Shown here piece after piece: positions 1 to 64,000 of a stretch of 64,000 bases of DNA. How positions within the stretch are numbered: the first letter of the stretch is position 1; each line of letters starts with the position of its first letter. This DNA comes from Minisyncoccota bacterium (GTDB lineage Bacteria > Patescibacteriota > Microgenomatia > UBA1400 > UBA12028). The stretch is from contig JACRHV010000004.1 in the NCBI GenBank assembly GCA_016211945.1, forward strand, positions 130,649-194,648. The letters are read 5' to 3'. The notes below the pieces were generated by a model. The model was given only the letters and a program-made list of their open reading frames with translations. It did not search any database and was not told where the DNA came from. The position numbers and the translations under genes were made by a program.

Positions 1-842
1 ACGTATTTTGCACATGCATGTCAGCTATCCAATAGCACAAGTCTCGATATATTTCATCTAAATTATTATCAACCTCTTGCATTGTTGATCTCACATTATT
101 CGTGGAAAACCCTTTCTTTTCCATCAATTTTATTGCAGAAACAAGCATATAGCAAGATTGAAGGAGTGAAAGCGCAAGCCCGTATCGTCCTTGTTTATAC
201 CCCTTCTCTGCAAAAAATCTTCGCATATATTCGTGAAACAGTGCATTGAGGAGCGATTGATCATCTTGCTTCTGTTCCGCTTCCAAAGAAGTATAGCGAT
301 TCATCCTGTCAATAAATTGATCAACTGTATCGTAGTTGTGATGAATAATGGCATTGTCTTCGTCTGCCTCCAATTCCATTGTCACTCCCGTAGAAATAGG
401 AAGACTATGGACAGCAGGCGGCCATGTCACGTAGTCCTTTTGGAAAAATCGAATAATATAATCCGGCCACCATCCTGTTTTTGCCCATTGGCCAAAAATC
501 ATGTTTTTTCTTGGCAGTGCATAGGCGTGCACAGTCATATCATTCGAAAGTTTTTGAAGCGTCATTGCGAGTGATGACGAAATCTCCTCATCTGCATCTA
601 ACACTAATACCCAGGGACCTTTTGCCTTTTCTATAGCCGTATTGCGAACAGGATCTGCGTACTTCACATCATCGACAGAAAGTATTTTTGCACCAAAACT
701 CTTTGCTATTTCAACCGTACGATCCTCACTCTTCATATCAACGACCAAAACTTCATTTGCCCACAGTGAAACAGAACGCAGTGCCTTTTCTACAGTGTTT
801 TCGGCATTTTTTGTATGAATGATGACTGAAATATTAGGCATA
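1..842 (-). CDS. Glycosyltransferase family 2 (5' part only; the gene runs off the window start)
   Basis: Manual translation of the minus strand from the ATG at 840-842: MPNISVIIHTKNAENTVEKAL...AKGPWVLVLDADEEISSS. It has the GT2 N-terminal fold signature, the VIIxTxN and DxD-like 'LDADEE' motifs. It is absent from the ORF track because there is no stop in the window. The start overlaps the next gene's stop by 9 nt. Confidence 0.75.
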
Positions 843-2045
843 TTTCTGTTCCCGTATAAAAAAGACTATGCAAAACACCATGGGAATAAATCGTAATGCA
901 TCTCGAAAACGTGTGAGTGGAAACATTCCAAGAAATACGTCTTTCGGGACAGCCAAGTACGGCGTCGTGTCCAAACCGAGCATGAGCATCGCAAGCGCGA
1001 ATATAACAAACTGCCTTTGAAATGAACGGAAAGGATAAAGCGTGAGCAGTGGAATATACCAAATATGAAACGGACTGGAAAACGTTTTCCCCGTGAGGAA
1101 AAGAGCAAACAGATACAGAAGTGAAGTACGCAAAAATATTGTGAATGTTTCAATGTTCGTCATATTTTTTCTTGATAGCTTTTTATATCCATAGAGAAGC
1201 ACTCCTAGAATAGCCCATGGGAATATAACATTCATCCCCTGTGTAACTTTTTTTGCCACTGGACCCACCATGGGAAAGTCCGGCCCCTGTTGCAGTCGTG
1301 ACTCAGTTTTTGTGACATCATTGATCACTTCAACGAGATATGTTCCAAACGCGCCATACTTCATAGGACGGTTTGCGTGAAACACGACAAAGACCGAAAG
1401 AGACGAACGATAGAGGACGAGCGGGAGACCCCACACAAGCACGCCACCTAAAAAACAGGCTAGAATCTCGCGTCTTAGTGAGAGTTTCTTTGTCATCAAC
1501 AGGGGTATTGCTAATGGTGCCGTCATGATTTTTATTGCAACTGAAAGCCAAAAAAGCGCCCAGGTAACAACTCTATTCAGTAATATGTTTTGTCTTTTCA
1601 AATATGCCCACATCATGGAAAGTGAGAATAATCCAAAAAATATGAGATCTATTCCTTCATACCAATAGTCTTTTGCCACAACACCCGCAAGAATATAGAA
1701 CAGTATTGCGCTCCACTGTAGTTTTGTTGAACATGGCAAACGAAAAACAGTATGGAGCACCAAAGAGAAGAGAAGTAGTTCGAAGATAAATATTTCTATT
1801 CGATAGTTCTGATAGTATTTCCCTATTCCACGCTGATCAATCTCCAACGGCAAGGAGATCAGAGGAATAACTGCGGGGGGATACTCGAATAATATCTTTC
1901 TATATGGTGTTAACCCATACCTCCATTGATTTGCGTACCGCTCGTAATCTTGTTTTACGTCTGAATAATATTGTGGCGGGTGTTGGAGTACCCAAAGCCT
2001 AAAGATCAAAAATACGATGAATAATACGATATATTTTACCTTCAT
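834..2045 (-). CDS. Polytopic membrane protein, putative GT-C fold glycosyltransferase (DUF2029/GT87-like)
   Basis: 403-aa ORF with about 10 predicted hydrophobic helices. No soluble catalytic domain. It sits inside a run of GT-C genes. The family assignment is inferred from topology only. Confidence 0.5.
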   Translation of the reverse strand: MKVKYIVLFIVFLIFRLWVLQHPPQYYSDVKQDYERYANQWRYGLTPYRKILFEYPPAVIPLISLPLEIDQRGIGKYYQNYRIEIFIFELLLFSLVLHTVFRLPCSTKLQWSAILFYILAGVVAKDYWYEGIDLIFFGLFSLSMMWAYLKRQNILLNRVVTWALFWLSVAIKIMTAPLAIPLLMTKKLSLRREILACFLGGVLVWGLPLVLYRSSLSVFVVFHANRPMKYGAFGTYLVEVINDVTKTESRLQQGPDFPMVGPVAKKVTQGMNVIFPWAILGVLLYGYKKLSRKNMTNIETFTIFLRTSLLYLFALFLTGKTFSSPFHIWYIPLLTLYPFRSFQRQFVIFALAMLMLGLDTTPYLAVPKDVFLGMFPLTRFRDALRFIPMVFCIVFFIREQKYA

Positions 2046-2062
2046 ATTTTCATTATACAGAG

Positions 2063-3625
2063 TTATAACTCCTTGTATGCATAGCCCATCTTTTGTAACA
2101 TTTCCTGTACGGATTTTCTGGACATTACGTTCTTATTAACAAAAAGGCACATGTCGGTATTGTGCTGAGTAACATACCCATACTGCTTCCATACATCATG
2201 CGGAAATAGCGCTTTTGCATCCTTTGTGGGACTACACCAACCTGCATCAACAAATGAAGGTTGGAACTGTGCATACATGCGTTCTTTTGCTAAAGAAAAA
2301 AGCGAAATAGAATCTGTTACTGGATAATCAAACACATAGTCATACGCAGAAGGTCGCTGTGCCACGAGATAGGTAAGGCTTCCCCAACCATGAACAAAAA
2401 CAGTGTCTGTTTGTTGAGACAACGCATGAATAAGTTCTCCTTTTTGAACATAGTCAAGGTAGTGTGTTGTGAACTCGTTTTCTTTCTCTACCTGTGCATA
2501 GAGAAACGATTGTGGATTGAGATAACACACACCAAACATAAGAAGAAGAATCGGGAATAGTATTCGTGTCTTTCTGTTATTCTTCCTATACTCACGTAAA
2601 CCAATGAGAGCAAAGGTGAAAATAGCCCCATACCACGGTAGTTGACGATAAGCCTCGTAAAACGCTGTTCCTGGAACAACAACTCGAACCGCAAGAAGGC
2701 CGAGAACTAAAAAAGAAAGGATGAGAACTCGACGATATTTTTGTATTGCAACCAGCGCCGTACTCACAAAAAGAATGACTCCCACAACCACCACTTGAAT
2801 AAGGCGAACATACGTTACTTTCCCAGAAAAAACGATGTATACCGGATAAAAAAAACTTTTTACTACACTCATCCAAAGACTTCCATTTTGTTTTATCTCT
2901 CCGGAAACAATGCCAGTCATGTTCAGTGAGGTCATGCTGAAAACATATGATTTCCACGGAAAAAGAGTGAGTATCAGAACCACGATAAAAAAGATCATAC
3001 TCAAAGAGAGTATTCCTTCGCGTGTTCTCCACACGTCTCGCATAATAATTCCATACATAATTAATGCAGGTGGTATATATGGTTCTCTTGAGAGTAAAAA
3101 CAGTAGTACACATGTTCCGTACAAAAGATAGTCATGATATTTCAATGGAGTGTTGTGCACCATAGAGTCCCACATTCCGGCAAAAAGTATTGCCGAAGGA
3201 TATACCAAAAGTGCTTCTGCTAAGAACAGATTGCCGAATGTATAAAACATCGTTGCAATGTGGAATGCGACAACACCCAAACCGATGTATCGAAGTTTCC
3301 AGATTGTAAGTGCGCCAAAAAAAACAAGATACATCCCAATAAAAATTCGATGAATTACTACGACTTTATACAACGTAAGTGGGCTTACCGCGTACTGAAT
3401 TATTGCGCTTACCATAGGCATAAGTGGTTGATGATTAAAAAAGATTTCACTGTATAACATCCTCCCTTGAATCATGTAATATCCGGCAACCCAATTATTA
3501 AATTCATCGACAAAACTAAACGATACTGATCTGCTGTAGGATACATAAAAAGTGAGTATTAGTAGAGCGATGCTCGTCATTAAGAAAAAGTTTTTCCGAA
3601 TGCACTGTGAAATACGTTTTACCAT
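2063..3625 (-). CDS. GT-C fold membrane glycosyltransferase (GT39/GT83-like) with C-terminal soluble domain
   Basis: 520 aa. An N-terminal TM helix is followed by a 'FVDEFNNW' acidic loop motif typical of the first extracytoplasmic loop of ArnT/PMT-type enzymes. There are multiple TM helices, then a ~130-aa hydrophilic C-terminus. Confidence 0.55.
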   Translation of the reverse strand: MVKRISQCIRKNFFLMTSIALLILTFYVSYSRSVSFSFVDEFNNWVAGYYMIQGRMLYSEIFFNHQPLMPMVSAIIQYAVSPLTLYKVVVIHRIFIGMYLVFFGALTIWKLRYIGLGVVAFHIATMFYTFGNLFLAEALLVYPSAILFAGMWDSMVHNTPLKYHDYLLYGTCVLLFLLSREPYIPPALIMYGIIMRDVWRTREGILSLSMIFFIVVLILTLFPWKSYVFSMTSLNMTGIVSGEIKQNGSLWMSVVKSFFYPVYIVFSGKVTYVRLIQVVVVGVILFVSTALVAIQKYRRVLILSFLVLGLLAVRVVVPGTAFYEAYRQLPWYGAIFTFALIGLREYRKNNRKTRILFPILLLMFGVCYLNPQSFLYAQVEKENEFTTHYLDYVQKGELIHALSQQTDTVFVHGWGSLTYLVAQRPSAYDYVFDYPVTDSISLFSLAKERMYAQFQPSFVDAGWCSPTKDAKALFPHDVWKQYGYVTQHNTDMCLFVNKNVMSRKSVQEMLQKMGYAYKEL

Positions 3626-3673
3626 TTTATTATTATGACACAGCTCGTGTGATCTTCATGGTATGCTACCATT

Positions 3674-5350
3674 ATGCGTGCTTTATGGATCGGTACTCTC
3701 GGCATTTTTTTCCTTGCACTTTTGGTTCGACTTCCGCTTTTTGGATCGATTCCAGCTGGACTGAATCGTGACGAAGCAGCGCTTGGGTACAACGCGTACA
3801 GCATCTTCAAAACTGGTAAAGATGAGTATGAAAAGGCATTTCCGCTAAGCATTACTTCATTTGGTGATCAGAAATTGCCTGGTTATGTGTATACACTCAT
3901 TCCATTTATTGCTCTTTTTGGATTGGAGACATGGGTTATCCGCATACCATCGTTTATCGCAGGAATTGCAATCATTTTTCTTCTCGGCATGATCGCAAAG
4001 CACATGAGTTATCTTTTTTTTAAACAGAAGACACATCAGCATATATTTGTGTGGTGTTCCATGTTTATTGTCGCAATAAGCCCTTGGGCAAATCATTTTT
4101 CAAGAGTAGCATACGAAGCACATCTCGCCCTTGCATTCTTTCTTGGAGGACTACTGATTTATCTCCGGGCGCGAACTTCACGAGGTTTCAAAAATACCGT
4201 ATGGTGGACTGCGTTGTTTTGGTCGGCAACGCTCCTAACATATCACAGTTATCACATCCTCATTCCACTTATGGTACTGGGATTGTTTGTCCTTGACACT
4301 GCAACAGTGTTTGCTACACGAAAAAAAATACTTCTTGCGTGTAGCCTTATCGTTTCTCTCGTTCTCACTGTCATGATGATTGGTGGAATATGGAGCGGTA
4401 ATACAAAAAAAAGTCAAGGTATTTCACCCTTTCATACAGACAGCGTGTGGAGGTCTGTGTTTACCTATAGGTCAGCAACACGAGATCTGGGAGTACTGCA
4501 AAAAGTACTGTTTAATCCCCCTGCAGAAATGGCAACACGCTTCTTGACCAATTACGCGACAACGCTCTCGGGAGGATTTTTCTTTGTTCGTGGCGGAGAA
4601 AATCCGGATCATAACCCAGGAGGAATACCAAACCTCCACCTTTTCGCACTACCATTTATCCTTATCGGAGTTGCGTCCCTTTGGGAAAAACGTACAGTAT
4701 CTGAACATAAAATTTTATTCATGTGGATTTTTGGTGCACTTGCAATACCGGCGTTTACCATACACCCAGAACACACGGTGCGATTATCCCCATTGTTTCC
4801 CACGCTTGACCTCCTTACAGGATTGGGGGTCACTCTCTGTTTCACATGGATGCGCACGAAATTTCAACAGTATGCGTATGGCATTATTTTCCTCTTTATC
4901 GTCATATGGAGCATGGGCAGGTACATGACACAATATCTCGTGCTCGCGCAAACATCCTCAGTTTCACACGAGAAATACCATCTTCTTGCCAAAGCGATAG
5001 AGAAGTACCGGACATCAATAAATGAAGTAGTGACACAGTCGCCTAGCTCATCACCATATATTTGGTATCTTGTAGAAACCCAGTACAACCCGCGCCTCCT
5101 CTGGTCGACTATTGATCGATACCCCGAAGATGCAAAATATTTCCGGCATGTCCATAAAGTTGGAAACGTAACATTTGAAAGCATTCAGTGGAATTCGCTT
5201 TTTGATCGTGTGAAACAACACCCGATCGTTCTTATTTTTGAGCCGCGAGAAACACCAGGAGAAATTCGAGAAAGTGGCAAACTTACATTTTTAGAGGCAC
5301 TGCGGGACCAGTTTGGAAATACACAGTATGAAGTATGGAGGGTGGAATGA
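3674..5350 (+). CDS. Glycosyltransferase family 39/83-like (ArnT/PMT-type) membrane protein
   Basis: 558 aa. 'RLPLFGSIPAGLNRDEAALGYNAYSIFKTGKDEYEKAFPL' is the DE loop motif of polyprenyl-phosphate-sugar dependent GT-C enzymes. It has about 11 TM segments and a ~130-aa C-terminal soluble domain. Confidence 0.65.
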   Translation: MRALWIGTLGIFFLALLVRLPLFGSIPAGLNRDEAALGYNAYSIFKTGKDEYEKAFPLSITSFGDQKLPGYVYTLIPFIALFGLETWVIRIPSFIAGIAIIFLLGMIAKHMSYLFFKQKTHQHIFVWCSMFIVAISPWANHFSRVAYEAHLALAFFLGGLLIYLRARTSRGFKNTVWWTALFWSATLLTYHSYHILIPLMVLGLFVLDTATVFATRKKILLACSLIVSLVLTVMMIGGIWSGNTKKSQGISPFHTDSVWRSVFTYRSATRDLGVLQKVLFNPPAEMATRFLTNYATTLSGGFFFVRGGENPDHNPGGIPNLHLFALPFILIGVASLWEKRTVSEHKILFMWIFGALAIPAFTIHPEHTVRLSPLFPTLDLLTGLGVTLCFTWMRTKFQQYAYGIIFLFIVIWSMGRYMTQYLVLAQTSSVSHEKYHLLAKAIEKYRTSINEVVTQSPSSSPYIWYLVETQYNPRLLWSTIDRYPEDAKYFRHVHKVGNVTFESIQWNSLFDRVKQHPIVLIFEPRETPGEIRESGKLTFLEALRDQFGNTQYEVWRVE

Positions 5351-6744
5351 AGAAAAAAGAATTGTTTATGTTCCTTTTTGTCTTCATTATATCGATGTTC
5401 ATTCGATTTTGGAGATATGAACACATCCCCTACCAAACAGACGGCGATGAAATGGCGTACGTCTTTGCCGGACAAAGTCTTGTAGAGTTTGGCGAACCTA
5501 TTTCGTGGTCAAGTTTTTCATATCCACAGTCAAGTACATATAAAAAAGTAGTTTTGGGAAACGAGAATCTACGTGCTAACGGAGAGTTCACATTGGTGCG
5601 GCCGTGGTTTGACCATCCTTACCTATTGGCGGTTATTGAGGGGTGGAACTCGGTGATTTTTGGCTATCATTTTCCGAGCATTCCACCATCGCTCGTTGTT
5701 CGCATACCGATGCTCTTTCTTGCTGGTGCAACATTGATTCTTGTTTTCGCTGTCAGCCGATTGCTTTTTGGCAAAACTCCCGCATTGTTCAGTCTTGCAC
5801 TTATGGGATTTACACCATCTATTGCCTTTGGGCAACGCATGGTTGTGGGTGAAAACCTCTTCATTCCCCTCATGCTCGCAGCACTTTACTGTGTGTTGAA
5901 AAAAACTCGTCTTGTTCTCCCCATACTACTCCTCGCCATGGCAGGTCTATCAAAAATTACCGGTCTTCTTGCAATACCCGTTACCATGCTTCCGCTTATT
6001 TTGGAGAAACGGTACAAAACTGCGGCAGTTCTATGTCTGGGATCTTTGGGTGTATTTTTTTCGCTCTATCTCTTCTATGCAGGCTTCCATGGCTGGCAAT
6101 CGTTTATGATTGTTATGCAGACACAAACACACCGACTGGTCGGTTGGGGAAATCCAGCTTTTATTCTTTCACACCCCGGTTTTCACACCTGGACGCTTTT
6201 AGACGCCGGCTATTATCTCATCCTTCTCTTTGGGCTTCAACCATTGCTTTCCCCACTCAAAAAGGAGAGAAGATGGCTTGTTCTTTCCATTATTTTCTCA
6301 GGTATTCTTGTTTGGATGACAGGTGCGGAACAGGACATGCTCGGGTGGTACAAGCTCCCCTTCTTCACTTTTCTCGCTATCTCATCCGGCATGATTATAG
6401 AGAAGGGAATTCCATCGTTTGCGGTTATCCTTGTATGGATGGCGGCGATAAATAACATCGGTCTTGTACGTTATCCTTTTCATCCTTTGCCATCAAGCGA
6501 AACGTTGCGATTTGTCGTTGGCACTCTTCTTGGAGGTTCTTTTCTTCTCTACAGTCTACCACTTTCCACAGAAAAATCGCTGAAACACACGCTACTTGTT
6601 GCCGGATTCATCTTCTATGCGGGTGTCAGTATTTATACCGTTGATCGCTTTTTTGCAGCTTCATGTGAAAGTCGACATTGTCCCACACCGCTCATGACAT
6701 TCGGACAGGTGATAAGAAATATGAGGATGCAGATACTCAAATAA
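5335..6744 (+). CDS. GT-C fold membrane glycosyltransferase (GT39-like)
   Basis: 469 aa. N-terminal TM then a 'YQTDGDEMAYVFAGQSL' DE-type loop, with many TM helices. It overlaps the upstream gene by 16 nt, so it is translationally coupled. Confidence 0.55.
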   Translation: MEGGMKKKELFMFLFVFIISMFIRFWRYEHIPYQTDGDEMAYVFAGQSLVEFGEPISWSSFSYPQSSTYKKVVLGNENLRANGEFTLVRPWFDHPYLLAVIEGWNSVIFGYHFPSIPPSLVVRIPMLFLAGATLILVFAVSRLLFGKTPALFSLALMGFTPSIAFGQRMVVGENLFIPLMLAALYCVLKKTRLVLPILLLAMAGLSKITGLLAIPVTMLPLILEKRYKTAAVLCLGSLGVFFSLYLFYAGFHGWQSFMIVMQTQTHRLVGWGNPAFILSHPGFHTWTLLDAGYYLILLFGLQPLLSPLKKERRWLVLSIIFSGILVWMTGAEQDMLGWYKLPFFTFLAISSGMIIEKGIPSFAVILVWMAAINNIGLVRYPFHPLPSSETLRFVVGTLLGGSFLLYSLPLSTEKSLKHTLLVAGFIFYAGVSIYTVDRFFAASCESRHCPTPLMTFGQVIRNMRMQILK

Positions 6745-6746
6745 CG

Positions 6747-8183
6747 TTACGTCCGTAATGTTCCCAACTCAAATAACAACTTTTTTCGTCCAACAACGAA
6801 AAGGGCTATTCCGTATGAAAGCACTCCGATAATTCCACCGGCAAACATCCAGACAAACGATCTCTCCCAATAAGAGAGCCCTAAGAGCAATATTCCTGCC
6901 ATGACTGCGCTAGCCACTCCCTGTCTCCACAACTGATCCCACGCTTCAATCTTGACAAATTTCTTTACCATCTGAATCGTGATAAAAGAGGTTCCGGCAA
7001 TCAAGGCTGACGCAACCGCAACTCCAGTGAAGGAAAAGAAGTACACACCAATTGGCGTTATGGTCCAGGTAAGTATGGTCCACATCACCATAAGTTTTAA
7101 TGTACTGTTAATCTTTCCTATCGCGTTTAAGGTGTTTGTCAGTGGAGATGATACTGCTGCAAACGCAACATTCATACAGAAAAAATAGAGAGAGGGAATG
7201 GCCGGTTGCCATTTCGCGTACTTTGGAATAATCGCAGTCATAGGGAGCGCTAATACGGAAAGCCCTACAAGCACCGGAAATATCACAAGCGTGATGAAGT
7301 AGAGTGATTTCTCTATCGCGCGTTTGAGCTTTTCCGGATGCTCTTGGAGACGAGAGAAGGTTGGGAAAGTTACAGACATAATACTGTTGACACTAAATTG
7401 ATACGGAAATAATGACCATCGCTTCGCCCAACTCACATACCCCATTTGAGTGGGATCCAAAAACCTTGCGAGAACCACAACAAACAAATCGTCTTTGATA
7501 CGCGCAAGAAAATCATTGAGTTGGAACTTCGCTCCAAATTTAAGAAGTGAGTGTAGCGAATTACGTGAAAGAGCCAATCCAATGGGCCATCGCTGAATCG
7601 CATATATCACGGCCACACCCACAATACTACGAGCTAATACCGCATACGTATAGCTTCGCACCCCAAATCCCTGAGCCGCTAACACTACCGCTATTCCATA
7701 AAACAGGACATTCTCAATAATTTGCGGAAACACCAATTTGCTAAACTCTAGCTTTCTCTCCAATAAAATCGATGGAATAGTTTTGAGTGATGCGAGAACA
7801 AATGAGAAGCCTAATGCATACAAAAGCATCAATCCGTCACCGGAAATACCTTTCTGCATCCTCCAAATTGGCGTGAGTGCAATGGTGAGACCAAAAATAA
7901 CGAATGCTAATCCTTGTTGAACGGTGAATGTTGTACGCAAGTCATCAATGGTCGGCTGATCTTTTTTCTGCACAAGCGCAGCCGCCAGCCCAACATCAGA
8001 TAAAAATGTCAGTAAACTTACTGCTGAGGTCACGATAAAATAAATGCCAAAATCTGCGGGTGTAAGATAATATCCCAACAGGACTGTTGCTACAAAACCA
8101 ACCGCCTGCAACGCAAGTGTGCGAAACGCGTAGCTGATAACTCCCCGAACCGACTTACGCCGGACGTCGTTGGTGTCGATCAT
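6747..8183 (-). CDS. wzx: Polysaccharide/oligosaccharide flippase (Wzx/MOP superfamily, 'polysaccharide biosynthesis protein')
   Basis: 478 aa, about 12-14 TM. The N-terminus 'VRGVISYAFRTLALQAVGFVATVLLGYYLTPADFGIYFIVTSAVSLLTFLSDVGLAAALVQKK' is the canonical Wzx/RfbX N-terminal signature. Confidence 0.8.
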   Translation of the reverse strand: MIDTNDVRRKSVRGVISYAFRTLALQAVGFVATVLLGYYLTPADFGIYFIVTSAVSLLTFLSDVGLAAALVQKKDQPTIDDLRTTFTVQQGLAFVIFGLTIALTPIWRMQKGISGDGLMLLYALGFSFVLASLKTIPSILLERKLEFSKLVFPQIIENVLFYGIAVVLAAQGFGVRSYTYAVLARSIVGVAVIYAIQRWPIGLALSRNSLHSLLKFGAKFQLNDFLARIKDDLFVVVLARFLDPTQMGYVSWAKRWSLFPYQFSVNSIMSVTFPTFSRLQEHPEKLKRAIEKSLYFITLVIFPVLVGLSVLALPMTAIIPKYAKWQPAIPSLYFFCMNVAFAAVSSPLTNTLNAIGKINSTLKLMVMWTILTWTITPIGVYFFSFTGVAVASALIAGTSFITIQMVKKFVKIEAWDQLWRQGVASAVMAGILLLGLSYWERSFVWMFAGGIIGVLSYGIALFVVGRKKLLFELGTLRT

Positions 8184-9816
8184 AAAATAGCACGCCTCCT
8201 ATAATAAACAAACTCATCGTAGAAAGTACATTCGACCACATACGCAAAGGTGTGTCCTCAAATTTTACACTTATGACATGATCACCCTCTTCTAACGGAA
8301 CTTCGATAAATCCCGATTTCTCCTGAACCTGGAAAGATATCTTTTTCCCATTGTCATAGACCGTCCACCGAGGGAACCATGCAACGCGAACCAGAAGATT
8401 TCCGGTATTTTGTAGTTTGAATCGCAACAGTTTTTCATGTGTGCGGTCAACCAGCACTTCCAGTGGTAGTCCCTCTTGTTCCTTCACCTCAAACTGCCGT
8501 TGAAATGGCTTTTGTATCTCACTCATGCCGACTGGAATATAGTCCGGCAATATTTCACTCATCTGAGACTGAATCAATTTTGGATCTTCGTAGTACATAG
8601 ACCGAGGATCCTCCAATAAATTCACTGGTTGGAAAAGCGAAAGATTTACTCCAAGTAACAGCGCGACCGAAATGAACGCTATTGTAATTCTTTGCCACTG
8701 TTTGATCCCAACCATAACGACCGCTCCTGATAATACAGGAAGAAAAACTGTAGAAACCGAGAGAAATCTCCATGGAAACTGAAAATACTGAAATAACGAA
8801 ATTTTGTCCCAAAGAAACTGACTTTTAAAAATCGTCATGAAAAGAGCGAATAGCGTGATGGCAGCAAAGTACGAGAAGAAAAGTTTTATGTTTACTTGTT
8901 GTGACCTCAAAAATAGTGCTATAAATCCAATCAATGTTAAAACGATATGTACTGTCCCCAACTGAAATGACAGTCCATCTTCTGGTCCCAAAATCGATCC
9001 TCCATACCCCCAAATTCCCGTAAATAACTGGCGAATATACAAGAAGTGGAAAGTGTATGCGCCATATCCACCAATAAGTTTGTCAACTTGTGTGTATCCC
9101 TTTTCGAAAAATGAGGGAAGAATATAAAAAGAAGCTGCTCCAATTCCGAGTAATAGAGAGAGATGCATCTTTGTCCAGTACAGTATTTTCTTTTTTCCAA
9201 AAAAACCAAGGAGTAGTCCACATCCGTAGATGATTGGACTAAACATCATGGTCATTAAATTGTGTGAGGTAAAAAAGAGAAATAAAAGCGCTGAAGTTCC
9301 TGCAGTCCATTTCCATGATAACGTTTCCCTCAATCGAATAAAACCATACATTATCCAAGGAACCAAGGTTATGGCGAAAAGTTCATTGAACGCTCCGCGG
9401 ACAAAGACATCAACAGCTCTATATGGAATAAGGAGAAATGCTGTTGCCGCCACAACACCACCGAGCTTCCCCATATAGCGAGAACTGAGCAGATACATCC
9501 CCCAATATCCCCCCATGAACATCGCAAAAAGGAGTAGTTTTATACTCACAAGACTGGAAAATCCTAAAAGATAGAACCCTTCAGCTAGATAGAACGGCAT
9601 TGGACCGTAAAAACTGAAAAGAGGCATTCCGTACCCAAATCCCAAGTCCTTCACCCAACGCACCGGGAAATGACCATCGGCGATTGCCCGATCCATTTCC
9701 ACCAATCGGGCGACGTGAGTAAAATCGTGGACGGGGAAAAAAGTTGAGTTCACCAATGGTCGAAGCGTAAGAAGTGTGAGAAGCAGACCGAGTATCCACA
9801 CACCAAAGTGTTTCAT
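8155..9816 (-). CDS. Large polytopic membrane protein with C-terminal extracytoplasmic domain, GT-C-like (COG5617/PTPS-related-like)
   Basis: 553 aa. The N-terminal 'FFPVHDFTHVARLVEMDRAIADGHFPVRWVKDLGFGYGMPLFSFYGP' loop follows TM1. Then there are more than 10 TM helices and a ~170-aa soluble C-terminus. The family assignment is tentative. Confidence 0.45.
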   Translation of the reverse strand: MKHFGVWILGLLLTLLTLRPLVNSTFFPVHDFTHVARLVEMDRAIADGHFPVRWVKDLGFGYGMPLFSFYGPMPFYLAEGFYLLGFSSLVSIKLLLFAMFMGGYWGMYLLSSRYMGKLGGVVAATAFLLIPYRAVDVFVRGAFNELFAITLVPWIMYGFIRLRETLSWKWTAGTSALLFLFFTSHNLMTMMFSPIIYGCGLLLGFFGKKKILYWTKMHLSLLLGIGAASFYILPSFFEKGYTQVDKLIGGYGAYTFHFLYIRQLFTGIWGYGGSILGPEDGLSFQLGTVHIVLTLIGFIALFLRSQQVNIKLFFSYFAAITLFALFMTIFKSQFLWDKISLFQYFQFPWRFLSVSTVFLPVLSGAVVMVGIKQWQRITIAFISVALLLGVNLSLFQPVNLLEDPRSMYYEDPKLIQSQMSEILPDYIPVGMSEIQKPFQRQFEVKEQEGLPLEVLVDRTHEKLLRFKLQNTGNLLVRVAWFPRWTVYDNGKKISFQVQEKSGFIEVPLEEGDHVISVKFEDTPLRMWSNVLSTMSLFIIGGVLFYDRHQRRPA

Positions 9817-9834
9817 ACTTTCATTCTACCTGAG

Positions 9835-11307
9835 TTACGGCACAATCCTCAAGAGTAGAAGCGATGGTCCACTAAAAGGCCTTGGAAACGATTGCACGAG
9901 TTTGACATGTGGGTTTTCCCCAACGAGATAGCGATGCGCGTTGACAATAAGATAGGTTTCTCGCGTTTGTGCAACGGTGAGCAGGTTGTCGGGAATTTCT
10001 CGAACAGGCTGTCCAATACCATGAATCTCCAGATTGTCCGGAGTACGGTCACTGTAGATCTGTAGACCATCCGGCAACGTTCCAAAATACCCCTCTGTTG
10101 CCACGTACACATTTCCTGTTGTTCTCTGAAGATATGCGCGGACTTCCGCAATCCCATAGCCAGATGACCATGAAGTGAGATACTGCTCTTTGTCCTCTTT
10201 CACCATGGGAAAAAGAGTGGGGTTGTTCCATGAAATCGCGATGACAACAAAAGCATATATAAGAAACCCGCCAAACGTAAGATATCCTCCACGAACTTGC
10301 CATTTCTTTGCGTGAAACATGGCATCAAATCCCAACGCGGCGAACAACGTCAATGGTATAGCGAGTGGGAAAAGATATCGAGGATACACTACACGTCCAC
10401 CAGCGAGAAGTGGAAGTGCATAGAAAAGTGAAAAAAGTACGATTTGCCACCGATATTTTTGCGTAAAAAACATGGGAATAATGAGAAATGGCGTAAGGTA
10501 AAACACAATCCAAAACAGAGATCGCGGAATACTCGTAAAAAGAACATATCTCCATTCACCTCTCAACAAGTCTGTCACCGTAAAAGTGTAGTCTGCACTT
10601 CTTGAAAAAAGAGACGGAAATAATGGGGAAAACTTGAGAAGGAGAAAGAGAAGACATCCCCCGATCCCTGCGGTAATAAGTGAAAACACAGATTTTTTTG
10701 TGTATGCCGAGATGAACCATTTCACTCTCTGATTTTTTTTCGTTGTATCAATAAAAAGTGGTAGAGTTGCGTATGAAAAAATGAAAAATATTGCCGTTGT
10801 TTTTGTCCACAAGGCAGCTCCCACAGAAAAGCAAAACCCGAGCCAATTCCATATGGATGTTTTCCCTTTTACCAAATGTAGACCAAAAAACATTCCTACC
10901 GCATACAGAAATCCGAGCATCGCCTCCGCTAACGCAAGTCTGTGATACATATACCAAAACGGCGCGAATGTAACACAAGCTATTCCTATATATTCTGCTC
11001 GTTTTGATCCATCCAACAGACGAATAATTTTCATCACAACGTAAATCGAGAACATGCCGAAAACAAGTGATAACACTCTCCCCGCAAAAAGCGGATCCTC
11101 GAACATTTGAAGAAAGGGCATCAAACTCCACACGTGTAAAGGAGGTTTTCCATCAAGCATGGAGAGGAACAGATATTTGTTCGGCTCATGCAGACCGACT
11201 TGCGCCCAACGGATATAAATTGCTTCATCAGAAAAGACCGGTAGAGATGTGAGGCCTGGGAGATGTGTTAGGAAAAAGAGAAAGAGCGAAACAACAGAAA
11301 CAATCAT
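9835..11307 (-). CDS. Glycosyltransferase family 39-like (ArnT/PMT-type) membrane protein
   Basis: 490 aa. 'LPVFSDEAIYIRWAQVGLHEPN' is the characteristic DE motif loop after TM1. It has multiple TM helices and a C-terminal soluble domain. Confidence 0.65.
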   Translation of the reverse strand: MIVSVVSLFLFFLTHLPGLTSLPVFSDEAIYIRWAQVGLHEPNKYLFLSMLDGKPPLHVWSLMPFLQMFEDPLFAGRVLSLVFGMFSIYVVMKIIRLLDGSKRAEYIGIACVTFAPFWYMYHRLALAEAMLGFLYAVGMFFGLHLVKGKTSIWNWLGFCFSVGAALWTKTTAIFFIFSYATLPLFIDTTKKNQRVKWFISAYTKKSVFSLITAGIGGCLLFLLLKFSPLFPSLFSRSADYTFTVTDLLRGEWRYVLFTSIPRSLFWIVFYLTPFLIIPMFFTQKYRWQIVLFSLFYALPLLAGGRVVYPRYLFPLAIPLTLFAALGFDAMFHAKKWQVRGGYLTFGGFLIYAFVVIAISWNNPTLFPMVKEDKEQYLTSWSSGYGIAEVRAYLQRTTGNVYVATEGYFGTLPDGLQIYSDRTPDNLEIHGIGQPVREIPDNLLTVAQTRETYLIVNAHRYLVGENPHVKLVQSFPRPFSGPSLLLLRIVP

Positions 11308-11338
11308 GTGATCATTCTAACATGTGGAAAATATTGTG

Positions 11339-12547
11339 TTATTTTAGATGTTTTAATTGCCAATCTTTTTTTACTTGAGAAAAAAGAACAAATATTACCA
11401 GTCCCCCCACCCATGTTATGACCTTCTGTTGCATAAGAATTTCCTGTGTATACTCTCCGAGACGTAAAAATGGTATATATCTCAGCATGCTCGAAATTGA
11501 GAAGGCAAGATACGCAAATCGTACCCACGTTTTCTTCATAAACGGCACAAAAACCAACCCCCAGCTAAGATACCACGGATGAAACTGCTGCGATCTTTCC
11601 GTAAACAGTGGAACAAATACAAGCAATGCTGAAATTTCCGGCCAATACGCCATACCATATGAGAGAAGGCGTGGAACATTCTTGGCGAGTTTTGAGACAG
11701 CGATACACAAAAGCATTGGGACCAATAAAACCGTTACAAATTTAATCGAGATTGATGCGAGTAAAAAGACAGTTGCAAGAAGAAGTTTCCCTGCCAACTT
11801 TATCGTTGAATCCGTCGCACGCAGTGAAAACACAACACCGTACGCAAATAGCGCAAACATCATCATCCATGCATCATTATGCAGATTCCCGACAAGCTCG
11901 ATAATAATCAACGGATTCAGAAGAACCAGCCACTTCAAATAATGAAAGTCCTTTTCTCTATCGGAAATCTTTGATAAATATAGGATCGCTCTATAGAGAA
12001 GGAGCAAACCACCGACCATAAAAAGCTTAAATGCGAGATAGGTGGGATTGAATTTATGAAATCCCAAGACATACGGAAATAACGATAACGCTGTCCACCC
12101 ATAGCCATACGGAGCAGGAGTGTGTGTATTATGCATAAACCTCGTCCAATCATCGGAAGGAAAATCTAACGCAACGCGAACGTGTGGATCCGCCTGATAT
12201 TTCACTACCATGCGTGCATTAAACATGTAATTAAATATGTCATGCGAAAGCGCATTGTGCGCCACAAACATCAGGACTATAACGGTAAAAAAGAGTGACC
12301 ACTTTTCATGCTCTTGCAGGGAAGTATATGCCATCCATGCTCCAACAAAAAAAAAGAGAATTATTACGGTGAAATATACCGCGGAAAGGTCACGCTGATG
12401 GTATCCCATTTGCCACATCATTTCCTGAAATCTCCAGTACGGACCAAATGAGGAGAGAACGAGGTTGGGATCAAGTTGGGAATATGAGTATACGACATAT
12501 CCTAACGTGGAAAGAAGCACACATATATACGCGATCAATCGCTTCAT
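11339..12547 (-). CDS. Polytopic membrane protein, possible GT-C glycosyltransferase or glycan polymerase
   Basis: 402 aa, more than 9 hydrophobic helices. It has an acidic/aromatic loop 'VALDFPSDDWTRFMHNTHTPAPYGYGW'. No confident family assignment. Confidence 0.4.
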   Translation of the reverse strand: MKRLIAYICVLLSTLGYVVYSYSQLDPNLVLSSFGPYWRFQEMMWQMGYHQRDLSAVYFTVIILFFFVGAWMAYTSLQEHEKWSLFFTVIVLMFVAHNALSHDIFNYMFNARMVVKYQADPHVRVALDFPSDDWTRFMHNTHTPAPYGYGWTALSLFPYVLGFHKFNPTYLAFKLFMVGGLLLLYRAILYLSKISDREKDFHYLKWLVLLNPLIIIELVGNLHNDAWMMMFALFAYGVVFSLRATDSTIKLAGKLLLATVFLLASISIKFVTVLLVPMLLCIAVSKLAKNVPRLLSYGMAYWPEISALLVFVPLFTERSQQFHPWYLSWGLVFVPFMKKTWVRFAYLAFSISSMLRYIPFLRLGEYTQEILMQQKVITWVGGLVIFVLFSQVKKDWQLKHLK

Positions 12548-13302
12548 TTTCTATACTTCCCCATCATATCTGTAACTCGAATACGCACAAGGTCAACAAA
12601 CATGCGCATTGAGTCTTTCACAGGGTCTACTCTGTTTGTCTTCGCGTACTTCCAAAATACCGGAACCTCGGCAATCTTCATTCCGTATTTTTTTGCTAAA
12701 TAGAGGAGTTCAACATCAAACGCTCCTGTAAACGCGTCTTGTCGAACATGATGAGGACGGTAAATATACAAGTGGGGGAAAAGTTTCTCCACCGCTTCCT
12801 GCGTAAACAATTTAAATCCGCATTGTGTATCTTGAATTCCCCGAACGGTGAGTATTTGAACAGCGAGATTAAAAACCTTACCCATAATATGCCGGTGAAT
12901 CGGCTCACGTTCTCTTTTTGCCCCTTGAATTTCACGTGATCCAATAACAACCTGGTATCCCTTCTCTATAAACGGCAATAATTTTTCAATCTCCGCTATG
13001 GGGGTCGCCTGATCAAAATCCGTAAATAACCGTAGTTTTCCTGTGGCGGCCATCATTCCCGCATATACTGTAGGCCCTTTGCCTCTGTGTAGGTTATCCA
13101 ACACGCGAACGCAATCATGTAATCGGGAAAATTCGATCAAATCGTGAAGCGATCCGTCTGTTGATCCATCATCGGTCAACACAACTTCCCATGAAAATGG
13201 TTGTGATTGTAAAAACTTCAGGACATCGTCCAATACATGACGTCGAAGGTTTGATTTTTCATTGTACGACGGGATGATAACTGACAAGTGTGGTTGTTTC
13301 AT
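12544..13302 (-). CDS. GT2 polyprenyl-phosphate sugar synthase (DPM1/Ppm1-like, soluble form)
   Basis: 252 aa. 'LSVIIPSYNEKSNL...VVLTDDGSTDGS...' plus 'GSREIQGAKRE' is the DPM1-like GT2 core with the DxD 'TDDGS'. There is a 4-nt overlap with the upstream gene. Confidence 0.8.
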   Translation of the reverse strand: MKQPHLSVIIPSYNEKSNLRRHVLDDVLKFLQSQPFSWEVVLTDDGSTDGSLHDLIEFSRLHDCVRVLDNLHRGKGPTVYAGMMAATGKLRLFTDFDQATPIAEIEKLLPFIEKGYQVVIGSREIQGAKREREPIHRHIMGKVFNLAVQILTVRGIQDTQCGFKLFTQEAVEKLFPHLYIYRPHHVRQDAFTGAFDVELLYLAKKYGMKIAEVPVFWKYAKTNRVDPVKDSMRMFVDLVRIRVTDMMGKYRK

Positions 13303-13306
13303 ATGT

Positions 13307-14827
13307 TTACTGGGCAGTGTACACGTATGCTTTTACTATACCGGGATAATCACGAACTGTCAGTAAAGAACTCTTGGGATGCTCTCGCATAAATTGCTGA
13401 ATCTCAAAAATTGGAGAGCCTACGGGATCTTCTCCGTTTTCAACGAGAACGATGAGCGTATCAAGACCCGTGTATTGGTATTCAGTTTGCGCCGGAACTT
13501 TACTAACCTCAAAAAAGTAACGATATTTCATCGCACGATACTCTCTATTATCGTTCAACAAGGCAATGTTATACTTCTGACCTGGTTTTATGAACGACGT
13601 TAAATTTTGAGAAACAGAACGTACTCCACGAAAACCGAGCGGATCTTCTGTCCAGTACGGCATCCGCACAACCAAATATGTGATGAACACAAGAATACTT
13701 AATGAGAGAATATTTTTTATCCATACATTTTTTTGCATTGCCCAAGCCAACGCAGCTCCCCCAAACAGAAATGATATCGGGAAAAGAAATCCGAAATAAT
13801 GGAAATACATGGTGTCACGATAGATACTCATTCCGACAAGCGAGAGAGCCATCCAGAGTCCCACAATCGTCATTCCATGAAATAGTTTTGGCGTTTTTTT
13901 CGATTGTTTCCACACATACACAAACAACACAGTAAGTATTCCAACCACTAAGGTATTTATGCCACGCATTTCCTTAGAAAACCCGTAGAGTTCTACGGTC
14001 ATCTGCATGCTTCGTCCATGTGAATCAACAATCGCTTGCCATATGCGTGAAAGCAACGGAGAAGACCTTTGCTGATCCTGGGAAAATTCCATAAATCCTT
14101 TTACGATAAGATGGTCATGTCGCAAATCAAATGCAAAAAGTGGAAGTATGGAGAGAATTAGAATACCCAAACAACATAACGCAATACTCACCATTGTACG
14201 TAAAGGGACCCGTCCCCAAGATCTACGTAGATCATAGATCAACACCACGACAGTAGGAAGGGCAGAGAGCAGTGCAACATAATGAAGGTGTGTCAACACC
14301 GCAAAACACGTTGCAACTCCCACCCAATACCAAGGGTTTTTTTCTTGAACTGCCTTGTATGTCCACCACATCATCATAAGTCCAACGAATGGCGCCGGAT
14401 TTGGTTGCCAGCTAAACCGCGATAATTTAATGACGATGGGAGAAAAAGTATACAGAACTGCACCAACTCTTGCTCCATATTCTCCGATAACATTCCGCCC
14501 AACAAGATAGACACCCACCGACGTCATCACACCCAATAATGCAACCGCTACTGCTGGACCTATAGGACTTGGATAGGTTAAGGCGAGAAATGGTGACATA
14601 ACATAGTAGTACAGAGGACCAAGATACATTTTTCCTACACTCGTCCCTGGACCAAGAAGTGTAATATCATGATTTACCAATATTTTTTTCATGATGATCG
14701 CGTCGCGACCTTGATCATCGAGAAACTCCACAAATGTCTCAAATCTATACAGACGCAAGAATGCAGAACACAGAAGAATAACGAGTGCAAAAATATATGT
14801 TTTCCGAATCATTTCTTTGTTTTCCAA
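13307..14827 (-). CDS. Glycosyltransferase family 39-like membrane protein
   Basis: 506 aa. 'LRLYRFETFVEFLDDQGRDAIIMKKIL' is a DD/DE loop motif after TM1. It has about 12 TM helices and a C-terminal soluble domain. Confidence 0.6.
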   Translation of the reverse strand: MENKEMIRKTYIFALVILLCSAFLRLYRFETFVEFLDDQGRDAIIMKKILVNHDITLLGPGTSVGKMYLGPLYYYVMSPFLALTYPSPIGPAVAVALLGVMTSVGVYLVGRNVIGEYGARVGAVLYTFSPIVIKLSRFSWQPNPAPFVGLMMMWWTYKAVQEKNPWYWVGVATCFAVLTHLHYVALLSALPTVVVLIYDLRRSWGRVPLRTMVSIALCCLGILILSILPLFAFDLRHDHLIVKGFMEFSQDQQRSSPLLSRIWQAIVDSHGRSMQMTVELYGFSKEMRGINTLVVGILTVLFVYVWKQSKKTPKLFHGMTIVGLWMALSLVGMSIYRDTMYFHYFGFLFPISFLFGGAALAWAMQKNVWIKNILSLSILVFITYLVVRMPYWTEDPLGFRGVRSVSQNLTSFIKPGQKYNIALLNDNREYRAMKYRYFFEVSKVPAQTEYQYTGLDTLIVLVENGEDPVGSPIFEIQQFMREHPKSSLLTVRDYPGIVKAYVYTAQ

Positions 14828-16005
14828 ATGAAGGTGCTGTAGATAAGGTAGTTGACCACCATACCCAATCCGGTCGCAAATACAAGCCAGAACATGCGGG
14901 AAAGTGTTGCTTGTCCTGTAAATCCCGTACCGAGTGATACGACAAATAATTGGATGAACACCGCACCAAACGAACTGAGGTTAAATTGAATAAACTTTGG
15001 AATAATTTGACCAACTGAGGTCATTTTGCGATCACTAAATGTCCATAGGTTATTCCAGGTAAAGTTAGAAACAATCGCACATTCGGCACCCAATGCAGAA
15101 GCAAGGCCGGAAACATTCACGAATTTGAGATAAGCCATTGACTGCATCCACAGTGCAGCGTTTTGTACAACGGTCAGACGAGAAAAGACGAACAATCCGA
15201 TAGTATTGATGACAAATCCCAACAGTCCAACAAATCCAAAGCGTACGACACGCATTGCCAATAATTCTTGAACACGAACTTTTATAATATAAAACAAAGT
15301 GTTTTTTATGTATTCTGCGCCTAACTTTGAGTGTCCCATTGTTCTGTCAATAAAATGAAATGGTACCTCAGCAACAGAAAATCCTTTTCTTACAGCTTTG
15401 TGCAAAAAACCAATTTGCCAGGTATATCCTGAAAATCTCTCCCCAGTCATTTCAGGGTACACCGCCTCATACACTTTTTTTGTGATCGCACGATATCCAG
15501 TAGTCCAATCGCGAATAACAAACGTCGTCAATACAAGATTAATAAACAGATTGCCAAAAATGCTCAAAAATTTTCGATGAAATCCCCAATTCCTTGGAAT
15601 AGATCCGCCGGAAATATATCGAGATCCAAGAACAAAATCGTATCCCTCTTCTATTTTCTGCAAAAATAGTGGAATTTTTTCTGGATCGTGTGAAAAATCA
15701 GCATCAAACTCAAAAATAATATCTGCCTTCAAATCCCCAAATGCTTCTTTCATTCCAATCAGGTATGCAACCCCCAATCCGCCTTTTTTTGCGTTTGTGA
15801 GCAAGTGAACATGTGTATTTTTTTTCGTAATGTCGCGAACCACATGACCTGTTCCATCGGGTGAACTATCGTCTACAACCAAGATGTGCATCTCAATATG
15901 CGCTGGTATTTTTAGAAAAACTTCGAGGAGGCAGGGAATTAACCTGCCGATATTTTCCTTTTCGTTATATGTGGGAATAATCACAACAGCACGAATATTT
16001 TTCAT
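14809..16005 (-). CDS. Polyprenyl-phosphate sugar synthase: GT2 catalytic domain fused to a GtrA-like 4-TM domain
   Basis: 398 aa. The N-terminus 'AVVIIPTYNEKENI...VVDDSSPDGT...FDADFSHDP...GSRYISGG' is DPM1/GtrB-like. The C-terminal ~120 aa (FGFVGLLGFVINTIGLFVFSRL...) is GtrA-like. Confidence 0.85.
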   Translation of the reverse strand: MKNIRAVVIIPTYNEKENIGRLIPCLLEVFLKIPAHIEMHILVVDDSSPDGTGHVVRDITKKNTHVHLLTNAKKGGLGVAYLIGMKEAFGDLKADIIFEFDADFSHDPEKIPLFLQKIEEGYDFVLGSRYISGGSIPRNWGFHRKFLSIFGNLFINLVLTTFVIRDWTTGYRAITKKVYEAVYPEMTGERFSGYTWQIGFLHKAVRKGFSVAEVPFHFIDRTMGHSKLGAEYIKNTLFYIIKVRVQELLAMRVVRFGFVGLLGFVINTIGLFVFSRLTVVQNAALWMQSMAYLKFVNVSGLASALGAECAIVSNFTWNNLWTFSDRKMTSVGQIIPKFIQFNLSSFGAVFIQLFVVSLGTGFTGQATLSRMFWLVFATGLGMVVNYLIYSTFIWKTKK

Positions 16006-16039
16006 AGAGTTCCATTATGACACGCCAAATTTTACGATG

Positions 16040-17011
16040 CTACTCTGTTGATTTCTTCTCACTCTCAAGTTCTGCCTCAACCATAATGCGAACGAGTTCG
16101 GGGAAACTCGTTTTTGGAGCCCATCCCAACTTCTCTTTTGCTTTTGACGCATCTCCAATAAGATAGTCTACCTCTGCGGGACGGTCATATTTTGCATCAT
16201 GTTCATAGATCGCCTCCCAATCTGGAATTCCCGCTACTTCACACGCCAATCTCAGGTACTCGCGAACTTCGTGTGTTTGACCTGTTGCGATAACAAAGTC
16301 ATCGGGACTTGATTGTTGGAGCATAAGCCACATCGCCTCAACATAGTCCTTTGCGTATCCCCAGTCTCTTTTAGAGTTAAGGTTACCAAGTTTAATTGTT
16401 TTGTCTTTTCCGAGTTTTACGCGTGCAACACCGTTTGCAATTTTACGCGTCACAAACTCTAAACCACGACGAGGAGACTCATGATTAAATAAAATACCAG
16501 AACACGCAAAAAGATTATACGATTCGCGATAGTTTACCGTAATCCAATGGCCATACACCTTTGCGACACCATATGGTGAACGTGGATAAAACGGCGTTGT
16601 TTCTTTTTGCGGCGTTTCCAATACTTTTCCGAACATTTCCGAGCTTGAAGCTTGGTAGAATTTTGCATCCGGCTTTGCGAGTCTCATCGCTTCTAGTACT
16701 CGCGTTACACCCAAAGCCGTAAACTCACCTGTAAGCACCGGCTGATCCCAAGACGCCTGCACAAAACTTTGGGCCGCAAGATTATAAATTTCGTCTGGTT
16801 TGACTTGTTGGATGGCGTATGTAATCGAGTGCTGATCAATAAGATCACCGGAAATCAACTCAACCTCATGAATAATGTGTTGAATGCGCTCAAAATTTTG
16901 CGTGCTTGTTCTTCGCGTAAGACCGTAAACCTTGTACCCTTTTTCAAGTAAGAACTCCGCAAGATACGATCCGTCTTGACCAGTAATACCGGTAATCAAC
17001 GCTGATTTCAT
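16040..17011 (-). CDS. gmd: GDP-mannose 4,6-dehydratase
   Basis: '[36 protein letters not shown]' plus conserved GMD blocks throughout. The start is chosen at ATG 17009-17011, giving an ATGA overlap with the upstream gene. The ORF-track N-terminal extension is rejected. Confidence 0.9.
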
Positions 17012-17946
17012 ATGTTCCTCCAATATTCCAATACTCTTTGTAACGTATGTTCGAGTGGAATTGTCGGATTCCACCCCAATTCTCGAATCTTTCTGTTATC
17101 TGCCACAATCTCCTTGATGTCAAGTGGGCGGAGACGTGACTCATCTTTTACAACCTTCACCACAGCCTTCGACATTCCAACTAATTTCTGAAGTACCTCG
17201 GTCATACTTATACCGACCCCTGTTCCAACGTTATACACATCGCCACCATTTCCTTTTTCCATAAGCAGAATATACGCATGTACCATATCTTTGACATCAG
17301 TAAAATCGCGGATACCAGAAAGATCTCCCACATGTAACTCGGCCTGCTTACCTTTTTCAATCATGGCAATTTGTTTTGCGAATGCAGAAACAGCAAACTC
17401 TGGAGACTGCCGTTCGCCAATATGATTGAATGGTCGAACTCGAATGATATTGAGTTTGTATGAAACTGCGTATGCATACGCCAACATATCTTGCGCTAAT
17501 TTTGAGACGGAATACGGATTGATAGGGCGAAACGGATGAGACTCAGACATCGGCAATTCGCCATCTTCACTCAGTCCATACTCTTCCGCAGAACCAATAA
17601 TAAGTGTTTTTGCTTGTGGAACAATTTCTCGCAAACCCTCAAGAATAGAAAACTGTAATCCAAGATTATTGATCAATAATTCTTCACCCTTTTGAAAGCT
17701 TTCTCCAACAAACGCAAACGAGGCAAGATGAAAAATCCAATCTGGCTTTATGTTTTCTAGTACTGTTCGTACTGCAGTTTTGTCTGTTAAGTTCACATTT
17801 ATTATGTGATCTTCTTGTAGTAAAGATGCAATAAAATCAGGTTTGCCAAACGCTGTACCATACACATCGGAATGCCCTTTCGCCAATAACGCTTCTATAA
17901 GATGCGATCCAGCAAAACCGGAAGCTCCTGTCACTAAAATCTTCAT
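17008..17946 (-). CDS. rmd: GDP-4-dehydro-6-deoxy-D-mannose reductase (Rmd-like SDR; makes GDP-D-rhamnose); GDP-fucose synthase is less likely
   Basis: 312 aa extended SDR: '[16 protein letters not shown]', YxxxK, and '[10 protein letters not shown]...RDFTDVKD', which resembles the Rmd 'RPFNHIGPGQ...RDFLDVQD' more than the Fcl motifs. It is translationally coupled to gmd. Confidence 0.65.
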
Positions 17947-20669
17947 ACAACTCCTACGCCAATATATGTTATTCCCGCTTTTTTCAACTCGTCGCGCTGT
18001 GCAACATATTGATTGCGCACATCAATAAAGACACCACGACCACCCATCGCTTCTCTAATACGAGAAACTTCCAGTGAAATAAGTTCTGGCCACTCGACTA
18101 AAATCATCACAACATCCGCACCAGCAATCGCTGTTTCCACTGTTTTTGCATACGTGATATTCCACTGAGGGAACCATTCTTTTGCTACCGGAATGGCCAT
18201 GGGATCGTATGCTGTAACTATTGCACCCGCATCAATGAGAAGTGGAATAATCTTTGTTGAAGGAGCCTCACGCATATCATCAGTATTTGGCTTGAATGAA
18301 AGACCTAAAATCGTTACTTTCTTTCCTTTCCACCCCCCAACAGCATCCTCATATCGCTTCATAAGATGTGAGATGCGATCTTCATTGAGCTCATTAATCT
18401 TCACCATTAAATTCCCATCTTGTTTGATCGCTTTTGCATACGCTGCAAGTTCCTTGACGTCTTTTGGAAAACAGTTGTGTTGAATAAGTCCTGAAGCGCC
18501 AACAACAGTGTGTGTGCTTGTTTCGAGACTATACACAAATGTATCTACTTTCTCGCACTTGACTTTAAGAATTTTTAGCAAAGCATATGAGCCATTGCGC
18601 TTGAATCCACGTTGCGCAATTTTACGTTGGTACCCTGCGAGTATTTTTTTGATATTATTATGACGTTTATTTCCAAATAAATCAGTAAGTTGTTCCATTT
18701 GGTTATATCCATTTATTCGTAAAATATATGCGAGATGTTTTGATTTATTCATCATCCTGCTACGAATCGATGGTACAAAACCAAGACTTTGTAATAAAAG
18801 TGCTGTTCCGTCTGCTAATGATTTACTTACCGTTGCATACTCAAACATCATATTCTTACCATGTTGCAATCTTGTAACAGCTCCATCTCCACTAAACATT
18901 CCTCGAAGCAATTCGAAACGCAACTCAGATGACACGTTAAATGCTATGCTTGGTAACGTTTTATCCACGGAACAGGTGCCCATCTTTAAAATATCTCTAA
19001 ACAACCAAGAAAAAACTCGACTTGATACGATGGTTGATATTGCATGAGTGCTATGTCTTTCAATATGCTTCATTCCTAAATTTTGAAGAATACGCTGAAC
19101 ATCGGCAATATATTCATGCTCTAATTCACTGAAGGAAAACTCTACCCTATCCCGTTGCGCGCCAACTCTTCCAATATCACGAGTTATACATCCTTCAGCC
19201 AAATAGTATCCACAAAGTCTCATAAAATCTTTATCAATCGGAATATGTGCATTAATCTTTGTTGCCGCACCTTTCGCCGTATACAGTTGTAAAGTGTTTA
19301 TAGGTAAATGTAACGCTCTACGTTGAGAGAGATAATAATATAATGACAATGACATTCGATTATTTTGTTTTATTTCATACGGATAGCGAAGCATACTCTT
19401 TGGAATATGTCGTGCATATAATGGATAGTATTTGGTAAAACTCAAGTCTGTTGATGAAACATATACTGCGCTCATTAATGATGTATTTTGCAAAAGATCA
19501 ATAAGATTCAAATCATTTGGTTTTTGAACGATTGGCAAGTCCATAAGTGCCATTACTTGGTCTCTTGTAGAAACGGCAAAAGCAGGAACTACTTTAAATG
19601 AATCACTTTCCCGAAGAATAACTGGATGATCAGATGTAACGCGCATTGTGCGCCCCATACTCGTACTGATCGTAACCATATCACCTATATACCGACGACG
19701 AGTTACGGCATAAACATCAGCAAGACTGGGACTTCCTGTATCAAGATTAAATGCAAGTACTTTTTGATTCTTAGGTTTCAAGACTTCTACCTCACCAAGA
19801 GATGATCGTTCTCCTTTTTGCTGAAAAATATTGTCTAATCGCTGCGTTCGAACATTTGGACTATTGAGGGTAAAAATTGTTTCATCTCCCTCAAAACAAC
19901 TTCCTCCGTATCCAAATCCCGGGTACCAATAATGCTTTCCGATACGCTTGTCAAATCCAATGCCTTCAATGACTTCAAGAATATTCGCTCCATTTACCTC
20001 GCACAAGTTTGCAATTTGATTGATAAAGGTTATGCGAGTTGCGAGATAGGCATTTGCCGAGTACTTGCACATTTGTGCACTCTCCGGTTTCATCACAACA
20101 ATTTCTGCCTGAAGTGGTTTGTGCAACTCTGACAATGTTTCAATAACCTTAGTTTCCGTTGCGCCAACAATAATACGATCTGGATGAAGTGTGTCTTGAA
20201 CTGCCGATCCTTCTTTCAAAAATTCCGGAAGTGAAGCCATTGAAAAACGAACTTGCGTTTTTGCTTTGATTCTTTCTGCAACTTTCGCGTTGGTTCCCGG
20301 AGGAACGGTACTTTTAATTGCAACAATTGCGCCATCTTTGAGGTAAGGTGCGAGACTTTCTGCGGCAGCAAAAACATATTTCAAATCAGCTTGTCCGTCT
20401 GAAGCTGAAGGCGTTCCAACCGCTATCATGATGACATCGGCTTGCGAAATTGCTTCTTGATATGAAGTTGTGAAATGAAGGTCTCCTTTTTCAACTCCAG
20501 TTTTCACTAATTCTTCTAGCCCTGGCTCGTAAAAGGGAATCTGCGCTTTCTTAAGTTTTTCTATTTTTTCTTCGATAACGTCAAGTCCATAGACCGTATT
20601 CCCAAAAGACGCAAAAACCGCAGAGGACACAACACCGACAAAGCCTGTTCCGATGACTGTAATAACCAT
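17943..20669 (-). CDS. ugd: UDP-glucose 6-dehydrogenase (nucleotide-sugar dehydrogenase) precursor containing a 475-aa intein
   Basis: N-extein residues 1-257 are a typical UGDH NAD-binding domain: 'MVITVIGTGFVG...' ending in 'GFGYGGS'. The C-extein starts 'CFPKDVKELAAYA...', the UGDH catalytic-Cys motif. The exteins sum to 433 aa, a normal UGDH length. Confidence 0.85.
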   Translation of the reverse strand: MVITVIGTGFVGVVSSAVFASFGNTVYGLDVIEEKIEKLKKAQIPFYEPGLEELVKTGVEKGDLHFTTSYQEAISQADVIMIAVGTPSASDGQADLKYVFAAAESLAPYLKDGAIVAIKSTVPPGTNAKVAERIKAKTQVRFSMASLPEFLKEGSAVQDTLHPDRIIVGATETKVIETLSELHKPLQAEIVVMKPESAQMCKYSANAYLATRITFINQIANLCEVNGANILEVIEGIGFDKRIGKHYWYPGFGYGGSCFEGDETIFTLNSPNVRTQRLDNIFQQKGERSSLGEVEVLKPKNQKVLAFNLDTGSPSLADVYAVTRRRYIGDMVTISTSMGRTMRVTSDHPVILRESDSFKVVPAFAVSTRDQVMALMDLPIVQKPNDLNLIDLLQNTSLMSAVYVSSTDLSFTKYYPLYARHIPKSMLRYPYEIKQNNRMSLSLYYYLSQRRALHLPINTLQLYTAKGAATKINAHIPIDKDFMRLCGYYLAEGCITRDIGRVGAQRDRVEFSFSELEHEYIADVQRILQNLGMKHIERHSTHAISTIVSSRVFSWLFRDILKMGTCSVDKTLPSIAFNVSSELRFELLRGMFSGDGAVTRLQHGKNMMFEYATVSKSLADGTALLLQSLGFVPSIRSRMMNKSKHLAYILRINGYNQMEQLTDLFGNKRHNNIKKILAGYQRKIAQRGFKRNGSYALLKILKVKCEKVDTFVYSLETSTHTVVGASGLIQHNCFPKDVKELAAYAKAIKQDGNLMVKINELNEDRISHLMKRYEDAVGGWKGKKVTILGLSFKPNTDDMREAPSTKIIPLLIDAGAIVTAYDPMAIPVAKEWFPQWNITYAKTVETAIAGADVVMILVEWPELISLEVSRIREAMGGRGVFIDVRNQYVAQRDELKKAGITYIGVGVV
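18474..19898 (-). mobile_element. Intein with LAGLIDADG homing-endonuclease domain, inserted at the Ugd catalytic cysteine
   Basis: Starts 'CFEGDETIF' (block A Cys1). Block B 'RVTSDHPV' (TxxH). LAGLIDADG motifs 'LCGYYLAEGC' (nt 19188-19217) and 'LLRGMFSGDGAV' (nt 18876-18911). Blocks F/G '...VYSLETSTHTVVGASGLIQHN' end in His-Asn, followed by the extein +1 Cys (nt 18471-18473). Confidence 0.8.
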
Positions 20670-20720
20670 AGTCCCATGATATCAGAGGAGGAGGAAAAGG
20701 TAAAAGGTATAATATGAGGT

Positions 20721-21383
20721 ATGCAGATTGATATTCTCACAACATTACCCTCAATGTTTACTGGGCCGTTAACAGAAAGCATGATGAAGCGAGCGCAAGA
20801 TAAAAAACTCGCTGAGATCCGTATTCACGACCTTCGTCAATGGACACAAGATAAGCATCGATCAACTGACGACCATCCGTACGGAGGTGGACCAGGGATG
20901 GTGATGATGATCGAGCCAATAGATAAAGCACTTCAATCTTTCAAAGCAAAAAAAGGGACAAAGCAAGAACTCATCATTCTTACCTCTGCAAAAGGGAACG
21001 TGTACACTCAACAAACTGCACAAACATGGAGTACCTCGATCAAACGTCTCGTGATCATCTGTGGACATTATGAAGGTGTTGATGAGCGCGTTGCACAGTA
21101 TTTGGTTGACCAAGAGGTACGGATTGGCAACTATGTCCTTACTGGGGGCGAGCTTCCGGCAATGGTCATGATCGACAGCATTGTTCGATTAATTCCAGGT
21201 GTACTTGGCGATCACGAAAGTGTAAAAAATGAATCGCATACTATTCTTGGATATTTAGAATATCCGCAGTACACTCGGCCAGAAAATTACAACGGATGGG
21301 AAGTTCCACAAGTGTTATTGGGTGGAAATCATAAGGCTATTGAGGATTGGAGAAAGAATCCTACGTTAAATAAGTCCTTTTAA
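20721..21383 (+). CDS. trmD: tRNA (guanine37-N1)-methyltransferase
   Basis: 'MQIDILTTLPSMFTGPL...DDHPYGGGPGMVMMIEP...' is the canonical TrmD SPOUT signature. 220 aa. Confidence 0.9.
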   Translation: MQIDILTTLPSMFTGPLTESMMKRAQDKKLAEIRIHDLRQWTQDKHRSTDDHPYGGGPGMVMMIEPIDKALQSFKAKKGTKQELIILTSAKGNVYTQQTAQTWSTSIKRLVIICGHYEGVDERVAQYLVDQEVRIGNYVLTGGELPAMVMIDSIVRLIPGVLGDHESVKNESHTILGYLEYPQYTRPENYNGWEVPQVLLGGNHKAIEDWRKNPTLNKSF

Positions 21384-22163
21384 TTTGTTCCATTGCTGTA
21401 GTGCCATAGCTGCTACAACTTCTGACGAAATTGGTTTTTCCCCATCGTCAGTGTGTATTAACCGCGGTTTAATATGTACATCAAAAAATCTCTCGTATAT
21501 GCTGTCTGTTCTCTGAGCATATAAATCATGGCGCCGGGATAAAGTTTGTGCGCGAGTAATATCAATTTTCCCAGGATTCCTGGGCTCCATTAATGAGTCT
21601 ATTGTTTTTTCTACATCTGTATCTTGATGTTGTGGTAAAGCATATCCACTTATTTTTAATACTATTTTTTGACCATCTACGACCTTCTTGAGATATATGG
21701 AAATGTAACTATTTGTGTGAAAAAGTTCTTGATCCGCTTGCGCGTGACGCAGCTCGTGCTCAGACAGTGTTTCTCCGCGAATTTTATGTCCAGTGCTGAG
21801 CGTTCCAATCATGTTTGGATAGGAAGGATCGAGTGTCATTAAATCATAATCATCTATTTGTATTTTAGTATCACTGCTTTGATTTTTTCTCATTTCAAAT
21901 AGGATATGGAATAATTCTTTTTCAAAAATTGGAAGAAAGTGAGCATCCGCAGGAAAATAAAATACAAAACAATTTTCTGGATATCCAACGTTCTCTATCT
22001 GAACCTCTTCCTCGTATACTTTTTTCAATGTTTCTGCTATTTTTTTCCGTATAACTGGAACGACTTTACTCGGTTCGATATGTTCTCTAAATAGGCGTTT
22101 TCCCTCATGAAAATTAATTTCATCTTGTTTTAGTTTTAGTACAGATTCTTCTCTAAATATCAT
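21366..22163 (-). CDS. Hypothetical cytoplasmic protein, translationally coupled to rmlD
   Basis: 265-aa ORF. Its ATG overlaps the rmlD stop as ATGA. It is hydrophilic with no recognisable motif. The 3' end overlaps the convergent trmD 3' end by 18 nt. Confidence 0.5.
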   Translation of the reverse strand: MIFREESVLKLKQDEINFHEGKRLFREHIEPSKVVPVIRKKIAETLKKVYEEEVQIENVGYPENCFVFYFPADAHFLPIFEKELFHILFEMRKNQSSDTKIQIDDYDLMTLDPSYPNMIGTLSTGHKIRGETLSEHELRHAQADQELFHTNSYISIYLKKVVDGQKIVLKISGYALPQHQDTDVEKTIDSLMEPRNPGKIDITRAQTLSRRHDLYAQRTDSIYERFFDVHIKPRLIHTDDGEKPISSEVVAAMALQQWNKLKGLI

Positions 22164-23032
22164 TGTATTTGTGCAATCGCTTGTTCTAATGGTGTAAACG
22201 CAATATTCGCTGTTTCTTGTAATTTCTTCGAGTTCATTGCGGTGTTCCGCTGATATGGTCGTTGTGTTGTCTTCAAATATTCCGTAAGGCTTCCTTGCGT
22301 AATATCTCCACCTAAATGCAACGCGTCATTGATCATACAAGCATAGTCATAGTCACTCACTTTAATCCCGGAAGTTGCGTGGTAGATACCACTCGCATGA
22401 GTTTGGATCGCCCAATCTAAAACACCTGCAAAATCTTCAATGATTGTTGGAGAAAACCAATGATCAGTAAACTGCGGATAAAGTGTTCTATTTTTTATTC
22501 CTGTAATGAGTTTATGTGTTGTGTCTGCTTTTTTTTCATAGACATCACCTCGAAATGGCTGATCTATACGAAAAATAACCCAGTTGTCACACATATTTTG
22601 AACCGCTTCTTCTGCTAAGGCCTTTGTCTCACCATACCACTCCACGGGATGAACGGTATCTTCTTCCGTGTACATCCCATCTTTTTCACCATCAAACACG
22701 AATGCCGTGGAAACATGAATCATTTGCTTTCCAGTTTTTTGTGCAGCCTTTGCAATATTTTCAGTTCCAACCACATTGACTTTGTAACACACACCATCTT
22801 TATTTCCACGATCTTCCCATGCCTTGGTTGCATTGGTAAACGCCGCCATATGGATAACCGCTGGGGCGTCAGAAGACTCAAACGCACGAAGGACTTGGTC
22901 CTCATTCGTAATATCAACACTGGTTGTGAGATCAAGATTTTGAAATGTATATGTTTTTCCAAGGAGATCGACAACACGAGATCCCACCAAACCAGAAAGA
23001 CCTGTTCCTAAAATTGAGTTCATGTTATCCAT
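22160..23032 (-). CDS. rmlD: dTDP-4-dehydrorhamnose reductase
   Basis: 290 aa. 'ILGTGLSGLVGSRV' Rossmann fold, a 'YGETKALAE' YxxxK catalytic pair, and RmlD-like length and C-terminus. It overlaps rmlC by 8 nt. Confidence 0.8.
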   Translation of the reverse strand: MDNMNSILGTGLSGLVGSRVVDLLGKTYTFQNLDLTTSVDITNEDQVLRAFESSDAPAVIHMAAFTNATKAWEDRGNKDGVCYKVNVVGTENIAKAAQKTGKQMIHVSTAFVFDGEKDGMYTEEDTVHPVEWYGETKALAEEAVQNMCDNWVIFRIDQPFRGDVYEKKADTTHKLITGIKNRTLYPQFTDHWFSPTIIEDFAGVLDWAIQTHASGIYHATSGIKVSDYDYACMINDALHLGGDITQGSLTEYLKTTQRPYQRNTAMNSKKLQETANIAFTPLEQAIAQIQ

Positions 23033-23552
23033 TCACGGGCTGCCATACTTCTTTTAAGACACAGTCCCATGGAAACTTAAACTCATCTACCGGATCGTAG
23101 ACCTCGGATTGGAGATTCACCACAATGGTCTCCGGTTCTGTAAGCGCTTTCCATCCGTGCATGATGCCCGGAACAATACGGAGGTATCGCGGCTTTAAGC
23201 TTCCCAAAAACACTGTGTTTACGTGAAGAAATGTGGGAGAGTCCTCACGAATATCAATCATGGAAACCTGAAGTTTCCCTCTAGTCACGGTAAATTGATC
23301 GGTGTGCTTTTCGTGAAGGTGCCAACATTTAATAACACCATAGTCCGTTGCTGATTGATATACATGTGCCGGCTGCACAATTCCCTCATCCTTCCAGTTC
23401 ACACTCCATAATTCCGTGACGTCTCCGCGCCCGTCCAAATGCGTCACCAATTCTTTCAAGTACACGCCTTGAATTGTGACTTTATTTGCGGGTTGAACCT
23501 GCCAACCTGTCTGTTGTTTCAGCCATTCTGTTGTGACTTCATGCGGCATCAT
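23025..23552 (-). CDS. rmlC: dTDP-4-dehydrorhamnose 3,5-epimerase
   Basis: 175-aa cupin. '...GVYLKEL..H.DGRGDVTELW...' and 'KCWHLHEKHTDQFTVTRGKLQVSMIDIRE' are RmlC-like catalytic His/Lys/Tyr-context blocks. Confidence 0.85.
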   Translation of the reverse strand: MMPHEVTTEWLKQQTGWQVQPANKVTIQGVYLKELVTHLDGRGDVTELWSVNWKDEGIVQPAHVYQSATDYGVIKCWHLHEKHTDQFTVTRGKLQVSMIDIREDSPTFLHVNTVFLGSLKPRYLRIVPGIMHGWKALTEPETIVVNLQSEVYDPVDEFKFPWDCVLKEVWQPVNG

Positions 23553-23561
23553 AAAACCCCC

Positions 23562-24575
23562 TTACCTTTGCGTATATTGTTTCTCATAATATGTCGTGTA
23601 CGACCCAGACTTAATATTTTTCCACCATTCCTGGTGCGTGGTATACCATTCTACCGTTTTTTGGAGTCCTTGTTCCAGTATCACTGTGGGCTCCCATCCC
23701 AACTCTTTCTGGATTTTTGTCCAGTCGATAGCATATCGTACATCATGCCCTGGACGATCCTTCACAAGCTCGATGACATCTTCTCCTTTGCCCATCAGTG
23801 ACAGGATCATCTTCACAATCTCCATGTTCGTCACGTCCTTAGTAAGACCTCCAACACAGTACGTTTCTCCTACTTTCCCTTTTAAGAGCACAAGTTCAAT
23901 TGCCCTGCAATGATCCTCAACAAATAGCCAATCGCGTACCTGATTTCCCGGCGTATAGACTGGGACTTTCTTTTCCTCAAGAATATTTGTGATTGCCAAT
24001 CCAAAAAGTTTTTCCGGAAATTGGTATGGGCCATAGTTGTTTGAACAGTTCGTGATGGTAATCGGCAGACCATAGGTATCCGCATACGCACGCACAAGAT
24101 GATCCGAACCAGCTTTGGAGGCTGAGTACGGACTGTGTGGGCTATACGACGTAGATTCGTTAAATTTTTCTGATGATCCAAGATCTAAAGATCCAAATAC
24201 TTCATCTGTAGAAACATGATGGAATCGTTGCACACCAATTTTTTTGGCAGCATCAAGCAGTACTTGTGTTCCTAATACATTTGTTTTCACAAAAGCAGAT
24301 GGATCCATGATGGATCGATCAACATGTGACTCCGCAGCAAAGTGGACAACCATATCGCATGCTTTCATCGACTGTTCCACTAGTACCGCATCACAAATAT
24401 CACCTCTTACAAAAATGTGATGAGAGTTTCCTTCAAGCTCTTTTATATTTTCAAGATTTCCTGCGTACGTAAGGGCATCATAGTTCACGATAATGTCATC
24501 GGGATGGTGGCATAACCAATACAACACAAAGTTTGACCCGATAAATCCCGCTCCGCCGGTAACAAAAAGTTTCAT
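23562..24575 (-). CDS. rmlB: dTDP-glucose 4,6-dehydratase
   Basis: 337 aa. 'MKLFVTGGAGFIGSNFV', 'HFAAESHVDRS', 'STDEVFG', and 'YSASKAGSDHLVRAY' (YxxxK) are canonical RmlB. Confidence 0.9.
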   Translation of the reverse strand: MKLFVTGGAGFIGSNFVLYWLCHHPDDIIVNYDALTYAGNLENIKELEGNSHHIFVRGDICDAVLVEQSMKACDMVVHFAAESHVDRSIMDPSAFVKTNVLGTQVLLDAAKKIGVQRFHHVSTDEVFGSLDLGSSEKFNESTSYSPHSPYSASKAGSDHLVRAYADTYGLPITITNCSNNYGPYQFPEKLFGLAITNILEEKKVPVYTPGNQVRDWLFVEDHCRAIELVLLKGKVGETYCVGGLTKDVTNMEIVKMILSLMGKGEDVIELVKDRPGHDVRYAIDWTKIQKELGWEPTVILEQGLQKTVEWYTTHQEWWKNIKSGSYTTYYEKQYTQR

Positions 24576-24623
24576 ATGATCCCTTGCATACTACTAGGCT
24601 TTTGATGTTTTTTCAAACCTCTA

Positions 24624-25775
24624 CTACTCCTTTGCATAAAATCCCCGCACTTCCGATTGAACACCTTTCCAACTTGGATCTATTGGAAGATAGACCCATT
24701 GATTGCCATAGGTCGTACTCCCTTGTCTATTGAATGGATGATAAAGAACTCCTGGTTTTTCCTGTTCCCGTATGGATAATGCGTACTTTGTGAGCTTGAG
24801 TGGCTGGGGCAATGTTTTCGTCTGCATATTCGACCGAATGAGAGAATGGAGAACAGAAACGCCTTCCTCTAAGGGAATTGCTTGTTGAAACTCTCGCGCG
24901 TACACCGCATACAACTTACCAATGACTCGGGGATTCAATAGTGTCTTTCTGTTCATTACCGCTGTCATGACTGCTTGAATCACTTTTTGCTGACGTGCAA
25001 CGCGCGCATCATCTGTACCCTCCAAAAGATCATTGCTATGGCGTGATCGGATATATTTGAGGGCGCGGTCACCGCTCATATGCTCAACACCTTTTTTAAA
25101 CTGAATCGTTTCATAGAGGACTGCCGGATCACGTACCGTCGCGACATCTACACCAGATCGGGGGAAAAGTTCATCGGTAAAACCTCGATCAATCTCAACA
25201 TCAATGCCCCCAAGTGAATCAATAATCTCGGCAACTGTTGAGAGCTTCAACACAACAACGTGATGAATGGGGATACCCAAAAGCACTTGAAGTACTTCTT
25301 GTGGAAACTGTGTTGGATTGTCCGGATATCGGTCAAATCCATAGTGATACAACGCATTAATTTTTGTCTTGTATGCATCAATCCAAATGTCTCGAGGGAG
25401 TGAAAACTGCGTCAGTGTGTTTGTTTTGAGATTATACGAGAGCACCATCATGCTATCAGTTAAGATGGCGGTGTTGTTTTTCCCCTCTGACCTGTCTTTT
25501 ATGGCATCAACCCCCAGCACTAGCACTGTTTTTGTGTCATGTGTCGCAAGAGGTTCCATCTTCCAACCCTTTTGAACTGCGGAAACCCCCTCGCTCCATT
25601 GCGGGCCACCAGAGGATTGCAGTACGGCATACCAACGAAATGCTCTGTATCCTATGACACTAAAAACGACAAAAAAGAAAAACACTATTCCCGCCGCCAG
25701 ATATCCAATCGTTTTACCCATAGTCACCAGTATACCAAAAACCCCCTGTTTCCAGGGGGCTTCTATTGACAACAT
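24624..25775 (-). CDS. LytR-CpsA-Psr (LCP) family cell-wall glycopolymer ligase
   Basis: 383 aa. An N-terminal TM anchor then an LCP core: 'VLVLGVDAIKDRSEGKNNTAILTDSMMVLSYNLKTNTLTQFSLPRDIWIDAY...'. Confidence 0.8.
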   Translation of the reverse strand: MLSIEAPWKQGVFGILVTMGKTIGYLAAGIVFFFFVVFSVIGYRAFRWYAVLQSSGGPQWSEGVSAVQKGWKMEPLATHDTKTVLVLGVDAIKDRSEGKNNTAILTDSMMVLSYNLKTNTLTQFSLPRDIWIDAYKTKINALYHYGFDRYPDNPTQFPQEVLQVLLGIPIHHVVVLKLSTVAEIIDSLGGIDVEIDRGFTDELFPRSGVDVATVRDPAVLYETIQFKKGVEHMSGDRALKYIRSRHSNDLLEGTDDARVARQQKVIQAVMTAVMNRKTLLNPRVIGKLYAVYAREFQQAIPLEEGVSVLHSLIRSNMQTKTLPQPLKLTKYALSIREQEKPGVLYHPFNRQGSTTYGNQWVYLPIDPSWKGVQSEVRGFYAKE

Positions 25776-25786
25776 AACGACAACGA

Positions 25787-26152
25787 TTAGTTGTTGTATC
25801 CGCCTCTACGATCACGGTTGTTGAATCCGCCGCGACTTCCGCCGCCACCAAATCCACCACTGCGACCACCACTGAATCCACCGCGATCTTCGCGTGGCTT
25901 TGGAGGACGTGCTTTGGAAACGCTGAGTTTGCGTCCCTTGTGATCTGCCTCGTTCAACGCTGCAATTGCGGCGTCTGCTTGCTCTGCTGTTGCAAAGGTG
26001 ACAAATCCGAAGCCTTTTGAGCGCCCGGTAAACTTGTCCACAAGGACAATACAGTCGGTGACATCACCAAACTGCGCAAAGAGTGCTTTCAACTCTTCTG
26101 TTGTCACTGAGTAGTCAAGGCTACCCACAAACAATTTATTATTCTGATCCAT
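25787..26152 (-). CDS. Glycine-rich RNA-binding protein (single RRM plus RGG/GGF tail)
   Basis: 121 aa. RNP2 'KLFVGSL' and RNP1 'KGFGFVTF', with a C-terminal 'GGFSGGRSGGFGGGGSRGGFNNRDRRGG' tail. Confidence 0.85.
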   Translation of the reverse strand: MDQNNKLFVGSLDYSVTTEELKALFAQFGDVTDCIVLVDKFTGRSKGFGFVTFATAEQADAAIAALNEADHKGRKLSVSKARPPKPREDRGGFSGGRSGGFGGGGSRGGFNNRDRRGGYNN

Positions 26153-26299
26153 ACTGGATCTCCTTTATTGGCCTCACACTTTCATGAACTGTCACACTTG
26201 GGAAAAACCTGAGTGGAATAGAATGAAGGAGAAGCTCACTAACGTATAACTGGGCTGTAGTATACTATGGAAAATCGCGAATAGCAATCGGAACATCCT

Positions 26300-27376
26300 A
26301 TGCCAAACATTTTTCAAGATGAGTTTTACCGAGTAACGCGTTTGGTCAATGAAGAAATTGAGCGGTTTTTTGACCAAAAACTTGCATCTACCAAAAAAAC
26401 AGATCGACATATTCATGCTATGGTTGAGGTGTTGAAAGAGTATTCTTTACGCGGAGGCAAACACATTCGGCCTTTTTTAACCTGGTGTGGGTATCGAGTT
26501 GCGGGTGGAAAAGAAGAAGGAAAGATCATTCGCGCTGCAGCAGGCGTGGGCCTGCTTCATTTTTATATTTTGAACCTGGATGACATGGCAGACCGCGATA
26601 CACTGCGGCACGGAGGACCAACACTCGAGGAATATTACAAAACCGCGCTGACAAATATTCCACAAAAACATCGAGACCATTATGGCCGATCCTTTAGTGA
26701 GATTGCTGGCGCTCTCTTGAATACATATGCGTATGAGCTCGTCCGCACCTCTGGCTTTGATCCTAAAGATATTCTTGAGGCACTCGGAATTCTTAATAAA
26801 GAGATGTTTGAGGACACTGCGGCCGGATGGCTCATTCATATGCATCAAAATTGGCAGAATGTTGCGGATGCAACAGAAGAAGAGTTTATTAAAGGATTGA
26901 ACTTGGTTACGGCACAGTATACATTCGTTGGTCCATTGTTGATTGGAGCAACATTAGCAGGAACCGGAAAGAAATACTTCCCCGCACTACGCGAATTTGG
27001 TCTGCATGTTGGTACCGCATTTCAGATTCAAGATGACATTCTTGGTCTCTTTGGTGATAAAACAGTAACTGGAAAAGCGGTGGGAAATGATCTCAGAGAG
27101 GGGAAGAAAACGCTTCTTATTCAATACGCGTATCGACATGGAAATTCACACGAAAGGGAGGTCGTTGAGAGAGCTTTGGGAGGTAGTGTTGATGAAAAAA
27201 CATTAATACAGGTTCAACAGATTGTTCAAAAAACAGGAGGGTTAGAACACGGGAAAAAACTCGCAAAAGGATATGTGGAGAAAGGAATTGAAATAATAAA
27301 AACTTCATTGCCAGATAAACAAACACAAGAAATTTTGTTTGAATTAGCCCAATTTATTATTGAGAGAAAATACTAG
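26300..27376 (+). CDS. Polyprenyl diphosphate synthase (trans-isoprenyl diphosphate synthase family)
   Basis: 358 aa. First Asp-rich motif 'LNLDDMADRD' and second 'FQIQDDILG'. Typical all-alpha trans-IPPS. Confidence 0.85.
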   Translation: MPNIFQDEFYRVTRLVNEEIERFFDQKLASTKKTDRHIHAMVEVLKEYSLRGGKHIRPFLTWCGYRVAGGKEEGKIIRAAAGVGLLHFYILNLDDMADRDTLRHGGPTLEEYYKTALTNIPQKHRDHYGRSFSEIAGALLNTYAYELVRTSGFDPKDILEALGILNKEMFEDTAAGWLIHMHQNWQNVADATEEEFIKGLNLVTAQYTFVGPLLIGATLAGTGKKYFPALREFGLHVGTAFQIQDDILGLFGDKTVTGKAVGNDLREGKKTLLIQYAYRHGNSHEREVVERALGGSVDEKTLIQVQQIVQKTGGLEHGKKLAKGYVEKGIEIIKTSLPDKQTQEILFELAQFIIERKY

Positions 27377-27387
27377 ACATAAAGATT

Positions 27388-28254
27388 TCAATACTCTGTA
27401 CACGTCTTTGTCACAGAACAGTACAACCTGCGGAAGAACATCCGAAGCCACCACAAGAATCCGCCGCTTTGTTGCCGCACCTCCATTGTAGGTGTTGGCG
27501 TGGGAACTGGTGATGGTGATAGAGAAGGAGAAGGGGTTGGACTCGCCTTACTACCCAACATACGATACTGCGTTGTCGAGGTATCAACGACTGTCTTGGT
27601 CACGGTCGTACTTTTCTTCACAGTTGGCGACGGAACAGGAGGAACACGAACCCCAAAATATGAAACCTTCGTCGTCTCATCCGCCATCACAGACTTCATC
27701 TCTTTTGGTGTTGTCACCTCCCATCCACCTTTTTCTTTTACCCGAATACGAATACGATCACCAGGAGCTACATCAGAAACACGACCGCCTTCACCATTTT
27801 TCTCAGCGTAGGTAATGTACTGTCTCCAGTATTCATCCTCGTTTTTATCCCATTGGAACTCCCATGATTGCCCCTGCTCATTATTGTTACGAATTCCATC
27901 GGCATTTTTATCCTCATATACTTGGATAATAAACCCCACGCCTTTTCGTTGTTCGCATTTTTCATTATTGGGGTTCGAGTCTAAACGACACAAACCTTTT
28001 TGGTCAGAAGGTCGTCCATATGGCCAACACACCATATTCGAGAGACATTCACGATTTTCTGAACACTGACGGTTACACACCATCGAAACATCATCTACCG
28101 CTCTGTTGCGGAGGTCCTTTGTAGCATCAAGAAAAAATACCGCGAGCGCAGTAACAAATGATAAAAATACGATGAGAAGTAAAGTAAGATATTCCTTAAA
28201 TCTTTTTTGTGCTGAAGAATGGGATGAAGAAAAAGATTTTTTTTGAGATTTCAC
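27388..28254 (-). CDS. Hypothetical membrane-anchored, Cys-rich surface protein with Pro/Thr/Ser linker
   Basis: 288 aa. N-terminal signal-anchor (LTLLLIVFLSFVTALAVFF). Cys-rich segment 'CNRQCSENRECLSNMVCW...'. An SdrD-B/Cna-like 'VYEDKNADGIRNNNEQGQ' stretch. A 'SPTPSPSLSPSPVPTPTPT' linker. Confidence 0.5.
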   Translation of the reverse strand: MKSQKKSFSSSHSSAQKRFKEYLTLLLIVFLSFVTALAVFFLDATKDLRNRAVDDVSMVCNRQCSENRECLSNMVCWPYGRPSDQKGLCRLDSNPNNEKCEQRKGVGFIIQVYEDKNADGIRNNNEQGQSWEFQWDKNEDEYWRQYITYAEKNGEGGRVSDVAPGDRIRIRVKEKGGWEVTTPKEMKSVMADETTKVSYFGVRVPPVPSPTVKKSTTVTKTVVDTSTTQYRMLGSKASPTPSPSLSPSPVPTPTPTMEVRQQSGGFLWWLRMFFRRLYCSVTKTCTEY

Positions 28255-28384
28255 AGGCAGTTCCCTTGTACTACTGTATTCATGGTATCAAATGGGAACA
28301 GAAATGCAACGAGTTAGAAAGTGGCATACAAAAAGGCAGAAATACATAACACACAGCCACATAACCATTTATTCAAAGAAACGT

Positions 28385-28756
28385 TTAGGTTGTTACCGAT
28401 ATAGACCAATCAACTCCTGGTGGCCCCGCATCTGGTCTTGGTTTCTCCACCGTAACTGCAGACAAAGAGAGTTCAGAACGACATCCTTTTATGAACTTTT
28501 CAAATCTCTCCTGCGTGGTTATGCCAGTCTGTACTCCACCCCCTAAAATAAAACCACCAATTCCTAATGTCAATCCCTCGGGTAAATAGATGATATCAAG
28601 CACAAGATTTGCGTTCTTATCATCAGTAATAATGTCTCTGAATTCTCTTTTTATTCTTTCTCTTATTTCTTTCTTTTTTGCTGTTTCACTGCTTGCGTTT
28701 GGCGACGTATCAACCCGCACATCTCTCTTCGTCTCTTTTTTCGCTGCTGGTGGCAT
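28385..28756 (-). CDS. Hypothetical small basic protein
   Basis: ORF with the start taken at the internal 'MPPAAKKETKRD...' to avoid overlap with the lon 3' end. Lys/Arg-rich N-terminus, Gly-rich middle. No homology recognised. Confidence 0.3.
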   Translation of the reverse strand: MPPAAKKETKRDVRVDTSPNASSETAKKKEIRERIKREFRDIITDDKNANLVLDIIYLPEGLTLGIGGFILGGGVQTGITTQERFEKFIKGCRSELSLSAVTVEKPRPDAGPPGVDWSISVTT

Positions 28757-28826
28757 TTTTACTCCTTTTTGGCAGAATAAAAATATGAATAAGGTGAATA
28801 TATCAATATTTATTGCAAAAAACAAG

Positions 28827-31202
28827 TTACCGTACGAGAGCAATCTTAAGTACATCATCAATCATCTCAACAGGATGAAAGGTAATATCTTTCTGTACAT
28901 TGTCCGGAATTTCCCGCAAGTCTTTCGTGTTCGATTTTGGAATGATAACGTCAGTAATGCCGGCGCGGTGCGCAGCAATCACCTTTTCTTTTAACCCACC
29001 TATTTCTAATACCCTCCCGCGCAGAGTGACCTCTCCTGTCATCGCAACATTCTTTTTAACCGGTCGCTTTGTAAACGCGGACACGATTGCCGTCGTCATG
29101 GTTACACCAGCAGACGGACCATCTTTTGGCACCGCTCCCTCTGGAACATGAACATGGATATCTGTTTTTGCAATCAGTTTTAACGGTATGTGAAGTTTTT
29201 TTGTGTTGGCGCGAACGTAGGTATATGCGGCCTTTGCGGACTCTTGCATAACCTTTCCGAGCTGACCGGTAAGCGTAACCTCACCTTTTCCCTCCATAAG
29301 TGCGACTTCAACGAACAACACATCACCACCAACAGAGGTCCATGCGAGGCCTGTCGCCAATCCTACCTCATTTTTCTTCTCGGCAAGATTAGGTAGATAC
29401 TTTGCCGCACCTAACATTTCATCCACCATTTTCGGTGTCATTGTTATCTTTTTTGTATGACCTTTTGCCACCTTTACCGCAACTTTTCTCACAACCTTGT
29501 CTATTTCACGCTCAAGTGAACGAACCCCCGCTTCACGTGTATACAGTTTAATGATGGTGCGCAACACCTCATCCGGAATAACAAGATTCTTTTCAGAAAG
29601 ACCGTTTGAGTTCATGACCTTGTGCAAAAGATGGCGACGGGCAATTTCGAATTTTTCATCTTCCGTATATCCGGAGTACTCAATGACCTCTAGACGGTCA
29701 CGTAGCGCTGGTGGGATTGTATCGAGCACGTTTGCCGTCGTAATAAAAATAACCTCGGAAAGATCAAAGGGGACTTCGAGATAGTGATCGGAAAACCCAT
29801 GGTTTTGCTCGGGATCAAGAGCTTCCAACAATGCCGCAGAAGGGTCTCCACGGAAATCGTTTCCCACTTTGTCAATTTCATCTAACATAAAAACCGGATT
29901 TTTTGTTTCAGCTGTCCGGATTGCCTGGAGGATGCGCCCCGGCATTGCCCCCACGTATGTCCTTCTGTGCCCACGAATCTCTGCCTCGTCACGAATGCCA
30001 CCAAGTGAAACCTTCACAAACTTTCTTCCTAACGCTTTTGCAATTGATCTCCCAATACTTGTTTTTCCAACGCCAGGAGCACCGACAAAACAAAGAATCG
30101 TTGGTGATTTTTGAGACGTTTTTCCTATCTTTAACTTGAGTACTGCTAAATATTCAAGAATACGCTCCTTCACTTCCTTCAGTCCGTAATGGTCCTCTTC
30201 CAAAATGTGTTCTGCCTTGGGAAGAGAAAGAATGCCTTTGCTTCGCTTATTCCACGGCATCTCGATCACGGTATCCAACCACGTACGAATGTATCCACCC
30301 TCCGGATTGCTCATCGACATACGTTCAAGTCGCTTTAATTCTTTTCGAGCTTTTGCCTTGACTTCCTTCGGCATACCCACCTTGGAAATAGCGCGTTGAA
30401 GGTCCTCAATTTCCTTCTCGTCATCTTCACCATCATCACCAAGTTCTTTTTTAATTGTGTGGAGCCGCTCACGAAGTACCTGTTCACGAACATGTTTGTC
30501 AAATTTTTTCTGCGTTTTGTTCGTGATGTTGCGCTCAATTTCAAGCACCTTAATTTCTTTTGCGAGGTGCTCGATAATACGTTCCAACCGGAGACGAACC
30601 TCTGCAGTTTCAAGAAGTTGCTGTTTCTTTGCTGTGGTAATTTCAAGCGTGCTGGCGATTTGATCTGCCAACTCACTGGGACCGGCACCGCTCATGAGTT
30701 TCATGAAGTTTAAAAATTCCACACTTTTTCCAAGATTTACCGCCTGTTTAAACTCGTTGAGCACGTGCTTTGTCAGCGCCTCTGATTCCGGAGATTGATC
30801 AATAATGTCATGAATCTCAGAGATAACCGCGCGGAGATATGGACCGGATTCATCGAGTCGCTCAATGCGGACTCGGGTCAATCCACGGACAAGTGCGTTG
30901 AGCTCTTTGTCTGTTTTTAGTGTCCGATCAACATATGAAAGTGTGCCAACTGAGTACAATTCCTGTGCTGTAGGATCCTGAATGGAGTCTTTTTTTTGGG
31001 AAAGGAACACGATTTTTTTCTCACCTCGCATGGCTTCATGAATTGCATTGATTGAACGAGGTCTTCCAAAAGTCAGAACTGTTTCCGTACTTGGAAAGAT
31101 AACTCCTTCACGAATTGCAACAACCGGAACGAGGATCTCTTTTTGTTCAGTTTTTTGTGGCAATAAAACCTGTTCTACTGATATTTGATCGTCTGTTGTC
31201 AT
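28827..31202 (-). CDS. lon: ATP-dependent Lon protease
   Basis: 791 aa. LON N-domain, AAA+ Walker A 'GAPGVGKTS', and C-terminal 'PKDGPSAGVTMTTAIVS' catalytic Ser with the Lys dyad. Confidence 0.9.
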   Translation of the reverse strand: MTTDDQISVEQVLLPQKTEQKEILVPVVAIREGVIFPSTETVLTFGRPRSINAIHEAMRGEKKIVFLSQKKDSIQDPTAQELYSVGTLSYVDRTLKTDKELNALVRGLTRVRIERLDESGPYLRAVISEIHDIIDQSPESEALTKHVLNEFKQAVNLGKSVEFLNFMKLMSGAGPSELADQIASTLEITTAKKQQLLETAEVRLRLERIIEHLAKEIKVLEIERNITNKTQKKFDKHVREQVLRERLHTIKKELGDDGEDDEKEIEDLQRAISKVGMPKEVKAKARKELKRLERMSMSNPEGGYIRTWLDTVIEMPWNKRSKGILSLPKAEHILEEDHYGLKEVKERILEYLAVLKLKIGKTSQKSPTILCFVGAPGVGKTSIGRSIAKALGRKFVKVSLGGIRDEAEIRGHRRTYVGAMPGRILQAIRTAETKNPVFMLDEIDKVGNDFRGDPSAALLEALDPEQNHGFSDHYLEVPFDLSEVIFITTANVLDTIPPALRDRLEVIEYSGYTEDEKFEIARRHLLHKVMNSNGLSEKNLVIPDEVLRTIIKLYTREAGVRSLEREIDKVVRKVAVKVAKGHTKKITMTPKMVDEMLGAAKYLPNLAEKKNEVGLATGLAWTSVGGDVLFVEVALMEGKGEVTLTGQLGKVMQESAKAAYTYVRANTKKLHIPLKLIAKTDIHVHVPEGAVPKDGPSAGVTMTTAIVSAFTKRPVKKNVAMTGEVTLRGRVLEIGGLKEKVIAAHRAGITDVIIPKSNTKDLREIPDNVQKDITFHPVEMIDDVLKIALVR

Positions 31203-31352
31203 AGTTTTAGCAGTTTATAATATAGAGTGCTAATCGTCAACCCCGAAGAATGATTGCGCCGATGAGAAAAACAACGATCGTGGTAAGAATAAAAACGAGA
31301 AAAAATAATGGCAAGGAAAACTCACGACGTTCCATAGCACAACCCAACAACA

Positions 31353-32585
31353 CTAGGCAGATGTATCATCTCTGTTCATTGTATCATGAGCATCAGCATA
31401 TGGGAGAAGAAAGACGTAGAGACATCGGAAACAAAATGCTCTAATCGTGTTCCATTGTGGCCCTAAACAACAACATCCTCCAAAAAGAAAAAATAAGGAG
31501 GGAAGTTCTGGAAATTCTGTGTGTGGAGTGTTATTGGACAGCGAAGATTCATCCTCTTGTATTTGGCTATTATCAACGCCCGACTCTGTATTCCTCGGAA
31601 AAAAAGATGGCAGGGGGTACTGTGGCAATGTATATATCTGCGTTTTGTTTGGGATCGCCGATTGCGATGCAGTTTGTGGTGTATGGAGTTGCGGTATGTT
31701 GAGATTTTTCTCACCGCGCGTAGGTGTTGAGGCAATATTCCATGCTCCATCCGCATCTTTTGACCAAAATGCCTGTTGCGTACAGGTTGGGATTGTGATC
31801 ATTTCGCGTGCGACATCGTGATACATGAGCACCACTTCATCACCATCTTGATCAATAGCGCGATCTTTCCATTCGTAGACTCCATATCCACGTGGTTGTA
31901 TTACGATGCGTGAGAGTGATCGTTCCTGCACTACATGTGTCCGCACCATCCAACCCGTGAGCTTTATTGGTATTGTGTTCGGATTGTATATCTCGACCCA
32001 ATCTCCTTTTTCGCTGCAGAGTGAAATCTCATTGAGTTGCGGGGGAATGAGGGCGGGAAGTGCCGTTGGTTGAGGAGAAGGTGTTTGAAATACGAAAGAA
32101 GGTAGAGTTGGTGACGGGATTGGGGATGTTGAGGGTGGTGGTGATGATAATGGTGGTATATTTTCTGCTCCCTGCGTCGGAGTTGCCTCTTCCCAAACAC
32201 TGGAAAGAACCGCGCATGTTTTTCCTTCAGATGTGTCTGGACATATGCCAGAACGAAGTTCCTGTCCCTCTGGAGAACGGAGAACTACCTGTTCCGAATC
32301 GTTATTTAGCGCAATACCCGATTCCTGCCGGAGTATCACGAGATAGCCGTTCGACTGGATTGTCTTTCCTAGTAATGAAAACTCGCGGATCGTTCCGTAC
32401 ACATCAGAAATAGTCCACCCATCAAGATTTTGCTCATGTTCTGTTGTGTTATGTAGCTCGATCCACTCCTGAGAAGTGTCATCGCCCGGCGGGTTTGGGT
32501 AAAACTCGGAGATTTCTATTGGTTGCTGGGTAGCATACGCGGGCACCACTAGAACGAGAAAAAAGGGAATGAGAATAAACTTCAT
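31353..32585 (-). CDS. Secreted protein with two lamin-tail (LTD) domains separated by a Pro/Ser/Thr-rich linker
   Basis: Signal peptide 'MKFILIPFFLVLVVPAYA'. LTD1 'IEISEFYPNPPGDDTSQEWIELHNTTEHEQNLDGWTI'. Linker 'PPLSSPPPSTSPIPSPTLPS'. LTD2 'NEISLCSEKGDWVEIYNPNTIPIKLTGWMV'. A hydrophobic C-terminal tail. Confidence 0.6.
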   Translation of the reverse strand: MKFILIPFFLVLVVPAYATQQPIEISEFYPNPPGDDTSQEWIELHNTTEHEQNLDGWTISDVYGTIREFSLLGKTIQSNGYLVILRQESGIALNNDSEQVVLRSPEGQELRSGICPDTSEGKTCAVLSSVWEEATPTQGAENIPPLSSPPPSTSPIPSPTLPSFVFQTPSPQPTALPALIPPQLNEISLCSEKGDWVEIYNPNTIPIKLTGWMVRTHVVQERSLSRIVIQPRGYGVYEWKDRAIDQDGDEVVLMYHDVAREMITIPTCTQQAFWSKDADGAWNIASTPTRGEKNLNIPQLHTPQTASQSAIPNKTQIYTLPQYPLPSFFPRNTESGVDNSQIQEDESSLSNNTPHTEFPELPSLFFLFGGCCCLGPQWNTIRAFCFRCLYVFLLPYADAHDTMNRDDTSA

Positions 32586-32636
32586 TCTGCCATCATTACA
32601 CACGAATCTTACAAATAGCTTACAAAAATGCTAGTG

Positions 32637-33806
32637 CTACTGAACATGGAGGTAGAGACTGATAATATTGTTTTCATGCTCAATGTACTTGATATTAATG
32701 GTACTACCTCCACAACCTTGTGATGAACTAAATAATGTCCCATCGGCCGGAGCACGAATAACTTTGCTGGAATTTGAGATCATATCAAAACCAGTGTGTA
32801 TCCCACCCGAGTATTTGTACCGCCATGAATAGGGAGTATGACCATAATGCTGTGTGAGCAATACGGGATCTTGTAGGGGCCAATCCCATGATCCTCTGCC
32901 GAGTGTTGTGTTCCCTCCCCTCTCACCGTCTTTTACTGTTTTTGATGAAAGATAATTTTCCGGATCTACCCAAGTGTTATCCTTTCGAATCTCGAAATGT
33001 AAGTGTTCTCCTGTTGAGCATCCCGGATATCCCGTATTTCCGACAAGCGCAATAGGGTCACCCCTTTTTATTGGTCCTACTTTCTTTCCGGAAACAAGCG
33101 CCGCCTCAATTGCATTTTTTTCAGCGATCGCCTGTTGAAGTAGTGTTTGAAAACGAGACTCATCATTTTTTGTAGAGGTAAGAAGTGCTTGTTTTTGTAT
33201 CTTCTGTTGCTGAAGCAGGATTTTTTGTGTTTCTAATTTTTTTCGTAATTGTTCGACCTCTCTTTGCTTTTTCTCCTTCACTGTTTTTTCTTCATCATAC
33301 GAGATTTTCTGTATTTCAGCCTCGTTAATCATCGTGCGCGTGTAATTTTGACTCAACTGCATGTATTTATATTTCATAAAAAAATCACCAAAGCTTTGTG
33401 ATGAAAAAAGCAAAAGTGTCGGATCATTCATCCTCTTTTTGTATGCGTTTTGAACACGACTAATAAGTATCTCTGTTAAACGCTTAAGCGAAAGTTCTAG
33501 ACCGCCAATACGAATCTGAAGCATCTCAATCTCTTTTTCTAATCGCTGTATTTCTAATTCTGTTTTTCTCATCTCTCCTTCTGTGAGACGAGTCTTGTTT
33601 TCCAGATATTGTATTGTCGATGAAAGAGTTTTTTGTTGACCTAAATTCTCATTCAAGGCGTTTTTACAATCTTCAACTATCTCATTGATATCTGTCAGCG
33701 TTTTATTTTTACATCCTTCAACCGCCCAAACATGAAAGGTAAAGAAAAAACCGAAAACGATGATTGAAACGAAGAGAAGTTTTCGCATGAAATGTATTGT
33801 ATACAC
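32637..33806 (-). CDS. Coiled-coil M23 family peptidoglycan endopeptidase (EnvC/RipC-like partner of FtsEX); motif order non-canonical
   Basis: 389 aa. Signal/TM, long coiled coil (LEIQRLEKEIEMLQIRIGGLELSLKRL...). Then 'GNTGYPGCSTGEHLHFEIR' (the HxH block) precedes 'WDWPL...GGIHTGFDM...APADGTL...SLYLHV' (the HxxxD/N-terminal M23 blocks). Confidence 0.75.
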   Translation of the reverse strand: MYTIHFMRKLLFVSIIVFGFFFTFHVWAVEGCKNKTLTDINEIVEDCKNALNENLGQQKTLSSTIQYLENKTRLTEGEMRKTELEIQRLEKEIEMLQIRIGGLELSLKRLTEILISRVQNAYKKRMNDPTLLLFSSQSFGDFFMKYKYMQLSQNYTRTMINEAEIQKISYDEEKTVKEKKQREVEQLRKKLETQKILLQQQKIQKQALLTSTKNDESRFQTLLQQAIAEKNAIEAALVSGKKVGPIKRGDPIALVGNTGYPGCSTGEHLHFEIRKDNTWVDPENYLSSKTVKDGERGGNTTLGRGSWDWPLQDPVLLTQHYGHTPYSWRYKYSGGIHTGFDMISNSSKVIRAPADGTLFSSSQGCGGSTINIKYIEHENNIISLYLHVQ

Positions 33807-33815
33807 TCTACTAGT

Positions 33816-34709
33816 TTACTTAATGAAACGTCGTAATGCGAGAGTACTTGAGAGAAGGCCGATAAAAGCTCCTACGCCTATCCCCACCGCCACCTGCGCT
33901 CCATAGAACTGCCAAGGAATTGGAAGTACCGGAACCTCGCCAAAAAACTCAATAACGAACGGCGTTGCGTATAACACACTTACAAACGCAAAAAGCCAAG
34001 CGAACATTGCGCTGAGTACACCATAGGTCATCCCCTCTACAAGAAACGGTCCGTTAATGTACCAAGATGTTGCCCCCAACAGACGCATAATAGCAATTTC
34101 CTGCCGTTTCATTGCAACCTTCATACTGATAATAATCATTGTGACAACACATGAGGTTATAACGAGTATGGTCATGACGCCAATGCCGATCCCGCGGATT
34201 GCAGAGGTCCATTTCGCTAACGCGTCTACAATGTTCTTCTGATACACAACCTCATCAATCTTGTCCTTATATTGTGATAAATCTTGCTGAATTTGATCTA
34301 ACGCACCAATATCCTTCCCATTTACCTCAATACTTGCTGGCAAAATATCTGCGGTAACAAGCTCCAACAACAAGGGGTCCTGTTTATTTTCCTCTTTATA
34401 GAGCGATAGCGCCTCATTTTTACTTACCACCTTTACTTGTGAGACGTACGGCTTTGTTCGTATTTCTCCCTGAATGCTTGTGATTTCTTCCTGCGTTGCG
34501 TTTTGCTTAAAAAACGCCGTGACTTGTGGTCGTGTCTCAAAATACTGTAGCACATGATTTGACGTATAGCTCAACAATGAGAAAGCATATCCCACAAAAA
34601 ACGTGATAAACAACACGAGGATTGCGCCAAGAGCTTGATATGGTGTGCGGCGAATCTGCTTCCATGCAGTTGAGAAGGCTCTAGCCATCATTCTCCTCCT
34701 TCTCATCAC
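33816..34709 (-). CDS. ftsX: Cell division ABC transporter permease FtsX
   Basis: 297 aa. N-terminal cytoplasmic segment, TM1, a large extracytoplasmic loop, and 3 C-terminal TM helices with an FtsX-like 'LLGAT..YI..PF..EG' region. Confidence 0.85.
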   Translation of the reverse strand: MMRRRRMMARAFSTAWKQIRRTPYQALGAILVLFITFFVGYAFSLLSYTSNHVLQYFETRPQVTAFFKQNATQEEITSIQGEIRTKPYVSQVKVVSKNEALSLYKEENKQDPLLLELVTADILPASIEVNGKDIGALDQIQQDLSQYKDKIDEVVYQKNIVDALAKWTSAIRGIGIGVMTILVITSCVVTMIIISMKVAMKRQEIAIMRLLGATSWYINGPFLVEGMTYGVLSAMFAWLFAFVSVLYATPFVIEFFGEVPVLPIPWQFYGAQVAVGIGVGAFIGLLSSTLALRRFIK

Positions 34710-35412
34710 CCTTTTTCTTCTGTTCTTTTTGATGATGCTTCGTATCTTTCACCATCTTACCTTTTTCTAAGTGAATCTCACGTTTCTTTAAAAGTTTCAC
34801 TAGATCGAGATTGTGCGTTGCCATGAACACCGTTGTTCCTAAATCATTAATCTTTGCAAAAAGACGTGCAATCATGTGCGCTGACTCACTATCAAGATTT
34901 CCAGTTGGCTCATCTGCAAAAATAACCTTAGGTCCTAAGGCGAGTGCGCGCGCAATGCTGACACGCTGTGCCTCACCTCCGGAAAGTTGCACGGGAAAAT
35001 GGTGTTCTTTGTCACTCAATCCAACCAAAACAAGTAAGTCTTTCACACGAGACTCTATTTCTTCTTTTTCCTTCCCTGCAATTTCTAACGGCAAACTGAT
35101 GTTTTCCGCCACCGTACGATCGAGTAATAGTTTGTAGTCTTGGAAAATAACCGCAACCTCTCGACGGTGGTGGGGTACAGCAGATTTTGACATCTCTGCA
35201 AGGTTTTTATCAAAAAAACGAATATCTCCAGTTGTCGGACTCATTTCTTTTGTCAACAGTCGCATGATCGTCGTTTTCCCAGCACCAGACTCACCAACCA
35301 AGAAAACAAACTCACCTGGCTCAACAACAAAAGAAAGATCGGACAGCGCAACTTGTCCTGTATGAAACTGTTTTGTAACGGTTATGAACTCGATCATCTT
35401 GGCAGGGCTCAA
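34681..35412 (-). CDS. ftsE: Cell division ATP-binding protein FtsE
   Basis: Walker A 'GESGAGKTT', ABC signature 'LSGGEAQRVSIARAL', Walker B 'IFADEPTGNLD'. A Lys/Glu-rich C-terminal tail. Confidence 0.9.
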   Translation of the reverse strand: MSPAKMIEFITVTKQFHTGQVALSDLSFVVEPGEFVFLVGESGAGKTTIMRLLTKEMSPTTGDIRFFDKNLAEMSKSAVPHHRREVAVIFQDYKLLLDRTVAENISLPLEIAGKEKEEIESRVKDLLVLVGLSDKEHHFPVQLSGGEAQRVSIARALALGPKVIFADEPTGNLDSESAHMIARLFAKINDLGTTVFMATHNLDLVKLLKKREIHLEKGKMVKDTKHHQKEQKKKGDEKEENDG

Positions 35413-35418
35413 TGCGGA

Positions 35419-36033
35419 TTAATTTCCGCCTCCATTTTTCAGCTCAGCTTTTTCTGCGGCTTTTTGTGCCCAATCTGGAAGCGTTGCGTTTAATTCGAGT
35501 ACCTTCACCTGACCAACGTCCATGAGCCATCCGGCCCGTTGTGCCTTAAAGGTTTCTCCTTTTACCACAACTTTATGATTGACGAACATTGTGAGGTCGA
35601 CGATGGAAGACGTGAGATATACCGTCTGGCTTTCTCCACCGTCACGAACGATGCGATGCGATCCTTCTCCGTTGATGCCACCAGCAAGTAAAACTCCTTC
35701 CGCACTGTCCTTAAATGTTGATGCGTCCGGACTTCCGTACACCTTTCCCACGAGGACTTTTTCACCCTCCTTTGTGGTGTTCGCCTGCTGTGTCGTCATC
35801 GTTTTCTTTGGAGTTGAAAGAGTTCCCGAGTTCGTAAATAAAAGATAACCTGTACCAATGCCTAAAACAACGGCAGCGACAAGAACGGGAAGTAACACCG
35901 ACGTCTTTTTTCCCGCCGCCTGCACGGGTACATCCTGCGTCTCTTGTGCCACGGTATTGTGTTCCATCGCTCCGTCAAAATCTCGCACTACTGATTGATT
36001 CTGTTCATCGTTCATGAAAACCTCCTCTGCCAC
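35419..36033 (-). CDS. Hypothetical single-pass membrane protein
   Basis: 204 aa. Acidic N-terminus, TM 'VLLPVLVAAVVLGIGTGYLLF', and a soluble C-terminal domain. No motif recognised. Confidence 0.5.
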   Translation of the reverse strand: MAEEVFMNDEQNQSVVRDFDGAMEHNTVAQETQDVPVQAAGKKTSVLLPVLVAAVVLGIGTGYLLFTNSGTLSTPKKTMTTQQANTTKEGEKVLVGKVYGSPDASTFKDSAEGVLLAGGINGEGSHRIVRDGGESQTVYLTSSIVDLTMFVNHKVVVKGETFKAQRAGWLMDVGQVKVLELNATLPDWAQKAAEKAELKNGGGN

Positions 36034-36076
36034 AATGACATCACTATAGCATTAGAGTGAAAGAGAGTACAAGAAC

Positions 36077-37186
36077 TTACTGTGTGACGTATAGTTTTAC
36101 CTCGGCAACGACAAACACGTCAAGATCACCATCCAACACCGCTTGCGTATCTGATGTCTCAACCTGTGTACGTACATCCTTCACAAGATGGTAAGGGTGA
36201 AGAACATAGTTGCGAATCTGGTTTCCCCACCCAGCAACTTTATAGTCACCTTTTACCTTCGCTATTTCATCGTGGCGTTTCTGTTCTTCACGCTCAGCAA
36301 GTTGAGATTTCAGGAGTGTGAGGGCAATTTTTCTGTTCTGTTCCTGATGCCGCTCTTGTCTTACTTCAATGGTAATACCCGTTGGGATGTGTTTGAGTTG
36401 TACCGCTGTATTTACTTTATTCACATTTTGACCACCATGTCCGCCGGCACGACTAAAAGCCCACTCTATATCATCAGGATTTACCTCTATGTCATCTTGT
36501 GTTTCATCGATCAACGGAAGCACCTCAACTCCGGCAAAGGAAGTTTGGCGTAAACTGTCCGCGTTAAATGGACTGAGACGCACAAGTCGATGCGTTCCCG
36601 CCTCTCCTTTAAGATGTCCGTAGGCGTAGGGGGCGTGAACTAAGTATGTACATGATTTAATCCCCGCTTCCTCACCGCGAGACTCGTCGATAAGTTGAAA
36701 TTTCCACCCATGTCGCTCAAAATACCTCGTGTACATGCGCTGAAGCATGCTCGCCCAGTCCATTGCTTCTGTTCCTCCTTGCCCAGAATGTATAGATAGG
36801 ATTGCTGGGAAACGGTCGTACTTCCCGGAAAAATATATTTGCATCTCAATGATGTCGATCTGCTTTTGATATGTTTTTACCATAGATCTCAACTCGTGCA
36901 GCATTCCATCATCGGAAGATTCTCCAATTAACTGGATCATTGCACGCACATCTTCCATGCTTTTTTTGAGTTGATCAAATAACGCGCTCTCGTCCTTCAT
37001 TTGTGAAAGTTCCTGCGCAATAGCTTTCGCGTGTTCTGGATCACTCCAAAATGATGGCTGCGCAGACTCTGCCTCAAGCTCATTTATGCGGTGTTGTTTT
37101 TGCTCACCACGAACTCTGGAAAGCACGTCTTGGGCTTTTGTGTGAAGGTTGTCGATGTCTTGAAGAAGTTGCTGGTCAATATCCAT
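36077..37186 (-). CDS. prfB: Peptide chain release factor 2
   Basis: 369 aa. The 'SPF' tripeptide ('[20 protein letters not shown]') and GGQ ('[14 protein letters not shown]'). A continuous ORF with no +1 frameshift site. Confidence 0.9.
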
Positions 37187-37206
37187 GGCGCTATTCTAGC
37201 ATGGCT

Positions 37207-38469
37207 CTAGGTGCGCTCGGCCACCTCCGCTAATTCATTGTGTGGTATTTTTAACTTTTTTGGAGTAATAACGAGAAGGATACAGCTCAGGATAACAGTC
37301 ACACCCCCAAGGAGAGAGAAAACATTTGAATATCCGACAACATCAGAAATAATTCCGATAAGAATGGGCATAAAAATGTATGCCAATGAACTGTTCGCCT
37401 TTTCCAGTCCCAAGAGGTCCTGTTTGTAGTTATCTGAACGCAGTAATAAATCACTGTACACCGCCTCGTTTAGTGGACCACTGAATGACAGTGCGAGCGC
37501 GGAAACAAAAATGAGGATTCCGGTCAACAAGAGTGAGTGTGTTGTCCACGCTAGTGGTAACAACGCGATTCCTGCACACAAAAGCCCTATTTGTGAGATT
37601 CTTTTTTTATGCTCAACAATTGGAAGTTTTGTCAGTAACAGTGACCCTAACAACAAGGGGGCGCTGTAGAGTACTGTTGGTAGCCAGTCAAACCCTTCTC
37701 CCATTACAGATTGACCGAAAAGACCTCCGAGTGTCCAAAATGTTGCTTCTATCGACTCGAGCCAAATCCCCATAATAATCGCTGGCATGATGTGGGGAAC
37801 AAAAATCTTCCAATACCGCAACTCTGTAATGAATTTCATTGAACGTCGAATACCACTTTCTCTCTGCGGTACATGTGCATTTTTTATTCCAATGAGTAAT
37901 GGGAGAGAGAAGAGAAAAGCAAGGATCGAAAATCCCAGCACCATACTTGTCATCTGAAATAACGACAAATCGAGAAAAATAGAACCTAAAATCGGCCCTA
38001 CAATTCCCGTTCCCTGCATCACCGCAAAAAGTACACCCCAAACTTTTGCGAATGATTTCTTTTCTTCCTCAACAATCGTAAAATTTTGTTCAGCAAAGGA
38101 AAGAAGTTCATAGTACACACCCCATACGATACTTGCGATAAGGAAAAATATCCCCTGATGAAAATGAAGTCCTAACGCAATGAGCAATGGGAAAAATGCA
38201 GAAAGTACGATGCCCAGAATAACCTGCATTTGCCATGAAACTTTTTGGAGAAGCGAAGGAAATAACACATCACAAAGAATTCCTGCTACAGATGAAGATG
38301 CCATAACAAGTCCCAGCGCAAAGTTAGAACCCAATACGTTTTCCGTAACGATCGGAAAGATATACGACGAGGATCCATCAGCCAAAAAGGCAAAGAACAT
38401 GGGGACAGAAAAGAAAACGAGCGGATTCATCCATTGACGCTTTTCATGTCCCAAAAAAGGGATTCGCAT
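37207..38469 (-). CDS. MFS-type transporter
   Basis: About 12 TM helices in a two 6-TM half arrangement. The start is taken at the internal ATG (38467-38469) to avoid overlap with the upstream small ORF. The long ORF would start at 38538. Confidence 0.6.
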   Translation of the reverse strand: MRIPFLGHEKRQWMNPLVFFSVPMFFAFLADGSSSYIFPIVTENVLGSNFALGLVMASSSVAGILCDVLFPSLLQKVSWQMQVILGIVLSAFFPLLIALGLHFHQGIFFLIASIVWGVYYELLSFAEQNFTIVEEEKKSFAKVWGVLFAVMQGTGIVGPILGSIFLDLSLFQMTSMVLGFSILAFLFSLPLLIGIKNAHVPQRESGIRRSMKFITELRYWKIFVPHIMPAIIMGIWLESIEATFWTLGGLFGQSVMGEGFDWLPTVLYSAPLLLGSLLLTKLPIVEHKKRISQIGLLCAGIALLPLAWTTHSLLLTGILIFVSALALSFSGPLNEAVYSDLLLRSDNYKQDLLGLEKANSSLAYIFMPILIGIISDVVGYSNVFSLLGGVTVILSCILLVITPKKLKIPHNELAEVAERT

Positions 38470-38470
38470 C

Positions 38471-38893
38471 TCAATTTTTATCCTTCTCGGAGTATTCTTG
38501 TACAACTTGTTTGCAATATTCGTATCGCGCTTGATCAAACACTTTTTGCGGGATTGACGCTGCCTCTTGCTTTACTGTTTCTACCGCCTTGTTTACGTCA
38601 ATAGTTCCGCGCTCATTGGACTCAAGCGAAACGTTTGATGACTGTACAATGGTTGTCACCCGCTCTATGACGGGATTGATCCGTTTTCCAACCGTATCGG
38701 ATGTTTTTTCAATGATTTCTTGTGCCGTCCCCAAAATCTCACCGGATTGACTCGAGATCGTGTTGCTTTTTTCAGTTGATGTATTCCGAAATTTCTCTAG
38801 TACTTCAGGGTGTTGTTTAACATACAATCCGCCACCAACAACACCGCCTGTAACAACCACCGTCGATAAGAACAACAAAAGCGTGCGTCCCAT
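38471..38893 (-). CDS. Hypothetical small membrane-anchored protein
   Basis: 140 aa. An N-terminal TM (LLLFLSTVVVTGGVVGGGLYV) then a hydrophilic Ser/Thr/Glu-rich tail. Confidence 0.4.
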   Translation of the reverse strand: MGRTLLLFLSTVVVTGGVVGGGLYVKQHPEVLEKFRNTSTEKSNTISSQSGEILGTAQEIIEKTSDTVGKRINPVIERVTTIVQSSNVSLESNERGTIDVNKAVETVKQEAASIPQKVFDQARYEYCKQVVQEYSEKDKN

Positions 38894-38913
38894 GTTCTAA
38901 GCATACTTCGCTG

Positions 38914-40125
38914 TTATTCTGAGCGCAACGCCTCTATTGGAGACAGCTGGCTTGCTCGCCGAGCCGGGGCAACGCCAAAGACAATACCAATTGTTGCGGA
39001 AACTCCAAAGGCTAGTACTATTGAAAACATTGTGACAACCGCCGGAAAAAATTGATTGATAACAAGTGCGAGAAGAAAAGCTAGGGCTACACCAATTGCG
39101 CCACCAAACACAGAAAGAAGACTTGATTCTATAAGGAACTGTAAAAGGATAATTCCGGGAGTCGCACCCAACGCTTTTCTTAACCCTATTTCACGCGTTC
39201 TCTCTGTTACAGAAACCAACATAATGTTCATGATCCCTATTCCGCCCACCACCAATGAAATCGCTGCTATCCCTCCCAAACCTAGCGTGAGAACACCTAA
39301 CACTTGATTGATGACCTTCAGTATCTCTGTCGTCTCGAACACGGAAAACTCATCACTTTTGAGTCTTTTCCCCAATTGTTTTTTTATCTGCACAATATTT
39401 TCCTGAATACCTTCTTTATCCTCTGCCTGCACCACGATTTGACTCACTTTTTGATCGTTAAAGATATCAATATATGTTTTAAATGGAATGTATGCATAAT
39501 CATCAAACTGTGGACCGCCAAAACCGCCACCTTTTTTCTCTGCTACACCAAGAACCTTAAAGGCCTGTCCGTTTATTCTTACTGTTTTTCCAATAGGATC
39601 AATATTGCTAAACAAGTCTTTGGCAAGCAGACTTCCTAATACCGTAACCCTCTTTCCACCATCATTGTCAGATGATGAAAAAAACGACCCTTTCTCTGCT
39701 TTTGTGTTCCTCACTTTTTCATACTCTGGCATGGTGCCGATGATGGAACGTTTTTTTGTTGTAGACTGATAACTGATGTCACTGTTCCCCAACACCATTG
39801 GAATTGCGGCACGTATTCCTGATATTTTGCTTATTTCCTTTACGTCGGTATACCGAAGTTTGTTGTTTGAAATTGCAGAAAATTGACTCTCCCTGCTCCC
39901 AAATCCACCGGAGGATGAAAACACCTCACCGGGAACGATAGAGATTGTATTTGCTCCTAAAGAATCAAATTGGCCGGTGATATACACTTGCAGTCCATTT
40001 CCAATTGCCATCAAAAGAATGACTGCTCCAACTCCGATAATCACGCCCAACATTGTTAAAAGAGATCGGGACTTGTTCGTAAAAATCGCTTGTATTGCGA
40101 TACGTATTGTATTTTCTATATTCAT
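38914..40125 (-). CDS. ABC transporter permease, MacB/FtsX-like family
   Basis: 403 aa. TM1, a large periplasmic domain, then 3 C-terminal TM helices with a 'REIGLRKALGA' motif. Confidence 0.8.
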   Translation of the reverse strand: MNIENTIRIAIQAIFTNKSRSLLTMLGVIIGVGAVILLMAIGNGLQVYITGQFDSLGANTISIVPGEVFSSSGGFGSRESQFSAISNNKLRYTDVKEISKISGIRAAIPMVLGNSDISYQSTTKKRSIIGTMPEYEKVRNTKAEKGSFFSSSDNDGGKRVTVLGSLLAKDLFSNIDPIGKTVRINGQAFKVLGVAEKKGGGFGGPQFDDYAYIPFKTYIDIFNDQKVSQIVVQAEDKEGIQENIVQIKKQLGKRLKSDEFSVFETTEILKVINQVLGVLTLGLGGIAAISLVVGGIGIMNIMLVSVTERTREIGLRKALGATPGIILLQFLIESSLLSVFGGAIGVALAFLLALVINQFFPAVVTMFSIVLAFGVSATIGIVFGVAPARRASQLSPIEALRSE

Positions 40126-40814
40126 ACTTTTTTCTTCCGATCCTTGGAGTCAGAAATGATGTGTCCATCCCGCATGACAATACGACGTTTGGCATGATGA
40201 GCTATATCTGCTTCATGCGTAACCAAGATAATCGTTTTCCCCTTTTTATGAAGAACATCAAGCATGTCCATGATTTCTTCGCCGCTTTTGGAGTCCAAGT
40301 TTCCCGTTGGCTCATCAGCAAACACAATGGACGGATTATTGATAAGCGCTCTGGCAATTGCGACCCGTTGCTGCTGTCCGCCAGATAGTTGTGCGCGGGT
40401 ATTTTTTAATCGGTCTCCGAGTCCAACTTCACGCAACATATCTTCTGCACGTGCTGTGCGTTCTTGAGCAGGAACATTTGCATATACCAAAGGCAGTGCA
40501 ACATTTTCTATGGCGGACGTTTTTGGGAGAAGATTAAACTGCTGAAACACAAATCCAATTTCACGATTTCTCAATCCCGCCATCTCATTTTCACTGTAAT
40601 TTTCCACCTTTTTTCCTCGAAGTAGAATGCTTCCCGTTGTTGGCTTGTCAAGAAAAGAGGCGATTTGAAGAAGTGTCGATTTACCAGAACCAGAATGTCC
40701 CATCACCGCCACATACTCGCCTTCATCAACGGAAATACTCACTTGATCCAAGGCGCGAATAATGGTGTCGCCAACAGTGTAGTGTTTAGAAATATTTTCG
40801 AGTACAAGGAGCAT
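40122..40814 (-). CDS. ABC transporter ATP-binding protein (MacB/LolD-type)
   Basis: Walker A 'GHSGSGKST', signature 'LSGGQQQRVAIARAL', Walker B 'VFADEPTGNLD'. A 4-nt overlap with the permease gene. Confidence 0.85.
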   Translation of the reverse strand: MLLVLENISKHYTVGDTIIRALDQVSISVDEGEYVAVMGHSGSGKSTLLQIASFLDKPTTGSILLRGKKVENYSENEMAGLRNREIGFVFQQFNLLPKTSAIENVALPLVYANVPAQERTARAEDMLREVGLGDRLKNTRAQLSGGQQQRVAIARALINNPSIVFADEPTGNLDSKSGEEIMDMLDVLHKKGKTIILVTHEADIAHHAKRRIVMRDGHIISDSKDRKKKV

Positions 40815-40825
40815 AAACCGAGTTC

Positions 40826-41839
40826 CTACCGGACAAGAATACTGTCAGATTCGCGTATTCCGTCTACTATTTCTGCATAGTCATCATTTTCCAATCCTAC
40901 GACAACCATTCTTTGTTCCGTTGTCTTTTCTCCGGTTTTTACGGTTACGTACATCTTGCCGTCTCGTTCGACAAGAGACTGCATCGGCACGCTGAGAACA
41001 TGATCTTTTTTATCGATGAGAAGTTTGACGTTCCCGTTCATTCCTAATCGATATGGTCGAGTTCCACCAGAAAACGGGAGGGAAAACTGAACAGGAAAGA
41101 CTGTTCCTGTACTTGTCTCACTACTCTTGTATGCGATACGATAAACGGCCGTCTCTATAGGATCCTGTGCGTATGCATCTAGCTTTACCACTGCCTTTTG
41201 ACCTTCATGAACAAGGCCTATATCAGATTCGTCCACCTCGGCTGAAAATATCATTGTATTTGGATTAACGACCGTAAATGTATCTGTGGCCGAGAGAATT
41301 GTTCCCACAACTTCTGTTGGAGCTGAAACCAGGACCCCGTCAAAGGGGGCATACAGCGAGGCGTTCTTCATCGCAAGATCCTTCAGTTCTACCGTAAGCA
41401 CGGTGTTGTTCAATGTAAATTGATCTTGATCGTTTGCCCTATCAGTCGCCTTATTTCCGTGTGTGTCTTTTCTATTTTCTTTGTTCTGATCGTTTGTCCA
41501 CCGTTGAATTGCATAACTATTTAATTCTTTCTCAAGATTTTTTTGGAGTTCGCGTTTATCGATTGATGCCAAGGTTTGCCATTTCTTCACGGCGTCGCCT
41601 TCTTTCGCTCCGAGATATACGAGTTTTCCTCCGGCAAGGAAACGAAGCGCTGCTTTTTCTCTCGCGTCAACATTCCCTGACACTTCAAGCACTTTTTCTA
41701 GTGTTCTGTATTCCGGGTGTGTGAAAACAGGCATCACATTTTTCTTTATTCCAAACCGAGCATAGATTACTCCTGCCACAACGAGAATAAGAGCGACAAC
41801 ACCAACACCACGCATATGTGTACGTAAGAATTTCATCAT
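40826..41839 (-). CDS. Efflux periplasmic adaptor (HlyD/MacA family)
   Basis: 337 aa. N-terminal TM anchor, a coiled-coil hairpin, and beta-barrel-like C-terminal segments. It sits upstream of the MacB-like ATPase and permease. Confidence 0.7.
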   Translation of the reverse strand: MMKFLRTHMRGVGVVALILVVAGVIYARFGIKKNVMPVFTHPEYRTLEKVLEVSGNVDAREKAALRFLAGGKLVYLGAKEGDAVKKWQTLASIDKRELQKNLEKELNSYAIQRWTNDQNKENRKDTHGNKATDRANDQDQFTLNNTVLTVELKDLAMKNASLYAPFDGVLVSAPTEVVGTILSATDTFTVVNPNTMIFSAEVDESDIGLVHEGQKAVVKLDAYAQDPIETAVYRIAYKSSETSTGTVFPVQFSLPFSGGTRPYRLGMNGNVKLLIDKKDHVLSVPMQSLVERDGKMYVTVKTGEKTTEQRMVVVGLENDDYAEIVDGIRESDSILVR

Positions 41840-41851
41840 ACGAAGTATAAG

Positions 41852-43444
41852 CTACTCTTTCTTTGTAGTAAATGTGAGTAATGTATCCTGTGCAACTTTC
41901 ATATGTTTTTCTATACCATCTTGAAGGCGACGCACATTTGTGTCGGATTCGTTCAATACAATGCGCACAGAATCCGGAACATGTAGGCGTATTGTATAGT
42001 CACTTGGGAGAACGCCAGATTGTTTTTGTATAAAAAGTTGGTACGTATTTTTTTGCGCGTCCATCACCCAATCTCCTAATGAAAACGTGTATGTGATGTC
42101 TCGCTGTTCTCCACCATCAATAGTAAGCAACGATGAATATACGCGAAGTCCCTGATGTTTTTCCTTCTCTTCTTCCACAGCTATTTCTTTGTTAAGGTTG
42201 TCGGACGCTCGGAAGACGGTATTTTTCTCGTCAGTATAGATGCGAAGATAATTTTTATATCCACCTCCATAGTATTTGGGCGGTTGGGGAGTACTCGGAT
42301 TATGATTGGTGTACCGCAATATGAGAGAAGCAGTAGCTGTCTTGTCTTGATTCAACCAAACATCGTAGTCAACTGTTCTATCAATACAACAATTCGCTTT
42401 ATTGATCCCCACATTGGCCTCAACAAGATAGAGATAGTCGGAAAGGCATGACGTCAACAGACACATCCTTTTCCGAACAGAACCATCCCAACCGAATACC
42501 TCAACATTTCGTTGTTGGTCCAGGTCACGCATCCACAATTGGATATCTCTTGACTGAAAACCCGATAGGATCGTCTTGAACATACGTACCTGTTTTTCTC
42601 TTGGAAAGCGCTCAAGACTCCTCAAAAAAGATCGGAATATCGCATCTAAAACGTCTTTTTTCTTTGACGATCCCGGGAAAAAGTCTTGTTCAACCTCACT
42701 TTGTATAAAGCTATAGATCGTGTCTGCTGACACCACCTTGTCGTAGTCTGGTACATATACATCTCCAGTCTCTTTCAATAGTTCGCGAATTGTTGACAAC
42801 GTGACTGCACCAACACCGTCAAGTTGAGGATATCCACCCCTCTCAAAAAACCACGCTATCTGTTGTGCAGATGAAGGAAAATCCGGGTCCCAATTGGCAT
42901 CGCGTAACCTCCACCCTCCTTCTTGAAAGAGAAATTTTGCAATTGGTTTTGGAGGTTCAACATATCCTTTCAACTGGCCATCTGGAGTATAAATGTCTTC
43001 TATATGTATATCTTGGACGTGTCCATCCCTCGTTGTGATTGAAAGATACGAGCCAATAAATCCTCCCGTTGGTCGTAGTTCTGTGTTATTTTGGAGTAAC
43101 ACAATATAGTGCCTTTCATCATAAAGTCCCAATATATTTGGCAAAAAGGGGAGCCATGACTGAATAATCTTTGCTCCTTCAGACAACTCAGCTGTGTATG
43201 GAATTTTCCATGGCAACTGACGACTTACCTTGATATAACTATCGAATGTTTGTTTACAAAGAGAAAAACGATAGTGTGTGTACTCGAACTCGGCTTGTGT
43301 TAGAGGAATAGTAGGATTCTGTACATGGTGAACAAACGTTTTTCCATCTTGTACACAAGTACGAATAAAAATATATGTCTTAAGACTAAGAAGACCCATC
43401 ACAATAAAAACAACTATCCCGACGACGACAAAGAATCGATTCAT
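41852..43444 (-). CDS. DUF4012 domain membrane-anchored extracytoplasmic protein
   Basis: 530 aa. N-terminal TM. 'LLQNNTELRPTGGFIGSY' is the characteristic DUF4012 core motif. Confidence 0.6.
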   Translation of the reverse strand: MNRFFVVVGIVVFIVMGLLSLKTYIFIRTCVQDGKTFVHHVQNPTIPLTQAEFEYTHYRFSLCKQTFDSYIKVSRQLPWKIPYTAELSEGAKIIQSWLPFLPNILGLYDERHYIVLLQNNTELRPTGGFIGSYLSITTRDGHVQDIHIEDIYTPDGQLKGYVEPPKPIAKFLFQEGGWRLRDANWDPDFPSSAQQIAWFFERGGYPQLDGVGAVTLSTIRELLKETGDVYVPDYDKVVSADTIYSFIQSEVEQDFFPGSSKKKDVLDAIFRSFLRSLERFPREKQVRMFKTILSGFQSRDIQLWMRDLDQQRNVEVFGWDGSVRKRMCLLTSCLSDYLYLVEANVGINKANCCIDRTVDYDVWLNQDKTATASLILRYTNHNPSTPQPPKYYGGGYKNYLRIYTDEKNTVFRASDNLNKEIAVEEEKEKHQGLRVYSSLLTIDGGEQRDITYTFSLGDWVMDAQKNTYQLFIQKQSGVLPSDYTIRLHVPDSVRIVLNESDTNVRRLQDGIEKHMKVAQDTLLTFTTKKE

Positions 43445-43977
43445 TCCTTTAGTATACTCACCCCGAGAATTTTATCTCCAACAGCGATCTTTGCGGCAAC
43501 ATCCGTACCCTCAAGTACCTTTCCAAAATTTGTGTACTGTCCGGTCAACCAATTACAGTCTTGTGTACACACGAAAAATTGACTATCGTTGCTCACCGTA
43601 ATATCACCACCGCGTGCAACACCTAGACTTCCGAGTACAAATGGTCTTTTACTCAATTCCGTAGGCATCGTTCCACCACCAGTCCCATTACCCTTTGGAT
43701 CGCCACCTTGAATAACCCATGTCTCTACACGGTGAAACGTGAGATTCTTATAAAAATCCGTTTGTGCCTTTTGAATAAAATTCTCTACTGTTTTTGGTGT
43801 TTCTTCAGGATATAACTCCACCGTCATATTTCCCTTTGATGTTTGTATCACTGCCTTATTCATGATTCCTCCAGTTTGTACTTGTTTTACTTCACTTTTT
43901 TGTTGAGAAAAGAAAGATGCGATACCAACCGTGGCGATAATGAAGAGAAACAAGATGACGATTACTGTTTTTTTCAT
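43441..43977 (-). CDS. Peptidyl-prolyl cis-trans isomerase, cyclophilin type (secreted/anchored)
   Basis: 178 aa. Signal-anchor then a cyclophilin core: 'FHRVETWVIQGGDPKGNGTGG' and '...FVLGSLGVARGGD...'. Confidence 0.85.
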   Translation of the reverse strand: MKKTVIVILFLFIIATVGIASFFSQQKSEVKQVQTGGIMNKAVIQTSKGNMTVELYPEETPKTVENFIQKAQTDFYKNLTFHRVETWVIQGGDPKGNGTGGGTMPTELSKRPFVLGSLGVARGGDITVSNDSQFFVCTQDCNWLTGQYTNFGKVLEGTDVAAKIAVGDKILGVSILKE

Positions 43978-45386
43978 AGTCGCTCAATTGTATACAATGT
44001 GATGCGTCGAAGGAAGATGGCTGGTGTGTCTTCTACAAGATATTGTTGAAAATCCTGATATATCGATTTTCTTTCCTTTTTATCTATAGTTTTTCTGCCA
44101 TCTTCAAGAAGCTTATCGACGTGTGGATTTCTATATCCCGTAAAGTTTGTTTGCTGCGTCGAATGCCAAATTGAGTATTGATCCGGATCCGGCAGGACTT
44201 GCTGAGCGATAAGCAACACTTGAAAATGTGAAAGGTTTGGTGCGTTGGTAATGTGTAGTTGGACTTGCATCGCAAGATTTTTACAATCTGATTTTTGCAG
44301 CACATCTTTACTCTGTTCACAGGCGACGACTGCTTTCTTCCCCAAGCTTTCCCATGCGTCTCGAACGTGTTCTGCGTCTTGTTGAAAGTTTGCTACCGTC
44401 GTCATCTCAATAGTGAAACGTTGTTTTGGAACGGATCGCAGGAGAAGCGACACCGCCTTATCTTTATCCCGCGCATACTCCTTTACTGTCTTGTTATATG
44501 CCCATGACCGCGTATTGAGTGGCGTTGCCGCGCGTTCATCGCCAGCCGGTTTTTCAAGAGCATAATTTAATGCCTGACGAATATTTTTATCAAACGTAGG
44601 ATCAGACATGTTGAAAAAAATGGCAAGATACTGGTCTTTTCTTAACTCAGAAGTGATTGATGTCCTCTTCCATTCTTGAAGCCCATCTGTCCCGCTCATC
44701 TGCTCTAATACGTCAACTTCTCCGCGTTTGTACGCCAAAAAAGCTCGTGATTCTGTTGGGTAAAACCTATAGACCAAACGCTCATCGGGAGACTCAAGTT
44801 CTAACTCTGTCATACGAACACCTTCTTGCGTCACGTGTATGATGCGATGAGTTCCTGTACCAATAATCTTCTTCTGTGTAAAAAAGAACCATGCGCGCGT
44901 TTTTTGCTCGCGAAACAAAGGTTGAGACACTACAATGGGGAATGGAGCATATGAATCTTTTAATTTGAAGATTATTTCATTTGTTGTGGTAAGTATCTGT
45001 GTATCAATAAAGTTGTAGCTGATGTCTTGTGGAATAACGTCCTTTCCATCCTGCCACTTCACGTTTTTCTTCAACACAAATCGGTAGGTTTTGCCATCGT
45101 CCTCCACAGCCCATCGTTCGGCTAAACTTGGCAGTGGCGTTCCAGTCTCATCAACGGCCGTTAATCCATCACTAATTTTTTCTTGAATATCACGTGGTAA
45201 TGTCGCAAGTGTTGTGTATCCAACCCGACCAATGTATCGAGTTTTTTTTAATTGGGAAAGAACGAGAATAACTCGATAAAATGCGCTAAAGAGTAATACT
45301 CCAACCAATATTGCGCCCAACATTAACATTCCGTGCTTTTGGAGATATGCGGTGCAATACCAGTACGCTTTTCGTAGAATCTTCAT
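43974..45386 (-). CDS. ABC transporter substrate-binding protein, family 5 (OppA/DppA-like)
   Basis: 470 aa. N-terminal TM anchor then an SBP_bac_5-like 'LPSLAERWAVEDDGKTYRFVLKKNVKWQDGKDV...' region. Confidence 0.7.
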   Translation of the reverse strand: MKILRKAYWYCTAYLQKHGMLMLGAILVGVLLFSAFYRVILVLSQLKKTRYIGRVGYTTLATLPRDIQEKISDGLTAVDETGTPLPSLAERWAVEDDGKTYRFVLKKNVKWQDGKDVIPQDISYNFIDTQILTTTNEIIFKLKDSYAPFPIVVSQPLFREQKTRAWFFFTQKKIIGTGTHRIIHVTQEGVRMTELELESPDERLVYRFYPTESRAFLAYKRGEVDVLEQMSGTDGLQEWKRTSITSELRKDQYLAIFFNMSDPTFDKNIRQALNYALEKPAGDERAATPLNTRSWAYNKTVKEYARDKDKAVSLLLRSVPKQRFTIEMTTVANFQQDAEHVRDAWESLGKKAVVACEQSKDVLQKSDCKNLAMQVQLHITNAPNLSHFQVLLIAQQVLPDPDQYSIWHSTQQTNFTGYRNPHVDKLLEDGRKTIDKKERKSIYQDFQQYLVEDTPAIFLRRITLYTIERL

Positions 45387-45604
45387 TGTGAAACCACAAC
45401 ATTGAGAATACTCAATACAATAAAGAACACAATACCAATTATCGTTATCCCAAAAAGGATTTTTTCAATACCTCTCCTCGTATGGTAATGTTCGCCCCCA
45501 CCACCCCAAATCGGCGACATCCCAGTCCCCTGTGACTGCAAAAGGATAGACCCTATAAGAACAAGTGAAACAATAATTTGCGCAATAAGTAAAACTTTAT
45601 TCAT
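45383..45604 (-). CDS. secG: Preprotein translocase subunit SecG
   Basis: 73 aa, two TM helices. 'LLQSQGTGMSPIWGGGGEHYHTRRG' matches the SecG 'LLQ.GKG.G....FGGG' loop. Confidence 0.6.
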   Translation of the reverse strand: MNKVLLIAQIIVSLVLIGSILLQSQGTGMSPIWGGGGEHYHTRRGIEKILFGITIIGIVFFIVLSILNVVVSQ

Positions 45605-45613
45605 AGATCTCCT

Positions 45614-46009
45614 TTATAACACCCAAGATAGTATACCGTTCCCAAACGAAACGAGCAGAGAAACAAAAAAGTACGACCAAAAAACAGAAAGTGTGAGCGC
45701 TGGAAAGAGAAATGGTCCAAGAATTATTGTTGGGACCGTAATAGATCCAATAGAAAATCCCGGTACAAGCAATGTTGCAAGATAGAACACGATGATGTTA
45801 ATCATCCATGCAAAAAGACCAAATGTGATGATGTTGATGGGTAAGAGAACAATCTTGAGTACCGGTCTTCCGATGTACATAAGGAGTGTGAGAACAATAC
45901 CTGTCGTCACCAGTACCTGCAAACTTGCAAAATGGACTGCTGGAAACATCCGAGAGACTGCGTAGAGTGACAGTGTGGTGAAAATCATTGATTTTATAAA
46001 AGATTTCAT
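45614..46009 (-). CDS. Phage_holin_4_2 (PF04020/YvlD-like) 4-TM membrane protein
   Basis: 131 aa. 'RPVLKIVLLPINIITFGLFAWMINIIVFYLATLLVPGFSI' matches the PF04020 core. Confidence 0.6.
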   Translation of the reverse strand: MKSFIKSMIFTTLSLYAVSRMFPAVHFASLQVLVTTGIVLTLLMYIGRPVLKIVLLPINIITFGLFAWMINIIVFYLATLLVPGFSIGSITVPTIILGPFLFPALTLSVFWSYFFVSLLVSFGNGILSWVL

Positions 46010-46013
46010 ATGG

Positions 46014-47357
46014 TTATTTTATCACGGATTGCGTTCTTCTCTTGGTGTGCTGCTTCTTCGCAAAACGGTGCGACTCGTCACGAATCCGTCGAAGAAGTAT
46101 TGAAGCAAGATCGTCATCTTGCAGCTGATGTGTCGTGTATGTTTTTGTTTTTTGGTTGTAGAAGAATAATCGATCCGGTTCTTTTGCGAGCGAGCACACG
46201 GGAATTGACCATTTCCACACCGTCTGTGCCGCGCGAAGTTGGCCTTTACCTCCATCAACAACAACAAGATTTGGAACTCCCCACTCCGGATGCTTCTGTC
46301 TTCGAGTCAATACCTCCTTCATCATCCCATAGTCATTTGGCGTTTTTCCAAGCGTAATATTAAAAATCCGATATTGACTTGGGTCCATTTTTCCATGTTT
46401 TGCAACAACCATTGATGCGGTTGGATTCGTTCCCTGCGTATTGCTAATGTCATACCCCTCAATTCTATCTAGAGGAAATTGTTTTGGAATAGCGATGTGT
46501 TGTGCAAGAATTCTGCGCAGTTGTACCATCATTTCATCCCCTTCCTTTTGTAGTAGTTGGGGAAGTTTGAGATCTTGCGGAAGAGATTGTTTTGTCGTTG
46601 TCACTTCACGAATCATCTGGATTTTGTCTCGAAGTCGTGCCGCTGATTCATACCGTTTTTCAGATGACGCTCTATTCATTTCATCGAGTAATTGTGCGGT
46701 AAGTTCTTGTGTTTTCCCGTGCAAAAATGCACGGAGATGCAGTATTGATTGTTTGTAGTCTTCTTCACCAACCAAACCAGTACATGCACCGGAGCAAAGT
46801 TGGAGATGGACAAAGAAACATGGTTTCCCTGATTTGTGTTTTTCATTACACCAACGGAAGATAGGGCGGATCATCTTCAGCACATATCGGACTTGCGTTG
46901 ATGAAGGAAACGGACCAAAAACAGCCATACTATTGCTTTGTTTGAAAATAGTTTGCTTATGAGTAGTGAGAACACGTGGAAATTTTTCATTGGTGATAAA
47001 GATATACAACGGAGATTTATCATCTTTTAATAAAATGTTGTACTGTGGTTGGTGTGCACGAATGAGCTCAGCTTCTACCAGCAATGCTTCAAACTCAGAA
47101 CGTAACGCTTGAAATTTTACTCGTATCGCAGTTGTGACAAGTATTGTTGTTTTTTCGTTATGTTTGAAAATTTGCGTATAAGAATACAATCTTTTGTATA
47201 GATTTTTCGCTTTGCCCACATAGAGGATATTAGCGTTGTCGTCTAAAAACCAATATACACCCGGCAATGAGGGCGCAGAGTCCAAGACCGACACCCACCG
47301 CAACTGCGGGATTGATCTGACCAGCTGTTGTTTCATATCGTAATTCCTCGTTTCCAA
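46014..47357 (-). CDS. uvrC: Excinuclease ABC subunit C, short form lacking C-terminal (HhH)2
   Basis: GIY-YIG 'PGVYWFLDDNANILYVGKAKNLYKRL'. A UVR coiled-coil 'LTAQLLDEMNRASSEKRYESAARLRDKIQMI'. An RNase-H-like endonuclease domain '...GYDISNTQG...LVVVDGGKGQL'. 447 aa. The 5' end overlaps the upstream gene by about 100-128 nt. Confidence 0.75.
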   Translation of the reverse strand: METRNYDMKQQLVRSIPQLRWVSVLDSAPSLPGVYWFLDDNANILYVGKAKNLYKRLYSYTQIFKHNEKTTILVTTAIRVKFQALRSEFEALLVEAELIRAHQPQYNILLKDDKSPLYIFITNEKFPRVLTTHKQTIFKQSNSMAVFGPFPSSTQVRYVLKMIRPIFRWCNEKHKSGKPCFFVHLQLCSGACTGLVGEEDYKQSILHLRAFLHGKTQELTAQLLDEMNRASSEKRYESAARLRDKIQMIREVTTTKQSLPQDLKLPQLLQKEGDEMMVQLRRILAQHIAIPKQFPLDRIEGYDISNTQGTNPTASMVVAKHGKMDPSQYRIFNITLGKTPNDYGMMKEVLTRRQKHPEWGVPNLVVVDGGKGQLRAAQTVWKWSIPVCSLAKEPDRLFFYNQKTKTYTTHQLQDDDLASILLRRIRDESHRFAKKQHTKRRTQSVIK

Positions 47358-49023
47358 CCTTCACCGTTATTGTACCTTTTTGCTGAGTAAAAATTGTTGA
47401 AGAACCCACCGGAATTTTTACGGTTGTTTTTTGATAGGGCAGAAGTGAGACGACTCTGCGTTTTGGTTGTATCAATGACAACGAGGCACTTGCGTCGATC
47501 TGGACTGGTACGTCGTACCAGGCCATACCCGTAAGGTTTTCTATTGTTATTTCGTTTGACTGAAAAAACGTAGGAGCTGTGAGATTTACTGCGAACTGTG
47601 GAGACTCCACGGCGCGTTGAACTTTTACCTCAACGTCCTTTTCCTCCTTCCCTGTTATTTTGTACATACCGGCAGCAAAAGGCTTCTCACTTGAGATACC
47701 GTGTATAGCAAACACAATGTGATTCATGTCGAGTTTTGAGAAGAAATCAACCCCGCGTGTTGTATTTCCCCACGTTGGATCAATTGGAATCCACATTTTT
47801 TTCGACTCATCATAATATTCTGGCCATGCGTGGAGTAGGTCTCCAACAAGACTGAGCGGACGTAATCTTGGATTTTCTGTGTAGGCAAACCCATTCAGCT
47901 CTCTTGCGGGTATTCCTGCTGCGCGTGCAATTGCAATAAAGGTGTCTGTAAATTCCTGGCAAAGCGCTTGTGCTGGAGCAGCTAGCGCTGATACAGCACC
48001 ACGTCGATTTGCATCAGACTGACGTAGTCTCTCGTAATCGTATGTAAATGTTTGAACAAGATATTCATATATCGCTTGCGGTGTTTTCAGCTGCTTTGCT
48101 AAACGTTGTACCTCGTCACTCTGTACCTCCCAATACGGTGGCTCGCTCAAGTACGAGGTTGGCGGTTTTTGTATTGGAAAATCTTTTGATGGTTTGAGTG
48201 ACACCCTCACTGAACCTTGAACGGTAATCAAGGCTTCCTTTTGTGAATCGACGGTAAAGGTTGCAATCCAGTTACCATCCTCATCCTCTTGTATAAGATC
48301 TGGCTTTGGATATATGGAGGAAAATATCACGTGCTGATATGGTGTTTCTGGCGGTAGAGCTATTTGAGAAACACCCCTTGAGATAGAGGGGTTGGACAAG
48401 TGATATTTGAGAGTAAATGAGTACTCTTGCGCTTCTCCAAACAACATGTTGATACCCTGCTGTATTCCTTGGGTAAAGGTAAAGATGTTTGCGGCTTCTG
48501 TGGTTTTGATGGTATACGTCTGCGGAGCAGCCGCAGAGGGATTTCCAAACTGCACTGGCACCTCGATTTTAACGATATATGAATGAAATTGGTCTTCTTT
48601 TGCAAGTTTTGGAATATCAATTTCTAAAGTCTTCCCCACAATCACTGCTGCATCAGGATGTTCGTAATCGATAAAAAATATGCGTTCTTTATCTTTGCCA
48701 ATAATTTTGTCTGAAAATACCAACGCGATTGTCGTTTTTGTATCCGTTTTTGTTACGTGAACAGGGATATCTTTTTGGCCTTCCGTGTATGCACGAATAC
48801 TCCGAAGCGAAGTCGAGCTTACTTCCAATGCATATTGTGTGGAATACAGTGTGGAGAAATTATTCTTAATTCGAATTTCATTCCGAACTAGGGTTGTGCC
48901 AAGCGAGTTAAGCGAGTACGTGGAGGTAAGAGTAGTGGAAAATTCTTGAAGAGCAAAAATATTATGTTTTGGAAAAAGAAATAAAGATGCGAAAAGAAAT
49001 ATCGTAAATAAACGAGACCTCAT
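47230..49023 (-). CDS. Transglutaminase-like (Cys-His-Asp) domain protein, secreted with C-terminal TM anchor
   Basis: 597 aa. A signal peptide. Beta-rich N-terminal domains. The TGase core is 'CQEFTDTFIAIARAAGIPARELNGF...LHAWPEYY...WIPIDPTW'. A C-terminal 'AVAVGVGLGLCALIAGCILVFRRQR' anchor. Confidence 0.75.
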   Translation of the reverse strand: MRSRLFTIFLFASLFLFPKHNIFALQEFSTTLTSTYSLNSLGTTLVRNEIRIKNNFSTLYSTQYALEVSSTSLRSIRAYTEGQKDIPVHVTKTDTKTTIALVFSDKIIGKDKERIFFIDYEHPDAAVIVGKTLEIDIPKLAKEDQFHSYIVKIEVPVQFGNPSAAAPQTYTIKTTEAANIFTFTQGIQQGINMLFGEAQEYSFTLKYHLSNPSISRGVSQIALPPETPYQHVIFSSIYPKPDLIQEDEDGNWIATFTVDSQKEALITVQGSVRVSLKPSKDFPIQKPPTSYLSEPPYWEVQSDEVQRLAKQLKTPQAIYEYLVQTFTYDYERLRQSDANRRGAVSALAAPAQALCQEFTDTFIAIARAAGIPARELNGFAYTENPRLRPLSLVGDLLHAWPEYYDESKKMWIPIDPTWGNTTRGVDFFSKLDMNHIVFAIHGISSEKPFAAGMYKITGKEEKDVEVKVQRAVESPQFAVNLTAPTFFQSNEITIENLTGMAWYDVPVQIDASASLSLIQPKRRVVSLLPYQKTTVKIPVGSSTIFTQQKGTITVKVGNEELRYETTAGQINPAVAVGVGLGLCALIAGCILVFRRQR

Positions 49024-49029
49024 ATGTGA

Positions 49030-51960
49030 TCACCCCAGCTCTTCCTTCAAATAAGATCCTGTTAATGAATTTTCATTTTCTACAATATCACGTGCTGTCC
49101 CAACTCCAACAATCTCTCCACCGCCATCACCACCTTCTGGCCCAAGATCAATAATCCAATCCGCATTTTTAATCACATCCATGTTATGTTCGATCACAAC
49201 CACGGTATTATCTGCATCAACCAATCTATCCAAAACATACAATAATTTTTGTATATCTTCAAAATGAAGACCTGTTGTCGGCTCATCTAAAAGATACATC
49301 GTGTGATCCGTTGATCGAATTGATAGTTCTTTTGCGAGTTTTACACGTTGCGCCTCACCACCAGAAAGTGTGGGGGCAGGTTGACCCAACTGAATGTATC
49401 CCAGCCCAACGTCTTGCAGTGTTCTTAACTTCGTTTGAATTGTTTTTGCAGCACCAAAAAATTCAATGGCTTCATCAACCGTCATCGCCAACACTTCCGC
49501 GATATTTTTATCTTTGTATCGCACCTCCAACGTCTCTGTGTTATACCGTGATCCGTGACACACATCACACGTAACATACATATCTGCTAAAAACTGCATT
49601 TCAATTTTTACCTGTCCTTCACCCTGGCACGCCTCACACCGACCACCCTTGACATTAAAACTAAACCGACCACTTGTGTATCCATGTGTTCGCGCGTCCT
49701 GTGTTTGTGCAAACAATTCGCGGATCAAGTCAAAAATTTTGGTGTATGTTGCCGGATTGGATCGTGGTGTTCGGCCGATAGGACTTTGATCAATAAGACT
49801 CACGCGTTTCAACAATGATGGAACCTTCAATTGTTTAATTTGTCCAGGTTTTCCTTCAATGACTTTTCCAAGTTCTTGAGCAAGATTCTGATACAACGTG
49901 ACATGTAATAATGTCGACTTCCCAGAACCTGAAACACCAGTTATACATGTAAAAGTACGAAGAGGAATGTCTACATCAATAGCTTTGAGATTGTGTGCTG
50001 TTGCGCCGCGAATCCCAAGGTGTTCTCCGCTCCCACCGCGAGGAGATTCGCGGACAAGACTTACTTTTTTCCTACGACTGAGGTACTTTCCAGTTAGCGA
50101 CGCTGAATCGTTCATAATCTGCTTAGGCGTACCTTCCGCAACAACTTCACCACCGTGTTTTCCAGCCCGAGGACCAAAATCCACAATGTAATCCGAAGCA
50201 AGCATGGTGTCTCTGTCATGTTCAACCACAACAACAGAGTTGCCGGTATCACGGAGTTTTTTCAGCGTATCGATGAGACGATGGTTATCGCGCTGGTGCA
50301 GTCCTATCGTTGGCTCATCTAACACATACAACACACCAGTAAGTCCTGTTCCAATCTGCGACGCCAATCGGATACGCTGTGCTTCACCACCGGCTAGTGT
50401 TGCAGCCTCACGCGAGAGTGTGAGATAGGTAAGTCCAACCGCATCCAAAAAAGAAAGTCTCGCGGTAATCTCCTTGACAATTGGTTCGGCAATGAGTCGC
50501 TCTTTGTCCGACATTTCCTTGTCCCGCACTTCCTTTACCCAAATCAGCGCCTTGGTAATAGAAAGGTCTGTGACATCTGTTATATTCATGTCACGAATCG
50601 TGATACTTAAACTCTCTGGCCGCAAACGCCGGCCATCACATGAAGGACAGACTTCTTTTCGCATGTACCGCTCAATCTCTTGCCGAATAAACTCAGACTC
50701 TGTCCCAGAGTACCGTCGTTCTAATTCTGGAATAAATCCAGGAAATGTTTCTCGAATCGTTGTGCTTTTCCCAAATCTATTTTCGCCATGCACTTCATAT
50801 GTTTTGTTGTCACCATAGAGTAGAATCTGTTGAACTTTCTCTGGTAATTCCTCAAACACTGTTCTTTGTGTACACCCATATGCTTCCACCACAACGTTGA
50901 CCAACCTGCCAAACCACGTTTCGTGTTCAAACATGCGGGCAAACGGAATGATCGCCCCCTCACTTAAAGAAAGCGACGGCGCAACAATTTTTTTCACATC
51001 AATTTTTAATAACGTACCAAGACCATGACATGTTTCACACGCACCGTGTGGCGTGTTGAATGAAAAAATTCTCGGTTCAATCTCCGGAAGACTTGTCCCA
51101 CAGGTTGGGCACATAAATTTTTCTGAGTACATGATGTCGCGCATGTGCTGTGGCTTTTCTGGAAAACTGTGTGATGCGTCGTCAATAAAACTAGCGGTCA
51201 AAAGACCATCTGCCAATCGTAAGGCCTGTTCAATTGCCTGAACTATGCGACTACGATCCTGTTTAAACAGCTCAGAATCTCTACGAATTTCTTTTGAGAT
51301 CACGAACCGATCAATGACCACGCTAATCGTGTGTTTGTTATTTTTTAACAACACAAAATCCTCGTCAATCGTGTAAAGCGTTCCGTCTACGCGGACACGT
51401 TGATATCCCTGTTTTTTTATATTTTGAAACAGTTGCTGAAACTCACCTTTTTTGTCACGAACAACTGGCGCAAGGATCATAAATCTCGAAGCTACTTTTT
51501 TTTCGAGATCCAGATCGATAGCGGCTACAAGATGATTGACGATTTGGTCGACACTCTGCTGCATGATTTCAGAGCCACAGTTTGGGCAATGTGGATGACC
51601 GACGCGCGCAAAAAGTAAACGAAGGTAGTCATAAATTTCGGTAATCGTGCCAACAGTGGACCGTGGATTGTGCGAGGTTGTTTTTTGATCAATCGAAATA
51701 GCGGGGGAAAGTCCTTCTATAGAGTCGACGTCCGGCTTGCCCATGACACCTAAAAATTGACGAGCGTATGAAGACAGGCTCTCTACGTATCGTCGCTGAC
51801 CCTCCGCGTATAAGGTGTCAAATGCAAGCGAACTCTTTCCACTACCGGACATGCCCGTAAGCACAACAAAAGAGTCTTTCGGAATATCGAGATTGATATT
51901 CTTGAGGTTGTGCTGGCGAGCACCGCGAATTCTAATGTATTGAGCCCCATCCTTCGACAT
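49030..51960 (-). CDS. uvrA: Excinuclease ABC subunit A
   Basis: The start is chosen at 'MSKDGAQYIRIRGARQHNLKNI' (ATG 51958-51960). Two ABC modules, both with Walker A 'GMSGSGKSS' and 'GVSGSGKST', plus zinc-finger Cys clusters. The 68-aa N-terminal extension in the ORF track is rejected. Confidence 0.9.
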   Translation of the reverse strand: MSKDGAQYIRIRGARQHNLKNINLDIPKDSFVVLTGMSGSGKSSLAFDTLYAEGQRRYVESLSSYARQFLGVMGKPDVDSIEGLSPAISIDQKTTSHNPRSTVGTITEIYDYLRLLFARVGHPHCPNCGSEIMQQSVDQIVNHLVAAIDLDLEKKVASRFMILAPVVRDKKGEFQQLFQNIKKQGYQRVRVDGTLYTIDEDFVLLKNNKHTISVVIDRFVISKEIRRDSELFKQDRSRIVQAIEQALRLADGLLTASFIDDASHSFPEKPQHMRDIMYSEKFMCPTCGTSLPEIEPRIFSFNTPHGACETCHGLGTLLKIDVKKIVAPSLSLSEGAIIPFARMFEHETWFGRLVNVVVEAYGCTQRTVFEELPEKVQQILLYGDNKTYEVHGENRFGKSTTIRETFPGFIPELERRYSGTESEFIRQEIERYMRKEVCPSCDGRRLRPESLSITIRDMNITDVTDLSITKALIWVKEVRDKEMSDKERLIAEPIVKEITARLSFLDAVGLTYLTLSREAATLAGGEAQRIRLASQIGTGLTGVLYVLDEPTIGLHQRDNHRLIDTLKKLRDTGNSVVVVEHDRDTMLASDYIVDFGPRAGKHGGEVVAEGTPKQIMNDSASLTGKYLSRRKKVSLVRESPRGGSGEHLGIRGATAHNLKAIDVDIPLRTFTCITGVSGSGKSTLLHVTLYQNLAQELGKVIEGKPGQIKQLKVPSLLKRVSLIDQSPIGRTPRSNPATYTKIFDLIRELFAQTQDARTHGYTSGRFSFNVKGGRCEACQGEGQVKIEMQFLADMYVTCDVCHGSRYNTETLEVRYKDKNIAEVLAMTVDEAIEFFGAAKTIQTKLRTLQDVGLGYIQLGQPAPTLSGGEAQRVKLAKELSIRSTDHTMYLLDEPTTGLHFEDIQKLLYVLDRLVDADNTVVVIEHNMDVIKNADWIIDLGPEGGDGGGEIVGVGTARDIVENENSLTGSYLKEELG

Positions 51961-52086
51961 GTTTTCTCCCAAACAAAGTCCGAAGAGATAGTGTAGCAAA
52001 GATGAAAAACAGATGCCAGTATCGGTTTGTTGACGTAGGAGAACTTCGCTGGTAAAATTCTGATCAATCAATGAAAAGGAGTATTT

Positions 52087-52374
52087 ATGTCCGATGAACA
52101 AAAAGTTCGATTTGTATATAAGGGTACGGAGTACGAGGTTCCACAACAACCAGATTGGGATAATCAACTCATCGTTTTAAGTGGTGGTCTTGTCGTTTGT
52201 GCATTGGAAACTCTAGAGTCCTCTCCTAAAAGACCAACTCGTATTGTGCCAACGGAGCAAAAAATTGATCCCTACACTCTACTCGAACCAGATACACTCA
52301 GCGCCACTTTGGCATCATTAAACGCTGTCTTCGCTCGTGCCGTAGGACCAGCGCCAGCAGTTGTTGAAGAGTAA
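52087..52374 (+). CDS. Hypothetical small protein divergent from uvrA
   Basis: 95-aa ORF. It is preceded by 'AAAGGAG' about 7 nt upstream of the ATG. It lies in the divergent intergenic region. Confidence 0.45.
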   Translation: MSDEQKVRFVYKGTEYEVPQQPDWDNQLIVLSGGLVVCALETLESSPKRPTRIVPTEQKIDPYTLLEPDTLSATLASLNAVFARAVGPAPAVVEE

Positions 52375-52405
52375 TGAGTATTTACACTACGTTCTTCTTT
52401 ATATC

Positions 52406-53068
52406 TTATGCGGTTTTCCAGAATACTCTTTTTATTCTAAACCACAATGAAAATCCTTTCTCTTTTTTGTGGACACTCGATGCGTCCGCGCGCATATGAA
52501 GTAGGGCTGGTATCACGGAAATCACTACAATAGCCCCAACAATTGGCAGGAGATATTTATCGACATTGGGAACAAGTGTTCCAAGGAAGAATCCTCCAAG
52601 CGTCATTCCGGCCGCCCACAAAAAACCGCCAACAATGTTGTACGAGAGAAACTTATCGTACTGCATGTTCGCCATACCAGCCACAATTGGTGCAAATGTT
52701 CGGATAGCTGGAATGAATCTCGCTAAAATTAATGTTTTTCCCCCATGTTCTTCATAGAATCGCTGTGCTTTAAAAAGATGGTGCTTCTGGAAAAAGAATG
52801 TATCTTTTTGTCTCATCAACCAACCACCAAATTTTCTTCCCATCCAGTATCCGGCGCTGTCACCAGTGATAGCCGCAACAATGAGAAGCGGGACAAGCGC
52901 CCAAATATTCAGGAAACCTTGGGATGCAAGAAGACCTGCGGTAAACAATAAACTATCTCCCGGTAAAAAGAATCCAAAAAATAATCCGGACTCCGCAAAC
53001 ACAATCGCAAACATGCCAACATATCCAACGGCCTTAATAATCTCGATCAAATCAAAATGGGGAATCAT
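52406..53068 (-). CDS. dedA: DedA/VTT-domain family membrane protein
   Basis: 220 aa. 'YVGMFAIVFAESGLFFGFFLPGDSLLFTAGLLASQG' is the DedA signature. Confidence 0.8.
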   Translation of the reverse strand: MIPHFDLIEIIKAVGYVGMFAIVFAESGLFFGFFLPGDSLLFTAGLLASQGFLNIWALVPLLIVAAITGDSAGYWMGRKFGGWLMRQKDTFFFQKHHLFKAQRFYEEHGGKTLILARFIPAIRTFAPIVAGMANMQYDKFLSYNIVGGFLWAAGMTLGGFFLGTLVPNVDKYLLPIVGAIVVISVIPALLHMRADASSVHKKEKGFSLWFRIKRVFWKTA

Positions 53069-53107
53069 ACAAACCTTTCTTTTACCAACCCACCTATCCT
53101 AAAAGAA

Positions 53108-55204
53108 CTACGCAAGTTTTGCAATGACATCACGTATTTCTGCGGCCCGTTCAAAGTTCATCGCTTTTGCCGCACCATTCATCTCGCGCGTGAGTACTCG
53201 AGTGTATTGTTTTTTCTCTGCTGGCGTAAGTGAGTCTGAATCAATCTCATAGAGAGAGACTCTTTTATCTTTCCCCATTTTTATCTCTATCCGCCGTTTT
53301 TGTTGCGGAGTATGTGACGAACCGTCCTCATCTTTTACACGAGCGATCATTTGATCGCGAATAGGCTTTTGAATACTTGTTGGGGTAAGACCGTGCTTTG
53401 TATTATGCTCTATTTGATATGCACGGCGACGTTTTACCTCATCAATCGCACTTTTCATTGAGTCCGTGATACGGTCTGCGTACATAATGACATGCCCCTC
53501 TTGATGACGAGCAGCACGACCCATTGTCTGTACGAGTGATGTGCGCGACCGTAAAAATCCTTCTTTATCTGCATCCAAGATAGCTACCAATGAGACCTCC
53601 GGCAAATCCAAACCTTCACGCAACAAATTGATGCCAACCACGACATCAAAAACACCTCGACGAAGATCATCTAAAATATCCGACCGATCAAGCGTTTCTA
53701 CATCAGAATGGAGATATTGTACTTTTGGAAGTTCTCCTGCATATGCGTCGTCTTTCATTAATGCGTGAAGTTTTTCTGGCGTGTTGAGATATTCTGTCAA
53801 TGCCTCCGCCATCCGCTTTGTAAGTGTGGTCACAAGTGTCCGTTGACCAATTGCTTTTCTCTTTATAATTTCTCTCGTTAAGTCCTCAACCTGCCCCTCG
53901 GTTTTGCGAATCTCGACCTCGGGATCGAGGAGGCCGGTAGGACGAATGAGTTGCTCAATAACACGGTGATCAGAGATACTTACCTCCCACTCATTTGGAG
54001 TTGCAGAAACAAAGAGCATATCGTCCATATTTCGCATGAACTCCTCAAACTTGAGTGGGCGATTATCCAGCGCGGACGGCAAACGAAATCCATAGTCCAC
54101 TAATGTCTTTTTTCTTGATTGATCACCGTTGTACATACCACGTATCTGTGGAACCGTTATGTGTGATTCATCAATCACGGTTAAAAATGATCCATCTCCA
54201 AATGTTTTAGCGTTCTCCACGAAGTGGTCGATGAGCGTGTATGGTGGGTCACCCGCGTGTCGCCCATCGAAGTACCTCGAATAATTTTCAATACCGTTTA
54301 CAAATCCCAACTCACGAATCATATCCATGTCATAGTTTACCCGTTGTTCAAGTCGATATGCTTCGAGTATTTTGTTGTTTGCGCGGAGTTTTTTGAGTTG
54401 CTCCTCAAGATCTTGCTTTATTTCCGCCAATGCTTGCTCTTTTGTTGTTGGATCGGCAATATAATGTTTTGCCGGATAGATGGTGACACGGTTCACTGGT
54501 TCTTCAGAAATAGTATCTCCCGTCACAGGATCAATTTCATCAATCCGTTCAATTGTGTTTCCAAAAAGATGGAGTGCATAGGCAGTATCCTGGTATGCTG
54601 GCCAAACTTGAATTGTTTCGCCGCGAACACGATACGAGGCGCGTTTGAGATCAACGTCAGTGCGTTGGTATTGAAGATTGGTGAGTTGAAGAAAGATTGT
54701 GGTACGAGGAATGAGCTCACCGGACATGAGAGTGAGTGTGTTTTTTGCATACTCTACCGGCGATCCGAGGTTATAGATGCATGAGACCGATGCGATCACG
54801 ATCACATCTGGCCTCGTTAATAAATTTGTTGTTGCGGCAAGACGCAGTTTGTCAATATCGTCATTAATCTGCGTTTCTTTCTCTATATAAGTGTCCGTTG
54901 TTGGTAAATAGGCCTCCGGCTGATAGTAATCGTAATAGGACACAAAATAACTTACCGCGTTATCAGGAAAAAAATCGCGAAATTCTTGATAGAGTTGTGC
55001 CGCTAGTGTTTTGTTATGAGAGATGACGAGCGTTGGCTTTTGAACACGTTGAATGACATTGGAAACAGAAAATGTTTTCCCGCTTCCCGTGACTCCCAAC
55101 AAAACTTGCTTTTTTTGACCCTCTTGTATCCCCGCAACAAGCTCCTCAATTGCTTGAGGTTGATCACCGGTTGGTTGGTATGATGATTTCAATGCAAACT
55201 TCAT
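53108..55204 (-). CDS. uvrB: Excinuclease ABC subunit B
   Basis: 698 aa. 'SYQPTGDQPQAIEEL...LLGVTGSGKTFSVSNVI', helicase motifs, a beta-hairpin region, and a C-terminal UVR domain 'AAEIRDVIAKL'. Confidence 0.9.
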   Translation of the reverse strand: MKFALKSSYQPTGDQPQAIEELVAGIQEGQKKQVLLGVTGSGKTFSVSNVIQRVQKPTLVISHNKTLAAQLYQEFRDFFPDNAVSYFVSYYDYYQPEAYLPTTDTYIEKETQINDDIDKLRLAATTNLLTRPDVIVIASVSCIYNLGSPVEYAKNTLTLMSGELIPRTTIFLQLTNLQYQRTDVDLKRASYRVRGETIQVWPAYQDTAYALHLFGNTIERIDEIDPVTGDTISEEPVNRVTIYPAKHYIADPTTKEQALAEIKQDLEEQLKKLRANNKILEAYRLEQRVNYDMDMIRELGFVNGIENYSRYFDGRHAGDPPYTLIDHFVENAKTFGDGSFLTVIDESHITVPQIRGMYNGDQSRKKTLVDYGFRLPSALDNRPLKFEEFMRNMDDMLFVSATPNEWEVSISDHRVIEQLIRPTGLLDPEVEIRKTEGQVEDLTREIIKRKAIGQRTLVTTLTKRMAEALTEYLNTPEKLHALMKDDAYAGELPKVQYLHSDVETLDRSDILDDLRRGVFDVVVGINLLREGLDLPEVSLVAILDADKEGFLRSRTSLVQTMGRAARHQEGHVIMYADRITDSMKSAIDEVKRRRAYQIEHNTKHGLTPTSIQKPIRDQMIARVKDEDGSSHTPQQKRRIEIKMGKDKRVSLYEIDSDSLTPAEKKQYTRVLTREMNGAAKAMNFERAAEIRDVIAKLA

Positions 55205-55237
55205 GATGCTATTTGTCCTATTAAGTTCTAGTTGACT

Positions 55238-55305
55238 GTTCGTTTTCCTTTCGGTTATTGTGGATATAGTTCGCTTTCGGTTCGGGCGAACACTGCACGA
55301 ACTTC
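55238..55305. promoter_or_regulatory. Putative LexA operator / divergent uvrB-lexA promoter region (nested GTTCG...CGAAC pentamer repeats)
   Basis: GTTCG occurs at 55238-55242, 55269-55273 and 55280-55284. CGAAC occurs at 55287-55291 and 55298-55302. Layout: GTTCG-N6-GTTCG-GG-CGAAC-N6-CGAAC. It lies in the only intergenic region between the divergent uvrB and lexA. The pentamers match Cheo-box half-sites. Confidence 0.4.
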
Positions 55306-55325
55306 AACCGAAGGAAAGGAGAACT

Positions 55326-55943
55326 ATGGCCGTTACATTATACAAGCGACAACGCCAAATTGTTGATTTTATTGCGCAGTATATTCAGCGCAACGGATAT
55401 TCTCCAACATTGCAAGAGATTGCAACCGCGATTGGCGTTTCTTCTTTGGCAACTATCCACGAACATTTACAAGCACTCATTCGTAAAAAAGTGTTGAAAA
55501 AATATGATGGAGCCGTACGTGGACTTGAGTTGATTGATCGAACATTTTTACGCATGACAGAAAGTGTTGACCTTCCACTCTTGGGATATATTGCGGCAGG
55601 AAGGCCAATTCAGCCATATAGCGATCCTAACGCAGTGTTTAAGGTTTCACCAGAACTCATCTCTGGGAAAGCGCGATCATATGTTCTCCAAGTGAAGGGC
55701 GAGTCAATGATTGAGGACGGTATTCTAGATGGTGATTTCGTTGTGATCGAGGAAAAACAAGAGGCAATTGATGGTGAAATTGTTGTTGCGCTTCTGGATA
55801 ATGGATTAGCAACGCTGAAACGCTTCTTTAAAGAGTCAACGCGCGTGCGCCTTGAACCAGCAAATTCGACGATGCAACCTATCTATGCGACAAATGTAAA
55901 GATTCAAGGAAAATGCGTCGGGCTCATACGAAAATTCTCTTAA
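55326..55943 (+). CDS. lexA: LexA repressor (S24 peptidase, SOS regulator)
   Basis: The start is taken at 'MAVTLYKRQRQIVDFI' (ATG 55326, with GGAGA 6 nt upstream). A winged-HTH N-terminus. An 'AAGRP' cleavage-site-like segment. An S24 'VKGESMIEDGI..GDFVVI' catalytic Ser and a 'LKRF' Lys. Confidence 0.85.
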   Translation: MAVTLYKRQRQIVDFIAQYIQRNGYSPTLQEIATAIGVSSLATIHEHLQALIRKKVLKKYDGAVRGLELIDRTFLRMTESVDLPLLGYIAAGRPIQPYSDPNAVFKVSPELISGKARSYVLQVKGESMIEDGILDGDFVVIEEKQEAIDGEIVVALLDNGLATLKRFFKESTRVRLEPANSTMQPIYATNVKIQGKCVGLIRKFS

Positions 55944-57580
55944 AGAAGTTCTCGCCCAGTCATTTCTGCGGGACGTGGGATATCTAACAGTTTTAAAATC
56001 GTGGGAGCAATATCGGCAAGAATTCCCTTTGGTAATGTCTTATTTGTTTGCGATTGTGACTGCTTACTGCAGATGATCAGCGGTACCGGATAGGTGCTGT
56101 GCTCTGTATCCACTTCACCACTCTCGTTATTAATCAATTCTTCAGCATTTCCGTGATCTGCAGTAATGAGAACAACACCGCCGCGATCCGTAACAGCGGT
56201 AACAATCTTTCCGACACATTCATCGGTTACCTCACATGCAGTAATGGTAGCCTGCAGATTACCGGTATGTGCCACCATATCCGGATTAGCGAAGTTGACA
56301 ACAATAACGTCGTACACATTGAGTGAAATTTTTTCTAAAAGTGTTTGTGTAATTTCATGCGCACTCATCTCTGGCTTAAGATCGTACGTTGGAACCTTCT
56401 GCGAAGGGATAATGATCCGATCTTCTAACGGAAAAGCATCCTCACGTTGGCCATTAAAATAGTATGTGACAAACCGTTCTTTTTCCGTCTCAGACATGCG
56501 GAGTTGCCGAAGACCACGCTCAGAAAGAACGCGTCCTAATGGCATTGCCACTGTTTCTGGTGGAAAGGCAACAACGGTGGACAATCCGCGCTCATATTCC
56601 GTCATCGTGACGAATAAAAGGTTCTGTACAATTTTTTGTCGTGCAAATGTTTGCGATGAAGCCTGTTGTTGTATATGCGACTTGGTGTACTTAATCGCAT
56701 AAGGGTCAAATCCCTCAGCTTGTGTCCCCTGTTCAAAATTCGGAAGTACAAACGCTTTTGTGAGTTGGCGGGGACGATCAATGCGGAAATTGAAAAAGAT
56801 AACCGCGTCGTTATCGTTGACCACGCGATGCTTGCCATCAGAACCGCAAGCGCTAATAGGTTCGATAAATTCATCTGTTTTCCCCGAGTTGTATGAGGCG
56901 CGAATTGCCGCGGTAACATCTGGAGTACAAGTGTTTGATCCCATTGTTAACGCGTCATATGCTACCTTTGTACGTTCCCAACGATGATCACGATCCATGG
57001 CGTAATATCGACCTGTTACGGTCGCAAGTTGACCCACTCCAAGCGTTTTCATCTGCTCTAAAAGTTGAGAAATGTAATCAATACCAGAGGTTGGGGGTGA
57101 ATCACGACCATCAGTAATCGCATGGACATATACATTTCCGTCAAAACCTTGTTGTTTTGCAGTGGCAAGAAGGGCATAGAGATGACTTACGTTACTATGT
57201 ACACCACCGGAGCCGACAAGACCGATGAGATGTAGTACTGAGTTGTGACGCTTCACGTGGTCAAAAGCCTGTGAAAATGCTTGGTTCTGTGCAAACGATC
57301 CGTCTGCTATTGCCATATTGATCCGTGGAAGATCCTGATACACTATGCGGCCGGCACCGATATTGAGATGGCCTGTTTCTGTGTTACCGTCCTCACCTTT
57401 TGGGAGTCCCACTGCAACGCCGGAGGCATCAAGAAGGCCGTGGGGATACATAAGATTGATTTTGTCGAGGTTCGGTTTTTTGGCGAGTTCAATCGCATTG
57501 CCAGCATTTTTGGGACCAACACCATAGCCATCGAGAATAAGGAAGACGACTGGTTTGGGATGAGAGGTGGGTTGCAACAT
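55940..57580 (-). CDS. gpmI: 2,3-bisphosphoglycerate-independent phosphoglycerate mutase
   Basis: 546 aa. 'PVVFLILDGYGV', 'TETGHLNIGAGR' and 'ITADHGNAE' are canonical iPGM blocks. Confidence 0.9.
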   Translation of the reverse strand: MLQPTSHPKPVVFLILDGYGVGPKNAGNAIELAKKPNLDKINLMYPHGLLDASGVAVGLPKGEDGNTETGHLNIGAGRIVYQDLPRINMAIADGSFAQNQAFSQAFDHVKRHNSVLHLIGLVGSGGVHSNVSHLYALLATAKQQGFDGNVYVHAITDGRDSPPTSGIDYISQLLEQMKTLGVGQLATVTGRYYAMDRDHRWERTKVAYDALTMGSNTCTPDVTAAIRASYNSGKTDEFIEPISACGSDGKHRVVNDNDAVIFFNFRIDRPRQLTKAFVLPNFEQGTQAEGFDPYAIKYTKSHIQQQASSQTFARQKIVQNLLFVTMTEYERGLSTVVAFPPETVAMPLGRVLSERGLRQLRMSETEKERFVTYYFNGQREDAFPLEDRIIIPSQKVPTYDLKPEMSAHEITQTLLEKISLNVYDVIVVNFANPDMVAHTGNLQATITACEVTDECVGKIVTAVTDRGGVVLITADHGNAEELINNESGEVDTEHSTYPVPLIICSKQSQSQTNKTLPKGILADIAPTILKLLDIPRPAEMTGRELL

Positions 57581-57588
57581 AAAAATAT

Positions 57589-58806
57589 TTACTTATAACC
57601 TTTTTCTTTTATTACCTCTGCTATCATACGCTTATCTTCTTCTCTTAATAAGAGAGCGTATCGAGATAAATACTTGTCAACCAATATATTTATTTCTCCA
57701 ATTTTTCTTGAACGCTTATGCATAAGAGCTGCATTGAATTCCGCAAAGAAACAACTTACTACTATATTGGAGGCACTATATTTTTCTTGATCTGTTTCAG
57801 GTTTTCCTTTTTGTGCTTCACGTTCGAGCAATGCATCAATAGACATATCTCTTTCTTCAAGAAGCTGTTTAAATCGTGTGGCTGTTTCAAGTGCAATAAG
57901 CGGTCGCGTTTCTTTAGGTTTGAGTAGTTCAACCTTATCTAAATACGCCGTTGCTTCTTTCACATAGCCAAACTGTCGCAATTGATCAGAAGACTGGATT
58001 GAGAAAAAATGTGCCTGCATTCTTTGTTTCAACTCTGAAAAATATTGATCAACCTTTCCATCTATTAAAAACTCATAATAAATTTCTTCCGAACTAGAAC
58101 CATTTTCAGCATCTTTGGGTTTGGGGAAAAATCCAAGTTCGAACATTGCTTTATTCATAAAATCTGCCGCTTTTGCGCGTAATTCTTCTTCCTTATAGTT
58201 AGGGAACGATTTGATTCCTTCATATCCAAAACGTCGTACAAAATACTCACTAATAAATCGAACAATTGCTCTTCCCGTTCTCCCATTTGCATCTGGATAA
58301 GGATGTATTGAGACGAAAGAAATATATGCCCATGACATCACGTACTCAAAATCCTGTTTCGTACAGTTCTCAAGAAGTCTTTGTAGTGTTCCCATATAAC
58401 TAGAAAAAAGTTCTTCAACATCTTCGTATTTTACTGGGATAACATCTCCAAAACGCACACCAGAATCGCGAAAAGTGTGTTCATATACTTGCGTTTCAGG
58501 ATCTTCTCCTTCATATGGAATCCAGCCTGCAGTCGCGGCTATATGAATAGCATGTATTGAATCTTCAAGATGTATCTCTTGGGAAATAAATTTTTCTACA
58601 ACGTAATCTCGAACAACATCTTCCATGTGTTCACCCAAAGCACGGAGATTACGAATTACTGTTGCTTTATCGTGTCCTAAATCCTTATCAGCAAGTTCGT
58701 CTGAAGAACTTGGTAGTGTGATTGCTGTTGTTTCACGTAGAGCTTGACGTTGAGCAAGAGTAATGTGGGCGAGAGCTTCAAGTGATTTTGATTGATCTAC
58801 AGGCAT
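57589..58806 (-). CDS. Fic/Doc family protein (putative AMPylase/adenylyltransferase)
   Basis: 405 aa. 'SIHPYPDANGRTGRAIV' matches the Fic core HxFx(D/E)(G/A)NGRxxR. There is a long N-terminal helical extension. Confidence 0.65.
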   Translation of the reverse strand: MPVDQSKSLEALAHITLAQRQALRETTAITLPSSSDELADKDLGHDKATVIRNLRALGEHMEDVVRDYVVEKFISQEIHLEDSIHAIHIAATAGWIPYEGEDPETQVYEHTFRDSGVRFGDVIPVKYEDVEELFSSYMGTLQRLLENCTKQDFEYVMSWAYISFVSIHPYPDANGRTGRAIVRFISEYFVRRFGYEGIKSFPNYKEEELRAKAADFMNKAMFELGFFPKPKDAENGSSSEEIYYEFLIDGKVDQYFSELKQRMQAHFFSIQSSDQLRQFGYVKEATAYLDKVELLKPKETRPLIALETATRFKQLLEERDMSIDALLEREAQKGKPETDQEKYSASNIVVSCFFAEFNAALMHKRSRKIGEINILVDKYLSRYALLLREEDKRMIAEVIKEKGYK

Positions 58807-58818
58807 ACATTAATATAA

Positions 58819-60072
58819 TCACATCCCCAACTCCGCTTCAATCTTTAGTAATCTGTTGTACTTTACCACACGCTCACCGCGGCTTGGTGCGCCAAACTTG
58901 ACATAGTCCGCCCCACACCCAACCGCAAAGTCGGCCATGAAGTCATCCGTCGTTTCTCCAGAGCGATGGGAGAAGATCGTTTGCCACCCCGCATCCTTCG
59001 CAATCTTCACCACCTCTACTGTCTCACTAATCGTCCCAATTTGATTTGGTTTGATAATAATACCCGTACATGCCTGCTCCTGCACTGCCTTCAAAACACG
59101 CTCCTTATTTGTAGTCAAAAAGTCATCACCCACAATTACCGCCACTGACTGCAGTTCCTTTGTTAACTTCTTCCACCCGTCCCAATCGTCCTCTGCTAAC
59201 CCATCCTCGATGGAAAACACATGGTATTTTTCTTGAATTTCTTTGTAGTACTCGATGATTTGATCCGTGTTGAACGGTTCTGATCGATCACGAATCTTAT
59301 ACTTCCCGCCACTATAAAAATAATTCGATGCGGCATCAATTCCCAAGAACACATCTTGTCCAATGACATATGGCATCTCTTTTACCGCCTCAAAAAAGAG
59401 CTGAAACGCATCGGTATTGGTATAGAGGTTTGGCGCAAATCCACCTTCAATTCCGGTAGAGTGGACCGCCCCCTTGGAAATCAAAACTTTTTCCAATGTC
59501 ATAAAAATCTCGGCCCCAATCTGCAACGCAACATGGAACGGTTTATTGCTAGCCGGCACAACGTGAAACTCCTGAAAATCGAGATTGCCCGCTCCATGCG
59601 CCCCACCGTTAATTAAGTTAAATGCGGGAATCGGCATTTTATATCCGGAAATAAGTTGGTACTTTTCCTTAAAGTACTGATACAACGACATTCCTGCAAT
59701 TGCCGCCCCCGCACGAGCGCCAGCTTGCGAAACAGAAAGCATTGCGTTGGAACCCAATTTGCTTTTATTTGGTGTTCCGTCCAGGTTCACGAGGATTTGG
59801 TCGAGATTGGTTTGACGCGAAGGATCTTGTCCAATAATCGCGGGCGCGATTACTTCATTCACATTTTTTACCGCCTTCAATACGCCTTTTCCTAACATGC
59901 GTGTTTGATCGCCATCACGAAGCTCGACTGCCTCGTGTTTTCCTGTTGAAGTTCCAGACGGAACAGCGGCACTCACCATAATCCCCGTATCAAGGATTAT
60001 CGTTGTTTCTATTGTTGGTATGCCACGTGAATCAAGAATCTCGCGTGCATGAACCGCCTGAATAACTGCCAT
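58819..60072 (-). CDS. eno: Enolase (phosphopyruvate hydratase)
   Basis: 417 aa. 'AREILDSRGIPTIET', 'SGTSTGKHEA' and 'SHRSGETTD' are canonical enolase blocks. Confidence 0.9.
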   Translation of the reverse strand: MAVIQAVHAREILDSRGIPTIETTIILDTGIMVSAAVPSGTSTGKHEAVELRDGDQTRMLGKGVLKAVKNVNEVIAPAIIGQDPSRQTNLDQILVNLDGTPNKSKLGSNAMLSVSQAGARAGAAIAGMSLYQYFKEKYQLISGYKMPIPAFNLINGGAHGAGNLDFQEFHVVPASNKPFHVALQIGAEIFMTLEKVLISKGAVHSTGIEGGFAPNLYTNTDAFQLFFEAVKEMPYVIGQDVFLGIDAASNYFYSGGKYKIRDRSEPFNTDQIIEYYKEIQEKYHVFSIEDGLAEDDWDGWKKLTKELQSVAVIVGDDFLTTNKERVLKAVQEQACTGIIIKPNQIGTISETVEVVKIAKDAGWQTIFSHRSGETTDDFMADFAVGCGADYVKFGAPSRGERVVKYNRLLKIEAELGM

Positions 60073-60080
60073 AGTTCCTT

Positions 60081-62405
60081 CTACCTTGATTTATGTACAA
60101 GGCGTTTTTCAGCCTCGTATACAACTTCGCGTGTTCGATCAATAACGTCTGGAGAAACAGACATTGATGTTGCTCCCCATTCGACTAATTTTTCTGCAAT
60201 TTCCGGATAGGTCGACGGAGCCTGCCCGCATACCGAAACTGTCACTCCTCGCGCTTTTGCTCGTGTACAAATTTGTTCCAAGGCCCAAAGTACTGCAGGA
60301 TTGCGTTCGTCATACTCGCTTGCAACGTGTTCATTATCTCGATCTGTTCCTAAAATCAACATTGTTAAGTCATTGGTTCCTATGGAAAATCCATCAATGC
60401 CAACATCGATAAACTTATCAATTAAAATAACATTGCTTGGAATTTCCGCCATCATCCACAACTTGAATGTCGAACTTCTTTGTAGTCCGTGATTGTGCAT
60501 AATATGTTTCACTTGTTCCAATTCATGCACTGTCCGAACAAATGGAATCATCACCCAAAGATTTTTATATCCTTTTTTCTCTCGTACAATTTTTATTGCT
60601 TCCAGTTCCAACTTAAATACTTGTTCATCGGTCATATATCGGAAACATCCCCTATATCCAATCATGGGATTCTCTTCATGTGGTTCATAGTCTTTTCCGC
60701 CAACGAGGTTGCGATACTCGTTTGTTTTAAAATCTGTTGCACGGTACACCACGGGACGTGGATAAAATGCTTTACAGAATGTCTCTAATCCCTCTGCCAA
60801 TTTATGCACAAACACTTGCTCTCGTTTATCGTGAATTAACTTTTTTGGATGAGTACCAATCTGCGCAATCATAAACTCAGCACGGAGAAGTCCAACGCCA
60901 TCAACATTCTTTTTTGCCATTTCTCCTGCAAGTTCCGGCTCCGCCAAGTTGACATACACTTTTGTGGCAGTTTTTATATGTTTTGCTGCGGTAGTATTGT
61001 CTTGTGATTCTATTGCAGAGGTAACAGCGTTAAGCATTCCACTGGAAAGAGATCCGTCAAAAACCTCACCCGTCTTCCCATTCACCGTTACTGCACGACC
61101 TTCCTTGAGAACCTTTGTTGCGTTCCCCGTTCCAACAACGCAAGGCAATCCAAGTTCGCGTGATACGATAGCGGCGTGTGACGTTTGACCGCCTTTATCT
61201 GTAACAAGCGCGGCTGCCTTTTTCATTGCGGGAACAAAATCCGGTGTTGTCATACTCGTGACCATAATTTCACCGGTTTTCAATTTATAAATCTCTTTTG
61301 GCGTCATGATATGCCGAACGATACCAGACACCAATCCCGGAGAGGCAGAGTCACCGGTTACCAATAGCTTCATTCCGCTTGTCGCTTTTTTTACTGCTTG
61401 CTCTGCGTTGCGCAGTGAAGTAGTTGTCGTTTTACTTTTATCAATTGTCTCTATTGTTGTAATAGGACGTGTTTGAACAATAAATAACTTTCCATCCTCG
61501 AGCGCCCATTCGCTGTCCTGAGGATAGAAATAGTGTTGTTGCAGTTTTTGTGACAATTTTGCAAGCGAGATAATCTGACTATCTGTAAGTTTCCGTTTTC
61601 CTTGACGTGACTTGGGCACTGGATAGTCTTTTGTGACACCATCCCGACGAATCATCTCCACCGTTTGCGTAATGGTATCGCTCTTCACAATTTTCCATGT
61701 CTGTTTATCCACCTCATAATGATCTGGTGTTACCGCCCCCTGAACAATATTCTCTCCTAATCCCCAAATCGCCTCTATCACGATGGTGTGTTTATCATTT
61801 GTTACTGGATTAATCGAGAACATGACGCCACTGACCTCGGACTGCACCATGTGTTGAACGGGAACCGCAAGGCCAACCTTAAAATGATCAAATCCTTTCT
61901 CTACTCTGTAAAAAATTGCTCGTGCCTCAAATAATGAGGCCCAGGCGTCACGAATTGCATTTACGACGTCTGCTTCACCTGCGATATTGAGAAAAGTTGC
62001 TTGCTGTCCTGCAAATGACGCGCCTGGCAAATCTTCCGCCGTTGCACTGGATCGCACTGCAACGTAACTCCTATCGCCAAGTTTTTGATAGGCCTGAACA
62101 ATTTCGTGTGCTAGATCATCTGGAACTTCCGCGTGTGTAATGAGATCTTTCACCTTTCTTGAGGCTGTGTTAAGCGCTGCAGAATCGTTGACGTCCAGTT
62201 TTTCTAGAAGTGAGTGGATTTTCTTGCGTAAATTATTGTGGTCGAGAACATAGAAATAGGCCGGGGAGGTGACAATGAAGCCGTTGGGAACGGGGAAGCC
62301 TGCGGCAACCATTTCTCCAAGGTTTGCACCTTTCCCACCAACAAGGTTACCGGATTGTTTATTTACATCTGAGAACCACACGACATGCGGGGCAGGTTTT
62401 GTCAT
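60081..62405 (-). CDS. ppsA: Phosphoenolpyruvate synthase (pyruvate, water dikinase)
   Basis: About 775 aa. N-terminal 'VGGKGANLGEM...VPNGFIVT'. Central phospho-His 'GGQTSHAAIVSRELGLPCVVGTG'. A C-terminal PEP-utilising TIM barrel. The start is set at the internal 'MTKPAP'. The ORF-track start is 62417. Confidence 0.8.
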   Translation of the reverse strand: MTKPAPHVVWFSDVNKQSGNLVGGKGANLGEMVAAGFPVPNGFIVTSPAYFYVLDHNNLRKKIHSLLEKLDVNDSAALNTASRKVKDLITHAEVPDDLAHEIVQAYQKLGDRSYVAVRSSATAEDLPGASFAGQQATFLNIAGEADVVNAIRDAWASLFEARAIFYRVEKGFDHFKVGLAVPVQHMVQSEVSGVMFSINPVTNDKHTIVIEAIWGLGENIVQGAVTPDHYEVDKQTWKIVKSDTITQTVEMIRRDGVTKDYPVPKSRQGKRKLTDSQIISLAKLSQKLQQHYFYPQDSEWALEDGKLFIVQTRPITTIETIDKSKTTTTSLRNAEQAVKKATSGMKLLVTGDSASPGLVSGIVRHIMTPKEIYKLKTGEIMVTSMTTPDFVPAMKKAAALVTDKGGQTSHAAIVSRELGLPCVVGTGNATKVLKEGRAVTVNGKTGEVFDGSLSSGMLNAVTSAIESQDNTTAAKHIKTATKVYVNLAEPELAGEMAKKNVDGVGLLRAEFMIAQIGTHPKKLIHDKREQVFVHKLAEGLETFCKAFYPRPVVYRATDFKTNEYRNLVGGKDYEPHEENPMIGYRGCFRYMTDEQVFKLELEAIKIVREKKGYKNLWVMIPFVRTVHELEQVKHIMHNHGLQRSSTFKLWMMAEIPSNVILIDKFIDVGIDGFSIGTNDLTMLILGTDRDNEHVASEYDERNPAVLWALEQICTRAKARGVTVSVCGQAPSTYPEIAEKLVEWGATSMSVSPDVIDRTREVVYEAEKRLVHKSR

Positions 62406-62456
62406 ATACCACATCATAGCAGAAGGACATTAGTATTGTGAAGAATTTATTTGCTT

Positions 62457-63200
62457 TTATTTTGCTTTATCAAGATCAGTGGGTAATACCCATCTTCTTG
62501 AATTGTAGGCCCTATCAACAATTTTCCAGGCACGACCGTGGGATGACTTTTGATACTCTGTCGCTTTTGTTGTGGTAATATGTAAAATCATCGATAATAT
62601 TGCAGAGATTCGCGTTATTTTTGAAGCCTCGTACATCAAAAGTCTCAGACATGCTTCTTCTGTCGCTATTGCAGGAATCTCAATATCCCGTCCCTTTCTT
62701 GTTGAAGTAAGAATGATATTTCCATCACTATCTCTCTTTATTGTTTCTATTTTGTGTTTTTTAACTAAATTCGCAAATTCCTCTGTATTACACATTGTAA
62801 ATTTAAGTGAGTACACATCAAAATTTCCTTTTGCATAAAAGTCTAGTAATCTTCTAATAACTGGAAAAAATACTTCTGGAATTTCTTTCAAACGCCAACC
62901 AAAGAGAAAATGCCAAGCAAGTTTTCGATATTCCTCATCCGAGAAGATCACAACCGTTCCCTTGACCTTATCTGGAGTAAGAATTTCTTCATTTCGTGCA
63001 GATAATTTTTTTGCAAGTACATGTCCCGCCTCATGAAGCATTGAGATAAATAATTCAATTGCTGACAAAGGGGGGAAATACATTGAGGATCCTACAGTTA
63101 ATCCAAGAATTTCAACACGAATTTTATTTTGCTTCTCATTTTTTAACATATATAAGAATATCGTCTCTATGTTCACATTAGAAAAACTTTTTAATAACAT
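62457..63200 (-). CDS. Hypothetical protein with HExxH motif (possible zinc metallopeptidase-like)
   Basis: 247 aa. The 'MLHEAGHVL' HExxH motif lies near the N-terminus. No other recognised domain. The 5' end overlaps the upstream HAD gene by 23 nt. Confidence 0.4.
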   Translation of the reverse strand: MLLKSFSNVNIETIFLYMLKNEKQNKIRVEILGLTVGSSMYFPPLSAIELFISMLHEAGHVLAKKLSARNEEILTPDKVKGTVVIFSDEEYRKLAWHFLFGWRLKEIPEVFFPVIRRLLDFYAKGNFDVYSLKFTMCNTEEFANLVKKHKIETIKRDSDGNIILTSTRKGRDIEIPAIATEEACLRLLMYEASKITRISAILSMILHITTTKATEYQKSSHGRAWKIVDRAYNSRRWVLPTDLDKAK

Positions 63201-63936
63201 CTACCAACCCGTCTTCATATACTGAAGGTGCTATATACTTCACTTGCGCCTTTACGTTGTCCGGAGCATTTCCCATCGCTACGCTCATACCAACAGCGGT
63301 TAACATGGGTAGGTCATTTTCCTCATCACCTACTGCAACGATATCTTCCGCATGAATCTTCATGTACTCAAAAAGATGGTGAATAGCTTTTATCTTCGTT
63401 GTGTCAGCATCGGTTGCAATGATAACGGGCATTCCGTCAAATGTCCCTCTCGTAATAAGATGAAGTGTGAGGTTATGAACTTCAGCCAATCCGCGTGTGT
63501 AAAGCTCAATTTCTTCTTGTTGGAGATGGATAAAATAAAAACTTGTGACATCTTTCTGAGAGAAATCCTGACCTGTATACTCAAATTCTCCTTGGGTTGT
63601 ACACACCAGAAATCGCTCCCGCAATGCAGAACCTATAGTGATAAGTTTCTGTTTTCTTTTTTCATCAAATGAAAATGAATGAATTGTCTTTTTTATTTTT
63701 GGATCATAGATCGCTGCACCGCCATTTAAGATACAGGCGTTAGTTATGTGGAGAACGTCAATGATACGTTTGGCGTGCTGGATTGTTCTACCGGTTGCCA
63801 AACATACGGGAATTCCTCTTTTGTGTAAAGACGCAATCGCTCTTTTGACCGCAACCGTGGGAAGATTTTCATACCCTTTTTGCACGATCGTTCCATCAAT
63901 ATCCAAAAGGAGTGCTTTGTACTTTTTCTTTTTCAT
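63178..63936 (-). CDS. HAD-superfamily hydrolase, Cof-type (HAD-IIB) sugar-phosphate phosphatase
   Basis: 252 aa. Motif I 'LLLDIDGTIV'. Motif II 'ATGR'. Motifs III/IV 'KIKAI...VAVGDEENDLPML'. Confidence 0.8.
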   Translation of the reverse strand: MKKKKYKALLLDIDGTIVQKGYENLPTVAVKRAIASLHKRGIPVCLATGRTIQHAKRIIDVLHITNACILNGGAAIYDPKIKKTIHSFSFDEKRKQKLITIGSALRERFLVCTTQGEFEYTGQDFSQKDVTSFYFIHLQQEEIELYTRGLAEVHNLTLHLITRGTFDGMPVIIATDADTTKIKAIHHLFEYMKIHAEDIVAVGDEENDLPMLTAVGMSVAMGNAPDNVKAQVKYIAPSVYEDGLVDVIKKFF

Positions 63937-64000
63937 AGATGGGATTATGCAATATATGTTTTAAGTATTTCCGATCCAGGGGTTGATTCTATCACGTACG

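Follow-up and report, generated by a model that had tools for sequence, protein, structure and literature searches.

What does an uncultured bacterium whose genome is about 1 Mb in size build with a cluster of putative membrane glycosyltransferases? The window, the 64-kb stretch of DNA that we analysed, comes from a member of Candidatus Pacebacteria (Patescibacteria/CPR, Microgenomates), and its positions 834–14827 encode eight polytopic proteins, named here A, B, C, D, F, G, H, and J (Table 1). Judging by sequence, more than 30 kb of this small genome is given over to a conserved block with eight to ten predicted extracytoplasmic GT-C enzymes. On balance, the evidence favours a conserved Microgenomates envelope glycan locus that would encode an enlarged multi-component transmembrane glycosylation system, working extracytoplasmically with lipid-phosphate sugar donors. 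The enzyme types are already known; what is undescribed is their number in one cluster and the resulting sugar coat.

Table 1. Features of the glycosyltransferase locus and their positions in the window
Feature	Position	Strand	Description
GT2, cytoplasmic	1..832	-	3' end cut by window start; no stop in translation
A	834..2045	-	403-aa GT-C, ALG3/PIG-M/PimE (possibly GT87-like) structural class
B	2063..3625	-	520-aa GT-C, ArnT/Pmt4/AftA-like fold, C-terminal extracytoplasmic domain
C	3674..5350	+	558-aa divergent GT39/PMT_2-like GT-C
D	5335..6744	+	469-aa PMT_2 GT-C; 28.2 bits vs cutoff 26.1
E	6747..8183	-	Wzx/MOP-family flippase; Polysacc_synt_3 6e-48
F	8155..9816	-	553-aa GT-C, PF10131 (PTPS_related) family, C-terminal extracytoplasmic domain
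G	9835..11307	-	490-aa PMT_2/PMT GT-C; PMT_2 2.8e-11, PMT 2.5e-6, both above cutoffs
H	11339..12547	-	402-aa GT-C, resembles MptA/MptB polyprenol-phosphomannose-dependent mannosyltransferases
I	12544..13302	-	252-aa GT2, polyprenyl-phosphate sugar synthase type (DPM1-like), no membrane domain
J	13307..14827	-	506-aa PMT_2 GT-C, adjoins K; PMT_2 8.2e-10
K	14809..16005	-	398-aa GT2 fused to GtrA/DPMS-type four-helix membrane domain
Gmd, GDP-mannose 4,6-dehydratase	16040..17074	-	TIGR01472 439 bits vs cutoff 415
Rmd-type GDP-6-deoxy-D-lyxo-4-hexulose reductase	17008..17946	-	Best PDB match 2pk3
Ugd, UDP-glucose 6-dehydrogenase	17943..20669	-	Three UDPG_MGDP_dh domains, Intein_splicing, LAGLIDADG_3 (Pfam)
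Flanking operon	21366..25775	-	265-aa protein with no assigned family, RmlD, RmlC, RmlB, LCP-family transferase

According to profile and fold comparisons, all eight polytopic proteins are GT-C glycosyltransferases: each matches known GT-C enzymes in profile or three-dimensional fold, and together they represent at least five distinct families. The PMT_2 type accounts for C, D, G, and J. The Pfam PMT_2 gathering score is passed by D, G, and J, and C is placed with them by full-length homologues of about 30% identity, which carry PF13231/PF02366 and are named GT39. The family profile of C aligns to J with an hhalign probability of 99.5% and to D and G with 98.8%, and F aligns to J with 97.6%. 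PF10131 is matched by 15 of the 22 members of the F family, with a best E-value of 8.7e-17. H is related to MptA (TIGR03459, 4.7e-13, 48.8 bits; equivalog cutoff 439) and MptB (NF038066, 5e-8, 31.8 bits; equivalog cutoff 40), with scores that place it outside both equivalog families. Neither Pfam nor NCBIfam has a model for the A family, and the fold of A resembles ALG3, PIG-M, and PimE. The similarity to the lumenal Dol-P-Man and Dol-P-Glc transferases of the eukaryotic endoplasmic reticulum (ALG3, ALG6, ALG9/12, PIG-M) amounts to an identity of only 9–16%, and the context here is bacterial, lacking N-glycan or GPI pathway partners. The B family is rare, with 17 sequences found and no family model; its best Foldseek match is ArnT, and AftA is among the best fold matches.

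The first extracytoplasmic loop of GT-C enzymes in multi-component transmembrane glycosylation systems is acidic; such systems consist of a C55-P-sugar synthase with a GT-A fold, a flippase of the GtrA or Wzx type, and a GT-C (PMC8035078). A D-E or D-D pair follows TM1 in five of the proteins: B (D40, E41), C (D33, E34), D (D38, E39), G (D27, E28), and J (D37, D38). The others also have a conserved aspartate (A D29, F D31, H D103). In each family an acidic residue after TM1 is conserved in 85–100% of the members, at A D29, B D40–E41, C D33–E34, D D38, F D31, G D27–E28, J D38, and H D26/D103, and the loop is predicted to face outside. D38 of D, D38 of J, and both D103 and D132 of H are invariant within their families.

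The putative donor-forming enzymes are encoded among and beside the GT-Cs. K and I are predicted to be polyprenyl-phosphate sugar synthases, whose only solved relatives are the Dol-P-Man synthase 5mlz, ArnC, and GtrB. K contains Glycos_transf_2 (4e-28) and GtrA_DPMS_TM (9e-12) domains, and its residues 3–386 match 5mlz from Pyrococcus furiosus as the best PDB entry (2.5e-38). I is matched by Glycos_transf_2 (2e-22). Gmd and Rmd are expected from their sequences to yield GDP-D-rhamnose; Rmd matches 2pk3 over its full length (2.4e-61) and 6x3b (1.8e-41), and passes none of the NCBIfam equivalog cutoffs. The listed GTG start of gmd overlaps rmd, and the true start is therefore probably about 20 codons later. 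The Ugd reading frame contains a 475-aa intein (DNA 18474–19898), which carries LAGLIDADG domains and sits at the catalytic-Cys motif with the junctions GGS/C...HN/CFPKD; the orthologues of Ugd lack the intein. In the flanking operon, RmlB exceeds the TIGR01181 cutoff and the LCP domain that of TIGR00350; RmlC and RmlD pass Pfam cutoffs only. No RmlA was seen within the 64 kb. The LCP transferase, of the type that joins glycopolymers to peptidoglycan, is encoded on the same strand at a distance of 4 kb, together with RmlD/C/B at 22160–25775. Adjacency suggests that RmlD/C/B and LCP belong to the same system, and likewise that Gmd, Rmd, and Ugd are tied to the lipid-linked donors. Because H, I, K, RmlC, and RmlD fall below the NCBIfam equivalog cutoffs, the sugar specificities cannot be read from these matches.

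The initial annotation had named eight GT-Cs with the acidic pair in at least five, two polyprenyl-phosphate sugar synthases, a Wzx flippase, gmd/rmd, and an intein-containing ugd, and all of these are borne out. It had also called the eight GT-C genes consecutive and confined the locus to positions 1–20669. The eight genes are present but interleaved with others, and the bounds were drawn too narrowly: the block runs past the window start and on to position 25775. Beyond the window start there are two more J-like GT-C genes, which bring the total of the whole locus to ten, three GT2 genes, and genes for a methyltransferase and an RmlD-like reductase. A complete copy of the truncated GT2, present in locus L001, encodes 297 aa and is matched by Pfam Glycos_transf_2. 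The genes are tightly packed, with intergenic gaps of −67 to +51 bp, and the overlapping of same-strand genes suggests co-transcription.

Conservation of the block in relatives, which the initial annotation had proposed as a check, is evident in the gene order trmD-ugd-rmd-gmd-K-J-I-H-A-G-F-E-(C)-D-B, shared with other genomes at 35–55% protein identity. All eight GT-C families occur in loci L003, L004/L042, and L025, and seven in L038; in L017, part of the block is present and then the contig ends. F adjoins E in 10 related contigs, and I adjoins H in every case observed (5 related loci). The gene order suggests functional sub-modules: two synthase/GT-C pairs (K-J and I-H) and a trio of two GT-Cs and a flippase (G-F-E).

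These components can be assembled into a pathway. In the cytoplasm, Gmd and Rmd would convert GDP-mannose to GDP-D-rhamnose, Ugd would provide UDP-glucuronate after intein splicing, and RmlB/C/D would provide dTDP-L-rhamnose. K, with its fused GtrA/DPMS domain, and the soluble I, both of the DPM1/ArnC/GtrB type, would load sugars onto polyprenyl phosphate, and it is the proximity of these two synthases that suggests lipid-phosphate-linked donors for the GT-Cs. Delivery of the lipid-linked sugars to the outer leaflet could be carried out by the GtrA-like domain of K, the Wzx protein E, or both. A lipid-linked primer is probably pre-assembled in the cytoplasm by several soluble GT2 enzymes, and the eight GT-Cs, or ten in the whole locus, would pass sugars stepwise to the acceptor outside the membrane. 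A wall-linked glycopolymer or a lipid-anchored heteroglycan is the probable acceptor, the neighbouring LCP and Rml genes being indirect pointers to a cell-wall polymer, and the finished polymer is probably joined to peptidoglycan by the LCP enzyme. We infer the sugar loaded by each synthase, the acceptor, and a common product of all the GT-Cs.

The locus differs from a standard Wzy-type capsule locus, as had been claimed. A standard Wzx/Wzy capsule or O-antigen locus is not supported, since the Wzx protein is accompanied in the 64 kb by no Wzy, initiating phosphoglycosyl transferase, or chain-length regulator. None of the ORFs of the 64 kb matches Wzy, the O-antigen ligase WaaL, Bac_transf, Glycos_transf_4, or Wzz, and no acceptor or Wzm/Wzt-type ABC exporter was found there. 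Assignment of A or B as Wzy or WaaL was also rejected, as both are predicted to fold as GT-Cs. The closer parallel is with the wall-polymer systems of Gram-positive bacteria, such as CsbB/GtcA/YfhO, GacI/J/K/L, CsdA-F, and GtsABC (PMC8035078). All three of their components have predicted counterparts here: a GT-A synthase (K, I), a flippase (E and the GtrA_DPMS_TM domain of K), and a GT-C. Their GT-Cs are also mostly of the PMT_2 type, some with no Pfam match, and there is a shared link to rhamnose polymers and LCP enzymes (PMC8035078). However, the Gram-positive systems pair synthase and GT-C 1:1 and attach single side-chain sugars to a polymer of cytoplasmic origin, whereas here there are two synthases and eight to ten GT-Cs, and a cytoplasmic polymerisation/ABC export module was not seen.

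As there are only two lipid-sugar synthases for eight to ten GT-Cs, some of the GT-Cs may draw on donors from elsewhere or be mutually unrelated. It is possible, though somewhat unlikely, that the locus is a glycosylation island, in which independent GT-A/GT-C pairs or lone GT-Cs decorate different acceptors, are clustered by co-regulation or frequent exchange, and diversify under pressure from phages or hosts. K-J and I-H each resemble a classical synthase/GT-C pair, and several independent pairs of this kind occur in Bacillus and Lactococcus (PMC8035078). In many relatives, A is retained amid variable tandem arrays of C-like paralogues (with a median of 5.5 GT-C ORFs in roughly 20 kb and a maximum of 11), and the A and C genes vary in position and copy number between genomes. 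Nevertheless, all eight families recur as a set in at least three other genomes, flanked on one side by the same nucleotide-sugar genes, and the gene packing suggests co-transcription. An island would alter the number of products, not the mechanism, and so overlaps with the transmembrane glycosylation system that we favour.

Protein O-glycosylation appears unlikely as the function of the locus. PMT_2/GT39-like enzymes and DPMS-like synthases would modify Ser/Thr residues on proteins that are secreted or displayed at the surface, for example pilins, S-layer proteins, or adhesins, and the other GT-Cs would lengthen the glycan outside the membrane, in parallel with actinobacterial Ppm1/Pmt, Streptococcus mutans Pgf, and Pseudomonas TfpW. 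The combination of a DPMS-like synthase with PMT/PMT_2 GT-Cs is shared with the PMT/GT39 systems of eukaryotes and actinobacteria and with PgfS-PgfM1-PgfE-PgfM2 of S. mutans. G scores above the Pfam cutoff for PMT, and GT39 is the name given to homologues of C. PgfS is the best NCBIfam match of I and K, and E matches the MOP flippase (1.7e-37) and the O-glycosylation flippase (5e-33), all below the cutoffs. The closest solved Rmd, 2pk3, comes from an organism with D-rhamnose on its S-layer glycoprotein. Type IV pili are heavily relied on by CPR bacteria (PMC6744442), and the work on TfpW indicates that pilins can serve as GT-C substrates. Against this, PMT_4TMC and MIR domains are matched by none of the eight proteins, and membership of GT39 (PMT) was rejected for the group because only G has a match, a partial one to PF02366 (27.7 bits). 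Moreover, scores are far under the equivalog cutoffs, PMT_2 is equally typical of the wall-polymer decorators GacL, GtlB, and CsdD (PMC8035078), the LCP ligase and Rml genes adjoin, and no conserved candidate acceptor protein was seen in the block.

The likeness to mycobacterial glycan assembly and O-mannosylation that had been proposed is apt at the level of families. The lipomannan, lipoarabinomannan (LAM), and arabinogalactan pathways of Corynebacterineae (Ppm1, PimE, MptA/B/C, Emb, AftA-D) also build a heteroglycan outside the membrane with few polyprenyl-phosphate sugar synthases and many GT-Cs. K resembles their Dol-P-Man/polyprenol-P-Man synthases, A may be GT87/PimE-like, H is MptA/MptB-like, AftA is close to B in fold, and C, D, G, and J add the PMT_2 type. 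An LCP ligase is near the locus here, and theirs attaches arabinogalactan. In contrast, our locus belongs to an unrelated phylum and to a genome of about 1 Mb. No equivalog cutoff is passed, and PimA/PimB, the decaprenyl-phosphoarabinose pathway, and Emb-type carbohydrate-binding domains were not seen. The flanking nucleotide-sugar genes suggest D-rhamnose, L-rhamnose, and glucuronate rather than arabinofuranose. The locus is also a single compact block, whereas the genes of mycobacteria are mostly scattered.

A more specific version of the transmembrane glycosylation system is offered tentatively, as it is quite unlikely to hold in full. The product would be a LAM/arabinogalactan-like heteroglycan built almost wholly outside the membrane, with polyprenyl-phosphate-D-rhamnose as one donor, made by K from the GDP-D-rhamnose of Gmd/Rmd, and with A and B taking part. 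If so, polyprenyl-phosphate-D-rhamnose would be a lipid-linked sugar not known before, and A and B would be two participating GT-C families that have no existing model. The glycan would form the surface layer at which these symbionts encounter hosts and phages, and this would account for the tandem GT-C diversification in the group.

An ArnT-type attachment of a sugar to a membrane lipid, be it lipid A or a different one, as a resistance to cationic antimicrobials, is very improbable. The fold of B, the resemblance of I and K to ArnC, and the name "Ara4N transferase-like" given by JGI to some homologues of C would fit it. However, eight to ten different GT-Cs far exceed the needs of a single lipid modification, and CPR bacteria are not thought to possess a Gram-negative envelope (PMC6744442). 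The Arn pathway was rejected because ArnA, ArnB, and ArnD are absent from the window and the similarity to ArnC and ArnT is generic.

The remaining concern, a chimeric contig or a row of decayed genes without coherent function, was prompted by the metagenomic origin of the assembly and by four of the eight proteins having no Pfam match of their own, and is practically negligible, since the frames are intact, the residues of each family are conserved, and the block as a whole is found again in several related genomes. An independent 25-kb assembly is collinear with positions 1–11416 of the window at 99.95% identity and ungapped, and the GC content is even across the block (0.385–0.444 in 2-kb windows).

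The eight polytopic proteins A, B, C, D, F, G, H, and J of the glycan-assembly locus are 402–558 residues long and contain six to nine strong membrane helices each, according to a crude hydropathy scan. Their genes form a tightly packed block, with intergenic gaps of −67 to +51 bp in the ORF listing examined together with hydropathy, and the GC content is uniform over the block (0.385–0.444 in 2-kb windows). A and C are identical to the Candidatus Pacebacteria MAG proteins HZA34_01495 and HZA34_01505, respectively, which are encoded on a 331-kb contig; the window is accordingly assigned to the Microgenomates group of CPR/Patescibacteria. A promoter and terminator scan of positions 1–20000 yielded no excess over shuffled sequence (25 versus 48 expected, and 19 versus 16), and the operon limits are therefore placed by gene spacing only. 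The divergent gap between B and C (3626–3673) is 48 bp long, or about 93 bp if B begins at the later ATG of its 505-residue database version; it contains weak promoter-like hexamers on both strands, in a scan that was overall no better than chance.

Features of the glycan-assembly locus, its flanks, and its continuation in the independent assembly L001
Feature	Position	Strand	Remark
GT2, then A and B		−	second minus-strand unit; runs off window start
A	834–2045	−	GT-C
B	2063–3625	−	GT-C
C	3674–5350	+	GT-C; plus-strand pair with D, convergent with the unit ending in E (ORF listing)
D	5335–6744	+	GT-C
E	6747–8183	−	flippase; end of long minus-strand unit from ugd through rmd, gmd, K, J, I, H, G, F
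F	8155–9816	−	GT-C
G	9835–11307	−	GT-C
H	11339–12547	−	GT-C
I	12544–13302	−	GT2 synthase type
J	13307–14827	−	GT-C
K	14809–16005	−	GT2 synthase type
gmd, rmd, ugd	16040–20669	−	ugd at 17943–20669
Intein in ugd	18474–19898	−	475 aa
trmD		+	beyond ugd
265-aa gene	21366–22163	−	overlaps rmlD by 4 bp, trmD by 18 bp
RmlD, RmlC, RmlB, LCP-family glycopolymer transferase	to 25775	−	in this order after the 265-aa gene
RRM_1 protein	25787–26152	−	121 aa
Trans-type polyprenyl diphosphate synthase (PF00348)	26300–27376	+	directly beside LCP/Rml genes
Protein with two lamin-tail domains	31353–32603	−	416 aa
Fic-domain protein	57589–58806	−	
Remainder of GT2, second GT2, methyltransferase			L001, beyond window start
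510-aa PMT_2 protein, 495-aa protein	L001 12718–15738	opposite (495-aa protein)	L001, beyond window start
DUF1653, RmlD-like reductase, GT2, secreted 685-aa protein, final GT2			L001, further on

The GT-C identity of all eight proteins, proposed in the initial annotation, is borne out by Pfam, NCBIfam, homologue domains, profile–profile comparison, and fold comparison. Only D, G, and J exceed the Pfam gathering score (PMT_2, and for G also PMT). F has two Pfam matches below the threshold, to the GT-C families PTPS_related and GT-C_AftD, and Pfam gave nothing meaningful for A, B, C, or H. In the NCBIfam search, H matched MptA (TIGR03459, 4.7e-13) and MptB (5e-8), both under the equivalog cutoffs, and A, B, C, D, and F had zero matches. 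Among the 280 homologues of C found in a database search, the more distant ones (about 30% identity, about 90% coverage) contain PF13231/PF02366, one of them under the name 'glycosyltransferase family 39'. PF10131 is matched by 15 of 22 F-family members from related loci (best 8.7e-17), and further members match GT-C_AftD, STT3, or PMT_2. Since an all-against-all phmmer search of the eight proteins detected no paralogy, family alignments from related loci were compared profile against profile, with the Wzx family as a control. C, D, F, G, and J were joined at 91–99.5% probability, and the control remained below 6% against every GT-C family; the values for B (66–85%) and A (25–41%) are suggestive only. 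The family profiles of A, F, and H gave nothing meaningful against PDB sequences, and only fold comparison succeeded. A and B represent two GT-C families that are absent from current HMM libraries and have 96 and only 17 close homologues, respectively.

A conserved acidic residue is located 8–20 residues past the first membrane helix in B (D40E41), C (D33E34), D (D38(E39)), G (D27E28), J ((D37)D38), A (D29), and F (D31). The expectation that at least five of the proteins carry a D-E or D-D loop thus holds for B, C, D, G, and J. D103 of H is kept, but follows the third predicted membrane helix rather than the first; D26, just past the first helix, is always Asp or Glu and is Asp in 67% of family members.

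The remaining components agree with the flippase, two polyprenyl-phosphate sugar synthases, gmd/rmd, and intein-bearing ugd that had been read from the DNA. E belongs to the Wzx/MOP flippases (Polysacc_synt_3, 6e-48). K combines a GT2 domain and a GtrA/DPMS membrane domain in one fusion protein; among its solved relatives, the Dol-P-Man synthase of Pyrococcus furiosus is the best match (2.5e-38, residues 3–386), and the others are all ArnC or GtrB. I is a K-type catalytic domain without membrane helices. Gmd scores above its equivalog cutoff. The short-chain dehydrogenase/reductase (SDR) beside it is under all NCBIfam cutoffs, and its nearest solved relatives are the Rmd reductases 2pk3 (2.4e-61) and 6x3b. 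The predicted synthesis of GDP-D-rhamnose is well supported by the Gmd cutoff and the proximity of the SDR to Rmd structures. UDP-xylose synthase and GalE were rejected as identities of this 312-residue SDR, to which the Rmd structures are by far the nearest solved relatives. The intein contains LAGLIDADG homing-endonuclease domains and splits the UDP-glucose dehydrogenase exactly at the catalytic-cysteine motif (GGS|C...HN|CFPKD), so that provision of UDP-GlcA would require its splicing. The Ugd orthologues of the related loci L003 (429 residues) and L017 (454 residues) lack it, and the ugd of L038 is broken into two ORFs.

Together, the components very probably constitute a pathway in which a lipid phosphate would be loaded from a nucleotide sugar and flipped across the membrane with its sugar, which a GT-C enzyme would then transfer outside. 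Our best guess for the product, a reasonably likely one, is a wall-linked or lipid-anchored heteroglycan, which is favoured because the LCP and Rml genes adjoin the block. The PF00348 synthase may supply the carrier-lipid primer; no cis-prenyltransferase (UppS) was seen within the window. An initiating phosphoglycosyl transferase, Wzy, WaaL, Wzz, Wzm/Wzt, and RmlA were not found within the 64 kb. The locus could conceivably be a mosaic of independent decorating systems, a tentative reading that overlaps with the heteroglycan explanation; protein O-glycosylation is unlikely. ArnT-type lipid A modification is effectively excluded, as is an assembly artefact: a chimera is ruled out because the block order and adjacencies recur in related loci.

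This recurrence was established by scanning a genome collection with the A profile, which identified 46 loci, and locating the counterparts of the window proteins among the ORFs of these loci. The loci belong essentially all to Microgenomates/Patescibacteria, and several records are doubtfully titled; many of the records among L004–L047 bear the names 'uncultured Pseudomonadales bacterium', Methylococcaceae, or Vitreimonas sp., and are probably mislabelled metagenome bins. The gene order in L003 is trmD-ugd-rmd-gmd-K-J-I-H-A-G-F-E-C-D-B. The full set of eight families recurs in L004/L042 and L025, and L038 has seven of them; L017 contains the start of the block, after which the contig ends. 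The adjacency of F and E is kept in 10 related contigs, and those of I-H and J-I in five. The loci contain a median of 5.5 and a maximum of 11 GT-C ORFs per approximately 20 kb, and dense GT-C arrays are therefore a lineage trait. In L005, L010, L012, L016, L021, L032, L039, L043, L044, and L046, the A homologue (around position 10000) is flanked by four to six paralogues of the C-like (GT39-like) type in variable tandem arrays, which suggests rapid diversification of extracytoplasmic glycosyltransferases.

The independent Logan assembly L001 aligns to window positions 1–11416 without gaps at 99.95% identity, and extends beyond the window start. The J profile matches its 510- and 495-residue proteins at 99.8% and 99.6%, respectively, which brings the GT-C genes in the contiguous locus to ten. 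The 685-residue protein, which is secreted, has one N-terminal helix, and lacks a GT-C signal, was left out of the count. With window positions 1–25775 and about 10 kb past the window start, the locus covers at least about 35 kb, or about 3% of a 1-Mb genome. Its product is probably important, because of this share of the genome and the conservation across the group.

In corynebacterial and mycobacterial assembly of LM/LAM and arabinogalactan, few synthases serve many different GT-C enzymes, and the locus is alike in this respect. The likeness proposed in the initial annotation is real at the family level: K resembles DPMS, A resembles GT87/PimE, H resembles MptA/B, and the best fold matches of B include AftA. 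No equivalog cutoff was reached, and the mycobacterial counterparts are thus analogues or distant relatives rather than orthologues.

CPR/Patescibacteria account for a large share of bacterial diversity and have minimal genomes and a life attached to other cells; to our knowledge, their surface chemistry is essentially unknown. The literature searchable here contained no paper tying CPR to GT-C, ArnT, or GT39 enzymes, and no earlier description of such a locus; one Microgenomates genome paper provides only a count of 29 glycosyltransferase genes. The component families and their logic are already known. What is new is a single conserved block that combines two synthases and one Wzx with 8–10 GT-C proteins representing at least five families, its presence in ultra-small CPR genomes, the two GT-C families of A and B that HMM libraries lack, and the synteny that couples Gmd/Rmd with a DPMS-like synthase. 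The locus offers concrete enzymes for expression (K, I, and the GT-C proteins) and predicts sugars to seek: D-Rha, L-Rha, GlcA, and Man.

The 265-residue ORF beside trmD has no Pfam or NCBIfam match, and neither Rfam families nor tRNA genes were detected when the window was scanned for them. The remainder of the window contains housekeeping genes. An RNA-recognition-motif protein is also encoded there, the protein with lamin-tail domains adjoins an M23 peptidase and FtsEX, and the Fic-domain protein is positioned between enolase and cofactor-independent phosphoglycerate mutase.

Follow-up and report, generated by a model that had tools for sequence, protein, structure and literature searches.

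Sequence and structural modelling point to a full-length udp-allele intein at the catalytic cysteine codon of a Microgenomates UDP-glucose 6-dehydrogenase gene

The window analysed here is a stretch of 64,000 nucleotides from the genome of a tiny, uncultured bacterium of the candidate phyla radiation (CPR; Microgenomates), and on its reverse strand it carries a gene for a UDP-glucose 6-dehydrogenase (UGDH, ugd) interrupted by an intein-like insert. In the translated precursor, aa 257 is the last residue of the motif GFGYGGS and aa 258 the first of CFEGD; GLIQHN closes at aa 732, and CFPKD follows from aa 733. From these junctions, at aa 257/258 and 732/733, it follows that the insert comprises 475 aa and occupies window positions 18474..19898. 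The original prediction of a 475-aa insert between GFGYGGS and CFPKD thus proves exact to the base, and all of the motifs that it quoted are found. The features of the locus are as follows.

17943..20669, minus strand: complete precursor ORF, 908 aa plus stop, a UDP-glucose/NDP-sugar 6-dehydrogenase split by an intein
19899..20669, minus strand: N-extein, aa 1-257, comprising the NAD-binding domain and the larger part of the central domain, up to ...YPGFGYGGS
18474..19898, minus strand: intein, 475 aa, precursor aa 258-732, very probably the udp / UDP GD intein allele
17943..18473, minus strand: C-extein, 176 aa plus stop, remainder of the central domain and UDP-binding domain, starting CFPKD
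19896..19898, minus strand: Cys1 of the intein, block A, expected to act as nucleophile in the first N-S acyl shift and present in 64/64 family members
19626..19637, minus strand: block B, TSDH (T88, H91), with T and H invariant in the family
18624..19253, minus strand: LAGLIDADG homing-endonuclease domain with approximate limits, intein aa ~216-425, where conservation within the intein is highest
19188..19217, minus strand: LAGLIDADG motif 1, LCGYYLAEGC, putative catalytic residue E235
18876..18911, minus strand: LAGLIDADG motif 2, LLRGMFSGDGAV, putative catalytic residue D338
18519..18536, minus strand: block F, VYSLET, its Ser kept in 98% of the family
18474..18491, minus strand: block G, GLIQHN, with penultimate His474 and terminal Asn475
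18471..18473, minus strand: +1 Cys, precursor aa 733 (mature enzyme aa 258), predicted splicing nucleophile and UGDH catalytic thiol

In intein numbering the motifs fall at residues 88-93 (TSDH(PV)), 228-237 (LCGYYLAEGC), 330-341 (LLRGMFSGDGAV) and 470-475 (GLIQHN). The reading frame is open across the 2.7 kb of the precursor gene. Removal of the insert leaves a 433-aa product encoded by 1302 nt, exactly the length of the intein-free gene on the collinear Logan contig L080, and in a blastn comparison with this relative the intein is the sole break in the alignment. The ten largest of the remaining ORFs in the window were scanned as well and contain no second intein.

The host protein has the three-domain architecture of an NDP-sugar dehydrogenase, with PF03721, PF00984 and PF03720 all exceeding their cutoffs (UDPG_MGDP_dh_N E 6e-61, central domain E 2e-28, C domain E 8e-30 on the precursor) and TIGR03026 at 418 bits (cutoff 190). 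The best equivalog model, TuaD, gives 425 bits against a cutoff of 700 when scored on the interrupted precursor. The nearest solved relatives are UDP-glucose dehydrogenases without exception, and the spliced 433-aa sequence matches one of them, 4a7p, at E 2e-99 and gap-free through GYGGSCFPKD. Judged by such sequence matches, the resemblance of both the ORF and its insert to known families is a matter of homology and not of chance.

An ungapped phmmer match places the +1 Cys on residue 276 of human UGDH, a cysteine with an established role in covalent catalysis (PMC3265891); the claim that the residue following the intein is the catalytic thiol of the enzyme is thereby borne out. The alignment to the S. 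pyogenes enzyme (1dli) that the original prediction called for agrees at an offset of 200, but the equivalence to Cys260 is less firm, since the match contains a two-residue indel and the assignment assumes that this indel lies downstream. It is plausible that the precursor is inactive until spliced, and plausible too that the adjacent glycan genes depend on UDP-GlcA supplied by spliced Ugd. The translationally coupled SDR gene downstream (17008..17946, 312 aa) reaches none of the equivalog cutoffs.

All residues expected of a class-1 intein are found in the insert, namely C1, T88-S-D-H91, H474-N475 and the +1 Cys, and they are 95-100% conserved among 64 relatives; across these full-length inteins C1, T88, H91 and N475 are conserved in 100% and H474 in 95%. 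Most other class-1 inteins carry Asp in block F at the position where the window intein carries Ser. The TIGR01445 intein_Nterm model scores 33.3 bits (cutoff 24.5), and Pfam Intein_splicing, at 35.8 bits, lies barely at its cutoff. An AlphaFold (AF2) model of the intein (pLDDT 90.1, pTM 0.89) retrieves as its top Foldseek matches 2cw7 PI-PkoII (E 6.5e-30), the TliVMA intein, PI-PfuI and PI-SceI, and it superimposes on the Pho RadA and PolII mini-inteins with an rmsd of 1.5-2.1 across ~120 residues. Alignment recovers the splicing blocks with every class-1 residue present, where the original prediction had named the lack of splicing-competent blocks as grounds for refutation, and profiles, model and Foldseek agree with its description of a full-length intein with two LAGLIDADG motifs, that is, a class-1 splicing domain with a nested endonuclease.

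The nested domain is recognized by Pfam LAGLIDADG_3 (E 4e-18, in two stretches), and the acidic residues of both motifs are intact (LCGYYLAE235G and LLRGMFSGD338G). Among the 64 full-length inteins E235 is conserved in 95% and D338 in 98%, and conservation over the domain as a whole is 0.77 vs 0.70-0.72 in other intein regions. Such strong conservation of a nuclease domain points to homing. Foldseek aligns the domain to I-DmoI with a TM(target) of 0.73-0.77, and I-Tsp061I and I-OnuI variants are also matched.

PDB sequence searches with the intein likewise return PI-PkoII and PolII inteins, and 2cw7 (PI-PkoII, Thermococcus kodakarensis Pol intein-2) is the best match both in sequence (E 8.6e-13) and in fold (TM 0.69/0.62). 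Like 2cw7, PI-PfuI (1dq3) and PI-SceI (1vde) combine a Hint domain with a nested double-LAGLIDADG nuclease. These three elements nevertheless occupy other host genes (DNA polymerase, RNR and VMA1) at other insertion sites and are merely 12-18% identical to the window intein in structural alignments; their splicing and cleavage have been demonstrated, those of the window intein are predicted. Outside the udp allele, the nearest profiles are NF045703, for the intein of Tes (archaeal tetraether lipid synthase), and NF011303, for PolII large-subunit inteins (E 1.6e-29 and 2.4e-24). Both matches span nearly the whole window intein, but the host proteins and sites differ, and the scores fall far under the whole-protein cutoffs because the intein part alone matches.

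The udp / UDP GD intein family has been known since the M. jannaschii genome of 1996. Besides this archetype, its recorded hosts include Methanococcales, Thermococcus gammatolerans, Halorubrum, Dictyoglomus thermophilum and Fervidibacteria (Soucy et al. 2014, PMC4071816). Using the archaeal and archetype sequences from supplement 36 of that paper, blastp aligns the window intein across residues 1-475 with the M. jannaschii UDP GD intein (33% identity, E 5e-86) and, at 28-29% identity, with those of Halorubrum (29%, E 6e-56), T. gammatolerans (E 1e-49) and Dictyoglomus (E 1e-45); identity to the EM19 (Fervidibacteria) intein is 28% over residues 46-475 only. These inteins share with the window intein the host enzyme family, the domain order, the C...HN/C termini, a similar length (454-481 aa) and an insertion point that follows GGS and makes the catalytic Cys the +1 residue. 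The N-side junction in Halorubrum reads GVGWGGS|CLTGDQ... (PMC4071816), intein-free haloarchaeal genes read ...SCFPKD over the same point, and the window junction, GFGYGGS|C...HN|CFPKD, agrees with this site. We consider it highly probable that the window intein belongs to the established udp / UDP GD allele, as a full-length and functional-looking class-1 element at the ugd catalytic Cys codon. It differs from the recorded members in its CPR host and in its placement within a Chloroflexota-centred bacterial subclade, whose members are 55-65% identical and mostly have TADH in block B, unlike the TSDH of the window.

Beyond the window, our inspection covered 84 proteins and 79 genome loci, most of them from Chloroflexota. 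Every protein match (84/84) and every locus (79/79) is bacterial, and all readable junctions lie at the site used in the window. Both junctions are available for 65 of the inteins, and 47 of these measure exactly 475 aa. Some contigs from metagenome-assembled genomes bear the labels Proteobacteria, Clostridia or Acidobacteriota, for which binning errors are possible. Decayed relatives also occur, among them mini or eroded forms of 236-358 aa, members with Asp in place of the penultimate His and one ending in KQ. The literature we searched presents UGDH intein hosts as mostly archaea (PMC4760082 Table 2), with 2 bacteria among the udp hosts of PMC4071816, and holds no description of a Chloroflexota-centred bacterial subclade of udp inteins. 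The view that UGDH inteins come mainly from a few archaea accordingly matches that literature but not present databases, where bacterial members are many, and the supposed scarcity of bacterial examples whose endonuclease is intact is not supported by a bacterial sample of this size in which the acidic residues are 95-98% conserved. A profile built from the four most divergent family members retrieved 17 matches, none with an archaeal name. Searches of GenBank phages and IMG/VR gave no sign of a viral carrier: the phages yielded only distant inteins in other genes, matching part of the nuclease domain at <=30% identity, and the 42 IMG/VR loci are 21-33% identical, in most cases across nothing but the nuclease domain.

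The host is assigned to Microgenomates by synteny of the window with Microgenomates GW2011_GWC1_46_15 (47-82% aa identity) and with L080 (60-94% aa identity). The best 120 extein relatives all lack the intein, including P0100, to which the window extein is 86% identical. In a neighbor-joining tree of inteins, the window intein is nested among Chloroflexota, and its sister, at 100/100, is the intein of L001, a second Microgenomates genome; the two are only 65% identical. In the corresponding extein tree, each of the two intein-bearing Microgenomates genes pairs with an intein-free sister, and the smallest clade holding both contains 23/63 taxa. Relative to Chloroflexota, the window intein is 55-64% identical and the extein only 41-49%. 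GC3 follows the host throughout the family (r 0.87); it is 0.26 in the window intein, 0.34 in its own host gene and 0.69 on average in the mostly Chloroflexota inteins.

The sister intein at 65% identity and the GC3 of 0.26 argue that the intein has long resided in low-GC CPR genomes. The suggestion of a recent horizontal arrival therefore holds in the weak sense only that the closest relative lacks the intein. Taken together, the Microgenomates sister intein, the low GC3 and the absence from the closest relatives point to a homing cycle inside Microgenomates rather than to a recent arrival from another phylum, although vertical inheritance with many precise losses may account for the patchy distribution in place of repeated homing. 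L081 is an intein-free counterpart of L001 at 98% identity, and the substitutions that separate the two are concentrated within ~100-170 nt of the insertion site. For the window, a sliding comparison with L080 along ugd reveals no distinct co-conversion tract, because this nearest intein-free relative is only ~80% identical in DNA. The empty site in L080 reads ...GGATATGGGGGCTCA|TGTTTTCCCAAGGAT.... Immediately before the insertion, both intein-bearing Microgenomates genes use the Ser codon AGT where L080 uses TCA. We rejected this codon as a marker because all six Ser codons occur across 65 intein-bearing loci.

From the conserved residues, the fold and knowledge of the family, we infer the following steps beyond translation. 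The 908-aa precursor would fold first. The bond between Ser257 and Cys258 would then undergo an N-S acyl shift through Cys1 (aa 258), and the thioester would be transferred to the +1 Cys (aa 733). Cyclization of Asn475, aided by His474, would free the 475-aa intein, and an S-N shift would restore a normal Ser-Cys peptide bond, yielding the 433-aa UGDH with Cys258 then available as its catalytic thiol. The excised intein would act as a monomeric double-LAGLIDADG endonuclease through E235 and D338. Its most likely target is the conserved stretch encoding GGS|CFPKD in ugd alleles that lack the intein, and repair of the cut allele would copy the intein in. The element would have entered Microgenomates long ago from a large Chloroflexota-centred pool and would persist there through cycles of invasion and precise loss, which would explain why the closest relatives of both intein-bearing genes are intein-free.

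The fall in GC from 0.41-0.44 in the flanks to 0.33-0.38 within the insert, along with the absence of the exact 908-aa protein from the public gene index, could suggest foreign DNA chimerically joined into ugd by assembly or binning. The probability of such an artefact is negligible: the insert keeps the reading frame to the codon, its removal restores a UGDH of exact orthologous length, the same architecture at the same codon recurs wherever a junction could be read among 79 independent loci, with a syntenic Microgenomates genome among them, and a GC3 slightly below that of the exteins is the norm for inteins of this family (mean -0.06). The exact, in-frame insertion and the Hint domain of the insert led us to reject both this reading and that of a free-standing nuclease. 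It is unlikely, too, that the intein is dead or decaying, splicing inefficiently or with an inactive endonuclease, so that ugd is effectively a pseudogene or the insert a passenger awaiting loss. Decayed udp relatives do exist, the closest relatives manage without an intein, intein GC3 is below that of the exteins, and the window departs from the family at 9 of ~167 conserved columns against a median of 5. Nine deviations nevertheless fall inside the family interquartile range of 3-9, are mostly conservative and spare the catalytic residues of both activities, and four of them, being common to L001, are lineage markers and not decay; the frame is open, the length is the family standard and the extein is well conserved.

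A further reading regards the intein as not merely selfish but as a conditional switch, in which a disulfide between Cys1 and the +1 Cys, or redox or metal-ion sensing, gates UDP-glucuronate production. Cysteine-governed splicing is documented elsewhere, for instance for mycobacterial DnaB inteins (PMC6195587, PMC7360933). In the bacterial udp inteins the Cys1/+1 Cys pair is invariant, the +1 residue doubles as the nucleophile of the enzyme, and intein length is unusually constant and conservation high over phyla. A Cys/Cys pair is, however, the commonest class-1 arrangement, and no feature particular to this element suggests regulation. The conserved nuclease domain favours homing, and a patchy distribution with intein-free nearest relatives is what a selfish element, not a useful regulator, predicts. 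We regard such gating as very unlikely. An extension of it, drawn from the constant length, the conserved nuclease domain and the use of the catalytic thiol as splice nucleophile, is likewise very unlikely: the bacterial udp inteins might form a redox- or metal-sensitive switch on the cell-envelope supply of UDP-glucuronate, and their presence in both Chloroflexota and CPR might record DNA passing between CPR episymbionts and the Chloroflexota that host them or live beside them.

On the favoured reading, a spliceable and homing udp intein, the gene should be annotated as an intein-containing UDP-glucose 6-dehydrogenase rather than as a fusion or a pseudogene. The window intein leaves the understanding of inteins or of UGDH unchanged; it brings a CPR/Microgenomates host into an allele on record since the M. 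jannaschii genome. Genome collections today hold many bacterial udp members, mostly from Chloroflexota, compared with a couple in the literature searched. The intein-plus and intein-minus pairs (window/L080 and L001/L081) offer natural substrates for tests of homing and co-conversion in uncultured bacteria.

The ugd gene of the window encodes a precursor in which an intein separates an N-extein ending in GFGYGGS (residue 257) from a C-extein starting with CFPKD (residue 733).

17943..20669, minus strand: ugd precursor ORF, encoding 908 aa
18474..19898, minus strand: intein, 475 aa, from Cys258 (CFEGD...) to Asn732 (...GLIQHN)

The original prediction of a 475-aa insert at 18474..19898 matches the ORF translation exactly, and all motifs it described were found in place. 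Pfam recognizes three UDP-glucose/GDP-mannose dehydrogenase domains in the precursor, the central one interrupted at the insertion, and identifies two LAGLIDADG_3 stretches plus an Intein_splicing domain in the insert. With NCBIfam, intein_Nterm exceeds its cutoff in the intein, and the intein-containing Tes and PolII models give partial but strong matches.

Over its whole length the spliced 433-aa protein can be aligned with solved UDP-glucose dehydrogenases (best match 4a7p, E 2e-99), and GYGGSCFPKD is ungapped against 4a7p. The catalytic cysteine was mapped using a 100-residue query in which this Cys is residue 60. Query residues 2-75 match human UGDH chain residues 218-291 without a gap, and the +1 Cys, the first residue of the C-extein, therefore corresponds to human Cys276, for which covalent catalysis is experimentally established (PMC3265891). 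The +1 splice nucleophile is thus the catalytic thiol of the enzyme, and the reading of the insert as an intein in UGDH at the catalytic Cys proves right. In the match to S. pyogenes 1dli, query residue 3 aligns with residue 203, and the Cys falls on Cys260 only if the 2-residue indel of that match lies downstream of it. Because the 54-kDa insert splits the central domain beside the nucleophile, the precursor is likely inactive until spliced. The adjacent glycan genes may depend on UDP-GlcA made by the spliced enzyme.

The nearest solved sequences to the intein are PI-PkoII and the PolII mini-inteins. An AlphaFold2 model computed from a family alignment of 12 sequences is confident (pLDDT 90.1, pTM 0.89), and its best structural matches are the intein-endonucleases PI-PkoII, TliVMA intein, PI-PfuI and PI-SceI; its nuclease domain resembles I-DmoI and its Hint domain the mini-inteins. 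Across an alignment of 64 full-length relatives, Cys1, Thr88, His91 and Asn475 are invariant, His474 is conserved in 95%, and the acidic LAGLIDADG residues E235 and D338 are conserved in 95% and 98%, respectively. Mean majority-residue frequency is highest in the nuclease domain (0.77, vs 0.70-0.72 in the splicing lobes). The window intein departs from consensus at 9 of about 167 strongly conserved columns (family median 5, IQR 3-9), none of them catalytic and four common to the other Microgenomates intein; this comparison of conserved columns across the 64 relatives gives no sign of decay. By analogy with established intein chemistry, splicing would proceed through an N-S shift at Cys1, trans-thioesterification onto Cys+1, cyclisation of Asn475 and an S-N shift yielding the 433-aa UGDH, and the LAGLIDADG domain would cut empty alleles.

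A published intein allele, 'udp', listed in the supplement of Soucy et al. 2014 (PMC4071816), occurs in M. jannaschii, other Methanococcales, T. gammatolerans, Dictyoglomus and a Fervidibacteria genome; the Halorubrum insertion reads GVGWGGS followed by CLTGDQ..., where intein-free haloarchaeal genes carry ...SCFPKD (PMC4071816). The window intein aligns over its full length with the M. jannaschii archetype (33% identity, E 5e-86) and with the haloarchaeal 'udp' intein (29% identity, E 6e-56), and these alignments therefore identify it as a member of this allele.

Among 5.8 billion proteins, 84 match the window intein, nearly all being UDP-glucose dehydrogenases by annotation or domains, and every readable junction lies at the window's site. 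A GTDB scan with one genome per species gave 313 tblastn-confirmed relatives. For the 79 loci retrieved, all readable junctions read GxGxGGx, then C...HN, then C(F/L/I)P(K/L)D, and 47 of the 65 inteins with both junctions are exactly 475 aa long. A profile was also searched exhaustively against 1.84 billion cluster representatives and returned 164 at E <= 1e-30; of the 145 not returned before, at least 66 carry the dehydrogenase junction motif. Hosts are mainly Chloroflexota (Ktedonobacteria, Anaerolineae, Thermoflexales), with further loci labelled Planctomycetota, Armatimonadota/Fervidibacter, Abditibacteriota, Omnitrophica and Bipolaricaulota; protein searches add Andersenbacteria (CPR) and Persephonella. 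UDP-GlcDH is reported among the top intein hosts for archaea, not for bacteria (Novikova et al., PMC4760082). The view that a bacterial example is uncommon fits this literature but not the present sequence data (84 proteins, 79 loci).

Several relatives stand apart from this pattern. In two Bipolaricaulota loci (L078:5313-6728, L079:878-2293), an intein with 30-31% identity occupies a WecC-like NDP-sugar dehydrogenase at the homologous catalytic Cys (GPGIGGH, C...VHN, CIPLD); the family has therefore moved between paralogous hosts while keeping its structural site. The intein of Omnitrophica bacterium 4484_171 (L075:2399-3769) shares 62% identity with the UDP GD intein of M. jannaschii, far more than with any other bacterial copy; this suggests a fairly recent transfer between archaeon and bacterium in a hydrothermal setting. 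Five proteins of about 1180-1260 aa (P0236, P0237, P0246, P0249, P0251) match the full intein profile at residues ~135-645 and lack the dehydrogenase junction motif; they probably carry a relative of this intein inside another kind of protein.

A shortened or eroded group comprises proteins P0033, P0054-P0058, P0061, P0071 and P0081-P0083 and loci L020, L042, L069, L071 and L077. Some of these copies measure 236-358 aa and have a deleted or scrambled nuclease domain; the L069 intein has 416 aa and that of L071 397 aa with a KQ terminus, and in other copies Asp replaces the penultimate His. Every stage of the homing cycle is represented among the full and eroded copies. At four loci (L063, L064, L068, L070), several in very-long-contig MAGs, frameshifts or stops break the intein-bearing gene; these could be real decay or assembly consensus errors.

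The best genomic relative of the window locus is L001, an intein-bearing locus of Microgenomates GW2011_GWC1_46_15, with neighbour proteins 47-82% identical and a common gene order: rmlB-rmlC-rmlD, trmD (opposite strand), ugd, SDR epimerase, gmd, GT2-GtrA, PMT_2. This synteny assigns the window to a Microgenomates (CPR) bacterium. Between window and L001, identity is 65% for the intein and 70% for the exteins; between window and Chloroflexota it is 55-64% and 41-49%, respectively. Across phyla the inteins thus resemble each other more than their host genes do, pointing to horizontal spread at some stage. In a neighbour-joining tree the two Microgenomates inteins pair in 100/100 bootstraps inside a Chloroflexota-dominated clade. 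Third-position GC is 0.26 in the window intein and 0.34 in its own exteins, and averages 0.69 in the other inteins; family-wide, intein GC3 follows host GC3 (r 0.87), lying a mean 0.06 below it. This composition argues against recent import from high-GC Chloroflexota, and, given a low GC3 like that of the host and the firm pairing with L001 at such divergence, the suggested recent arrival is not upheld.

No intein is present in the 120 enzymes most similar to the spliced protein (59-86% identity, about 433 aa; Patescibacteria, Microgenomates, Woesebacteria). The nearest, P0100 (86%), lies on Logan contig L080, which is collinear with the window over ~9.8-25.8 kb, with neighbour proteins 84-94% identical except for two flanking ORFs of low conservation (60-69%). 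The intein is the sole break in the DNA alignment; the junction peptides are the same, and both ugd genes measure 1302 nt after intein removal.

In the extein tree the window gene is sister to intein-free P0100, and L001 to P0116, its intein-free counterpart on contig L081 from another sample; the smallest clade holding both intein-bearing genes spans 23 of the 63 taxa, with a bootstrap minimum of 9. Such a distribution may come from repeated homing or, alternatively, from vertical inheritance and several precise losses. Comparison of L001:5224-7956 with L081:6001-7302 gives DNA identity of 98-100% in outer ugd on a background of 85-92%. Around the insertion point it falls to 86-90%, over about 100-170 nt on each side; with proteins 98.2% identical, these near-site substitutions must be nearly all synonymous. 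The pattern fits co-conversion in homing, or an intein-free segment having taken the intein's place. This pattern and the conservation of the nuclease domain favour a cycle of invasion and loss that is still under way in Microgenomates. A viral or phage carrier of the intein was looked for among GenBank phages and in IMG/VR and not found.

Other genes of the window include the following.

17008..17946, minus strand: SDR epimerase/dehydratase, 4-nt overlap with the ugd stop codon
16040..17074, minus strand: gmd with listed GTG start (TIGR01472, 439 bits)
21366..22163, minus strand: 265-aa ORF between rmlD and trmD, without Pfam or NCBIfam match
2063..3625 (minus), 3674..5350 (plus), 8155..9816 (minus): large ORFs of 520-558 aa, no Pfam domain at E <= 1e-5

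The SDR gene appears translationally coupled to ugd and could encode a consumer of UDP-GlcA; its best NCBIfam matches (LegB-like, RmlB, GalE) all fall far under cutoff, with no equivalog. With its listed start, gmd overlaps this upstream gene by 67 nt; the profile covers gmd from residue 23 onward, and the orthologue in L080 has 323 aa. Translation probably starts at the internal Met, residue 22. The 265-aa ORF recurs in the same place in L080 (69% aa) and is absent from L001 and L081, an unrelated 219-aa ORF taking its slot in L001; this slot beside the ugd operon is variable.

The window intein adds a CPR member to a known intein allele, and its main value lies in correct annotation and in the naturally paired alleles, with and without intein, that homing experiments could use.
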